From the NCBI GenBank assembly GCA_044225365.1, contig JBGAIQ010000044.1, positions 1 to 47,909 of the forward strand: 47,909 bases of DNA, given 5' to 3'. The stretch comes from Planctomycetota bacterium (GTDB lineage Bacteria; Planctomycetota; B15-G4; JADJEK01). How positions within the stretch are numbered: position 1 is the stretch's first letter; each line of letters begins with the position of its first letter. This document shows positions 1-47,909 of this stretch, piece by piece. The position numbers were made by a program, and so were the translations under genes. The notes under the pieces are model-generated. The model ran no database searches. It was not told where the DNA came from and saw nothing but the letters and a program-made list of their open reading frames with translations.

Positions 1-160
1 CGGCATCTTTTCCGGACCGCCGGGATCCGCCCCGGAAGGGAAGAAGAAAAGCCAGGCTAGAGCCTGGCGGTCTGGCGATATCGGACCGCCGAGCTCCAGC
101 CCGGCATCTTTTCCGGACCGCCGGGCTCCAGCCCGGCATCTTTTCCGGACCGCCGAGATC
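1..160. repeat. Cluster of REP-like palindromic repeats, including a 32-bp tandem unit
   Basis: The unit CGGACCGCCG(A/G)GCTCCAGCCCGGCATCTTTTC occurs at 82-113 and 114-145, with partial or variant copies at 1-35 and 146-160 and an inverted variant at 51-72. The core forms the hairpin GCCGGGCT-CC-AGCCCGGC. Confidence 0.85.
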
Positions 161-206
161 CTCCTCGAACGCCCATCGCCTCGCCCGACCCATCGTCCAC
201 GCTCGA

Positions 207-215
207 TGGTATCTT
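207..215 (+). promoter_or_regulatory. Extended -10 promoter (TGGTATCTT), probably leaderless
   Basis: TGnTAnnnT ends 7 nt before the ATG at 223, and there is no Shine-Dalgarno sequence. Confidence 0.55.
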
Positions 216-222
216 CTCCGCC

Positions 223-900
223 ATGTTCGACCGGCGCTGGCTCGCTGAATCCCTCGGAACCTTCGCCCTCGTCTTCGCGGGGACCGGCGCGATCGTGGTG
301 AACGACGTCGCGGGCGGCACGATCACGCACGTCGGGATCGCGCTCACCTTCGGGTTCATCGTGCTCGCGATGATCTACACGCTCGGCGACGTCTCCGGTT
401 GTCACCTCAATCCGGCGGTAACCGTCGCGTTCGCCGTCGGGAAGCGATTCGCCTGGCGCGACGTCGTCCCGTATCTCTGCGCCCAGGCCGCTGGTGCGAT
501 CGCGGCGTCGGGCACCTTGAAACTGCTGTTTCCGGCGCACGCCACCCTCGGCGCCACGCTCCCGCGCGGGTCATCCCTACAGTCGTTCGTCCTCGAGGGG
601 ATCCTGACCTTCATCCTCATGTTCGTGATCCTATCGGTCTCGACGGGTGCGAAGGAGAAGGGGTTGCTCGCCGGTGTCGCGATCGGATCCGTGGTCGCGC
701 TCGAGGCGATGTTCGCCGGGCCGATCTGCGGAGCCTCGATGAATCCGATTCGCTCGCTCGCGCCCGCGCTCGTCTCGGGTGAACTCCGATCGCTGTGGAT
801 CTACCTCGTCGCCCCGATGCTCGGCGCGATCGCGGCCGTCTACGCCTGTTGCGCGATTCGCGATCCCGATTGCTGCAATGGCGAGACCTGCCCGTCCTGA
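223..900 (+). CDS. MIP family channel (aquaporin/aquaglyceroporin) with Cys-rich C-terminal tail
   Basis: AESLGTF start, SGCHLNPAVT (first NPA), GASMNPIRS (second, NPI variant), six hydrophobic helices, tail ACCAIRDPDCCNGETC. Confidence 0.93.
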   Translation: MFDRRWLAESLGTFALVFAGTGAIVVNDVAGGTITHVGIALTFGFIVLAMIYTLGDVSGCHLNPAVTVAFAVGKRFAWRDVVPYLCAQAAGAIAASGTLKLLFPAHATLGATLPRGSSLQSFVLEGILTFILMFVILSVSTGAKEKGLLAGVAIGSVVALEAMFAGPICGASMNPIRSLAPALVSGELRSLWIYLVAPMLGAIAAVYACCAIRDPDCCNGETCPS

Positions 901-957
901 TCTCCTGTTCGCACGGCTCCATTGCCGATGCCGTCGCGAATCGCTCTGCTCGTGGTC

Positions 958-3054
958 ATGCACGATTCCCCGCAACCGCGCCCCGTTCCGCCGATCGCGC
1001 CGCGCCGCCGACACCTTCACGAGAAGCACGGCGACCAGCGGGTCGACGACTTCTACTGGCTGAAGGAGAAATCGAGCCCCGAGGTGATCGCGTACCTCGA
1101 GGCCGAGAACGCGTACACGAAGGCGACGCTCGCGCACACCGAAGCGGCGCAGCAAGACCTCTACAAGGAGATGCTGGCGAGGATCAAGGAGACCGATCTC
1201 TCGGTGCCCGCGCGCGACGGCGACTACTTCTACTACCAGCGCACCGAGCAGGGCCTTCAGTACCCGATCCATTGCCGCAAGCACCGCACGCTCGACGCGC
1301 CCGAGCAGATCCTCGTCGACGAGAACGCGATGGCGAAGGGCCTCGCATTCTTCGAGGTCGGATCGCTCGAGCCGAATCCCGACCACGCGCTGCTCGCGGT
1401 CGCGATCGATGCGACGGGCGACGAGAAGTACACGCTCCGGGTGAAGGACCTCACGACGGGCGAGTTCTTGAACGAGGCGATCGCAGACACGAGCGGCGCC
1501 ATCGCGTGGGCGGATTCGAAGACGATCTTCTACGTGCTCCTCGACGAGACGCATCGCCCATTCCGCGTGATGCGCCACGTCATCGGGGAGGATTCGAAGG
1601 ACGATGTCGAAGTGTTCCGCGACGACGACGAGCGTTTCTTCGTCGGTGTCGATCGCACTCGCAGCGGCGAGTTCGTCTTCATCGAGAGCGGGAGCAAGAC
1701 GAGCACCGAGGTGCGGTTCGTCCATACGGCGACGCCGCTCATGGAGCCCACGCTCGTCGCGCCGCGCCGCGACAAGATCGAGTACTCGCTGGAGCACAGT
1801 GGCGATCGCTTCCTCATCGTCACGAATGAAGACGCCAAGAACTTCAGATTGATGGAGACGGCCACGAACTCGCCCGCGCGCGAGAACTGGCGCGAGATCG
1901 CGCCGCATCGGCCCGACGTGCATCTGCTCGCCGTCGACGCTTTCGAACGGCACCTCGTGATCAGCGAGCGACGCGACGGCGTCGTCCACCTTCGAGTGCA
2001 GGAGATCGCCTCCGGCGAGGAACACGAGATCGCGATGGACGAGACCGTCTACACGGCGCGCCTCGGCAACAATCTCGAGTACGACACGGACGAAGTGCGC
2101 TTCGGCTACTCGTCGATGGTGACGCCGAACTCGGTGTTCGACTACGACATGAAGAAGCGGACGCGAGAGCTGAAGAAGCAGCAGGAAGTCCTCGGCGGCT
2201 ACGACAAGACGCGCTTCTCGACGCAGCGGCTGCACGCGATCGCGAAGGACGGCACGCGCATCCCGATCTCGATCGTCCATCGCAAGGACTTCGCGCGCGA
2301 CGGCAAGGGGCCGCTCGTGCTCTGGGGCTACGGCAGCTACGGCATCAGCTACGACCCGCAGTTCTCGAGCGATCGGCTCTCGCTCCTCGAGCGGGGGATC
2401 GCGGTCGCGATCGCACATCCTCGCGGCGGCGGCGAACTCGGGCGGCAGTGGTACGACGACGCGAAGTGGCTCCAGAAGAAACGCACGTTCGACGACTTCA
2501 TCGCCTGCGCCGAGGAGCTGATCGGTCAGGGTTGGACGAGCCCGTCGCGTCTCGCGATCGTGGGCGGTAGCGCTGGCGGGATGCTCATCGGTTACGTGCT
2601 GAACGAGCGGCCCGAGCTCTTCCACTGCGCGCTCGCGCAGGTGCCGTTCGTCGACGTGCTGACGAGCATGCTCGACGACTCGCTCCCGCTCACGGTCGCC
2701 GAATACGAGGAATGGGGGAATCCGAACGAGCGCGAGTACTACGACTACATGAAGTCGTACTCACCCGTCGACAACGTGCGGCCCCAGAAGTACCCGGACC
2801 TGCTCGTCACGGCGGGCCTCAACGATCCCCGCGTGCAGTACTTCGAGCCCGCGAAGTGGGTGGCGAAACTGCGACTCCTGAAGCACGGCGATTCGCTGCT
2901 CCTGCTCAAGGTCAACATGGGCGCGGGCCACCAGGGCGCGTCGGGGCGCTACGACTTCCTGAAGGAGCGCGCGTTCGAGTACGCGTTCCTTCTCGATCGG
3001 TTGGGGCGACTCGGGCGTCTCGATCGATCGGGAACGACGATTCCGTACGCGTGA
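958..3054 (+). CDS. ptrB: Oligopeptidase B (S9A prolyl oligopeptidase family)
   Basis: HGDQRVDDFYWL N-terminus, GYGSYG, GGSAGG nucleophile, EEWGNP, NDPRVQYFEPAKWVAKLR, GAGH. Start could be 928 or 958. Confidence 0.92.
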   Translation: MHDSPQPRPVPPIAPRRRHLHEKHGDQRVDDFYWLKEKSSPEVIAYLEAENAYTKATLAHTEAAQQDLYKEMLARIKETDLSVPARDGDYFYYQRTEQGLQYPIHCRKHRTLDAPEQILVDENAMAKGLAFFEVGSLEPNPDHALLAVAIDATGDEKYTLRVKDLTTGEFLNEAIADTSGAIAWADSKTIFYVLLDETHRPFRVMRHVIGEDSKDDVEVFRDDDERFFVGVDRTRSGEFVFIESGSKTSTEVRFVHTATPLMEPTLVAPRRDKIEYSLEHSGDRFLIVTNEDAKNFRLMETATNSPARENWREIAPHRPDVHLLAVDAFERHLVISERRDGVVHLRVQEIASGEEHEIAMDETVYTARLGNNLEYDTDEVRFGYSSMVTPNSVFDYDMKKRTRELKKQQEVLGGYDKTRFSTQRLHAIAKDGTRIPISIVHRKDFARDGKGPLVLWGYGSYGISYDPQFSSDRLSLLERGIAVAIAHPRGGGELGRQWYDDAKWLQKKRTFDDFIACAEELIGQGWTSPSRLAIVGGSAGGMLIGYVLNERPELFHCALAQVPFVDVLTSMLDDSLPLTVAEYEEWGNPNEREYYDYMKSYSPVDNVRPQKYPDLLVTAGLNDPRVQYFEPAKWVAKLRLLKHGDSLLLLKVNMGAGHQGASGRYDFLKERAFEYAFLLDRLGRLGRLDRSGTTIPYA

Positions 3055-3069
3055 ATCGAGGGTGTCCCT

Positions 3070-4272
3070 TCAACGGGAAGCGGACTTCGGCACGATGTCG
3101 GTCTGAAGCGTCGGCTCCGCCGCGGGGACGCGCGTGACGGGAAGTCCAAGCTCCTTGCGCACGAGGTTCGTTCCCTGCGCGATCGCCGTCGACTTGAAGA
3201 ACGCGATGTCGCGATTCACGCCTTGGCGCCCGAATCCGCAATCGCTCGAGACGATGAGCTGCTCGGGCGCGACGGCGTCGAGCGCCGTGCGGATGCGACC
3301 CGCTACGTCCTCCTTGCGATCGACCTGCAACGTGCGATGGCTCACGGTGCCGACACAGATCTTCTTCGGGAGGCGGCCCTTCATCGACTTGAAGAGTTCG
3401 ATCTCGCGGAAGTTCCGATCGGTCATCTCCACGGTCCATACGTCGCCCTTCAGAGCGTGGAGGTAGAGCTCGAACGAGGCCTTGTAGCTGTCGTCGTCGA
3501 TCACCCGCTGCATGTTCGGATTGCCGAAGCAGGTGTGGATCCAGATCTCGACGTCGTCGAGTCCTTCGACTTCGCGGTTGTAGCAATCGACCATGAACTT
3601 CACTTCGTCGCTCTTCGCACCGTAGGTGTTCGCCCAGAAGTGGATCGTCGGTTCCTCGATCTGGATGCAGCGACAGCCCGCGTCCGCAAGCGCACGCAGC
3701 TCCTTGTTCATGGCGACGGCCATGTCCCACAGCACTTCGCGCTTGTCCTTGTACTTTGGGGTGTGGAGGTCGAGGAAGAGGCCCATCACTTGCGAGCAAC
3801 AGGTGCCGAAGCGCACCGGTTTGCTCGAGCGGGCCTGCGCGAGGCGCCAGAGCTTCGCGTAGTCGAGCGAGCGATGCTCGATCTTGTCGACGACGTGCGG
3901 CCAGCGCCACCCGGTGTAGATCTCGTTCAAGAGCGTGCCGGGCGGATAGCGCAACCACGGCGAGCGCGTCTCCTCGGACTGCAGCTCGTCGCCCGCGAAT
4001 CCCGCCCATCGCTGCAGCGGATAGTGGTGCCAGGAGCGGCCCGCGAAGTCGTCGTCGCAATGCAGGTCCCCATGCGTGAGGATGTCGAGGCCCGCGCGAT
4101 CCTCGTCGCCGATCACGACGCTCAGCGCGTCGGTGAACTTCTCGCGAAAGCGTACGTCCATCATGCACGTGTCGAGCGGCCGACCGAACATGCTGACGTC
4201 CATCCAGCGCGGCCGCGGCCACGATCCGGTGACGGTGCAGGGGAGGATCGAATCACGCGTGATCGTGAGCAT
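3070..4272 (-). CDS. Cobalamin-independent methionine synthase II (MetE catalytic-core) family Zn enzyme
   Basis: TVTGSWPRP, GLDILTHGD, IQIEEP, H-T-C Zn motif, SSDCGF. Single-barrel length of 400 aa; RBS GAGGTG. Confidence 0.85.
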   Translation of the reverse strand: MLTITRDSILPCTVTGSWPRPRWMDVSMFGRPLDTCMMDVRFREKFTDALSVVIGDEDRAGLDILTHGDLHCDDDFAGRSWHHYPLQRWAGFAGDELQSEETRSPWLRYPPGTLLNEIYTGWRWPHVVDKIEHRSLDYAKLWRLAQARSSKPVRFGTCCSQVMGLFLDLHTPKYKDKREVLWDMAVAMNKELRALADAGCRCIQIEEPTIHFWANTYGAKSDEVKFMVDCYNREVEGLDDVEIWIHTCFGNPNMQRVIDDDSYKASFELYLHALKGDVWTVEMTDRNFREIELFKSMKGRLPKKICVGTVSHRTLQVDRKEDVAGRIRTALDAVAPEQLIVSSDCGFGRQGVNRDIAFFKSTAIAQGTNLVRKELGLPVTRVPAAEPTLQTDIVPKSASR

Positions 4273-4385
4273 GGGGCACCTCGAGCCAACGCTTCAGCGC
4301 AGAGTCTGCGACGGGGGCGGCGGGACGTCAACGCGCGAGTTCGAACCGGCCGGATCGGAACGCCGAAGGAAACGTGAACGCGTCT

Positions 4386-4979
4386 TCAGAACGGATCGTC
4401 TCGCGTCCACGAGCGCGATGTGGAATCGAAGACCCAGCGCACCGGAGTGAAGGATCCGAACGGATCGTCGAATGCGAGCTCGTAGGCGTTGTCGCCACGC
4501 CGCGAGAACGTGAGCTCGTACTCGAGTTCGCCCGTCGAATGCAGGACGTTCTCGACCTCGGAGTCGGTGGGGAGTCGCCGTTTGCTCCCGAGGATCGCAT
4601 CGAGCCGCGCGGCGACCGCTTCCGTACTCGCCTGCATCGCGCGGAATCTTGCCTCGACGCGATGGATCGCGACACGAGGATGGATGAGCGCGAAGGCGAG
4701 AGGGGCCGCGAAGGCGCACGCGATCAGGGCGAGGTGTTTTCCCGATCGGTTCCTTGCCCGTCGCTGGAGGGCGAAGAGTCGATGGAAGAGAAGCGCGAGC
4801 GCAAGCGGGGGCATCAGGACGACTGAGGCGGCGAAGAAGTCGGGCCCGAAGGACTCGATGAACAGCGACTTCGTCGTCCAGCCGAGGCCGAACGCCGCGG
4901 CGGCGCCCGCGAGCGCGCAGAACGCAAGGTACGCGAAGGCCGTGGCGATCGGACCGAAGCGAGGTGTCGATGGAGTCAT
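4386..4979 (-). CDS. Hypothetical membrane protein (about 3 TM segments plus soluble C-terminus)
   Basis: 197-aa ORF with three hydrophobic segments that fills the gap between neighbouring genes. Confidence 0.6.
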   Translation of the reverse strand: MTPSTPRFGPIATAFAYLAFCALAGAAAAFGLGWTTKSLFIESFGPDFFAASVVLMPPLALALLFHRLFALQRRARNRSGKHLALIACAFAAPLAFALIHPRVAIHRVEARFRAMQASTEAVAARLDAILGSKRRLPTDSEVENVLHSTGELEYELTFSRRGDNAYELAFDDPFGSFTPVRWVFDSTSRSWTRDDPF

Positions 4980-5111
4980 GCTCGGCTCGAAGTCTGCGCT
5001 CGCCGCAAGGGCGAGTCAACTCATGCGTCGCGCGATTGCGTGCGGCGAGCGGGGAGAGTAGCGTCCCCATCGGTCCGGAGCTTCAAAGCCTGATTCGAAG
5101 GATGCCGTCGA

Positions 5112-6878
5112 ATGACCGCTCGCCGCGCGTTTCTCGTCGCCGCGCTCCTCGCCCCCTTCACGGCGTGCTCGCTGTGGAAGGCCCTCACGCGCTCGGAATG
5201 GGCGTCGTACCCCGCGAGCGAGTTGGAAGTCGTCGAAGCGGAACACCGGGTCGTCGTCCAGGAGGAGGGACTCGACGCCCTGGCGGCGCGAGTGCGCCTG
5301 ATTCGCGGGGCGCGCCACGAGATCCGGCTCCAGACGTTCATCTTCGAGAACGACTCCGTGGGTCGTCTCCTGGCGTTCGAACTCCTGGCCGCCGCGCGGC
5401 GCGGCGTTCGCGTTCACCTGCTCGTAGATCAGATGTTCTCGGTGCAGGATGCGAAGCTCATCGCCGCACTCGCCTCCGCCGACGCGCATTTCGAGATCCG
5501 TCACTACAACCCGGTTGCGAACCGGATCCGGCCGGTCCTCGGTCAGCAACTCGCGGCGCTCCTCGTGGACTTCCGCGGTTTCAATCATCGAATGCACAAC
5601 AAGGTCCTGACCGTCGATGGGAAGTACGTGGTCACCGGGGGACGCAACGTCCAGGATGCATATTTCTCGTATGCGACCGGACTGAACTACCACGATCGCG
5701 ATGTCCTGGTCGAAGGACCGATCGCGAAGAAGGTCGAAGCAGCCTTCGACCGCTATTGGAACAACCCGCTTGCGGTGAAGAGCGAGGACCTGATCGACGT
5801 CGGCGAAGCGATGCGCGAGAAGACGTTCGAAGCCATCGGTGACGAGCACACGTTTCGAATCGACGAAGTCCTCGCGGCGCTGGCCTCGCGCCTTACGGAC
5901 GCATCGGGTGCTCCGTTGCCCGACGAGTCCTCGTTCGCAAAGGCGATCCCCGTGCACCGCCTCGCGTTCGTCGTCGACGAGCCAGGTAAGAACTCCGGCA
6001 CACGACTCGACCAGGGCGGCGCGGCGACGCGCCATTGCCGGCAGCTCCTCGCGGGTGCGACGCGCGAGATCCTCGCGCAGACGCCCTACCTCGTCCTCAC
6101 CGATCGAGCTTTCGACCTGCTCGCCGACCTGCGACGCGATCACCCGGAGATCCGGATCCGCGCTTCCACGAACAGCCTGTCCGCGACCGACGCGTGGTAC
6201 GCCTATGCGGGCCACTATCGGCAGAAGCGGCGCTTGATCGAGGAGGGCGCCGTCGAAGTCTGCGAGTGGAAGCCGCTGCCCGGGGATCTCGCTTCGTTCG
6301 TCCCCGACTACGCGGCGCTCCGTGAGCGACGAGCCAACGAGAACGGCGTCGATCCTTCGGCCCTTCCTCCCATCGGTGATGCCGCAGGACTCGGCCGCGA
6401 GCCGTACCTCTGCCTCCACGCCAAGGCGTTCGTCGTCGATCGGGCGATTGCGATGGTGGGGTCGTTCAACGTCGATCCGCGTTCGACGAACCTCAACACC
6501 GAATCGATGATGGTGTTCTTCGATCCCGTCGTCGCGGCCCGCGTGGCGGACAGCATCGAGCGCGACATGGCTCCCCGGAACAGTTGGGTGATCTGGCGGA
6601 GGGAGCGACCGCCGGTCGTCGAGGACGTGATGTCGCTCGTCGAAGGCGTCAACGCGTTCGGAGTTTCGATCACCGGCGTCGACGTCTGGCCGAGCACGGC
6701 GACGAGCGCGTTCGAGCTGAACGACGGCGCGAGCGCGGTGAACGTGTCGGATCCTCGATTCCACGAGCACTTCAGAGAGGTCGGCAACTTCCCGTGGGTT
6801 CCGGCGTCGGATCCGCGTCTCGTGCTGGCTCAGCTCTTCGCGGCCGCTCTCGCGGAGCCCGCGAGTCCGATCCTCTGA
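5112..6878 (+). CDS. Phospholipase D family protein (cardiolipin synthase ClsC-like), probable Tat lipoprotein
   Basis: Two HKD motifs (RMHNKVLTVDG, LHAKAFVVD), GGRNV, GSFNVDPRS-NLNTE. N-terminus has TARRAFL and lipobox FTAC. Confidence 0.88.
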   Translation: MTARRAFLVAALLAPFTACSLWKALTRSEWASYPASELEVVEAEHRVVVQEEGLDALAARVRLIRGARHEIRLQTFIFENDSVGRLLAFELLAAARRGVRVHLLVDQMFSVQDAKLIAALASADAHFEIRHYNPVANRIRPVLGQQLAALLVDFRGFNHRMHNKVLTVDGKYVVTGGRNVQDAYFSYATGLNYHDRDVLVEGPIAKKVEAAFDRYWNNPLAVKSEDLIDVGEAMREKTFEAIGDEHTFRIDEVLAALASRLTDASGAPLPDESSFAKAIPVHRLAFVVDEPGKNSGTRLDQGGAATRHCRQLLAGATREILAQTPYLVLTDRAFDLLADLRRDHPEIRIRASTNSLSATDAWYAYAGHYRQKRRLIEEGAVEVCEWKPLPGDLASFVPDYAALRERRANENGVDPSALPPIGDAAGLGREPYLCLHAKAFVVDRAIAMVGSFNVDPRSTNLNTESMMVFFDPVVAARVADSIERDMAPRNSWVIWRRERPPVVEDVMSLVEGVNAFGVSITGVDVWPSTATSAFELNDGASAVNVSDPRFHEHFREVGNFPWVPASDPRLVLAQLFAAALAEPASPIL

Positions 6879-6906
6879 GGATTCGATCGGCGTCCGATTC
6901 CTCGCG

Positions 6907-9744
6907 TCACTGCGTGATCGCTCGCGACGGCCGGTATCCCGTGTGGCTCGCCTGCGAAGTCGGATTCACGTGGTCGCGTGCGGCGGACTTCGCGTAGATC
7001 GCGCTGTAGGAGAACGACCCCCCGCGAATGACGCGCTCGCTGTCGTCCGTCTTTACGCGTTCTCCGTCGCCAGGCTGCGGGGGCTGCGCGTAATCGCACT
7101 CACTGTCGCGGCACCATTCGAAGACGTTGCCGATCGTGTCGTGGAGTCCGAATGCGTTGGGCTTGAACGAGCCAACGGCGGCGTGGATGACGTTGCCGTC
7201 GTCGACCTCGGGATCGAATCGCCACTCGGGCTGTTCGCGCGCGGCGGTGGCGTCGGCGATGTTCGCGTAGCCGTTCAGCGAACCAACGTCGTCGCCGGTG
7301 GAGTACCGCGTCGACGTGCCGGCGCGCGCCGCGTATTCCCACTGAGCTTCGGTGGGGAGGAGGAACCCGAGGCGGCGCGCGACGGACGTGCAGTCGAGCC
7401 AGCTCACGGCTTCCACCGGATTGCGCAGTGTCACGCGCCGACCGCCGCGTGAGGTTCCTGCGGGGTAGTACGCCGGATTGGTTCCCGTCACCCGCAGCCA
7501 TTGGCCCTGCGTCATCTCGTACTTCGAGATGAAGAAGGGATCGAGGGCCACGTGGACGGGATTGCCTTCGGAATCGGCACTCGTCGACGAGGCGTCGCTG
7601 TCGTAGTTCGGCGCCCCCGGATCGTGCGACTGCGATCCCATGAGGAACGTGCCGCCCGGGAGTAGCACGAAGACGAGCGCCGAGTCGTCGTCGATCACGA
7701 GACGGCCGCCGGCATCGCGGGGTGGCGGCTTCCCAGTCTCCGAGTCGGCGAACTCGAAGAGCTTCGAATCCGGATCCCGTCCGAGCGGGATCAGCCCGAT
7801 CTGAGGGGCGAGACGGAGCCCGTGGAATCGCGAATCCCCTGCGATCGCGGCGATCGCCTCGTTCCAGCCGTCGAGATGATCGTCGATCGAGCGGCGCTGG
7901 ATCGAGGCCGCCGATTCCCGCCGCATCTCCATGGCTCGAATCGTGACGCCGTGGAGCGCGGCGTCGTCGCTCGTCTCGAGCACCGCGATCCGATCGATCA
8001 ACTCGGCGAGCACGTCGTGCTGCCATTGGCGCTCGACGTCGGTGAAGCGCCACGTTCGGCGGACCGACGTCGCCGCGCGCAGCTCGGCGAGGTACTCGTC
8101 CATCTTGGCGACCGCGGCGTCGCGCCGCGCGGCTTCCTGCGGATCGGTGAGACGAGCAGCGAGGAAGCTCCCGCGCTGCAGTTCGACGCGATGGAGCGTC
8201 GCAGCCGCGGGATGGTTCGTTCGATCGGATTCCGCGTCGGCCGGCGTGTAAGGCAGCGCTCCTTCGCGCAATGACTCGAGCGTCGCGCGGTGCAATGGGA
8301 GTCGGGAGACGAGGTTCTTCGCGTCCGCGATCCATTCGCCGAGGTCGTTCACGATCGCGGGTCGCGCCGGCCAGAGCGCCTTCTCCCGCGCGACCAACTG
8401 ATCGAGCCGCTTCACGTCGGCGAGGCGCAGCACCTTTCCGCGTTCGATGTCGGCGTCGTACGCGCTCGCCAGCGCCTTGTTGCGCTGGGCCCGGATGCCG
8501 TTGTACGACGCGGTCCCGAGCGCGGCGATGACGACGAGGGCCGCGGCGAGCGTGGACGAGAGCGCGCGATTGCGGCGCGTCCATAGCGCGAACTCTGCGA
8601 TTGCACCGGTGCGATAGGCGGAGACTACGCGCTGCTCGAGCCACGCGCGCAGGTCGGAACCGAGCGCTTCCATCGAGGCGTAGCGCTCGTCCTTCTCCCG
8701 GGCCATCGCCTTCTCGCAGATCGCGACGAGCGGCGGAGGCGCCGCGGGTGCGAGGTCGGCGAGCGGAGTGGGAGGGCCCGAGAGTGCTGCGGCGAGCAAC
8801 GTGCGCGGCGAGCCGCGTGCGCCGTTCAGATCGCCGTACGGCATCTCGCCGGCGAGCAGATGGTAGAGCATCGCACCGACCGCGTAGACGTCGGTCTGCC
8901 CCGTGATCTCACCCTGGCGTCCTTCCGCCTGCTCCGGTGGCATGTAGGCGGGTGTGCCGAGGACGTCGCCTTCGAGAGTGAGCGCCGGAGTCGCCGTCGA
9001 TTCGATCTTCGATCCTTCCGTCGCGACCGGCGGGATCGCCGGCGAATCGTCTCCGCTCGATCGTGTCGCGCCATGGCGTTCCGCGATCACTCGGGCGAGG
9101 CCCCAGTCCATGACGAACACTTCGCCGAAGCGTCCGACCATCACGTTGCCCGGCTTCAGATCGCGATGCACCACGCCCTTGCTGTGCGCGAAGGCCATCG
9201 CCTCGCAGACCTTCTGCAGCACGAGCACGGCCCGCGGCAGATTCCAGTCGTCGACGCCGACGCGCACCTTGTCGAAGATCGTGCGCAGGTCCTCGCCCTC
9301 GACGAGCTTCATCGCGAAGAACACGTTGTCGTGCTCGTCGAGTCCGATCTCGTGCACGGGCACGATGCCGGGATGGTCGAGCTGAGCGGTGAGCTGCGCC
9401 TCGGCCACGAAGCGACCGAACGAGGTCGGGTTCGGATCCGAACCGCGCGCCGGGATCGTCGACGCGGCGCTCGCGTCGGCGAGGATTCGCTTCACCGCAA
9501 GACGGCGCCTCGTCACCCGATCGAACGCGCGATGGACGACGCCCATTCCGCCGCGCCCGATCTCCGAGAGGAAGACGTAGCGACTGGAGTTGGCGCCGAA
9601 CGCGCGCAGCTTCTGCGTGAAGGCCGTGCGGTCCGAACTCGCGGACTTGCCGTCCGACGACGGCGTGAACGACACCGTTCCTTCCGGCGGAACGGCGTCG
9701 TCGGCGTTCGGATCGAGCGTGGAGTCGTTTCGCGATGGCGTCAT
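6907..9744 (-). CDS. Ser/Thr protein kinase fused to a C-terminal FGE-sulfatase (SUMF1-like) domain
   Basis: IGRGGMGVV, AVK, HRDLKPGN, DWGLA, GTPAYMPPEQ; TM segment; FGE motifs GGTFLMGS, LPTEAQWEYAARAG, PNAFGLHDTIGNVFEW, RVIRGGSF. Confidence 0.92.
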   Translation of the reverse strand: MTPSRNDSTLDPNADDAVPPEGTVSFTPSSDGKSASSDRTAFTQKLRAFGANSSRYVFLSEIGRGGMGVVHRAFDRVTRRRLAVKRILADASAASTIPARGSDPNPTSFGRFVAEAQLTAQLDHPGIVPVHEIGLDEHDNVFFAMKLVEGEDLRTIFDKVRVGVDDWNLPRAVLVLQKVCEAMAFAHSKGVVHRDLKPGNVMVGRFGEVFVMDWGLARVIAERHGATRSSGDDSPAIPPVATEGSKIESTATPALTLEGDVLGTPAYMPPEQAEGRQGEITGQTDVYAVGAMLYHLLAGEMPYGDLNGARGSPRTLLAAALSGPPTPLADLAPAAPPPLVAICEKAMAREKDERYASMEALGSDLRAWLEQRVVSAYRTGAIAEFALWTRRNRALSSTLAAALVVIAALGTASYNGIRAQRNKALASAYDADIERGKVLRLADVKRLDQLVAREKALWPARPAIVNDLGEWIADAKNLVSRLPLHRATLESLREGALPYTPADAESDRTNHPAAATLHRVELQRGSFLAARLTDPQEAARRDAAVAKMDEYLAELRAATSVRRTWRFTDVERQWQHDVLAELIDRIAVLETSDDAALHGVTIRAMEMRRESAASIQRRSIDDHLDGWNEAIAAIAGDSRFHGLRLAPQIGLIPLGRDPDSKLFEFADSETGKPPPRDAGGRLVIDDDSALVFVLLPGGTFLMGSQSHDPGAPNYDSDASSTSADSEGNPVHVALDPFFISKYEMTQGQWLRVTGTNPAYYPAGTSRGGRRVTLRNPVEAVSWLDCTSVARRLGFLLPTEAQWEYAARAGTSTRYSTGDDVGSLNGYANIADATAAREQPEWRFDPEVDDGNVIHAAVGSFKPNAFGLHDTIGNVFEWCRDSECDYAQPPQPGDGERVKTDDSERVIRGGSFSYSAIYAKSAARDHVNPTSQASHTGYRPSRAITQ

Positions 9745-9828
9745 GGGCGAGGAGTGCGAGCCCCTCGGTTATACCGAAAGAGGCTCGCCCTCGGGCGTTC
9801 GCGAATCGACGCGCCGACCGGCTCGGGA

Positions 9829-11886
9829 TCAGGGGCTGGTGCCGACGACCGCGTTGCTGAACGCAACGCCGAGTGCACCAGCGGGATCGACGATGACGAA
9901 TTGGGCGAATACCGTCGAGCCCGAAGGTGCCCCTGGCCAGGTGAAGATCAACGACACATTGCCGAGCGAGTCCGTCGGAACCGGAACGACGACGGTCGGA
10001 TTGGGAACGAGGATCCCGGACAACAGGGGCAGATTGACTGGCGACGCCCCGAGGACGATGAAGGCGGCAGCGTTCGACGCGGCATGCGAGAGTCCGAATC
10101 CGACCGCGGTGTTCACGGCGAACGTCCCACCGCCGACGAGGAGCGGCACGCCGTTGCCACCGAGTGTCCCGTTTCCGAGGTCCTGCCACGGTGAACTCAC
10201 CCCGGTCACGGGGAGCGAGATCTCGGACGTGTTGCCGGCGGCGTCGGTCGCGGTGGCGGTGATCGCGGCCCCAAGGACATTGCCGTTCATCACGAACACG
10301 AACGACCCGTTCGGCGAAGGAGTCACGTGGCCGATGTACGTGCGGGCCTCGACGGTGGCGCCCGGCGGAAACGGCGGAGGATTCGTGAACAGCTCGATCG
10401 TCGCGAGTTCCGCATTCGGTGAGTCGAGGCTGCCGAGCACGACCGTCTTTGGACCGCTCGGCGAGGGGCCAGAGATCGCAGAATGGAGCACGGGCCAATT
10501 CATCGAGAGGTTCGGCCCGGTGTCTCCGTCGCCGGCATCGTTCGGAGTCGGTCCGTCTGCGCCGAGATCGATTCCCAGACCACCTTGGGAGTGATTCGAG
10601 TGGATCGAATTCTGCGAGATCCTCGTCCCGGTCGCCATGCGTCGGACCACGATTCCGTCCGCCAGGTTGTTTGCGATGACGTTTCCGCTCCCACCAAAAC
10701 CATCCGCCGCGATCCGATTGTCGTTCGAAGGTGGAAGCAAGGGATCCAGTGAGCCGACGGTGATTCCGATCTCGTTCGGGATCGCGAACAGCCCGTCGCG
10801 ATCGGTGCCGACGAAGTTGCCGCCGATGGCATTCTCGTCCGCACCTTCGCGGATCTCGATCCCGCTGCGTGGATCGTTTGGAGCTGCGAGTCCCTTGAAG
10901 CCGCCGATGGCGTTCGACGCGATCCGGTTCTGATCGCCGAAGACCTGGATGCCGGCTCTCGCGGGAGTCGGGGCGGCCGCCGTTCCCGTGAAGTCGAGGC
11001 CGATGAAGTTTCCCTCGACGAAGTTGAAATCGCTCTCGATCCGGATGCACGCGCCGTCCGTCGATTGGTATCCGACACCGAACACGTAGTTCGCATACCC
11101 AGGTCCGGCGAGACCGATCACGTTGCTCGAGGCGTTTCCTGTCACACGCACGCCATTGCGCCCGCCCGTGATCACGTTGCCGTAGACGTGGTTGTCGCTC
11201 GTCAGTCCGAGCGCGGTTCCGGTCGGTCCCTGGATCAAGATGCCGTCTCCGAGCGCGTCCAACGTATTCGAATCGGCTGGATCGGGTGTGCCAACGTTGT
11301 TGTGGTCGCCCTGGATCCGAATCGCCGCCTGCACGCCCCGGATCACGCATCGCGTGATCGTGACGTGATCCGCGTCCGGCAGGAGGTCGATGCCGTAGTT
11401 GCGGCCATCCATGTCGCCGAGGCCGATGATCCGGTCGTAAGCCGACGACACCGCGAAGGTGCCACTGTCGACGAGCGCGGGATTCGAGACCGTGCTGTGG
11501 AACAACACCTCGGCGCCGTTCGGATTGGTGTCGCCCGTGAATGCCGTCTGCGTGGTGCCGTCGATGGTCGTCCCATCGTCCGTGATGCGGAAGGGGACTC
11601 CCGCATTCACGATGACGGGCCCGACGACTCCCGCGCCCCATTGGCCGACCGCCAATCGGAAGCCGATCGTTTGCGGTCCGGGAGTGTTGTTCGCGGCGAT
11701 GCAGGCCTCGCGCATCGAGATCTTCCCGTCGGGGCCGGGAAGATCGGAGACTCGTTGCAGTCCACCGAAGTCGACGACGTCGTTGACCGTCGAGACCGAG
11801 ATCACTTGCGATTGGGCCAGCGCAGGGAACGCGAGACAACAAACGAGACGAAGCGATGTGATCCTCGGGATGACGCGGTCGAGCAT
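9829..11886 (-). CDS. Secreted parallel beta-helix protein (CSLREA-like N-terminus) with shared C-terminal domain
   Basis: RBS GGAAGG before ATG 11886, signal peptide, ISMREACIAANN, GNFIG/GNVIA repeats, LGIDLGADGPTPND, ATATDAAGNTSE. Confidence 0.82.
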   Translation of the reverse strand: MLDRVIPRITSLRLVCCLAFPALAQSQVISVSTVNDVVDFGGLQRVSDLPGPDGKISMREACIAANNTPGPQTIGFRLAVGQWGAGVVGPVIVNAGVPFRITDDGTTIDGTTQTAFTGDTNPNGAEVLFHSTVSNPALVDSGTFAVSSAYDRIIGLGDMDGRNYGIDLLPDADHVTITRCVIRGVQAAIRIQGDHNNVGTPDPADSNTLDALGDGILIQGPTGTALGLTSDNHVYGNVITGGRNGVRVTGNASSNVIGLAGPGYANYVFGVGYQSTDGACIRIESDFNFVEGNFIGLDFTGTAAAPTPARAGIQVFGDQNRIASNAIGGFKGLAAPNDPRSGIEIREGADENAIGGNFVGTDRDGLFAIPNEIGITVGSLDPLLPPSNDNRIAADGFGGSGNVIANNLADGIVVRRMATGTRISQNSIHSNHSQGGLGIDLGADGPTPNDAGDGDTGPNLSMNWPVLHSAISGPSPSGPKTVVLGSLDSPNAELATIELFTNPPPFPPGATVEARTYIGHVTPSPNGSFVFVMNGNVLGAAITATATDAAGNTSEISLPVTGVSSPWQDLGNGTLGGNGVPLLVGGGTFAVNTAVGFGLSHAASNAAAFIVLGASPVNLPLLSGILVPNPTVVVPVPTDSLGNVSLIFTWPGAPSGSTVFAQFVIVDPAGALGVAFSNAVVGTSP

Positions 11887-11974
11887 GGCGATTCCTTCCG
11901 GCACGAGTGCAATGCAATCCAGCAGCGTGCCGCTCTTCACACGCCGGGGAGTGTACACCGAATGGAAATCGCTG

Positions 11975-14008
11975 TCAGGGGCTCGTGCCGACGACCGCGT
12001 TACTAAAGGTGACGCCGAACAGCGTTCCGGGGTCGACGATCACGTATTGGGCGTAGAGCTTGGTGCCCGTGGGCGCGCCCGGCCAGTTGCCGTGAACGAC
12101 GATACGGCCTTGCGAATCGGTCGGCAGTGCCACGACGAACGTCGGGCTCGGCACGAGGACGGTGCCGAGGACGGGAATGTTCGCGGCCGTGCTCCCGAGG
12201 ACGAGGAGCGCCGTCGAGAGCGGCTTCGCGGATTCGAGGCCGAGCCCGACCTCGGTATTGGGATCGAGCGTGCCCGCGCCGACGAGACGGGGTGTGCCGG
12301 CGCTGCCCACCGTCGCGTGACCGAGGTCGAGCCACGGCGACGCGGTGGCGATCGCGGCGCCGCCGATCTCGGACGTGCTGCCCTGCGCGTCCGTCGCGGT
12401 TGCCGTGATCGCGAGACCGGAATAATCCGCGGGCAGCACGAGCACGAACGATCCGTCGGGCAGCGGCGAGAAGCGGCCGAGCGAAGTCTTCGCTTCGACG
12501 ACCTCATTGCCGATTGGCGCGGGATTCACGAAGAGTTCGACGCTGCAGGTCGAGGGACTCGGCGTGTCGAGCGAGCCGAGGACGACCGTCGACGCCGGCG
12601 TCGCGACTGCGGAATGCAGGACGGGCGAGTTCAATAGGTCGTTCGGGCCGGCGTCGCCGTCGCCCGTGTCGTTCGCGGTGGGGCCGTCCGCGCCGAGGTC
12701 GATTCCGATCGCGCCCGTCGCGTGATTCGAATGGATCGAGTTGCCCATGATCTCGTTCTCGGTCGCGTTGAGGCGTACGACGATCCCGCCGGCCTCGTTG
12801 CTCGCGATGAGATTGGCGTCGGCGGGCGCGGCGCCCCCGATGATGTTGTGAGCCGGCGCGGGCAGCGACGCGTCGAACGGTCCGATGTCGATGCCGACGT
12901 GATTCGGAATCGCGATCGTTCCCGTCGCGTCGACGCCGATCCAATTGCCGGCGATGACGTTGTTCTCCGCGCCCTCGCGCAGCGCGATGCCGGCTTGAAC
13001 CGAGAGGAATCCGGTGAGCCCCGTGATGCCGCCGATCACGTTCTTGCGGACGACGTTGCCGTCGCCGTAGATCTCGATGCCGACGTCGCCGACGTCGTTC
13101 GCGGGGAGCGTACCCGTCGGATCCGTGCCGATGAGATTGCCGTAGACGAAGTTCCCGTTGCTCTCGATGCGCACCATCGCGCCGTCGGGAGTGCCGTCCT
13201 CCTGGAGGTAGCCGGCGCCCGAGATCAGGTTGCCCTCGCCGGGCTGGAATCCGCCGATCTGGTTCTGGGTCGCATTGCCGACGATCTGCACGCCATTGCC
13301 CTCGCCGGTGAGGACGTTGCCGAAGACGAGATTCGAGTCCGCGGAATTCGGCGTGAGGCCCTGGATGCGAAGACCATCGGCGAGGGACGTGAGTCGATTC
13401 CCATCGCCCGGCGACGTTCCGCCGATCGTGTTGTGATCGCCTTGCACGCGGATCGCGGCGAACACGCCCTTGATGACGCAGCGGGTGATGACGCAGTCCT
13501 GCGCCTGCGGCTGCAGATCGATGCCGTAGTTGCGGCCGTCCATATCACCGAGCCCGATCAAGATGCAGCCGTCACCCTTCACGGCGAACGTCCCGCTCTG
13601 GATGAGCGGCGGATCGATGACGGTGCTGTGGAACGAGACCTCGGCGCCGTTCGGATTCGTGTCGCCCGTGAAGGCAGTCTGTGTCGTGCCGTCGATGGTG
13701 GTGGCGTTGTCGTTCACCGGGAACGACTGGCCAGCGTTGATGATCACGGGTCCCGTCACTCCGGTTCCCCATTGCCCCGCCGGGATGTGGAAGCCGATCG
13801 TCTGCGGACCGGGTGTGTTGTTCGCCGCGATGCAGGCCTCGCGCATCGACACCTTGCCGTCGGGGCCCGGCAGGTCCGCGACGGTCTTGCTGCCCGTGAA
13901 GTCGCTCACGTCGGCGACGGTGGTGACGAAGAGGGTCTGTCCGAAACACGGCGCGGTCGCCGCGACGAACGCGAACGACGCGAGAGATCGTCTCGTGAGT
14001 GAATTCAC
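11975..14008 (-). CDS. Secreted parallel beta-helix protein, tandem paralog of 9829-11886
   Basis: GTG at 14008 after GGAGG. Near-identical blocks with the neighbour (DLPGPDGKxSMREACIAANNTPGPQTIGF, TTIDGTTQTAFTGDTNPNGAEV, FSNAVVGTSP). Confidence 0.82.
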   Translation of the reverse strand: MNSLTRRSLASFAFVAATAPCFGQTLFVTTVADVSDFTGSKTVADLPGPDGKVSMREACIAANNTPGPQTIGFHIPAGQWGTGVTGPVIINAGQSFPVNDNATTIDGTTQTAFTGDTNPNGAEVSFHSTVIDPPLIQSGTFAVKGDGCILIGLGDMDGRNYGIDLQPQAQDCVITRCVIKGVFAAIRVQGDHNTIGGTSPGDGNRLTSLADGLRIQGLTPNSADSNLVFGNVLTGEGNGVQIVGNATQNQIGGFQPGEGNLISGAGYLQEDGTPDGAMVRIESNGNFVYGNLIGTDPTGTLPANDVGDVGIEIYGDGNVVRKNVIGGITGLTGFLSVQAGIALREGAENNVIAGNWIGVDATGTIAIPNHVGIDIGPFDASLPAPAHNIIGGAAPADANLIASNEAGGIVVRLNATENEIMGNSIHSNHATGAIGIDLGADGPTANDTGDGDAGPNDLLNSPVLHSAVATPASTVVLGSLDTPSPSTCSVELFVNPAPIGNEVVEAKTSLGRFSPLPDGSFVLVLPADYSGLAITATATDAQGSTSEIGGAAIATASPWLDLGHATVGSAGTPRLVGAGTLDPNTEVGLGLESAKPLSTALLVLGSTAANIPVLGTVLVPSPTFVVALPTDSQGRIVVHGNWPGAPTGTKLYAQYVIVDPGTLFGVTFSNAVVGTSP

Positions 14009-14158
14009 TTCCCTGCCTCCATGCAATCCCGGGGTTCTCGTGCGATTGGGTGCGATGCGGCGCAGTGTGGGCGCGCAAGCGGTGCAGCAGGTCCATCGTA
14101 CTCCCGCCGAACCTTTGTGGAGTGAGGGATCGAGTAGAATCCGCCGTGAGGTACTCGC

Positions 14159-15748
14159 ATGCGGCGAAGCGGATCCTTCCGATCGTTCTCGCTCTTTCTC
14201 GTCCTGCTCGGCACGCAGTGGGCTCGTGGCTCGGAGATCCACGTCCCGAACGATCAACCCACGATCGGAGCCGCGATCGTGGCCGCGAATGTGGGCGACA
14301 GCGTGATCGTCGCCACGGGGACGTATGCCGAATCGATCGATTTCCTCGGCAAGGCGATCACCGTGACGAGCGAATCCGGGCCCGCCATCACGCGGCTCGT
14401 CACTACCGGTTTCGACGACGGCGTCCGTTTCGTGCACGGCGAGACGGCGACTTCGCGGCTCGTGGGTTTTCGCCTCACGAATCCAGCGATGGGAGCGGCG
14501 ACGAAGATCGTGCGGATCGCGAATGCGTCGCCAACGATCGAAGGCTGCGAGATCGCGAACTGCGTCTACACGGTGCCGACTTGCCCGTACATCGATGCCG
14601 GCGTCTTGGTGCGGGTCGATGGCGGTTCGCCGCGTTTCGTCGCATGCGAGTTCCGCGACAACGAGTTCCACCTGCCATGTTCGGAAACCGTCCTGCGCGG
14701 CAGCGTCCTCGCGGCGAATTCCGCCACGGTCACTCTCGAGGAGTGTCTCGTCCAGCGCAATCGGATCTTCGCCACGAGTTCGTCTGCGGTGCTCGACGGC
14801 GCCCTCGTCGCGGGGGGCTCGCTCACCGTCGTCGACTGCACCATCGAGGACAACGATCGTGGGGGGGTCGACATGCAGCTCGGTTCATTGTCCGTCGTGC
14901 GATCGACCCTACGACGCAACGGCTCGCGCCCCGCGATCCGCGCGTTCTCCGCGAGCACGGCGACGATCGAGCGCTGCGAGATCACGGAGAATCCGCACGA
15001 AGGCTTCGTCCTTGGGCGTTCGCTCGCGGCCCACGTCGACCACTGCACCTTCGCGGCGAACGGATCCTCCGCGAGCCCCTTCGACCTCTCCGCCGAGTCG
15101 AATCCGCTCGCGCCGTGGACCGGTTCGCTCGTCGTGTCGGACTCCATCGTCTTCGGCGGTGGGATCGAAGCGGAACTCGGCGCGTTCGGGACGACCGTCG
15201 GGTTCAGCGACGTCGTGAACGGCTTCGCGGGTATCGGGAACATCTCCCTCGATCCGATGTTCCTCGATCCGGCGTCGCACGATTTCCGCCTCGCGCCCGG
15301 TTCGCCCTGCATCGATGCCGCGGACCCGAACGGCGAGATCGATCCGGATGGCACGCGCGGCGACATGGGGGCGTACGCCTACGATGCCTGGACCATCGTC
15401 GAGGCGGGCGACGCCGGCAGCCTGGTCGGTGAGGGATCGCTGCATCCGAATTCGGCATTCGAAATCGGCGTGGTCGGCGCGCCGGCCCGAACCGGCGGAC
15501 TCCTGCTCGTCGCAGCCTCGATGGCGAACTCTCCGGTCGGTGGCGCGACCCTGGTGCCGGGGCTGCCCGCCGTGTTCGTGGCGTTCGAGACCGATGCGCT
15601 CGGCGGCGCGACGTTCCAAGGTCGTTGGCCGAAGGATTCCACGGCCAGGGATCGGATCGTCACGCAGGCCGCGTTCCCGTCCCAGTGGATGGGAGGGTCG
15701 TGCGCCGTGTGCGCGCTCTCGGATGGTCTCGTCGGCATTGCGCCGTGA
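14159..15748 (+). CDS. Secreted pectin-lyase-fold beta-helix protein with shared C-terminal domain
   Basis: Signal peptide, IHVPNDQPTIGAAI..GTYAESIDFLGKAITV, DPMF..DFRLAPGSPCIDAADP..DPDGTRGDMGAY. Divergent from 14008. Confidence 0.82.
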   Translation: MRRSGSFRSFSLFLVLLGTQWARGSEIHVPNDQPTIGAAIVAANVGDSVIVATGTYAESIDFLGKAITVTSESGPAITRLVTTGFDDGVRFVHGETATSRLVGFRLTNPAMGAATKIVRIANASPTIEGCEIANCVYTVPTCPYIDAGVLVRVDGGSPRFVACEFRDNEFHLPCSETVLRGSVLAANSATVTLEECLVQRNRIFATSSSAVLDGALVAGGSLTVVDCTIEDNDRGGVDMQLGSLSVVRSTLRRNGSRPAIRAFSASTATIERCEITENPHEGFVLGRSLAAHVDHCTFAANGSSASPFDLSAESNPLAPWTGSLVVSDSIVFGGGIEAELGAFGTTVGFSDVVNGFAGIGNISLDPMFLDPASHDFRLAPGSPCIDAADPNGEIDPDGTRGDMGAYAYDAWTIVEAGDAGSLVGEGSLHPNSAFEIGVVGAPARTGGLLLVAASMANSPVGGATLVPGLPAVFVAFETDALGGATFQGRWPKDSTARDRIVTQAAFPSQWMGGSCAVCALSDGLVGIAP

Positions 15749-15848
15749 ATCGTTGCCAATCGCGCGTCGTGCTCCTTACGCTGCAAGATCCATCTCAACC
15801 GCTGTATCGATCGCCGGGCGCGAGCCACGCGCGATCAAGAGTTTCGCC

Positions 15849-16412
15849 ATGAAGACGATCCACAACACGAAGTCTGGGTTTCTTCGCAGCGCCCTGATCG
15901 GGTTCGTTGCTCTCTTCGCATTCGCTTGTGGCGACGCGAAGAACACGCCGGAGCAGGCATTCGACGTCGCGCGGTCCGCGCTCAAGGACCACAAGTGGGA
16001 CCTGCTCTACGACATCTTTCCGCTGGAAGAACAGAAGGTCTGGGACGAGCGCATCGAAGGCATCCTGCTCGACAACAAGGCGGAGCGCCAGCAAGCGGAG
16101 CAACTGCGCAAAGCCGGCCTCAACATCGGCAAGCCCGCGGATCTCTTGAAGAAGATGGGGCTCGACGAAGCGCAGTGGAAGGCGCTGTCGCAACGCGACA
16201 AGTTCGCGAAGATGTTCGCGCTCGACGCCAAGGTCAACCTCTCCGAGGTGGGGATCGACCCCGACATCCTCGCCACGGCGCAAGTCAAATCGAAGCAGAT
16301 CAGCGGCGACCGCGCCGAGTTGATCCTGGACGACGGCAAGGGACATCGGCCGAAGTTGACCTTCAAACTCCAGGGGCAGTTCTGGCGATTCTCGCTCGGT
16401 GACGAGAAGTGA
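15849..16412 (+). CDS. Hypothetical lipoprotein
   Basis: MKTIHN..ALIGFVALFAFAC lipobox; Lys/Glu-rich composition typical of real genes; stop overlaps the next start (GTGA). Confidence 0.75.
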   Translation: MKTIHNTKSGFLRSALIGFVALFAFACGDAKNTPEQAFDVARSALKDHKWDLLYDIFPLEEQKVWDERIEGILLDNKAERQQAEQLRKAGLNIGKPADLLKKMGLDEAQWKALSQRDKFAKMFALDAKVNLSEVGIDPDILATAQVKSKQISGDRAELILDDGKGHRPKLTFKLQGQFWRFSLGDEK

Positions 16413-18811
16413 CGGTCTCGCTCGGCGGTCGGGGTGAGGGTGGAGACAGCCCATCTCGCAATTCGGACTATCGAAGACCGAGGGATGGAATCGTCTCGAT
16501 CGTCGAAGCCGAACCGACGCCGGTCGTCGTCATCAGTCCGAACGGCCGGAAGCTGCTCTTCGGTCACTACGAAGCGCTGCCGCCGATCGAGCAGCAGGCC
16601 GAACCGATCCTCGGGCTCGCCGGCGTCCGATTCCGTCCCCGGCTGAACGAATGGCACCGTGCCTACTACTTCACGCGTCTCGAGGTGATGGACATCGAGA
16701 GCGGCGCCAGGACCTGGATCGAGGTGCCCGCGGGCTCGAAGCTCGGTCGACCGTTGTTCTCGTCCGATGCGACGCTCATCGCGTTCACTCGAACGGTCGA
16801 TGACGGCGTCGAACTCTGGGTCGCCGAGGTCGTGAGCGGCCGGGCCCGGCGGATCCTGCCGCCGCGCCTCAACGAAGTGCTCGGGGGGAGCTTCGGCTGG
16901 ATCGCCAACACGCGTGAATTGCTCGTTTTGCTCGTCCCAGAAGGGCGCCCCGCGCCGCCCACGGCGCCGCGGGTCCCGAAGGGCCCCGTGATCGAGGATA
17001 CGGCCGGAAGACTCGCGACGAATCGCACCTTTCAGGACCTGCTGAAGAACGCGCACGACGAGGAACTCTTCGATCACTACTGCACCTCGCAGCTCGCGCG
17101 GGTGACTCTCTCGTCCGATTTCATCGGCGATGCGCAGATCCGGTCGTTCGGTGAGCCCGCGATCTACATCGAGGCGAGTGCGTCGCCGAGCGGGCAGTAT
17201 TGGCTCGTGTGCCGCATCCTTCGCCCGTACTCGTATTCGGTTCCGATCTCCCGGTTCTCGCATACCGTCGAAGTGTGGGACGGGAACGGCTCGATCGTGC
17301 GCGAGATCACGCGATTGCCGCTCGCGGAAGAGGTGCCGATCCAGGGTGTTCCGAAGGGGATGCGCGCCGTGCATTGGCAGCCGCACGAGCCCGCGATGCT
17401 CTGCTACGTCGAAGCGCTCGACGGCGGCGATCCAAAGCGAGCCGCGGAGTTCCGCGACGAGTTGTTCTGCCTCGACTCGCCCACCGCGCAGCCGCGATCG
17501 CTCGGCCGTACGAAGGAGCGGTTCATCGGTCTCGAATGGCTCGAGAAGAAGGCGCTGTATCTCGTCACCGAGTGGGATCGCGATCGGAAGTGGGTGACGA
17601 CGACGCTGCGCGACGCTTCGACGCAGGACGCGCCGATCCGGACGATCTTCGATCGTTCGCAGAACGACCGGTATGGCGATCCGGGCGAACCCGTGATGCG
17701 CCGCAACGCGCAGAACGCGCTCGTCGTGCGCATGGAAGGCGATGCGATCTTCCTCGCCGGCGAGGGCGCGACTCCCGAGGGCGATCTGCCATTTCTCGAT
17801 CGACTCGATCTCGTGACCTTGAAGAAGGACCGACTGTTCCAATCCGAGCGCGAGCGATTCACGAGCTTCGTCCAATTCGCGCCGGACGCCGACGGTCGGC
17901 TCACGCGATACATCGTGCGCCGCGAATCGCCACACGAACCGCCGAACTATCACCTCCGCGAACGCGATGAGACCGCCCTTGCCCGTGAACGCGCGATCAC
18001 ATCGTTTCCCGATCCGCATCCGCAGTTGACCGGCATCGAGAAGGAGTTGCTCACGTATCGCCGCAAGGACGGAGTGACCCTTTCGGGCACCCTCTACTTG
18101 CCGCCGGATCATCGCGAGGGGCAGGTCCATCCGCTCGTGATCTGGGCGTACCCGCTCGAGTACAACGACGTTCACACCGCGGGGCAGGTCAACGCGGCAC
18201 CCAACCGATTCACTCGGCTCTCCGGGATCTCGCCGCTGTTCTTCCTGCTCGAGGGATTCGCCGTGCTCGACGAAGCAACGGTACCGATCGTCGGCGACCC
18301 CGAGACCGTGAACGACACGTTCATCGCGCAATGCGTCGATTCGGCGGCGGCCGCGATCGACGCCGTCTGCGCCAGGGGCGTGGCCGATCGCCATCGCGTC
18401 GCGGTCGGTGGGCACAGCTATGGCGCGTTCATGACGGCGCAGTTGCTCGCCCACTGCGATCTGTTCAAGGCTGGTATCGCCCGCTCGGGCGCATTCAATC
18501 GCACCCTTACTCCGTTTGGCTTCCAGGGCGAACGACGAACGCTGTGGGAGGCGAAGAGCACGTACCTCGCGATGTCGCCGCTGCTCGACGCCGACAAGAT
18601 CAAGGCGCCGCTCTTGCTCATCCACGGGGACATCGACGACAACCCCGGTACGCACACGCTCCAGACGCGGCGGCTGTTCCACGCGCTCTCCGGTCTCGGG
18701 GCCACGGCGCGCATGGTCATCCTGCCGCACGAGGCGCACGGCTACGTCGCGAAGGAATCGGTGCTGCACGTGCTCGCCGAATCGATCGACTGGCTCGCGA
18801 AGTACGTGTGA
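16409..18811 (+). CDS. S9 family serine peptidase (glutamyl endopeptidase / acylaminoacyl peptidase-like)
   Basis: Beta-propeller N-part, WAYPLEY, GGHSYGAFMTA nucleophile, RSGAFNRTLTPFGFQ, IHGDIDDNPGT, EAHGY. Confidence 0.9.
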   Translation: MTVSLGGRGEGGDSPSRNSDYRRPRDGIVSIVEAEPTPVVVISPNGRKLLFGHYEALPPIEQQAEPILGLAGVRFRPRLNEWHRAYYFTRLEVMDIESGARTWIEVPAGSKLGRPLFSSDATLIAFTRTVDDGVELWVAEVVSGRARRILPPRLNEVLGGSFGWIANTRELLVLLVPEGRPAPPTAPRVPKGPVIEDTAGRLATNRTFQDLLKNAHDEELFDHYCTSQLARVTLSSDFIGDAQIRSFGEPAIYIEASASPSGQYWLVCRILRPYSYSVPISRFSHTVEVWDGNGSIVREITRLPLAEEVPIQGVPKGMRAVHWQPHEPAMLCYVEALDGGDPKRAAEFRDELFCLDSPTAQPRSLGRTKERFIGLEWLEKKALYLVTEWDRDRKWVTTTLRDASTQDAPIRTIFDRSQNDRYGDPGEPVMRRNAQNALVVRMEGDAIFLAGEGATPEGDLPFLDRLDLVTLKKDRLFQSERERFTSFVQFAPDADGRLTRYIVRRESPHEPPNYHLRERDETALARERAITSFPDPHPQLTGIEKELLTYRRKDGVTLSGTLYLPPDHREGQVHPLVIWAYPLEYNDVHTAGQVNAAPNRFTRLSGISPLFFLLEGFAVLDEATVPIVGDPETVNDTFIAQCVDSAAAAIDAVCARGVADRHRVAVGGHSYGAFMTAQLLAHCDLFKAGIARSGAFNRTLTPFGFQGERRTLWEAKSTYLAMSPLLDADKIKAPLLLIHGDIDDNPGTHTLQTRRLFHALSGLGATARMVILPHEAHGYVAKESVLHVLAESIDWLAKYV

Positions 18812-18830
18812 ACGAACGCGTCCGGAGCCG

Positions 18831-21575
18831 CTACTTGCTCGCGGGTTCCTGGAATCGAGTCAACGCATCTCGCGCCAGATCCGCGAGAGGGTGATCGGGC
18901 TGTTGGTACGTCGTCGACCAGACGATGATCTCCTCGAGCGTCGCTCGCGACTCTTCCTTGCGACCGAGTTGGAAGAGCACGTAGCTGAGGTCGAGCGCCG
19001 AAGCGTGCGATCGCGGTGAGGCCGGCGGGAATGCCACTTCCTCGATCTTGATGGCCTCGCGCAGCAGGGGTTCCGCCTTCGCGAAGTCGCGGCGCGCCAT
19101 CGCCACGCGCGAGAGTCCTCCGAGGGCCGAGGCGACGCTCGGATGGAGCGGGCCGAGTCCGGCGATCAGGTCGGCGCGACAGCGCTCGTAAAGACTCTCC
19201 GCCTGATCGAGATCTCCGTCTTGCAGCACGAGACGCGCGAGATATCCGCGATCGGTCGCCGCCGCCGGGCTCGACACGCCGAGCAGCTTCTCGTCGATCG
19301 CGAGCGCCCTCTCCAGGAATCGCTTCGCGCCGGCGCGATCTCCGCTCTTCGCCGCGACGAGCGACATACCCTCGAGGACGATCGCGATCTGAGGATCCTC
19401 GTCACCATGCACGGCGGTGAACGCCTCGAGCGATTCGTCGAAGGCGCGCCGCGATGCGGTCGGGTCTTCGTCGACGAGCAGGTATCCGAGCCCCATGGCG
19501 GCCGTGGCGAACTCGATGCCCTTCGCGCATCCGAGGCGATGAAACATCGAGTAGGCGTCCTGCACGTGCTTCTTCGCGTCCTTCGATCCCAGCAAGCGTT
19601 CGACGTTCCCGAGCGCGCTCGATGCCGATGCGACTTCGAAGTGCTCCTCGCCGAAGACGGCACGAGCGCCTGCGAGGCGTTTCTCGAAGTGCTGCGCGGC
19701 CTCTTGCGGCTTGCCTGCCATCGCCGCGAGCGTGCCGAGCTTGCCCTCGAGCGCGGCGAGCATCTCCTTGGAGACGGTCGAATCGTTCTCGGCGCGAGCT
19801 GCTGCGGCCATTGCGATCGGCTGCGCCGTCGCGAAGTCCTCGAACGCCAGGGCCAGATCGATCCGGTCGATGTCCACTTCGATGAGCGCGCGCGTCGGTG
19901 GATCCTCGAGGCGCTCGAAGATCGCTCGTGCTTCGTCGAGCAGCGCGGCCGCTCGCGGGCGGTCATGTCGCAGGATCAACAGATGGCCGAGTTCGCGCAA
20001 CGCGTTGCCGAGCAGGAACGAACTCGGAGCCGACTCGCGCAGGATCGAGCAAGCCTCTTCGAAGCACTTCTCCGCCGCTTGCAGCCCGACGCCGTCGGCG
20101 TTGGTCGAGAAGGCGCTGCCGAGTCCAACCAGTGCCGAGGCGAGGGAAGTCCGGGGCGCATTCGAGGCGCGATAGAGGGCGACGGCGGATTCGAATTCGG
20201 TGATCGCCTGTTCCCGCGCGCCGAGGACCAGATACACGCCCGCGATCGTTCCCTTGAGCCGAGCGCGCGAGTCGGCGTCGCGAGTCGCGAGCACCGCTTC
20301 GATCGGCTTTACGATGCGCGCGAACGACTCGACGTTCGACTCCCCTTTGCGGGCCGCCACCCCCGGCAGGACGACGTCGACGATCGTCTTGAGCAGCGCT
20401 TCGGTGTCGTGCGCCGCATTCGTCGCGGCCTCGGTCGCGAGGAGGGCGCGATCGCGCTCGCGTTCGACTCGCATCGCCTGCACCGCGAAGACGATCGCGG
20501 CGAGGAGCAGGCCGAGAGCGAGCGCGATCCCGATCCCCAGTTCCAGTCGGTGCGTCGTCGCAAGCGACCGAAGGCGCTCCCGCAGCGATGGAGCCCGTGC
20601 GGCGAGCGGTTCGCCGTCGCGAAGCCGGCGCAAGTCGGAATGGAAGGCGTCGACCGACTGGTACCTTCGCTCGGGATTCCGCGCGAGCGCGGCTCGCAGC
20701 AGCGAATCGATCGACGAGGGCAGATCCATGAAGCGTCCGCGCGCGCTCTTCGGGGATTCGGATTCGAGGGAACGGGACAGGCTCTCCAGGCTGCGTCGCC
20801 CGGGATACGGCAGTTCGCCGGTGAGGCACGAGAACAACATCACCCCGAGCGAGAACACGTCGCCGCGCACGTCGCAGTCACCGGTGCCGAAGAAACGCTC
20901 CGGCGGCGCGTAATCGACCGAGCCCGCGAAGATCAACGAGCGGGTGAGGTCGTCGGTGGCGCCGCCCACGGCTCGTGCGAGCCCGAAGTCGCACACCCGT
21001 GGGCGACCGCTCGCGTCGACCAGCACGTTCGAGGGTTTCAGGTCGCGATGGATCACTCCGCGCTGATGCGCATGGCGTACCGCTTCGGTGATCTCGAGGA
21101 AAAGATCGAGCGTCTGCTTCCAATCCTTCGGGCCGGAATTCGCATTCCGCACGTGATCGACGAGAGACCTGCCCTCGACGCACTCCATCACGAGGATCGG
21201 CGAATCGCCGTCCGTGAGACAATCGATCAAGCGCACGATGCCCGGGTGATCGAGACGACGCCAGAGATCGACTTCGCGCTCGATCGCGACGACCGCGCGC
21301 GGATCCGCGGCGAGGGAGCGATGGATGCGTTTCAGCGCGACGATGCGCCCCGTCGTGACCTCGCGCGCGCGATACACGACGCCTTCGCCGCCGCGTCCCA
21401 GTTCGGAGAGCAATCGAAAGCCGAGAAGATCGCCGAGCGGCACGTCGTCGGAGCGATCCCTCGCTTCCCGTGCGTACGAGAGCCAGCGCTCGTCCGTGAG
21501 TCCGTATCCGCGCAGGGCGTCGATCTCATCGGCGAAGTCGTTTCGCGCGTCGATGGGTTCGGGCTCAAGAGGCAT
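18831..21575 (-). CDS. Ser/Thr protein kinase with TM segment and TPR repeats
   Basis: LGRGGEGVVY, VALK, HRDLKPSN, DFGLA, YAPPE; TM; TPR-type repeats (ALAIDEKLLG, GPLHPSVASALGGL). Confidence 0.9.
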   Translation of the reverse strand: MPLEPEPIDARNDFADEIDALRGYGLTDERWLSYAREARDRSDDVPLGDLLGFRLLSELGRGGEGVVYRAREVTTGRIVALKRIHRSLAADPRAVVAIEREVDLWRRLDHPGIVRLIDCLTDGDSPILVMECVEGRSLVDHVRNANSGPKDWKQTLDLFLEITEAVRHAHQRGVIHRDLKPSNVLVDASGRPRVCDFGLARAVGGATDDLTRSLIFAGSVDYAPPERFFGTGDCDVRGDVFSLGVMLFSCLTGELPYPGRRSLESLSRSLESESPKSARGRFMDLPSSIDSLLRAALARNPERRYQSVDAFHSDLRRLRDGEPLAARAPSLRERLRSLATTHRLELGIGIALALGLLLAAIVFAVQAMRVERERDRALLATEAATNAAHDTEALLKTIVDVVLPGVAARKGESNVESFARIVKPIEAVLATRDADSRARLKGTIAGVYLVLGAREQAITEFESAVALYRASNAPRTSLASALVGLGSAFSTNADGVGLQAAEKCFEEACSILRESAPSSFLLGNALRELGHLLILRHDRPRAAALLDEARAIFERLEDPPTRALIEVDIDRIDLALAFEDFATAQPIAMAAAARAENDSTVSKEMLAALEGKLGTLAAMAGKPQEAAQHFEKRLAGARAVFGEEHFEVASASSALGNVERLLGSKDAKKHVQDAYSMFHRLGCAKGIEFATAAMGLGYLLVDEDPTASRRAFDESLEAFTAVHGDEDPQIAIVLEGMSLVAAKSGDRAGAKRFLERALAIDEKLLGVSSPAAATDRGYLARLVLQDGDLDQAESLYERCRADLIAGLGPLHPSVASALGGLSRVAMARRDFAKAEPLLREAIKIEEVAFPPASPRSHASALDLSYVLFQLGRKEESRATLEEIIVWSTTYQQPDHPLADLARDALTRFQEPASK

Positions 21576-22194
21576 CGCCGTGTCCGTCCTCGATTCGAAT
21601 CTGCTCGGCGATCTTCGCTTTCAACCGATCGCGAACGCGCTCCTTGATCTTGCGAACTCCGTCGACGGTCATCGCGCACTCGCGCGCGACGACCTCGATC
21701 GATTCTCCGTCGAGCAGGCGATGGAACGCGGTCATGCTCTCCGCCGCGAAATCGGGTGCGATCGCGGCGAGCGCGAGCTTGAAGTGATGGATCCGCCATT
21801 CACGTTCGAAGATTTCATCGAGGTCGTGATTCTCTTCCGCAGCGTCGGTCGAGATCCCTAGTCCGACGACGGCCGAGGGTGGACGCCGTTTGCGCCGCAA
21901 GATCTCGTTCTTCACGATCCGCGTGAGATAACCGCGAAATCGACCCTTCGAAGGGTCGTACTCGAACGAATGCGCGGCGCGAGAGAACGCGAAGAGGACG
22001 GACTGATAGATGTCGTCGGCGTCGAGTCGCGGTATCGAGCAGCTCCGACAGATCTGCAGCACCAGGGATCGATAGCGCTCGTCGAAGGTTCGCCACGCGT
22101 CCGAGTCACTCGAGTCGGAGAGCCGCAGGAGGAGGGAGCGACGAGTAGCGGGCTCGTCCGCGATCGATCTGGCAGTTTTTTGCGCGTCCATCAT
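21565..22194 (-). CDS. ECF sigma-70 factor, kinase-associated
   Basis: TRRSLLLRL..AWRTFDERY, DADDIYQSV, YDPSKGRFRGYL, region 4 HTH. Overlaps the kinase start by 11 nt. Confidence 0.88.
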   Translation of the reverse strand: MMDAQKTARSIADEPATRRSLLLRLSDSSDSDAWRTFDERYRSLVLQICRSCSIPRLDADDIYQSVLFAFSRAAHSFEYDPSKGRFRGYLTRIVKNEILRRKRRPPSAVVGLGISTDAAEENHDLDEIFEREWRIHHFKLALAAIAPDFAAESMTAFHRLLDGESIEVVARECAMTVDGVRKIKERVRDRLKAKIAEQIRIEDGHGDAS

Positions 22195-22320
22195 CCGTCC
22201 GTACCCGACTAGGACCGATCGGTGACGTAAGGAATCGACGGTCCGATTCGCCGCGATGGGAGGCGACGTCGGATACGATTCACCGTCCGGGTGGCGGGTC
22301 GTGCGTTCGTGGAGGACATC

Positions 22321-23787
22321 ATGAGAACTCGTTCGTGGTGGCTCGGTGTCGCATTCGTCGCCCGAATCGCGTCCGCGCAGACCTATACGGTGGCGGACGC
22401 CGATCCAACGGGACTTCTTCTGAGCGGGTACGCGGTAGCGGCCACCGACGATTCAGTACTCTGCAATGGATCTCCCGCCTCGGCGCCGACCGTCATCTCG
22501 GCCGGTCTCGTCTGTCAACTCGCGACGTGCACGGTGCAGCCCGCGCCATTCGGTTGGATCGAGGCCTACGCCAGGAGCCGAAATCCTTTCGGCACCGTCG
22601 TCGGAACCGGGTCGACCTGGACGACGTTCCCGGTCGTGGTTCTCGAGCATCGTGCGGTGCAGTGGGTTTCAGACCAGCCGATCGATCTCAATCAGTCGCT
22701 GCCCATCGGATCTCCATTCCTTTGGGAATCCGCGAACTCGATCAACTCAGCCGGCGACATCGTGGGAACGGCGATCTTCACCGCGGCATCTGGCGCCAAG
22801 AGTCTCGTCGGTGTCCAGTTCCACCAGGGCGCATTGACGGCGCTCGGTGATCTGCCGGGTGCGGCGTCGGGTTCGGGCGTGACACCGATTCGAATCGACG
22901 ACGATGGTTGGATCATCGGAGACGGCGCCTTCGTAACGGGCTCGCTCGCCACGTCGCACGCCTTCGAGTGGAGCAACGGAGTGTTCCACGATCTCCACGA
23001 CACGAGCGTCCTCCACGGCAAGGCGAGCCATGCGACGGGCGCGAATCGATTCCATCAGATCTGCGGGTACGGGAACTTCTCGGCCACGGCGGGTTCGCCT
23101 TCCCACGCCGTGCTGTGGCAAGGTCCTTCGATCGTCGACCTGGGAACGCTGATGGGCGGAGAGTCGGCTGCGTTCGCGATCAACGATCTCGGCGAGATCG
23201 TGGGACGGTCGTTCGTGCCGGGATCTCCCTTCACGCCGTCGCCGAGTGCGGTCGTGTGGCGAAATGGAGTCCCGATCCAGTTGAACTCACTCCTTCCGGT
23301 GGGGACCGGCTGGACGCTCGAGGAGGCGAACGGCATCGACAACGCGGGTCGAATCGTCGGGCGGGGATGGCGCAATGGGGTGATGCGGCCGTTCGTGCTG
23401 ACGCCCGTGTGCGCGGGCCATTTCTCGAGCTTTGGCGCCGGTTGCGCTCCGGGGGTCGGGGCCGTTCCGGGACTCTTCGCGATCGGCTGCCCGAGTCCTG
23501 GTTCCACGTTCGCTTTGACGATCGACCACGGAACACCGCAGAAGCAGGGAGTCCTTCTCACCGGCATCGGCACGAGCCCGCTCGCCTTCTCGGCGTCGTG
23601 CTCGCTCGCGATCGCGCCGCTGGCGCCGGTCATCGTGCCGATCACGCTGGACTCGGATGGCGATCTCTTCTTGACCGTCCCGCTTCCAACGGGTTTGCCG
23701 ATCGTCGATGTGAACCTCCAGGCGATCCTGCCCGGGTCGAACGGACTCCTCGGTTCGACGAACGCGCTCGCGCTCCATATCGAATGA
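22321..23787 (+). CDS. Secreted HAF-type extracellular-repeat protein with shared C-terminal domain
   Basis: RBS GGAGG, signal peptide, repeats such as [52 protein letters not shown]. Confidence 0.82.
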
Positions 23788-23821
23788 TCACGGAGGGTGC
23801 GCCGATCGCTATCCTCACGGA

Positions 23822-25003
23822 ATGAGCGACGCATACGCACCGCGCCCGTCGGACAAGTTCACGTTCGGATTGTGGACCGTAGGGAACGTCGGGCGCGATC
23901 CGTTCGGCGATGCGACTCGCAGCAAGGTCTCGCCGAACGATCTCGTACGCGGCCTCGCGGAGGTTGGCGCCTGGGGCGTCAACCTGCACGACGACGATCT
24001 GATCCCCTTCGGCTCGAGCGTGGCCGAACGGGATCGAATCGTGAAGGAGTTCAAAGCCGCATTGCGCGACACCGGACTCGTCGTGCCGATGGCGACGACG
24101 AACCTCTTCACGCATCCGGTCTTCAAGGACGGCGCGTTCACCAGCAACGATCCCAAGGTGCGGGCGTTCGCACTGCGCAAGACGCTCGCCGCGATCGATC
24201 TCGGCGTCGAACTCGGCGCATCGATCTACGTATTCTGGGGCGGGCGCGAGGGAATCGAGTCCGATGCCGCTCGCGACCCGCGCGATGCCCTGCACCGCAT
24301 GCGGGAGGCGATGAACTACCTCACGGCGTACGTTCGCGATCAGAACTACGACCTCCGCTTCGCGCTCGAGGCGAAACCGAACGAACCGCGCGGCGATCTC
24401 TATCTGCCGACGACGGGACACATGCTCCATTTCATCTCGACTCTGGAGCATCCCGACATGGTCGGCGTCAATCCCGAAGTCGCGCACGAGACGATGTCGG
24501 GTCTGTCGTTCGTACACGGCGTCGCGCAGGCGATGGATGCGGGCAAACTCTTCCACATCGATCTCAACGGGCAGAAGATCGGTCGCTACGACCAGGACCT
24601 GCGCTTCGGCTCCGAGGATCTGAAGCAGGCGTTCCTGCTCGTCCGTCTGCTCGAGGGCACCGCGGGCCGCGCGCGTTACGAAGGTCCGCGTCACTTCGAT
24701 TCGCACGCCTATCGCACCGAGGATCAGGATGGGGTGTGGGAGTTCGCTCGCGGCAGCATGCGAACCTATCTCCTGCTGAAGGCGCGGGCGCAGGCGTTCG
24801 ATGCCGATCCCGAAGTGAAGTCCCTCATCGCCGAGCAGCGTGATTCCGCGCTCGAAGCACTGACCCGCCGGTATTCGCGCGAGAATGCGAGCAAGCTGCT
24901 CGCGACGCAATTCCAGCCGGACGAGATCTGCAAGCGCGGATTGCGACACGAGCGCATCGATCAGCTCCTGATCGAGCACTTGATGGGAGCGCGCACGCGT
25001 TGA
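23822..25003 (+). CDS. xylA: Xylose isomerase (short, class I)
   Basis: [57 protein letters not shown]; 393 aa. Confidence 0.95.
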
Positions 25004-26484
25004 GCGATTCGCTGTACCTCGGGATCGATGTCGGGACGCAGAGCACGAAGGTCCTCCTCGTGGACGTCGAGGGCCGCGAGATCCTCGCTCGGGCGGCTCG
25101 CGCGTATCCTCTGATCGCAGGGCTCCCGCCGGGTGCCGCGGAGCAGCATCCCGACACGTGGATCGATGCACTCTGCGGCGCGGTGCGGGAGATCGCCGCG
25201 ACCCACGGCAAGGATCTAGCGCGGGTCGCGGCGATCGGCGTCTCGGGTCAGCAGCATGGATTCGTTCCGTTGTCCGAAGATCTCTCCGTTCTCCGTCCCG
25301 CGAAGCTCTGGTGCGACACCTCGACGATCGACGAAGCTCGCGATCTCTCCGCGGCGCTCCGTCGCCCCGTTCCGGTCGGCTACACCGCATCGAAGATCCT
25401 GTGGCTGAAACACCACGAACCCGCGAACTTCGGCAAGCTCGCACATGTCCTGTTGCCGCACGACTACGTGAACCTAGAGCTCACGGGCGAACTCACGATG
25501 GAGGCCGGCGATGCATCGGGCACAGGATTCTTCGATCCCGTCCTGCGCGCATTCGATCGTGAAGCGATGCGGGCGATCGATCCCGCGATCGAGTCGATGC
25601 TGCCGAATTTGATCGGACCGTCCGATCCCGCGGGGACTCTGAAACCCACGATGGCCGAACGGCTCGGGTTGCGACCCGGGATCGTCGTGTCCTGCGGCGG
25701 CGGCGACAACATGATGAGCGCGATCGGCTCCGGGGCGACGAAGGATGGCGTCGTCGTCGTGAGTCTCGGAACGTCGGGCACGGTCTTCGCGCACAGTTCG
25801 CGACCGGTGATCGACGACGCAGGGCTCATCGCGCCGTTCTGCGATTCGACGGGTGGGTATCTGCCATTGCTCTGCGTGATGAACGCGACGGGCGTCACCG
25901 AGGAAGTCCGAATCGCGTTCTCGACGCCGTCGAATCCGCTCGATCACGCGACGCTGACGGAAGAAGCTGCTGCAATCGCACCAGGCTGCCTTGGCGTGAC
26001 GTGGTTGCCCTTCCTCAACGGCGAGCGCGTTCCCGATCTGCCTGGTGCGACGGGGACACTACTCGGGCTGCGTCCTGGATCGTTGCGGCGCGGCGTCCTG
26101 TATCGCGCCGCGATCGAAGGCGTCGCGTTCAACCTCGGCCGCGGCGTCGAGCGCATGAAGCGGCTCGGACTCGAAGTCGCGAGAGTTCGCCTCGTCGGCG
26201 GCGCGGCGCGGAACCCCCTCTGGCAGACGATCCTATCCGCGGCCCTCGGAGTTCCGCTCGAAGTGCTCGCCGAGCCCGAGTCCGCGGCGCTCGGCGCGGC
26301 CATCCAAGCCTGTTTCGCGCATCGTCGTCGTTCCGGTGCGTCGATTTCGATATCCGATCTCGCCGAGCCCCTCGCCCGCGTGTCCGGTACGGCAATCATG
26401 CCCTCCACCGAGGCCATTGCCGTCCATCGCGAACTCAAAGAGCGCTTCGCGTCGGCGCTCGCGCGCCTCCACCCCGAGGCCTGA
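25000..26484 (+). CDS. xylB: Xylulokinase (FGGY family)
   Basis: [39 protein letters not shown]. Overlaps the xylA stop. Confidence 0.93.
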
Positions 26485-26568
26485 TCGGGAACGGGGTTCC
26501 GCGCCGTCTTCTCGAATCGACGGAACCTTGGGGAAACCTCACCCGTCGGAGCACCCTGGCGGACCGCG

Positions 26569-26577
26569 TGGTATGCT
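26569..26577 (+). promoter_or_regulatory. Extended -10 promoter (TGGTATGCT) upstream of the S8 peptidase
   Basis: Matches the TGnTAnnnT motif seen in several intergenic regions of this window. Confidence 0.45.
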
Positions 26578-26845
26578 TCTCGCGATCCGATGTTCAGGGA
26601 GCGTCCGGCCGGCGCCGGCGTTCGATACGACCTGTCGACCAGCGGAACAGTTCGATGCGCTTTCCACGCGTCCGAATCTGTCTTGCAGTGTTCGGGGGCA
26701 GCGCCTCCGACGATCTGGACGGATGCCCGCAACGTCGCTTCCGCGACGCGTCCTGCGCGCATCGATCCCAGCCCGCCGGTTCGATCGGATTCGATCCCAT
26801 TCCCCGTTCCTTCCATCCCCCGAAGTCCGTGATGAGGAGTCCTCG

Positions 26846-29800
26846 ATGAGAGCGTCGCTGCTTTCGACTCTCGTGGCGGCGAGCGCAGGGTTCATCCCCT
26901 TCGCGTTCGCGCAGCCCGTTACGTCCCCGATCGATACTGCGATCCCGAATTCGCATATCACGTCCGGTTCATTCCACCGCCTCCTCGTGGCGAAGGACGA
27001 TCCCGCGATCGCGGTGATCGAGGAAATGAACGCGGCAGTCTATGTCGAGGACTACGCATCGTTCGCGATGGTGGTCGTCGACGAAACCAAGCTCGGTGGA
27101 CGCGAGGGCCTGCTCGCTCTCGGTCCGGCGATTCGTGACGATCTCGGGCTCGTCAACGTCAATGGCTACGCGCTCGACGGCGCCGACGCCGTCGCGAAGG
27201 CGAAGACACTCGCGCGAATCCCACTCGATCTGCGACAAGCGACGACGCCGCCCGCGGACGGTGAGAGTCGTCTCTACATCGTCCAGTTCACGGGCCCCGT
27301 GAAGGACGAGTGGCTCGCGGCGCTGAAGGCCACCGGCGCACACGTCATCACCTACATGGCGAACGACGCCTACGTCGTGAAGGTCGACCCCGTCGCGAAT
27401 GCCGCGCTCTCCGCGCTCGAACGCCTGCCGTTCGTGATGAGCAAGAGCGCATACGATCCCGCGATGAAGCTGCGTCCTGAACTGCGCCCGCCGTTCATCA
27501 GCAGCTCCGACACCTATCCGATCACGGTCCAGGTGATCGCGGACTCCGAAGGAATGGCCTTCGCGAATTCGTTCGCGAGCAAGGGCTACAAGGTCGTGGT
27601 CCAGCCCTGGACGGTGCTCGACTACATCAACGTCGGACTCGAGGTCAGCGGCAAGACCGTCCTCGAACTCGCCAAGGATCCGCACGTCTTCGCCGTCGAA
27701 TCGACCCTCACGCCGAAACTGTTCCGCTACGACGAGCGTCAGGGCGTGATCATGGCGGGCAACCTCAACGCTGCCGGAACGCAGCCGACGACCGCCGATT
27801 ACCTGAACTGGCTCGCGACGAAGGGACTCCCCGGCGCGGGAGGCGATCCGTTCAACTTCGTCGTCGACGTGACGGACGACGGCGTCGACAAGGGCAACAC
27901 CACGCAAGTGAACAACGAGTTCCGCGTCGACGGCAATGCGGCGAACGCGAGCCGCGTGGCGTACGCGTTCAACTACTCGGGCGACGCGACCGCCGACGGT
28001 GTTGCCGGCCACGGCAACATCAACGCGTCGATCATCGGCGGGTACAACAACCTGACCGGCACGGCGTACGAGGACTCGTTGCTCTACAACTACGGCCTCG
28101 GTATCGCGCCGTGGGTCCTTCTCGGCAACAGTAAGGTCTTCGCGAACTCCGGCTCGGGCGTGTTCAATCAGCCGACCGGCACGCGCATGCAGAACGCCTA
28201 CAATGCGGGTGCCCGCATCTCGAGCAACTCGTGGGGCTACACGACCGGCACGACCTACAACACCGATTCGCAGGCGCACGACTCCGCCGTCCGCGACGCC
28301 GCTCCGGGCACCGCGGGCAATCAGGAGCTGTCGATCGTGTTCGCGGCCGGCAACAGCGGCTCGGCGGCATCGACGGTCCATCCGCCGGGCACGGCGAAGA
28401 ACATCATCACGGTCGGTGCATCCGAGAACTACCGGCCGACGGGAACCGATGGTTGCGGCATCGCGAATACTGGCGCGGACAGCGCGCTCGACATCATCTC
28501 GTTCAGCTCCCGCGGTCCGACCAGCGACGGCCGCAAGAAGCCGGAGATCGTGGCGCCGGGCACGCACATCCAGGGCGCCGCGTCGCAGGCCACGGGATAC
28601 AACGGCACGGGCGTGTGCAATCAGTACTTCCCGGCCGGCCAGACGCTCTACGCCTGGTCCTCGGGCACGAGCCATTCGACGCCGGCGATCTCTGGCGCGG
28701 CGGCGCTCGTCCGGCAGTGGTACGGATTGAACGGCCTCGGCACGCCGAGTCCCGCGATGGTGAAGGCCGCGCTCATCACGAGCACGACGTATCTCACGGG
28801 CGTCGGCGCGAACGACACCTTGTGGTCGAACAGTCAGGGCTTCGGTCGCGTGAACATGGGGCGGGTTTTCGACTCGACGGCGAAGATTCGCGTCGATCAG
28901 AGCCAGGTCCTCGGCACGACGGGACAGACCTACACGGTGTCGGGCAACATCGCCGACGCCGGACAGCCGTTCCGCGTCACGTTGGTCTACACCGACGCGC
29001 CGGGTCCAACGACCGGCAATGCGACGGTCAACAACCTCGACCTCGAGGTGACCGTCAACGGCACGCTCTATCGCGGCAACGTCTTCAGCGGCGCGAACTC
29101 GGTCGCGGGTGGCGTCGCCGATGCGAAGAACAACACCGAATGCGTGTTCCTGCCGGCCGGCACGACGGGCTCGTTCTCGATCGTGGTGCGCGCGACGAAC
29201 ATCGCGGGCGATGGCGTCCCCGGCAACGGCGACACCACCGACCAGGACTTCGCACTCGTCGTCCACAACGGCAGTGCGGGCGCGCCGGTTCCCGACTACT
29301 CGCTGTCGGTCACTCCGGCGGCGCAGACGATCACGCAGGGCGGCTCCACGTCCTACACGGTGAACGTGGCGGGAGTGAACGGCTACGCGGGCACGGTGAA
29401 CCTCTCGGCTTCGCCTGCAATCTCGGGTGTGACGTATTCGTTCGCTCCGACGTCGATCACGGGAAGCGGCAGCGCGACGCTGACCGTCACCACGACCGGC
29501 ACGGCCGCGACGGGCACGAAAACGCTCACGATCACGGGCAACGACGGAACGCTCGTGCATACCGGTTCCGCGTCCCTCACGATCAACGCGCCGATCACCA
29601 GCGGCGGGATCAAGACCGCGAGCGCCTCGCCCGCGGCGGCGATCCCCGACAACAACGCGACGGGCGTCGCGAGCACGATCGCGATCGCGGACTCGCTCAC
29701 GATCAGCTCGATCTCGGTGACGACGGGCATCACGCATGCGGCGAAGGGCAACCTCACCGTCACGCTGACCGGCCCGGACGGGACGAGCGCCATCCTCCAC

Positions 29801-30352
29801 AACAAGACGGGTGGAGCCACGGCGAATCTCAATACGACGTTCGCCATCGCGACGGCGCCGGCTCAGGCGCTCACGGTGTTCAATGGCAAGAGCACCGCGG
29901 GCAACTGGACGCTCCGCGTGACGGATACGACTGCGGGCAGCACCGGTACCTTCAACTCGTGGACGATCACCTTCAACGGTGAGCAGTCCCTGAGTCCGGC
30001 GCTCGCGATCCCCGACAACAACACGACGGGCGTGACGAGCACGATGAACTTCGCGCAGACGGGCCTCGTGGCCTCGGTGCGCGTCGCCGTGAACATCACG
30101 CACACCTGGAAGGGTGACCTCGAAGTGTCACTCATCGCCCCCGACGGAACGACCGTGATCCTTCACAACCGTACGGGCAGCTCGACGGACAACGTGATCA
30201 CGGAGTATCCGGATCTCACGGCGTCCGCGCAGTCGCTCGCGGTACTGAACGGCAAGCAGATCAACGGCGCCTGGAAGCTCAAGGTGCGCGACCTCGCTGC
30301 GGCGGACGTCGGAACGTTGAACTCCTGGACGCTGTCGCTCGGCGCCCAGTAA
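26846..30352 (+). CDS. Secreted S8 subtilisin-like serine peptidase with Ig-like region and two proprotein-convertase P domains
   Basis: RBS GAGGAG, signal peptide, VTDDG (Asp), GHGNINAS (His), FAAGNSG, TAKNIITVGA, FSSRGP, SGTSHSTP (Ser). Two AIPDNN..GxWxLxVxD P-domain repeats. Confidence 0.9.
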   Translation: MRASLLSTLVAASAGFIPFAFAQPVTSPIDTAIPNSHITSGSFHRLLVAKDDPAIAVIEEMNAAVYVEDYASFAMVVVDETKLGGREGLLALGPAIRDDLGLVNVNGYALDGADAVAKAKTLARIPLDLRQATTPPADGESRLYIVQFTGPVKDEWLAALKATGAHVITYMANDAYVVKVDPVANAALSALERLPFVMSKSAYDPAMKLRPELRPPFISSSDTYPITVQVIADSEGMAFANSFASKGYKVVVQPWTVLDYINVGLEVSGKTVLELAKDPHVFAVESTLTPKLFRYDERQGVIMAGNLNAAGTQPTTADYLNWLATKGLPGAGGDPFNFVVDVTDDGVDKGNTTQVNNEFRVDGNAANASRVAYAFNYSGDATADGVAGHGNINASIIGGYNNLTGTAYEDSLLYNYGLGIAPWVLLGNSKVFANSGSGVFNQPTGTRMQNAYNAGARISSNSWGYTTGTTYNTDSQAHDSAVRDAAPGTAGNQELSIVFAAGNSGSAASTVHPPGTAKNIITVGASENYRPTGTDGCGIANTGADSALDIISFSSRGPTSDGRKKPEIVAPGTHIQGAASQATGYNGTGVCNQYFPAGQTLYAWSSGTSHSTPAISGAAALVRQWYGLNGLGTPSPAMVKAALITSTTYLTGVGANDTLWSNSQGFGRVNMGRVFDSTAKIRVDQSQVLGTTGQTYTVSGNIADAGQPFRVTLVYTDAPGPTTGNATVNNLDLEVTVNGTLYRGNVFSGANSVAGGVADAKNNTECVFLPAGTTGSFSIVVRATNIAGDGVPGNGDTTDQDFALVVHNGSAGAPVPDYSLSVTPAAQTITQGGSTSYTVNVAGVNGYAGTVNLSASPAISGVTYSFAPTSITGSGSATLTVTTTGTAATGTKTLTITGNDGTLVHTGSASLTINAPITSGGIKTASASPAAAIPDNNATGVASTIAIADSLTISSISVTTGITHAAKGNLTVTLTGPDGTSAILHNKTGGATANLNTTFAIATAPAQALTVFNGKSTAGNWTLRVTDTTAGSTGTFNSWTITFNGEQSLSPALAIPDNNTTGVTSTMNFAQTGLVASVRVAVNITHTWKGDLEVSLIAPDGTTVILHNRTGSSTDNVITEYPDLTASAQSLAVLNGKQINGAWKLKVRDLAAADVGTLNSWTLSLGAQ

Positions 30353-30373
30353 TCGATCGCACGCCGAATCGAT

Positions 30374-30410
30374 GACGGGCGGAGAGAGCCGAGGGTTCTC
30401 TCCGCCCGTC
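30374..30410 (+). terminator. Strong stem-loop, probable intrinsic terminator
   Basis: GACGGGCGGAGAGA...TCTCTCCGCCCGTC inverted repeat about 20 nt after the S8 stop. The U-tract is weak. Confidence 0.7.
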
Positions 30411-30452
30411 GCTCTTGCAGGCCACGACCTGAGCGCCGGCCTCGCAAACTCG

Positions 30453-30461
30453 TGTTACACT
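30453..30461 (+). promoter_or_regulatory. Extended -10 promoter (TGTTACACT)
   Basis: TGnTAnnnT just after the terminator and upstream of the gene at 30648. Confidence 0.45.
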
Positions 30462-30647
30462 GTCCGCGCGCACGCACTGCGTGCGATGAGTGAGTCGAAC
30501 TTCAGGCCGTTCCGACGAACGAACGACATCCGCGACCGTTGACACGCGACGCTCTCCGGCGTGAGAACCAAGAGCGCGTGTGGAAGCGGCATGTCGATCG
30601 GGTGCGACGTATGAAGTTCTCGCACCGTTCTCAGGAAGAGAGATCCG

Positions 30648-32162
30648 ATGCAGCGCGCACCCGACGTCCACACCGTCGAAGCGAAGGCTGTCGAGTCGCG
30701 ATTCGCGTCTCGCGCCCGTTTCCTCATGGTCGTATTCAGCATCGTCGTTGCGGTGATCGCGGTGGAGTCCGCGCGTGGCCGCCAGTCACCGGTGATCCCG
30801 AAGCCGGTGATCCACGCCTCGATCGGTCTCGTCACGATCGGCGACGGGGTGAATAGTCACGGCCTCTTCGACATCACGGACTTCCTGCTGAACCAACTAC
30901 CCGATACGGCGCAGGCACTCGACGTCGCGTTCAACAGGTCGTCGCGAGTCGTGTTCCTCGCCGGGACGTTTCCGTTCCAACGACCGTTCCAGAGTTCTCG
31001 CAGCTCGATCGCCATCGAAGCCGATCCGGCCGCGCGCTTCGTTCCCGCGAACAGCAAGACGGTCGGTCTGTTCGACCTCACGGGCAACGACGTGTCGATC
31101 ACGGGAATCCACCTCGACGTGACCCAGGCGATCCCGTCGCAGACGGCGATCCGTTTCACGGGGAAGAACGCGGCCGTTCGCAACTGCAAGTTCGAGGTCA
31201 GCACTGCGAACGGCACCGCGGCGCAGCCGATGGTGGTGCTGAAGTTCGAAGGCGCGGTACGAAAGTCCGTCACCGGGAATCTCTGGCTACCGAATGCGGG
31301 CGTCGTGTGCCTGCAGTCGATCGACGGCAATGGACTCCAGTTCATCGGCAACGAGATCAGCAACGGCGTCGACGGCGGCTTTCCGGAAGGTTTCTCCACG
31401 CGCTCGTGCTTCCGCGGAGTCGACCTGGTGCGCGAGGAGTGGTCGACGCTCACGAGCAACAAGTTCTTCGGGCTTGGACTGCCGAGCGTCGACAAGGTGG
31501 AGTCGATCCTGCGGTATCAGGGCGACACGACCACCGAGGCGGGTCACATCGTCATCGCGTCGAATCTCTTCGAGGCGATCGCATCCGATCACATGATCTG
31601 GTTGCGGGGATGCCAGTGGTTCGACATCTCGAGCAACATCATCGGCCCGGCGACTTCGTTCCCCGATCAGGCGGGCGAAGCGGCGCTCACGATCGTGGGT
31701 GAGGACGGCGCGGACGGTGGCCAGCCATCGGGCGGCGGGATCATCTGCGGAAACGACATCCACAACTCCGCGGAGTCCGGGAGCGATGGTTCCGCGATCT
31801 ACCTCGAGGCCGCGGGCTGCGTCTCGATCACGAGCAACAACTTCGAATACCAGCGCGAGAAATACGTCGTGCGCGTCGATTCGAATACGTGTCCGCAGTT
31901 GACGGTCCAGAACAACCGCTTCATGGGCTACGCCGCGTCGGGCAACACACCGATCAGTCCATTGTTCTTCAGCAACGAAGCGGCGAACGGGATCGTGGTG
32001 GGTCAGAACTCGTTCAGCGGATTCATCGGCGGCATCGTCACGGGGAATCCAAGCGGGGTAAAGGTCTTCCTCGCCGGGCTCATGGACACGACCACCAAGG
32101 CGCCACCGACCGGCTCGACGCTCATTCAGAACCTGACGACGAACGTGAAGACGTCGCCGTAG
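30648..32162 (+). CDS. Exported right-handed beta-helix repeat protein (pectin-lyase-like)
   Basis: N-terminal hydrophobic segment and repeated strand-turn motifs (VTGNL, IGNEI, TSNKF, ASNLF, SSNII, CGNDI, QNNRF). Start may be 30726. Confidence 0.75.
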   Translation: MQRAPDVHTVEAKAVESRFASRARFLMVVFSIVVAVIAVESARGRQSPVIPKPVIHASIGLVTIGDGVNSHGLFDITDFLLNQLPDTAQALDVAFNRSSRVVFLAGTFPFQRPFQSSRSSIAIEADPAARFVPANSKTVGLFDLTGNDVSITGIHLDVTQAIPSQTAIRFTGKNAAVRNCKFEVSTANGTAAQPMVVLKFEGAVRKSVTGNLWLPNAGVVCLQSIDGNGLQFIGNEISNGVDGGFPEGFSTRSCFRGVDLVREEWSTLTSNKFFGLGLPSVDKVESILRYQGDTTTEAGHIVIASNLFEAIASDHMIWLRGCQWFDISSNIIGPATSFPDQAGEAALTIVGEDGADGGQPSGGGIICGNDIHNSAESGSDGSAIYLEAAGCVSITSNNFEYQREKYVVRVDSNTCPQLTVQNNRFMGYAASGNTPISPLFFSNEAANGIVVGQNSFSGFIGGIVTGNPSGVKVFLAGLMDTTTKAPPTGSTLIQNLTTNVKTSP

Positions 32163-32169
32163 GGCCGGT

Positions 32170-32178
32170 TGATATCCT
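32170..32178 (+). promoter_or_regulatory. Extended -10 promoter (TGATATCCT)
   Basis: TGnTAnnnT upstream of the multi-thioredoxin gene. Confidence 0.45.
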
Positions 32179-32293
32179 CTGCGGAGTCCGCGACCGGCGC
32201 TTCCGCGTCGTCGCTGCGCTCCTTCGCCGACCTCGCGTCCAACGCATCCTCGAGGTCGCGATCCTCCTCACGAATCCAAGATCGGATGGGTCG

Positions 32294-35218
32294 ATGATCC
32301 TGCAGGCCAAACTCCTACGGTCCATCCTCGCGGCGTTGCTCTTCGCAGTTCCAAGCGTTCGCCTCGCGGCTCAGGAGTCGGCGCTCCTGCAGGCCGGCGT
32401 GGCGGCTCCCAACTTCGAGTCCGTCGATCTCTCCGGCAAGGAGATCGCTCTCTCGAGCTTTGCGGGAAAGGTCGTGGTCCTCGACTTCTGGGCGACGTGG
32501 TGCGGTCCGTGCATCCAGTCGTTGCCCCACGTGCAGGAGGTGGCGAAGGAGCAGAAGGCGAACGGGGTCGTGGTGCTCGCGGTCTGCACCAGCGACACGC
32601 GTGCGCGCTACGAAGCGTGGATGAAGGATCACGCCGGGAAGTACCCCGACATCGTCTTTTCCTGCGATCCGTTCGATCGCGGCAGCAAGCAGTTCGACGA
32701 TCGAGCATCGTCGAAGCTCTATCACGTCGGCGGCCTGCCGACCAAGTTCGTGATCGGCAAGGACGGCAAGATCGCGATGAGCATCGTCGGCGGCGACGAT
32801 CAGGACGTTCGGCTCGAGGCCGGGCTGAAGCGCGCGGGGATTCCGATCGAGTCGCAAACGGCACAGCGGGGCGAAGAGCAGGCGCGAAAGGCCGCCGAAG
32901 AAGAAGCGGCTCTCGCCGCGGAGCTCGCCGCGAATCCCCGACCGTCGTTCATGATTCAGCTCGGCGCATTGAAGACGGGTGAAGCGGTCCCCGACTTCGC
33001 GCTCGTCGGCGCCGATGGCAAGGAGTTCACGCTCGCTTCCCTACGCGGCAAACCACTCGTGATCGCGGTCTCGTGGCACGAGATCGTGCCCATGGACAAG
33101 CTCGACGAAATCGCTCGCCGCTACGGCGGCTACGGTGTGCGGACCCTCGAGGCGATGGTCTTCACGTCTCGTCCGGACTTCAAGGGCTGGATCGAGGCGA
33201 ATCCTGGCGAGCACACGTTCCATCTCGGCGTCGACCCGATGGGCAAGTTCGAAGGCAACCCGGCGACGACGACGCAAGAGGAACGGATGGCGTTCCACGA
33301 GAAGACCGTCGTCGCCAAGTTGTTCGGTTCCGGCATGTATCCCGGGATGCCGATCGGACTCGTCATCGATCGCGAAGGGCGATTCGTCGGCGGCTTCTCG
33401 TTCGGGAGCGAGATGAACGAAGGCGTCTCGAACTTGCTCCTCCGCGCCGGAGTCGCGCTCGATGCGAAGGACGAGCCGGTCAAGATTGCTTCCGCGGCGG
33501 ACTTCGTGATCGCGCCGCCACCGCCGCCGGAGGCGCCGGTCGAGCGTCTCGCGGTGGGAGCGGTCGCGCCCGATTTCGAAGCACAAGACCTCGAGGGGCG
33601 AACCGTGAAGCTGTCGGACTTCTCGGGCAAGATCATCGTTCTCGACTTCTGGGCAACGTGGTGCGGCCCGTGCAAGGCCTCACTGCCTCACACGCAGGAA
33701 GTGGCTTCGAAGTACAAGGACCAGGGCGTGGTCGTGCTCGCGAACTGCACCAGCGATGCGCGCAAATCGTTCGAAGTTTGGGTGCGGGCGAAGCAGGGCG
33801 ACTATCCCGACATCGTCTTCACGCACGACAAGGCCGAGAAGGGCGAAGGGCGCGCCTCGCACGCTCTGTATGGCGTTGGCGGCATTCCGCAGCAGTTCGT
33901 GATCGGCAAGGACTTCAAGGTCAAGGCGATCGTCGACGGCTACGCCGCAGGAGAGGTCCTGCTCGAGGGTGCGATCGCGAAGGCGGGCGTCACGGTCGAT
34001 CCTGCGACGCTCGAGAAGGCCGAGGCCGACCAGCGGAAGCGGGATGCTGATTCGACGCGCAATGCGAAGAAGTCGACTGCAGCGGTGAGTATGGCGGGGA
34101 GCGTGGCGTTGGCACCCGTCGCCGAGATAGCGGCTCCTTCCAACCTGATCGGCAAGACACCTCCGCCGTGGAAGGTCGCCAAGTGGGTGAAGGGACAGCC
34201 GATCACCGAGTTCGAGAAGGGCAAGGTCTTCGTGGTCGACTTCTGGGCGACGTGGTGCGGACCGTGCAAGGCAGCGATTCCGCACCTCACGGAGCTCAGC
34301 AAGCAATTCGAAGGCAAGGTCGAGGTCATCGGAGTCAGCATCTCGGAGCGGCAGAAGGACCCGAGCGACACGTCGTACATCGACCTGGTTCAGCAGTTCG
34401 TCGACAAGCAGGGCGATCGCATGGCCTACCGAGTCGCCGTCGACACTCCCGACAAGGCGATGTACACGACGTGGTTCAAGCCGACGGGTACCGGCGGGAT
34501 CCCGACCGCGTACATCATCGATGCGAAGGGCCTCGTCGCGTGGACGGGAATTGGCGACCCCAAGGTCGTGCAGCGCATCGTCGAGGCGGTGCTCGCCGGG
34601 ACGTTCGACCCGAAGCAGGAAGCGGAGCTGCAGGCGAAGCTCGAGGCGGAGGCGCAGCAACGTGCTGCGGCCGACATCGCGAAGGCGCGCGAGTCGGGGA
34701 ACGCGGCCGATGAAAAGGTCCCCGGATATCGCGCGGCGATGGAGCGCGGTGACACGGCCGCGGCGCTCGCGGCGCTCGACGCGGCGTTCGCGGCCGATCC
34801 CAAGCTCGAAGCGACGGGGCCCTATCAGTGGAAGTTCATGCTCCTGCTGCGTTGCAACAAGCCGGACGAAGTGGATGGCTACGTGCGCGACCTCTTGAAG
34901 CGCATGCCCGACGACGACGACGTGATCGGATTTGCGTCGGCCTGCATCGTGGCCTGTAGCGAGGATGCCCCGCGCTTCGACCCACGCCTCGCACTCGAGT
35001 GCGCGCAGAAGACTTTGAATGCTGCGAAGCCGGACAGCCGTTGGCAACAGTTCGCGCGCTGGCGCCTCGGATGGGCCCTGTATCACACGGGGGACAAGGC
35101 GAACGCGATCGTCCAGATGAAACAGGCGCGCGACGATGTGAACCGGTTGAAGGACAAGATCGACTTCGGCGATCTCGGACAGGAGTGCGAGGACGCCCTG
35201 CGTTCGTTCGCGAAGTGA
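32294..35218 (+). CDS. Secreted multi-domain TlpA/redoxin protein (3 WCGPC domains, 1 degenerate domain, helical C-terminus)
   Basis: Signal peptide; DFWATWCGPC three times; a fourth redoxin-like unit (PDFALVGADGKEFTLASLRGK) without CxxC. Confidence 0.88.
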   Translation: MILQAKLLRSILAALLFAVPSVRLAAQESALLQAGVAAPNFESVDLSGKEIALSSFAGKVVVLDFWATWCGPCIQSLPHVQEVAKEQKANGVVVLAVCTSDTRARYEAWMKDHAGKYPDIVFSCDPFDRGSKQFDDRASSKLYHVGGLPTKFVIGKDGKIAMSIVGGDDQDVRLEAGLKRAGIPIESQTAQRGEEQARKAAEEEAALAAELAANPRPSFMIQLGALKTGEAVPDFALVGADGKEFTLASLRGKPLVIAVSWHEIVPMDKLDEIARRYGGYGVRTLEAMVFTSRPDFKGWIEANPGEHTFHLGVDPMGKFEGNPATTTQEERMAFHEKTVVAKLFGSGMYPGMPIGLVIDREGRFVGGFSFGSEMNEGVSNLLLRAGVALDAKDEPVKIASAADFVIAPPPPPEAPVERLAVGAVAPDFEAQDLEGRTVKLSDFSGKIIVLDFWATWCGPCKASLPHTQEVASKYKDQGVVVLANCTSDARKSFEVWVRAKQGDYPDIVFTHDKAEKGEGRASHALYGVGGIPQQFVIGKDFKVKAIVDGYAAGEVLLEGAIAKAGVTVDPATLEKAEADQRKRDADSTRNAKKSTAAVSMAGSVALAPVAEIAAPSNLIGKTPPPWKVAKWVKGQPITEFEKGKVFVVDFWATWCGPCKAAIPHLTELSKQFEGKVEVIGVSISERQKDPSDTSYIDLVQQFVDKQGDRMAYRVAVDTPDKAMYTTWFKPTGTGGIPTAYIIDAKGLVAWTGIGDPKVVQRIVEAVLAGTFDPKQEAELQAKLEAEAQQRAAADIAKARESGNAADEKVPGYRAAMERGDTAAALAALDAAFAADPKLEATGPYQWKFMLLLRCNKPDEVDGYVRDLLKRMPDDDDVIGFASACIVACSEDAPRFDPRLALECAQKTLNAAKPDSRWQQFARWRLGWALYHTGDKANAIVQMKQARDDVNRLKDKIDFGDLGQECEDALRSFAK

Positions 35219-35234
35219 CGAGGCGCTGCGTTCG

Positions 35235-35843
35235 TCACGAACCGCGCGCGGTTTGTTCGTTCCATCGCACCACGACTTGCCTCGAGTGTTCGTGACCGAG
35301 CACGGAGAGCGTCGCGGTATCGAGGAAGAACGAACTGCCGCGCTCCGGTGGAAGGCCGATCCAGCGTGCGACGAGGACCCGCAGCACGTGACCGTGCGCG
35401 AAGCAAAGGGCGTCGCCTTCGATCTTGGCGAGCCTCGCGAGCACGCGATCGACGCGCGTTGCGACGTCGAGCGGGGCTTCGCCGCCCGGGCAACCGTCAG
35501 TCCAGAGGTTCCACTTCGGATCGAACGATTCGTGGATCGTCGCCGTGGTGAGTCCTTCGTACTTGCCGTAGTTCCATTCCGCGAGATCGTCGTCGATCGC
35601 GATGGCAACTCGAGGTAGCGCGAGCTCCGCCGTCTCTCTCGCGCGTCGTCGCGGGCTGGAGAGGAACGCCGCGAACTTCCAATTCGCGAGAGAGGGCACG
35701 AGACGCGAGGCAGCGAGCCGACCGCTCTCCGTCAGCTCGAGATCGGTGAACGACGTGTGTCGCCGCGTACGGCTCCACTCGGTCTCACCGTGTCGGACGA
35801 GGACGAGGTTGGCGACCATCGCGAGCTCCTTCGATCGATTCAC
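35235..35843 (-). CDS. Histidine phosphatase (phosphoglycerate mutase-like) family protein
   Basis: LVRHGETEWS, SSPRRRARET, EWNYGKYEG, AHGHVLR. Start may be ATG 35819. Confidence 0.9.
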   Translation of the reverse strand: MNRSKELAMVANLVLVRHGETEWSRTRRHTSFTDLELTESGRLAASRLVPSLANWKFAAFLSSPRRRARETAELALPRVAIAIDDDLAEWNYGKYEGLTTATIHESFDPKWNLWTDGCPGGEAPLDVATRVDRVLARLAKIEGDALCFAHGHVLRVLVARWIGLPPERGSSFFLDTATLSVLGHEHSRQVVVRWNEQTARGS

Positions 35844-35871
35844 GGGATCATGGGGCCGGCGGACTCGACAT

Positions 35872-37158
35872 TCAGTCCGCCGTGAGGTCCACGGTATGCG
35901 ACGAGCCGGTTGCTTCGTCGATGAAGACGCAGAGGTCGGGACGTGAACTCAATGGCTCCGTCCTCGTGGCGTAGCCGGTGAAGACGAGGGTGCCCTTTCC
36001 GTCCGAAAGCAGACCCGGGTCGCAGAGTCCGGTCGATCGCGACCAGCGGACTCGTCCATCGAGTCCGAGGCGAGTGACGATCCAGGGACTGTTCGCGCCC
36101 AACTCGTTCTTGTGGATCACGAAGTACGACTCGCCGGAATCGGGCGTCCAGAGCGCGCGCGAGTTCGGTCGCCGGAGGAAGCCCGCCATCACGAAGCGAT
36201 CGCCGCTCACCGCGGCGACCGCGGCGGGATCGAGCAGGACTTCATCGCGGTCGAGCAGCGGATGGTTGTTCCAGACGAACTTCGCGGAGTAGAGCGATCG
36301 CGCGACCTCGCCGTAGGGATGGCCGTCCACCCCTGGTTCCTTCGTCAACGCCTTGCGTTCGTCCGACGAGAGCAGCGCAAACCAACGATCGTCCCGCGTC
36401 AGGGATTTCGAGAGCCAGCCGCTGATCGATGTGCAGGAGAGCGATTTCGCTCCGGGCTGAAGTTGATCGAATGCGTCGCTCGCGCGCTTCGAGCCGGACA
36501 GGCTTCCGAGCCTCGTCTCGTCGATCTCGCGAATGTCGCCCGTGGCCGAATCGACGCTCAGGTAGCGGGTGTCCTTCGCCTTCATCACGAGGCGATCGAC
36601 GGGTGCGAGGACCTTGAAGTACTTTGCGTCCACGGGCAGGACGTTCGCGAACTCGGGGTTCGATCGAGAGAGTACCGGCAGAGTCCATCGTTTCTCGAGA
36701 CTCTCGAGATCACGACCTTCGAGTCCGCGATTCCACATCCAGAGCACGTCGCCCTGGAGACCGAGGATCTCCGGCGAACCGCTCGGCGACGAGTCATCGA
36801 TGCGGGCGAGTTCGATCGAAGCGGCTCCGCCGCCGTCCGCGGCCGAGCGCGAGTGGAGGGCGTAGAGGGCGAAATTCACGGAGTACCAATCCTCGCCCGC
36901 ACCGCGGCCCGGGAACCGCCGCTCCCAGCGCTCTTCCTGCGTGACGTAGTAGATTCGCGGCGCGATCGAGGGATCGCGGCTCGCGGTGAAGACGCTGCCG
37001 ATCAATCGAGGCGGCGAGACGCGGCCGCCATCGGGAAGCATGGCGATCCCGCCCGCGATCAGGAGCGCGAGGACGAACAGGATGAGAGCCCAGTTCGGAC
37101 CGCGCGCGTTTCGAGGATTCGACTCGAGATCGGGGGTGGGATCCTCGGGTGTGAGCAT
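35872..37158 (-). CDS. Membrane-anchored hypothetical protein (possibly PA2928-like)
   Basis: Single N-terminal TM and a beta-rich exported domain. The family resemblance is from memory only. Confidence 0.65.
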   Translation of the reverse strand: MLTPEDPTPDLESNPRNARGPNWALILFVLALLIAGGIAMLPDGGRVSPPRLIGSVFTASRDPSIAPRIYYVTQEERWERRFPGRGAGEDWYSVNFALYALHSRSAADGGGAASIELARIDDSSPSGSPEILGLQGDVLWMWNRGLEGRDLESLEKRWTLPVLSRSNPEFANVLPVDAKYFKVLAPVDRLVMKAKDTRYLSVDSATGDIREIDETRLGSLSGSKRASDAFDQLQPGAKSLSCTSISGWLSKSLTRDDRWFALLSSDERKALTKEPGVDGHPYGEVARSLYSAKFVWNNHPLLDRDEVLLDPAAVAAVSGDRFVMAGFLRRPNSRALWTPDSGESYFVIHKNELGANSPWIVTRLGLDGRVRWSRSTGLCDPGLLSDGKGTLVFTGYATRTEPLSSRPDLCVFIDEATGSSHTVDLTAD

Positions 37159-37292
37159 TCAGTTCTCTCGATCGAGCCGCTCGTCTTGGGCGAACGAGTA
37201 CCTTACCGCGCGGCTCGAGCGCGCGCGTTCGGCTTCCGGCACTTCCGATCGGGCGGCGGCGTGACCTCGCGAGCGGCCCTGAGTTCGAGCGC

Positions 37293-38594
37293 TCAGCGAA
37301 GAACGATGGTCGCCGTCGGACTGGACAGGACTCCTCCGCCGTGCGCACCCGGGAAGTGTCCCTGGAGATAGAGCTCGACACCGTCGATCCCCGGAGACAA
37401 CCCGGAGCTCGGCAGCGCCGACGGGAGCTGCAGGACCCCGCTCTGCGGAAGGGGGCCGATCACGAGTGGAATCGCGGGGAGCGCGGGGAGGAGCGAGCCC
37501 TTCGAGGCGGGTATCCACACGAGCGAAGGCCCGAGAGACAGCAGCAGGACGAACACGTCGCCGCCCACGCCGTAGACGTCGAGCGTGGCGGTGCCGCCGA
37601 GATGGATCGGAGATTCGACCGAGACGCTGCGATACGTCTCGTCGAACGAGGAGATCGAACCCGAGACCTGTTGGATCGCGGTCCCCATGGATCCGCCCTG
37701 CGGCAAACAATTCGGCGGCGAGAATCCGGGCTGTCCGCCGGAGATCGTCGAATCGAGGCTCGTGAACTTTCCGCCGATCACGATCCCCGTTCCTCCGTCC
37801 TCACCGGGAAGGCAGGCCGTCGCGGTCGCGAGGTCGAGCGTGCCCGCGCCACCGAAACCGCCGAGGATCGTTGCGCCCGCAACGAACAGCGACCCGCTGT
37901 ACAGCAGCACGCCGGGACCGCCCGGTGTCGCCTTGTTGAACAGGAATCCCGTCAAGTCGTAGAGGAAAGCCGGATCGCCGTCGCCGCCCTGGAGGATCCC
38001 GCCGTAGACGCTGACCGTCGAGGTCGAAATCGCGAGTGCACTGCCCTTCGGATAGTTCACTCCGGGGTTCTCGTTCGTGATCGCGTGTCCGATCACGACC
38101 GGACGGACGAGGAGAACTCGCGCGCAGTTCGAGATTCGCACCATGGGCGAGTCGGTGATCGGCGGCGCAGAGTCGTATTGAGCGTTGACGTCTTCGAGAA
38201 CGATCGGTCCTTGATCGTTCGCGAGATCGATCGCCGGCACGTTTCCGAAACCGAGCACGCTCTTGATCCCGCGGACGATGACCTTCTGATTCGCCGCGAC
38301 GTTCGTCACGGTGATGGGTCCGACGCGAACCGTCTGACCGACGGCGGTCCCGGTCGGATTCCCGACGAGCGTCAGGCTCTTTCCCGAGATCGTGCTCGCG
38401 GACGGATAGTCGCCCGCTTCGATGAGGACGATGTCGCCCTCCGTGGCGGCGTCGATGGCCTGTTGAACGGTCGGATAGGAGCCGAGCGGCGGCTGGGTCG
38501 CATCGACGATGAGGACCTTTCCGCCCGCGAGGGCGCTCCCCATCACGAGGGCACTCCCCACCGCAGATCGAAGCATCGGTACGACGCAACGCAT
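37293..38594 (-). CDS. Secreted Gly-rich beta-helix-like protein with shared C-terminal domain
   Basis: RBS GGGAGA before ATG 38594, signal peptide, YPTVQQAIDAATEGDIVLIEAGDY, GGxG repeats. Confidence 0.78.
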   Translation of the reverse strand: MRCVVPMLRSAVGSALVMGSALAGGKVLIVDATQPPLGSYPTVQQAIDAATEGDIVLIEAGDYPSASTISGKSLTLVGNPTGTAVGQTVRVGPITVTNVAANQKVIVRGIKSVLGFGNVPAIDLANDQGPIVLEDVNAQYDSAPPITDSPMVRISNCARVLLVRPVVIGHAITNENPGVNYPKGSALAISTSTVSVYGGILQGGDGDPAFLYDLTGFLFNKATPGGPGVLLYSGSLFVAGATILGGFGGAGTLDLATATACLPGEDGGTGIVIGGKFTSLDSTISGGQPGFSPPNCLPQGGSMGTAIQQVSGSISSFDETYRSVSVESPIHLGGTATLDVYGVGGDVFVLLLSLGPSLVWIPASKGSLLPALPAIPLVIGPLPQSGVLQLPSALPSSGLSPGIDGVELYLQGHFPGAHGGGVLSSPTATIVLR

Positions 38595-38643
38595 GGATTC
38601 TCCCTCTCGCACCCAAAGGCGCAATCGCCGCTCGCGTGGGATC

Positions 38644-39075
38644 CTACCAGCTCTTGAAAACCTTCGCGAGGCTCTCGCCGAACACCGCGATCTCCCAAGC
38701 ATTCATCCATCCGAACGGCGTCACGTGAACGACGTAATCCGTCGATCGCAGGCGGTCGGCCATCTCGACGAGGAATTGTCGCGCGAGCGGCGCGTCCGCC
38801 GAATCGCCGCCGAGGTGCGTGAACGAGTGCAGTACGATCGTTCTCAGCTCCCGCTTGTTCGCGAGCCACTTCAAGTGCTTCAGGACGCCGCGAAAGACCG
38901 AGTCGTGGCGGTCCGTATCGAAGTCCGACTTCTCGGCGTGGACGAACGCGACGACCGCGTTCGCGACGGAGCTCCGCGGCAGCTCATCGCCGGGACGAAT
39001 CGCGTCGGCGTCGTCGCGCGTGCGTTCGTGGGGCTGCCAGGCGAATCGTTCGGCCTGGAACGCGAGCACCTTCAA
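38644..39075 (-). CDS. Free-standing archaeal-type threonyl-tRNA synthetase editing domain protein
   Basis: VVAFVHAEKSD, IVLHSFTHL, TPFGW, GESLAKVFK match the pattern of the archaeal ThrRS N-terminal domain (YPFAHL, APFGW, GHPLAE); 143 aa. Confidence 0.82.
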   Translation of the reverse strand: MKVLAFQAERFAWQPHERTRDDADAIRPGDELPRSSVANAVVAFVHAEKSDFDTDRHDSVFRGVLKHLKWLANKRELRTIVLHSFTHLGGDSADAPLARQFLVEMADRLRSTDYVVHVTPFGWMNAWEIAVFGESLAKVFKSW

Positions 39076-39082
39076 GGAGCGC

Positions 39083-40321
39083 TCACGTCACGTCGGGGCC
39101 AGCGAGCAGATTGACCGGCGCGACGCCGCGGAAGTCCGGCCGTCGCCGTGTGAAGAGGAGCTGGTCGCCGAGTTCCCCGCTTCGGCGGAATCCGCAGAGG
39201 TGGAAGACCTCGACGACGAAGTAGCGCGCGACGTCGCGATCGACGATGAAGGTGTCGGGTTGATCGGCTTTCACCGTGATGCCGGGGAGCATCGCGAGCA
39301 GCGCGTCGACGCGCAGTTTGCGGAACACTTTGGACAGGTGCAGCCAGAACTTCTTCACGGGTTCGACGACGAAGTAGCCGTCGTCACCCTGCTTCTGATA
39401 CAGCGGCATGAGGATCAACGCGTCGTGCGCGCTCTTCACTTCGCCCTGACGATCGTGCGCGAGGACTTCGCCCTTCTTGATCGGAACGAAGTTCGTGTAG
39501 CCGGGATTCATCACGTACTCGTCGTTCGGCCGAATCGCATGCCGATGGCAGACCTCGACGACGTGTGGGATCTCGCGAGTCTGGCGCGTGAGATGATCGA
39601 CGAATCGCGAGTAGTCCGGCACCTCGCTCTCGCGGAGGCTTCCCGCCGCCACGAGCGCGATCCAGATCGCCGCCTCGTCGTTGTCGATCGTATTCGGATC
39701 CTGGTTCTGACCGCCCTCGAAGACGACCGAGGTGTGACCGAGTCCGTCGAGGAACGACAGCATCGTTCCGACGATCGTTTCTTCCAGGCCGAGGATGACG
39801 GGCGCCGGGATCGCGAATGCGATGCGTCGATTGCGGAGCGTATCCGACATCGCGACGAACGGAGCGCCGCCCGCTGACGTCGAGTGGACATCGAGGAACA
39901 CCACCGGTTCCTTGGCCTCGGCGAACACGCCGAGGAAGATGCCCATCAGTTCGCGTTGCTCCGCGTCTTCGCTGTCGTCCTGCTGGGCGTCGCGACGTAG
40001 GAGTTCGGCGATCTTCGCGTTGGTCCAGCCGCGGTTGAGATCGCGCGTCACGAAGCGTTGATCGCGGGCGAGGGCGGCGAGATTGCCGCGCAGGCCGATG
40101 ACCTTGCCGCGCAGCGGGAGCCGGCCGTGGGTCAGCGTGTCGAACACCCGCTGCAGCGCGTAGGTGCCGGCGGGTTCGTTGCCGTGGAGACCCGCGGTGA
40201 TGACGACCGTCGGGCCAGGCTTGCCCTGCGAGTAAGAGCCGATTCGTCGTTCACGACGCTGTGAGGACTCGGAGGTCTTGGCGTCGGGGCTCGTCACGGG
40301 GGCTTCCGTCCGGTTGCGCAT
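39083..40321 (-). CDS. Succinylglutamate desuccinylase/aspartoacylase (M14-like) family protein
   Basis: GLHGNEPAG, RDLNR, LDVHSTS, FEGGQ, LMPLYQ. Start inferred at ATG 40321. Confidence 0.87.
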   Translation of the reverse strand: MRNRTEAPVTSPDAKTSESSQRRERRIGSYSQGKPGPTVVITAGLHGNEPAGTYALQRVFDTLTHGRLPLRGKVIGLRGNLAALARDQRFVTRDLNRGWTNAKIAELLRRDAQQDDSEDAEQRELMGIFLGVFAEAKEPVVFLDVHSTSAGGAPFVAMSDTLRNRRIAFAIPAPVILGLEETIVGTMLSFLDGLGHTSVVFEGGQNQDPNTIDNDEAAIWIALVAAGSLRESEVPDYSRFVDHLTRQTREIPHVVEVCHRHAIRPNDEYVMNPGYTNFVPIKKGEVLAHDRQGEVKSAHDALILMPLYQKQGDDGYFVVEPVKKFWLHLSKVFRKLRVDALLAMLPGITVKADQPDTFIVDRDVARYFVVEVFHLCGFRRSGELGDQLLFTRRRPDFRGVAPVNLLAGPDVT

Positions 40322-40444
40322 GATTTCGCAATCTACCATTCTGGGTCCGTCGTGCCGCGATTCGTCGAGGTGGCGATTCGTCGCAGCCGACTTCGAACGA
40401 TGCGCTTCGATGCTCACGCGGCGGGCCGGTTGCATCGAGGTGCT

Positions 40445-41107
40445 TCAGGCTCGCGCTCCGCGCCGCGCGAGCGCCGCGGCGTAGTCCTTCTCGTCGTCGA
40501 TGTCGGCGTAGAGTTCGGGATTCTTGAGATCGAGGTGGACGATGCGCGAAGGATCGCGGCGAAGGACGAGGTTCCCCGGTTCAGCATCGGAAAGCGCGCG
40601 GAATTCCGCGGCGAGCGCACGCGAGAACAGCGCGGGATGACCGCGTCTCTTGCCGTCGCCGGGGACGACGATCCGAGGTGAATTCATGCGTTCCTTCGCC
40701 TCGACGTAGCCGGCGACGAGCGCCTTCACGTCCGCGGCCTCGAAGAGCGGGACGTCGACCGGGCAGAGCAGGAACGCTTCGCTCGCGGCCTCGAGGTTCT
40801 GTAGACCGATTCGGATCGAACGGGTCTGACCTGCTTCGGTCTCGTTGTTGATCGCGGTCGTCACGCCCTCGAGATTGATCGCGCGGCGGACGGCGGAGCG
40901 GATCTCCGGAAGCACGACGACGATTCGCTGCACGCCGGCCTGTCGCAACACTCGCACGATCCTGGCGAGAGCGGGTTCGCCGTCGAAATCGAGGAGGCAC
41001 TTGTCGCGACCCATCCGGCGCGAGAGCCCGCCGGCAAGGACGATGGCGGTGACGTGGACCTCGAGCTTCCCGTGGCTCGCTGGGTTCTCATTGCGGGGTA
41101 GCGTCAT
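40445..41107 (-). CDS. MobA/MocA-like nucleotidyltransferase
   Basis: AIVLAGGLSRRMGRDKCLL, SIRIGL, CPVDVP, RGHPALF, DIDD. Confidence 0.87.
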   Translation of the reverse strand: MTLPRNENPASHGKLEVHVTAIVLAGGLSRRMGRDKCLLDFDGEPALARIVRVLRQAGVQRIVVVLPEIRSAVRRAINLEGVTTAINNETEAGQTRSIRIGLQNLEAASEAFLLCPVDVPLFEAADVKALVAGYVEAKERMNSPRIVVPGDGKRRGHPALFSRALAAEFRALSDAEPGNLVLRRDPSRIVHLDLKNPELYADIDDEKDYAAALARRGARA

Positions 41108-41148
41108 GTCGACGTCGTCTTCTTCGTTGCGAGAGCCTGCGATTCGAG

Positions 41149-41700
41149 TCAGGTGGATTCCCGGCTCGCGAGCCATTTCCGCAGGAGTGCGATCTGCCCG
41201 CGGTGATGGGCTTCGTGTTCCATGAGGTGAGTGATCGCCCAACGCGGCGTGGCGCGAGTTCCGTCGTTGAGTGGAATCTTGCAATCGGTATCGAGCGCTT
41301 CGTCCTTCAGCTTCCAGAACGCGGCTTCGGTCTTGGCGCGGACTTCATCGAGCTTCGCGGCGTAGAACTCGAACGGGCGGCCGGCGAGCGCTCGGCTCTC
41401 GGCAGTTCCGAGCCGCGCGGGCTTCAGCTCCGCATTCGCCTCGGCGAGCGTCACCGCGCCGAGGACCACGACCTGCAACCAGAACAGCTCGACGCCGGCG
41501 ATGTGATAGAGGAGCTGCGAGATCGTATTCTCGTAGCCGGGCAGGGCGACGTCGAGGTACGCGTTCGGCATGCCGTCGATGGCGCTGCGCGTCTCCTTGC
41601 GCACGAGTTCGAGCTGCGCGAAGAGGAGTCCGACCTCGCGGTCCATGCCAGCGGGGGAGTCGATGCTCTTGCGAGTGGGTGGGTCGTTCGTTTGTCCCAT
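41149..41700 (-). CDS. DinB/YfiT family metal-dependent protein (possible thiol S-transferase)
   Basis: NTISQLLYHIAGVE..W and HLMEHEAHHRGQI His triad. Confidence 0.87.
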   Translation of the reverse strand: MGQTNDPPTRKSIDSPAGMDREVGLLFAQLELVRKETRSAIDGMPNAYLDVALPGYENTISQLLYHIAGVELFWLQVVVLGAVTLAEANAELKPARLGTAESRALAGRPFEFYAAKLDEVRAKTEAAFWKLKDEALDTDCKIPLNDGTRATPRWAITHLMEHEAHHRGQIALLRKWLASREST

Positions 41701-41849
41701 GACGCGCTGACTCTATCATTCGCGTCTTGGATCGCGATCGCGGATTGGAACTCGATCGGGCGGAAGGTTCGTCGACTACGATTGTGCCGGTGCGGTCATT
41801 CCCGCTTTGGCTGTAACGGGCGACACGGTCGCGCAAAGAGAAGGGCAAC

Positions 41850-44276
41850 ATGGACAATGACCACATCCAATCGTTGCTGAAGTCCTTCTCCGCGACGCCC
41901 GCCGCGCTCGCCGAGCTGTTCGACACCGCCGCCCCCGAGTTGCTCGCCATCGCATGCCATCTGGTGCGCGACGACGCCCTGGCCGAGGACGTGCTGCAGA
42001 ATGCCTTCGTCGCCGTGATCGAATCGATCGAGCGCTACGACCCAAGGCAGTCCGGATCGGGGTGGCTCGTCGGAATCGTGACGAACGAGTCGCGATATCG
42101 TTTGCGACAGGCGCGGAGGACTTTGCCGCGGTCGAAACTCGAGGTCGAGCCGCAGGAGCAGGGGGACGAACCGATTCGCCTCGCGATCCGCGCCGAGGAA
42201 GGGGACGCGCTGCACGTCGCCGTCGACTCCCTTCCCGCCCGCTATCGATCCGTGGTGTCGCTCGCGCTCGCCGGAATCGCGTCGCCCGCCGAGATCGCGC
42301 ATCGGCTCGGTCGAAATGTCGCTGCCGTCCGCGTGCAGCTCCATCGCGGAATCCGAATGCTCCGCAGGGTGCTCCCGGCCGGCACGGCGATCGGGACGGG
42401 ACTGCTCGTGATCGAGAAGGAATCCCTGGCGGGAGTGAAGTCCGTCGTCATGGCCAGGTCCGCCGCGGTCGCAAAGGGGTCGCTCTTCGGAGGGGCCGGC
42501 ATGATGGTGAAGTGCGCGGCTCTGCTGGGCGCGTGCGGTGTCGCGGCCACGGTGATCCTGCATGCCTCGCGAGCGGATTCGGTTCCGCCGATGCCGACAT
42601 CGCCGGGCGGCATCGTCGTCGCGGAGGCGATGGGCGCGGAATTCGCCGAGCCGCCCTCGCCTGCGCAAGATCTCGGCGCGAATCGCCGGACCGAGAGCTC
42701 ATCCAGCAGAGCACCCGTTTCCGAAGGCGGCACGGCGATGGACGAACTCGGTTCGATCGTCGACCTGACCGTTCGCGAGCCGGTGGGCATCGACCTCGAA
42801 ACGGGAGCAACCGTTCCTCCGGCCGAAGCGGACGTCGTGGTCGTCCCCGGGGGGCGCATCGAACTCGGCAAGGGAATCGAATTCGCGGACCTCGACGATC
42901 GCGGATTCTCCGGCGACCTCGAGACGGCATCGCGCGCGGCCATCGTTTCGGCCGTCACGGGTTTCCAGCGCCAGAAGCTCCACTGGCGGTCCGGCGGGTC
43001 GGCATCGGATTCGATCGCCTTCGTCCGGACGCGCGACCAACGCGTCTTCATGTGCGCGTTCGTCGACAATCGGCGGAGGGACGGCGGATTCGAGTCGAGG
43101 ATCTTCCTGCGGAGGGTGCCGGCGGCGCCCGAGCCACCCGCAAATCCACGCGCCGACACCACCCACTCCAATGAAGCGAGCCGCGAGAGTCCAGCGGGTG
43201 TCGTGCTCGACCGTTCCCGGCTCTCACCGGATCCGGTCGGCGTGGAGATCGCGAGTCGAGAACGCGCGCTGCTCTCGGAGATCGACGCCGCGGCTCACGC
43301 CTACGAGGCCGCCGGCGCTGCGCCGGTCGGTTGGAAGATCCGCGGTTGTGCGTTTCGCGAGTTCGCGGCACGGGTCTCGATGAACCGTTACTTCGACTAC
43401 GTGGCGTCGACCTATTCTTTCGAGCTCGATACCCGCGACGACGTCAAGGCGACTCACAACGATTGGGATGTCGCGTTCGAGAATGACGGCGATCCGAGAC
43501 TCCGGATCCGGCTCGTCACCGACGATCGGAGTCGGGTATTCGATCTCGGCGACACGATCGGGGACATCGTCGATCCTGAATCGCTCGCGACGGCCGAGAG
43601 CTCGGACCGCGATCTCCCCATCGCGGCTCAGCACACCTACCTGATTCGGTCGCAGGACACGGACGAGGATCGCATCGATCTCTTGCGCATCGTCGGTCTT
43701 CGCGACGACCGTTATGTGATCTTCGCGTGGCTGCCCGTCTACGACGGCCGGAGCCACGAGCCGGGCAACGCCATGGTCGAGGGCATCCTGGCCGCGATCG
43801 ATGCGCCCAAGAAACGAATCGAGAACGGGACGGTCCACGTCCAGATGCGTGGGGGAGCGGGAGGAGGGAATCCGAACGAGGTGTTCCTCGATGGCAGCAA
43901 GAATGCCTACGTCGACGAAATCGTGGCCACTCCAATCGACTTGTCGGGAGCGATCGCCGATCACGAGCGACACCGCGCGTTCGTCGATGGGGGCGTGATC
44001 CCTCGCGACAAACTCTGGCGAGTGACCTGCGTGCGCTACAACGCGACGACCGACGGTGACTTCAATGGTCCAGGCGGATTCAGGGTTGAGATCGGCGGGA
44101 CGACGATCGTCGAGGCCGCGACCTCGATCACGCCGACCCAGGGAGTCTGGAACGGCGAGATCGTCCTGAAGCCGGGTGACGAATCCAAGTCCTTCGTCGA
44201 GATCCTGAATTCGAGCCGCTGCGATGTGACGATCGAAGGCGAGATGATCGCCGCTCGAACGGCGTCGAAGCCGTGA
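41850..44276 (+). CDS. ECF sigma factor fused to a TM segment and a large C-terminal extension
   Basis: LAEDVLQNAF, WLVGIVTN, LPARYRSVV..EIAHRLG..VRVQLHRG, then hydrophobic segment(s) and about 550 aa of unknown domain. Confidence 0.82.
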   Translation: MDNDHIQSLLKSFSATPAALAELFDTAAPELLAIACHLVRDDALAEDVLQNAFVAVIESIERYDPRQSGSGWLVGIVTNESRYRLRQARRTLPRSKLEVEPQEQGDEPIRLAIRAEEGDALHVAVDSLPARYRSVVSLALAGIASPAEIAHRLGRNVAAVRVQLHRGIRMLRRVLPAGTAIGTGLLVIEKESLAGVKSVVMARSAAVAKGSLFGGAGMMVKCAALLGACGVAATVILHASRADSVPPMPTSPGGIVVAEAMGAEFAEPPSPAQDLGANRRTESSSSRAPVSEGGTAMDELGSIVDLTVREPVGIDLETGATVPPAEADVVVVPGGRIELGKGIEFADLDDRGFSGDLETASRAAIVSAVTGFQRQKLHWRSGGSASDSIAFVRTRDQRVFMCAFVDNRRRDGGFESRIFLRRVPAAPEPPANPRADTTHSNEASRESPAGVVLDRSRLSPDPVGVEIASRERALLSEIDAAAHAYEAAGAAPVGWKIRGCAFREFAARVSMNRYFDYVASTYSFELDTRDDVKATHNDWDVAFENDGDPRLRIRLVTDDRSRVFDLGDTIGDIVDPESLATAESSDRDLPIAAQHTYLIRSQDTDEDRIDLLRIVGLRDDRYVIFAWLPVYDGRSHEPGNAMVEGILAAIDAPKKRIENGTVHVQMRGGAGGGNPNEVFLDGSKNAYVDEIVATPIDLSGAIADHERHRAFVDGGVIPRDKLWRVTCVRYNATTDGDFNGPGGFRVEIGGTTIVEAATSITPTQGVWNGEIVLKPGDESKSFVEILNSSRCDVTIEGEMIAARTASKP

Positions 44277-44295
44277 CGAAGGACGCTGCCTCTAT

Positions 44296-44640
44296 TCAGT
44301 GACCCGGTGAGATCGGCGCGAGCGGGGCCACTTTCGTCATCATGACGAGCAGGACGAGGCGGGCCGCGCTCGTGTTCTTCACGCCGTGGTCCATTCCCGC
44401 GGGGCAGACCGCGACGAGCCCCTTCGCGAGCCGTAGTTCGCGGTCGCCGATCACGACCGTGCCCTCGCCCTCCAGCGCGTAGTACACTTTGTCCGCGTCG
44501 TCGTGCTTGTGGGTCTTCTGCGCCTGGCCCGGTTCGAGGCCGTACACGTCGAGGAACATGCGCGGCGAGTCGTAGAGATTGGTCTTGCCGAGCTTGTCCG
44601 GATTGAACTTGGCGGCGGCGAGTGCGTCGATCGGGTTCAT
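44296..44640 (-). CDS. Cupin domain protein
   Basis: PGQAQKTHKH..YYALEGEG..PAGMDHGVKN. Confidence 0.85.
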   Translation of the reverse strand: MNPIDALAAAKFNPDKLGKTNLYDSPRMFLDVYGLEPGQAQKTHKHDDADKVYYALEGEGTVVIGDRELRLAKGLVAVCPAGMDHGVKNTSAARLVLLVMMTKVAPLAPISPGH

Positions 44641-44848
44641 CAGTCTTCCCTCGAAGATCGGCGGGAGCGGCGGAAAGCGGGTTTCGTCGCGACTCTACCG
44701 CGCGACGTCGTCCGATCGCAGCCTGCAATTCTCGATCGATCCGCGTTGCACCGCTGCGCAATCTCGGGCAGCGCTCACGTCGGAAGGCCATGGATTCCGA
44801 AATCCCCTGCATCGCCATTTCACGTTCAGGGCTAAGTTCGGCCACTCC

Positions 44849-45196
44849 ATGTCCACGCGCTCCGTCGTCACCATCCCGCTCGCCGATCTGCCTTCAGGCG
44901 GTCGTCGCATTGTCGTGATCGACGAAACGAGTGGGCTCGAGATCACACTGCTGCGCCAGGGCGAGAAGATCGTCGCGCTACGCAATCAGTGTCCGCATGC
45001 GAACGGCCGCCTCGGCGACGGCCGGATCGTCGGCGACTCGATCGAATGTCCGCTCCACAAGTGGACGTTTCACCTGGAATCCGGCTGTACGAAGCGGGAT
45101 CGGAAGCTGAAGGCGACGCTGTATGCGGCGCGCGTCGAGGACGGGAACGTCGTCGTCGACGTCGAGACTTCTGCCGGATTGGAGATTCGACGATGA
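44849..45196 (+). CDS. Rieske [2Fe-2S] ferredoxin
   Basis: NQCPHA and IECPLHKWTF motifs; 115 aa. Confidence 0.9.
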   Translation: MSTRSVVTIPLADLPSGGRRIVVIDETSGLEITLLRQGEKIVALRNQCPHANGRLGDGRIVGDSIECPLHKWTFHLESGCTKRDRKLKATLYAARVEDGNVVVDVETSAGLEIRR

Positions 45197-45489
45197 AGAG
45201 ATCCGCTGTTGCCGTTCGTTACGGCGCCCTCGCCTTCGTGATCACGTTGGCCGCGGCGATCGATGCGTTCAGTCAGGACAAGAGCGACGGCAAGAGCAAG
45301 GCGCTCGCCGACAAGATCGTGAGCGAGCAGCCGATCTCCCGCGGTGAGTTCTTCGCCGCGATGGAGAAGCGTGCCGCCGCGCAGGACAAGCGCTTCGACG
45401 CGATCGACAAGGCGCTTGCATCCCTCGAAGGCCGTCTCGCGAAGATCGAGGAACGGCTCGGGAAGGACGACAAGTCGGCGAAGCACTGA
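45193..45489 (+). CDS. Small exported coiled-coil protein
   Basis: ATGA overlap with the Rieske stop, RBS GGAG, signal peptide, heptad-like RFDAIDKALASLEGRLAKIEERL. Confidence 0.7.
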   Translation: MKRSAVAVRYGALAFVITLAAAIDAFSQDKSDGKSKALADKIVSEQPISRGEFFAAMEKRAAAQDKRFDAIDKALASLEGRLAKIEERLGKDDKSAKH

Positions 45490-45571
45490 TGCGTCGCAGA
45501 TCGCACGTTCGGCTCGAAGTCCCTATTCGGTCGCAGGAAGCGTTTGCTCGACTGACGGGTCGCGAATTCGG

Positions 45572-45580
45572 TGCTATCCT
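45572..45580 (+). promoter_or_regulatory. Extended -10 promoter (TGCTATCCT) upstream of the radical SAM gene
   Basis: TGnTAnnnT motif in the intergenic region. Confidence 0.45.
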
Positions 45581-45714
45581 TGGGCGCTCCGCCGTGGTCT
45601 CCCGGGTCGGGACGTCACGACGAAATCCCGATCGAGCCCGGCGAATCGTTCCACCTACGAATCGCTTCCGCAAGCAGAGTTCTCGCCCCCTAAACGCCTC
45701 ATGAGACGCGCAGC

Positions 45715-47787
45715 ATGAAGACGCTGTTCCTCTACGCTCCGGATCGCTGCCTGCCGACGATCCCGTATTCGTCCCTGCCTGCGCTGCAAGCTTGCCTCCG
45801 CAAGGTCGGTCAGTCGACCGAAATCATGGACCTCAACGTGGAGCTCTTCGACTGGCTCGTGAAGGGCGATCGGATCGCTTCGTATCACGGCTGGGTACGC
45901 AATCGCTTCGCAGAACTCGAGTCGAAGGACGCGCTCTCGGAGTCGGACATTGCGATGTATCGGTTCCTCGCTCCGCTCGTCGCGCCGTCCCAGGAGAGTT
46001 TTGCGCGCGCCGAGGGCGCCGCGTTGGTGCTGCGCGACAAGGAGAAGTTCTTCGTTCCCGCGTTGTTCAACCAGGCGTTCGACGATCTCACCGCGGTCAT
46101 TCGCTTCCTCTACGCCGCGACGCCGATCCTGAACCCGGAGAACCAGAAGCACTACGTCGAGCAACTGCTGTACTACAGCCAGAACGCCGCGGACCCGATG
46201 ATCCAGTGCTACGAGGATCATCTCGCGGATCTCATCCTGTCGCGTAAGCCCGACCTGCTCGCGTTCACGATCCCGTTCCACACGCAGCTCCTCGAGATCC
46301 TGAAGATCCTGCGCGTCGTGAAGCGCAAGGCGCCGCACGTGAAGTGCGTGATCGGCGGGCCAACGGTCCACGATTATCAACACACGCTGTTCGCGGACGG
46401 TCGGCTGTTCGACTGGATCGACTACGGCATGATGGGCGAGGGCGAGAACGCGATCGTTCAGTTGCTCGAAGCACTCGAAGGCAAGCGCGAACTCGATCAG
46501 GTCGCGAATCTCTACTACAGGGCGGCAGACGGCAGCGTCCACGCACCCGCGGTCGACGACCTGCCGAACATGAACGACGCCCCGACGCTCGACTTCGACG
46601 GCGTGCCGTTCGATCGGTATCTGCTCCCCGAACGCCTCGCGAACTTCCAGACGTCACGCGGCTGCTACTACGGCAAGTGCACGTTCTGCGGCGACGGTTT
46701 CCGCCGCAACTTCCGCGCGCGCCACGCGGACCTCGTCTACGACGACATCAAGTCGATCGCCGAGAACTTCGACGTGAAGTACTTCCTGTTCTGGGACTCG
46801 CTCGCGCCCCCGCGGACGCTCATCAGCGTCTCGAAGCGCATCAAGGAGCAGGGTCCCGACGTGTATTGGTTCGCGGAGACGAAGTTCGAATACACCTATG
46901 CGAACAAGCAGACCGTGGAGACGCTGTACAACGGCGGCGGTCGCGTCTTCCAATTCGGGTTCGAATCGGCGGTCGATCGCGTGCTCGGCCTCATCGACAA
47001 GGGCAATGAACTCGAGAAGGTCGACGCCTGTCTCACCGCGCTCTCCGAGGCGGGCATCGGCGTGTGCACGTCGTGGTTCATCGGATTCCCGACCGAGCGC
47101 GAGCACGAAGCGCTGATCACGTACGACTACGTCAGCCAGCGCCGCGACAAGATCGTGATGTCGATCTACAGCGGCATCTTCAATCTCGGTCGCGATACGA
47201 TCGTGTACCAGAACCCCGATCGCTTCGGCGTGAAGATCGTCGAACCCGAGAGTGGCGAGATCTTCGTCGACGACGGTTTGCCGCCGTGGGACAAGAAGAC
47301 CTGGAACGAGCGCCTCGAGCAGCGCGGCGATCTTCCGCTTCTCTGTCAGGGCGGATACCTGCTCTATCAAACCGAGCATCCCGAGCTCCTGCGCGAGATC
47401 GTCGCGAAGGGTCGCACCGGGCCCCTCGGCCGCGAGATGCCGGAACTGCCGCGCGAGCTTCCGATCCGCCCCGAGCGCAATCGTCTCGTTCGCTACAAGT
47501 GGAACCCGTATCAACCCGCGTCGGCGCCGGTCCCTGGCGGCTTCCCGGTGGTCTACGTCGCCTTCCACGGCATGTACCACGCGATCGACGCCGATCAGGT
47601 CGCGATCTTCGAAGCCTGCGACGGCAAGAAGTCGGTCCAGCAACTCGCGAGTCTCGTGAAGGGCGACGAGAAAGCCGCCCTCGCCAAGGTCGAATGGATG
47701 ATCGACCGCGGCCTCATCGTGGTGCCGAAACTCCTCCCGGAGTATCGCGGCCTCGCGAAGTCGCGCGCTGTACCTGCTCTGCGCTGA
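45715..47787 (+). CDS. B12-binding radical SAM enzyme with C-terminal winged-helix (PqqD/RRE-like) domain
   Basis: PYSSLPALQACL..DLN, IGGP, GEGE, TSRGCYYGKCTFC, FGFES, IGFPTE. Tail AIFEACDGKKSVQQLA..MIDRGLI. Confidence 0.88.
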   Translation: MKTLFLYAPDRCLPTIPYSSLPALQACLRKVGQSTEIMDLNVELFDWLVKGDRIASYHGWVRNRFAELESKDALSESDIAMYRFLAPLVAPSQESFARAEGAALVLRDKEKFFVPALFNQAFDDLTAVIRFLYAATPILNPENQKHYVEQLLYYSQNAADPMIQCYEDHLADLILSRKPDLLAFTIPFHTQLLEILKILRVVKRKAPHVKCVIGGPTVHDYQHTLFADGRLFDWIDYGMMGEGENAIVQLLEALEGKRELDQVANLYYRAADGSVHAPAVDDLPNMNDAPTLDFDGVPFDRYLLPERLANFQTSRGCYYGKCTFCGDGFRRNFRARHADLVYDDIKSIAENFDVKYFLFWDSLAPPRTLISVSKRIKEQGPDVYWFAETKFEYTYANKQTVETLYNGGGRVFQFGFESAVDRVLGLIDKGNELEKVDACLTALSEAGIGVCTSWFIGFPTEREHEALITYDYVSQRRDKIVMSIYSGIFNLGRDTIVYQNPDRFGVKIVEPESGEIFVDDGLPPWDKKTWNERLEQRGDLPLLCQGGYLLYQTEHPELLREIVAKGRTGPLGREMPELPRELPIRPERNRLVRYKWNPYQPASAPVPGGFPVVYVAFHGMYHAIDADQVAIFEACDGKKSVQQLASLVKGDEKAALAKVEWMIDRGLIVVPKLLPEYRGLAKSRAVPALR

Positions 47788-47789
47788 TG

Positions 47790-47902
47790 CGGACCGCCGG
47801 GCTCCGCCCGGCGTCTCATGAACGTGCCGGGCAGAGCCCGGCGGTCCTATCCTTCGATCCCCGTCGTTCGAATCGTCCGCGGACCGCCGGGCTCCGCCCG
47901 GC
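47790..47902. repeat. Cluster of REP-like palindromic repeats (direct and inverted copies)
   Basis: CGGACCGCCGGGCTCCGCCCGGC at 47790-47812 and 47880-47902, with an inverted copy at 47826-47847. Same family as 1-160. Confidence 0.85.
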
Positions 47903-47909
47903 ATTTCCT

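Follow-up and report, generated by a model that had tools for sequence, protein, structure and literature searches.

A terminal beta-sandwich domain of many signal-peptide proteins in part of the Planctomycetota, a candidate envelope-targeting module

Five genes, here named A to E, were followed up in the window, i.e. the whole 47,909-nucleotide stretch of Planctomycetota DNA that was analysed (Table 1). An earlier note on this DNA had listed the five open reading frames and described their products as signal-peptide proteins that end in one shared tail. All five frames were present, and a signal-peptide-like N-terminus was recognized by eye at each likely start. The same form of protein A, with 685 aa, was present in a public library, and the passenger of A gave only sub-threshold Pfam matches to NosD, Beta_helix and Big_6. 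The start of gene B is likely the GTG at 14008, as judged from relatives of 677 aa, with the TTG at 14026 as a possible alternative. In protein C, a weak choice-of-anchor Q match (E 0.04, NCBIfam) was located immediately ahead of the tail.

Table 1. Genes and tail domains in the window. E-values refer to a profile built from tails encoded outside the window.
Feature	Position	Strand	Remark
Gene A: signal peptide, beta-helix-like passenger, tail	9829..11886	-	685 aa from ATG at 11886
Tail domain of A	9832..10200	-	E 1.9e-24
Gene B: paralogue of A; signal peptide, beta-helix-like passenger, tail	11975..14008	-	677 aa
Tail domain of B (copy modelled by AF2)	11978..12346	-	E 1.7e-25
Gene C: signal peptide, right-handed beta-helix, tail	14159..15748	+	Pfam Beta_helix 55.9 bits
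Tail domain of C (divergent; first strands unmatched)	15410..15745	+	E 4.4e-9
Gene D: signal peptide, HAF repeats, tail (Cys-containing subtype)	22321..23787	+	NCBIfam HAF_rpt 42.6 bits
Tail domain of D	23431..23784	+	E 4e-21
Gene E: signal peptide, Gly-rich passenger without family match	37293..38594	-	tail is a candidate
Candidate divergent tail of E, last ~95 residues	about 37347-37628	-	25.3 bits with filters off

A profile built from 20 tails encoded elsewhere in the genome, run against 48,423 six-frame ORFs, recovered the tails of A, B, C and D (Table 1) but gave no match to the tail of E at E ≤ 10. Pairwise BLASTP linked the tails of A and B (54% over 123 aa, E 5.5e-39) and connected A and B with C (E 4e-11 to 4e-6); for D and E, the best pairwise match among the five was no better than E 0.18. 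An iterative search seeded with only A, B and C converged at 182 ORFs and took in D in round 2 and E never. With this A/B/C-seeded profile, the tail of C scored 54 bits (residues 418–524), and the tail of E was aligned in register, with filters off, over residues 359–452 of the 469-aa frame. The hhalign probability for E was 35% (E 4e-4) for the sequence alone and fell to 18% (E 1.4e-3) when its one homologue, the only one found, was included; an AlphaFold (AF2) model of the E tail built with this homologue was uninformative (pLDDT 37). The reversed-sequence control for the tail profile returned 0 matches at E ≤ 1e-5. Since the non-window profile found four of the tails and missed E, for which all signals were weak, sequence comparison confirmed A, B, C and D as members of one domain family, and E was kept as a weak, divergent candidate. 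The proposal of a single shared tail thus held for four of the five proteins.

The tail has a length of approximately 120 residues. The most informative positions of its profile were a Gln, the Gly of a D-x-x-G turn and a late Ser, and the Gln and the Gly were invariant in 25 aligned tails, in agreement with the motifs noted before. The tails had no TM helix and no PEP-CTERM, and a terminal Phe was found in only 3 of 153. Charged residues accounted for 6.1% of the tails, compared to 15.2% of the passengers and 24.1% of other ORFs. The tails were rich in Gly, Pro and Thr and contained little Lys and Arg (2.4% together), Trp (0.8%) and Tyr (1.8%). Many copies contained several cysteines. Tail subtypes, such as a Trp type without Cys and a Gly-x-Gly-Cys type, formed a continuum and were not sorted by passenger type. 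The AF2 model of the B tail (pLDDT 95, pTM 0.88) was an 11-strand all-beta Ig-like sandwich without helix, as the suggestion of a beta-sandwich had anticipated, and the best-conserved positions (the Gln and a Ser-Asn) fell in the last two strands.

Searches with 25 tails gave no family match in Pfam or NCBIfam, and the PDB yielded no sequence match, consistent with the view that the domain lies outside characterised families such as the carbohydrate-binding modules (CBMs). The Pfam family Big_1 was hit by 1 of the 25 tails at E 0.18, and a PDB sequence profile search with the tail retrieved only antibody chains (E ≥ 0.027). In structure comparison with VIA-align, the best match was an MG domain of alpha-2-macroglobulin (101 residues aligned, rmsd 2.9 Å) with a Z-score of 8.9, near the background of the tool, for which 7–8 is stated as typical of models without a true match; only three chains reached Z ≥ 8. 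The Foldseek neighbours, weak glycan- and lipid-binding sandwiches among them, all had TM <0.5, and sequence identity to the structural neighbours was 8–18%. The tail model shares the general sandwich topology of macroglobulin and Ig-like domains, and the predicted likeness is one of fold class only. Full-text literature searches retrieved no description of such a domain, and a term look-up in 10.64898/2026.10.26.761892, PMC11032199 and PMC12078418 met no mention of it.

The profile identified 185 tail copies in this 6.5-Mb genome, corresponding to ~3% of its genes, roughly one gene in thirty. Each protein had one copy, which was at the very end in 96%. The match ended within 5 residues of the stop in 153 of 185 copies and within 20 residues in 177, and within 13 residues of the protein end in 150 of 150 matches listed from a representative library. 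In a public library, 21,126 cluster representatives were matched. The tail was found in 41/41 relatives, in 42/42 genomes of the class and in 59 of the 301 genomes sampled across the phylum Planctomycetota, so that the domain is restricted to part of the phylum and the lineage specificity proposed earlier was borne out. In some lineages it occurred sporadically, with 1–3 matches. A related-loci search queried with a single tail had retrieved one relative only.

The idea of a strictly C-terminal tag stood for the 177 copies near the stop and failed for the other eight (>20 residues from the stop). Six of these eight were scanned, and all six preceded another domain; one was located directly behind a signal-peptide-like start. 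An architecture of tail followed by metallo-beta-lactamase was full-length and without stops in seven other genomes from two families. Because such non-terminal copies exist and one architecture is conserved, we favour a folded docking handle and not a free signal at the C-terminus.

This bears on the closest known parallel, the C-terminal domain (CTD) of Bacteroidota type IX secretion system (T9SS) cargo (PF18962, TIGR04183/TIGR04131). The T9SS CTD is obligately C-terminal and is removed, and the cargo is covalently attached to a surface glycolipid. Like the tail, it is a cargo-independent Ig-like sandwich that ends many unrelated signal-peptide proteins, makes up several per cent of a proteome and is most strongly conserved in its last strands. 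If the tail were a signal of this kind, an outer-membrane translocon devoted to it would recognize it in the periplasm, and its cleavage would follow, a scenario that we regard as quite unlikely. The extreme C-terminal position of most copies, the Ig-like fold, the conservation peak in the last two strands and an abundance suited to a large cargo set (~3% of genes here, 101 matches in a 3.5-Mb relative) would all fit. However, a C-terminal signal would not permit a tail directly behind a signal-peptide-like start, and the tail also differs in its larger size (about 120 aa, 11 predicted strands), its poverty in charge and its host phylum. No match to Por_Secre_tail (PF18962) or to any NCBIfam sorting-domain model was obtained at E ≤ 10 for any of 25 tails, nor was a match found in the five full proteins, and PF18962 gave nothing in six frames. 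SprA_N (PF14349), Peptidase_C25 (PF01364), Por_Secre_tail and SlipAM (for Slam) were without match in the 94%-complete genome, a silence that does not amount to absence, since the controls (14 genomes for SprA_N and Peptidase_C25) were equally silent.

The passengers were diverse. A set of 176 passengers fell into 66 BLAST clusters, 46 of which were singletons. Of the proteins with C-terminal tails, 45 were scanned: 14 passengers were FG-GAP propellers, 18 had other folds (beta-helix, S8 protease, CHRD, NHL/SGL, GSDH, WD40, PD40, nuclease, beta-lactamase and TIG, among others) and 13 had no family. This spread resembles that of dockerins (PF00404, with cohesins as receptors), small modules that occur on many secreted passengers, mostly C-terminally, with the other end usable, and therefore a shared receptor would be implied. 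The dockerin fold is a calcium-binding, helical, duplicated loop-helix motif, whereas the tail is all-beta, without helix and without Pfam match.

A strict home-made signal-peptide rule was passed by 120 of 185 tail ORFs compared to 271 of 800 other ORFs (odds ratio 3.6); the rule is crude, as 34% of the background passes (56% with a laxer first rule, which was replaced), and eight tail ORFs have lost their 5' side at contig ends. The tail also shares a slot with known anchors. Among 70 HAF-repeat relatives of the D passenger, two had this tail and four had a PEP-CTERM-like end by regular expression, with more seen by eye, a comparison that covers one passenger family and includes sub-threshold matches. 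PEP-CTERM peptides (PF07589), exosortase substrates with a short P-E-P motif, a hydrophobic helix and a basic end, are thus found in the same position on the same kind of passenger; the tail differs as a folded 120-residue domain without TM helix or basic end, and the PF07589 model matched none of the five proteins or 25 tails. The genome had almost no alternative tag: sortases and autotransporters gave no match (positive controls matched for both), and there were one weak PEP-CTERM match and one exosortase-family gene.

Alternatively, the tail might face outwards as a lectin-, CBM- or adhesin-like module, with an algal polymer, a particle or another cell as its external substrate in place of the cell's own envelope. 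We consider this unlikely, although the use of the tail at either protein end is typical of binding modules, many passengers are adhesin-like propellers or beta-helices, at least one protein consists of signal peptide, linker and tail without other domain, and the weak Foldseek neighbours (TM <0.5) include glycan- and lipid-binding sandwiches. Binding modules are frequently repeated or internal, in contrast to the single and nearly always terminal tail. The tails matched no CBM or lectin family and were low in aromatic residues, and no carbohydrate-active catalytic domain (glycoside hydrolase or polysaccharide lyase) was present in 51 scanned tail proteins or in the five window proteins.

A structural or folding cap without address function, spread by duplication of surface-protein genes, seems improbable. 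Pre-peptidase C-terminal (PPC) domains are end domains that stabilise, shield or assist the folding of a protein; the tail differs from them in having no Pfam match and in having a peptidase (S8) as passenger in only 1 of the 45 scanned proteins. A cap would agree with the compact, confidently predicted fold, with an uncharged, Gly/Pro/Thr-rich composition that would resist trypsin-like proteases, and with the adjacent paralogues A and B, which have both tail and passenger in common. It does not account for the sharing of one domain by at least 66 unrelated clusters of passengers, for the mixing of subtypes over passenger types or for membrane-anchor peptides at the same position in relatives of one passenger type; nor would a cap be expected to persist through a whole class in 100 or more proteins of each genome.

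No receptor or machinery for the tail was identified among the gene neighbours, secretins and repeat-rich proteins examined in the genome. The only recurrent neighbours of tail genes were sigma-factor fusion proteins (6) and Ser/Thr kinases (14); both families are abundant, and neither is envelope machinery. Secretins, of which the genome has 13, were rejected as a tail-specific route: multiple secretins occurred in 298 of 301 genomes of the phylum (typically 4–8), beyond the family to which the window belongs, genomes with the tail had ordinary numbers, and secretin counts did not track the tail across the phylum. A scaffoldin- or cohesin-like receptor was likewise set aside, as none was obvious among the ten large non-tail proteins with the most internal repetition (HAMP-array kinase, UvrA-like ABC protein, BACON/Ig, FG-GAP, beta-helix, GH94, RHS, CarB and CarboxypepD_reg). 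The nearly uncharged surface and very high copy number of the tail would suit homotypic packing, in which tail-to-tail binding would knit the passengers together as a surface layer or an extracellular matrix. Such a lattice is a far-fetched reading, and the same ten proteins included no system-specific repeat-rich scaffold. A two-copy complex prediction scored 0.06 against a mark of 0.42 and counts neither for nor against self-binding.

To our knowledge, the placement of proteins on or beyond the outer membrane of Planctomycetota is poorly understood. Judged from its architecture, the tail probably provides a common handle for docking at the surface or for sorting. We hypothesize that it is a module, uncatalogued and independent of cargo, that targets proteins to the envelope in one part of the phylum, an explanation for which we see an even chance. 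It is suggested by the many, nearly always C-terminal copies on unrelated passengers with subtypes not tied to passenger, by the enrichment of signal peptides in a slot common with known anchors in a genome almost without alternative tags, and by the confident all-beta fold, the low charge, the lineage-wide expansion and the preference for a folded handle. Much of the same pattern would be given by the terminal domain of any large, expanded family of surface proteins. For an envelope-targeting module, Sec would export the tail-bearing proteins, and the tail would adopt its compact, almost uncharged sandwich fold once outside the cytoplasm. The folded domain would be the handle by which one common partner, presumably an outer-membrane or surface receptor made of protein or of glycan or lipid, captures dozens to hundreds of unrelated passengers and thereby keeps them on the cell surface or directs them there. 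It is conceivable, though doubtful, that the tail serves as the address label by which an undescribed system of the Planctomycetota sorts proteins or attaches them to the surface. As a counterpart within the PVC group of T9SS or of cohesin–dockerin display, such a system would serve ~3% of the proteome (100–350 candidate cargo genes per genome), and its receptor or translocon would read not a peptide but a folded Ig-like domain that is nearly uncharged.

Present annotation leaves blank this unnamed domain on about one gene in thirty in whole lineages, and naming it would define a large candidate surface proteome in the tail-bearing bacteria. If the partner were a dedicated machine, it would be a new addition to the short list of sorting systems based on cargo tags. 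For a partner search, the tail offers a concrete bait, in which Gln, Gly and Ser are invariant. Comparative identification of the partner is also feasible, because the distribution of the tail was all-or-none in all 30 families itemised (e.g. 7/7, 5/5 and 8/8 compared to 0/15, 0/15 and 0/10).

All five open reading frames (ORFs) to which the earlier note had assigned a common C-terminal domain of about 120 residues (the tail) were present in the window (genes A–E), and each protein began, from its likely start, with a basic and then a hydrophobic stretch that read by eye as signal-peptide-like. The remainders ahead of the tails (passengers) were of several types. Those of A and B gave sub-threshold beta-helix/NosD matches (Pfam, NCBIfam), C contained Beta_helix (55.9 bits, Pfam) and D contained HAF repeats (42.6 bits, NCBIfam); full-length E matched no family in Pfam or NCBIfam. 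The tails of A–E had no match in either database, annotation being limited to the passengers.

Features of the window, of its genome (G000) and of one other planctomycete genome (G292)
Feature	Position	Strand	Remarks
Gene A	9829-11886	-	likely true start
Gene B	11975-14008	-	likely true start
Gene C	14159-15748	+	likely true start
Gene D	22321-23787	+	likely true start
Gene E	37293-38594	-	likely true start
Kinase protein	6907-9744	-	945 aa; Ser/Thr kinase domain and C-terminal FGE-sulfatase-like domain; directly adjoins gene A
Subtilase	26336-30352	+	1,338 aa; two C-terminal proprotein-convertase P-domains, no tail domain
Triple peroxiredoxin-like ORF	31889-35218	+	~1,100 aa; three tandem AhpC/TSA-redoxin/thioredoxin-like units
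Editing-domain protein	38644-39075	-	143 aa, free-standing; 'archaea-specific' threonyl-tRNA synthetase editing domain, full length (PF08915, E 8e-31)
Sigma-factor fusion	41850-44276	+	808 aa; N-terminal ECF-type sigma-70 regions 2 and 4, then a long unannotated remainder
Exosortase-family gene	G000:C45:3095-3556		within a 571-aa open frame
Secretin-domain genes	G000: C103, C73, C95, C41, C76, C51, C33, C40 (two), C15, C90 (two), C63		13 genes
Lone tail match	G292:C175:2042-2434		E 4e-35

In pairwise comparison, the tails of A and B shared 54% identity (E 5.5e-39) and matched that of C at E 4e-11 to 4e-6; those of D and E had no match below E 0.18 among the five. Since only these pairs were significant, an independent profile was built from 20 tails on other contigs of the window's own genome (6.5 Mb) and searched against its 48,423 six-frame ORFs of at least 70 aa. 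It matched B (E 1.7e-25), A (1.9e-24), D (4e-21) and C (4.4e-9), and a reversed-sequence control yielded no match at E ≤ 1e-5. Four of the tails are therefore members of one family. The fifth, E, was not matched among these ORFs at E ≤ 10, and the claim that all five share the domain is unconfirmed for it. An iterative search started from A, B and C alone converged at 182 ORFs, which D entered in round 2 and E never. With all filters off, E scored 25.3 bits at residues 359–452 (numbering of a 469-aa frame), in register with the family. Profile–profile comparison with the family gave a probability of 35% (E 4e-4) for E and of 18% (E 1.4e-3) for E together with its only detectable homologue; its fold prediction was uninformative (pLDDT 37). 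We regard the E tail as a candidate divergent relative.

The proteome scan proposed in the earlier note returned a large family. Seeded with all five tails, it converged at 185 ORFs over five rounds (112, 172, 183, 185, 185), with E dropping out although it was among the seeds. Each ORF carried a single tail (185 domains in 185 ORFs), which ended within 5 residues of the stop codon in 153, within 10 in 174 and within 20 in 177. Tail genes were spread over 62 of 103 contigs; for 76 of the genes, another one lay within 3 kb. Median pairwise identity was 33%, with only 14 pairs at 60% or above, and the set is both old and diverse. The best-conserved positions were an early Gly-x-Gly, a mid-domain Pro, the Gly of a D-x-x-G turn, the Gln of a Y-x-Q strand and a late Ser(-Asn), that Gly and that Gln being invariant in an alignment of 25 tails.

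The beta-sandwich fold suggested earlier was borne out by a confident AlphaFold2 model of tail B based on this alignment (pLDDT 95, pTM 0.88; all-beta, 11 strands). Foldseek found nothing in the PDB at TM ≥ 0.5 (best E 9.7e-4, TM 0.46). The best hit of an independent structure search was a macroglobulin domain (Z 8.9, rmsd 2.9 Å, 101 residues), and only three chains reached Z ≥ 8, which the tool regards as background when a model has no true match. Searching PDB sequences with a profile returned antibody chains only (E ≥ 0.027). The tail is thus predicted to be an Ig-like sandwich without an identifiable solved relative. None of the 25 tails matched T9SS sorting domains, PEP-CTERM, dockerin, CBMs or PPC in Pfam or NCBIfam at E ≤ 10; one tail gave a Big_1 match (E 0.18). 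No CBM or other characterised family was thus matched. Tails were poor in Asp, Glu, Lys and Arg (6.1%, vs 15.2% in passengers and 24.1% in other ORFs of the genome) and had high contents of Gly (14.6%) and Pro (9.1%); 2–4 cysteines occurred in many, and 37 of 153 had none. This unusual composition would fit an extracytoplasmic domain. Passengers were themselves depleted in charge relative to other ORFs (Glu 2.2% vs 6.1%), suggesting that exported proteins of this organism generally bear such a compositional signature. That the sandwich is purely a structural cap seems quite improbable to us, and that it is a self-associating lattice module highly improbable.

The 176 passengers of C-terminal tails fell into 66 BLAST clusters (largest 72 members, 46 singletons). 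Among 45 such proteins scanned with Pfam, 14 carried FG-GAP propellers and 18 other folds (beta-helix, S8 protease, CHRD, NHL/SGL, PQQ-type dehydrogenase, WD40, PD40, nuclease, beta-lactamase, TIG); 13 had no family match, and glycoside-hydrolase or polysaccharide-lyase families were found in none. Tail sequence subtypes formed a continuum, mixed across passenger types. A strict signal-peptide rule accepted 120 of the 185 tail ORFs, compared with 271 of the 800 others (odds ratio 3.6); contig ends cut eight of the 185 at their 5' side. The rule was home-made and crude, and a laxer version passed 56% of background ORFs. Export of the family is likely on these figures.

Passengers gave further clues to function. 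Of 70 detectable relatives of the HAF-repeat passenger of D, two carried the tail, four had PEP-CTERM-like ends (regular expression) and several more ended, by eye, in related hydrophobic-basic anchor peptides, which we take to be of the VPLPA- and GlyGly-CTERM types. In C, a weak choice-of-anchor Q match (E 0.04, NCBIfam) directly preceded the tail, and passengers of other tail proteins resembled, below model cut-offs, NHL proteins that NCBIfam names PEP-CTERM proteins. The tail thus occupies the slot where other lineages place a sorting or anchoring signal.

As a C-terminal tag, the tail had eight exceptions, in which over 20 residues separated it from the stop; in all six scanned with Pfam, it preceded another domain (metallo-beta-lactamase fold, lamin-tail, FG-GAP propellers in two proteins, PETase-like hydrolase, DUF5666). 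In the metallo-beta-lactamase protein it directly followed a signal-peptide-like start, an architecture found full-length and without stops in seven other genomes of two families (48–57% identity). The tail therefore does not need a free C-terminus. A cleaved T9SS-like export signal, against which these architectures argue, is an unlikely reading: T9SS uses a terminal signal, whereas the tail is also usable N-terminally. Recognition of a folded domain, as with docking modules, fits its use at either end better. At least one public-library protein had nothing but a short linker between its signal peptide and the tail; most other short library matches were gene fragments.

SprA_N, Por_Secre_tail, Peptidase_C25 and SlipAM had no match in G000, and control genomes were likewise silent for them; sortase and autotransporter families were not found, with control genomes positive. 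PEP-CTERM gave one weak match in the whole genome, so its single exosortase-family gene has almost no recognisable substrates. Secretins occurred in 298 of 301 sampled phylum genomes, typically with 4–8 matches each, and were rejected as a tail-specific route because their number does not track the tail. In several planctomycete genomes, secretin domains also lay inside open frames of 3,900–5,100 aa (G153:C26, G296:C86, G205:C44, G221:C1, G080:C13, G106:C2, G189:C1), which would be giant secretin-containing proteins.

We consider it an even chance that the tail serves as an envelope-targeting handle independent of cargo: passengers would be exported, captured by one shared partner through the folded, uncharged sandwich, and either retained at the cell surface or routed there. 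An outward-facing ligand-binding module is distinctly less probable. No partner for the proposed handle was found among tail-gene neighbours, where only Ser/Thr kinases (14 of 439 neighbour ORFs, the commonest) and sigma-fusion proteins recurred, or among the ten large non-tail proteins of G000 with the most repetitive sequences, which included no obvious scaffold candidate.

The tail was present in 41 of 41 sampled relatives, most of which had at least about 100 matches each (101 in one 3.5-Mb genome), and in 42 of 42 genomes of the GTDB class, a single order. In an even phylum sample it occurred in 59 of 301 genomes (E ≤ 1e-5), including at least 16 families outside this class, and all 30 itemised families were all-or-none (e.g. 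5/5, 8/8, 7/7 and 5/5 vs 0/15, 0/15, 0/10 and 0/10). A representative library of 1.84 billion proteins contained 21,126 matches at E ≤ 1e-3 (9,322 at E ≤ 1e-10), ending within 13 residues of the protein end in all 150 matches listed. In the ESM Atlas the tail adjoined unnamed Planctomycetota clusters without a common Pfam family, and no source searched gave tail proteins an informative name. The full-text literature searched, which excludes subscription journals, yielded no description of the domain, nor did term look-up in papers on these lineages. Shared terminal tag domains are known as a kind; the family described here is not, nor are its composition, occasional N-terminal occurrence and host phylum. 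The single very strong match in G292 is possibly contamination or a recent transfer; G068, the other sampled genome of that family, was not among the tail-positive genomes.

The remaining window genes were unrelated (aquaporin, prolyl oligopeptidases, two Ser/Thr kinases, sugar kinase, subtilase, triple peroxiredoxin-like protein, sigma-factor fusion, radical SAM enzyme), with no envelope machinery visible among them. Proteins resembling the sigma-factor fusion adjoined tail genes elsewhere in G000 (n = 6). The bacterial occurrence of the PF08915 protein is unusual.
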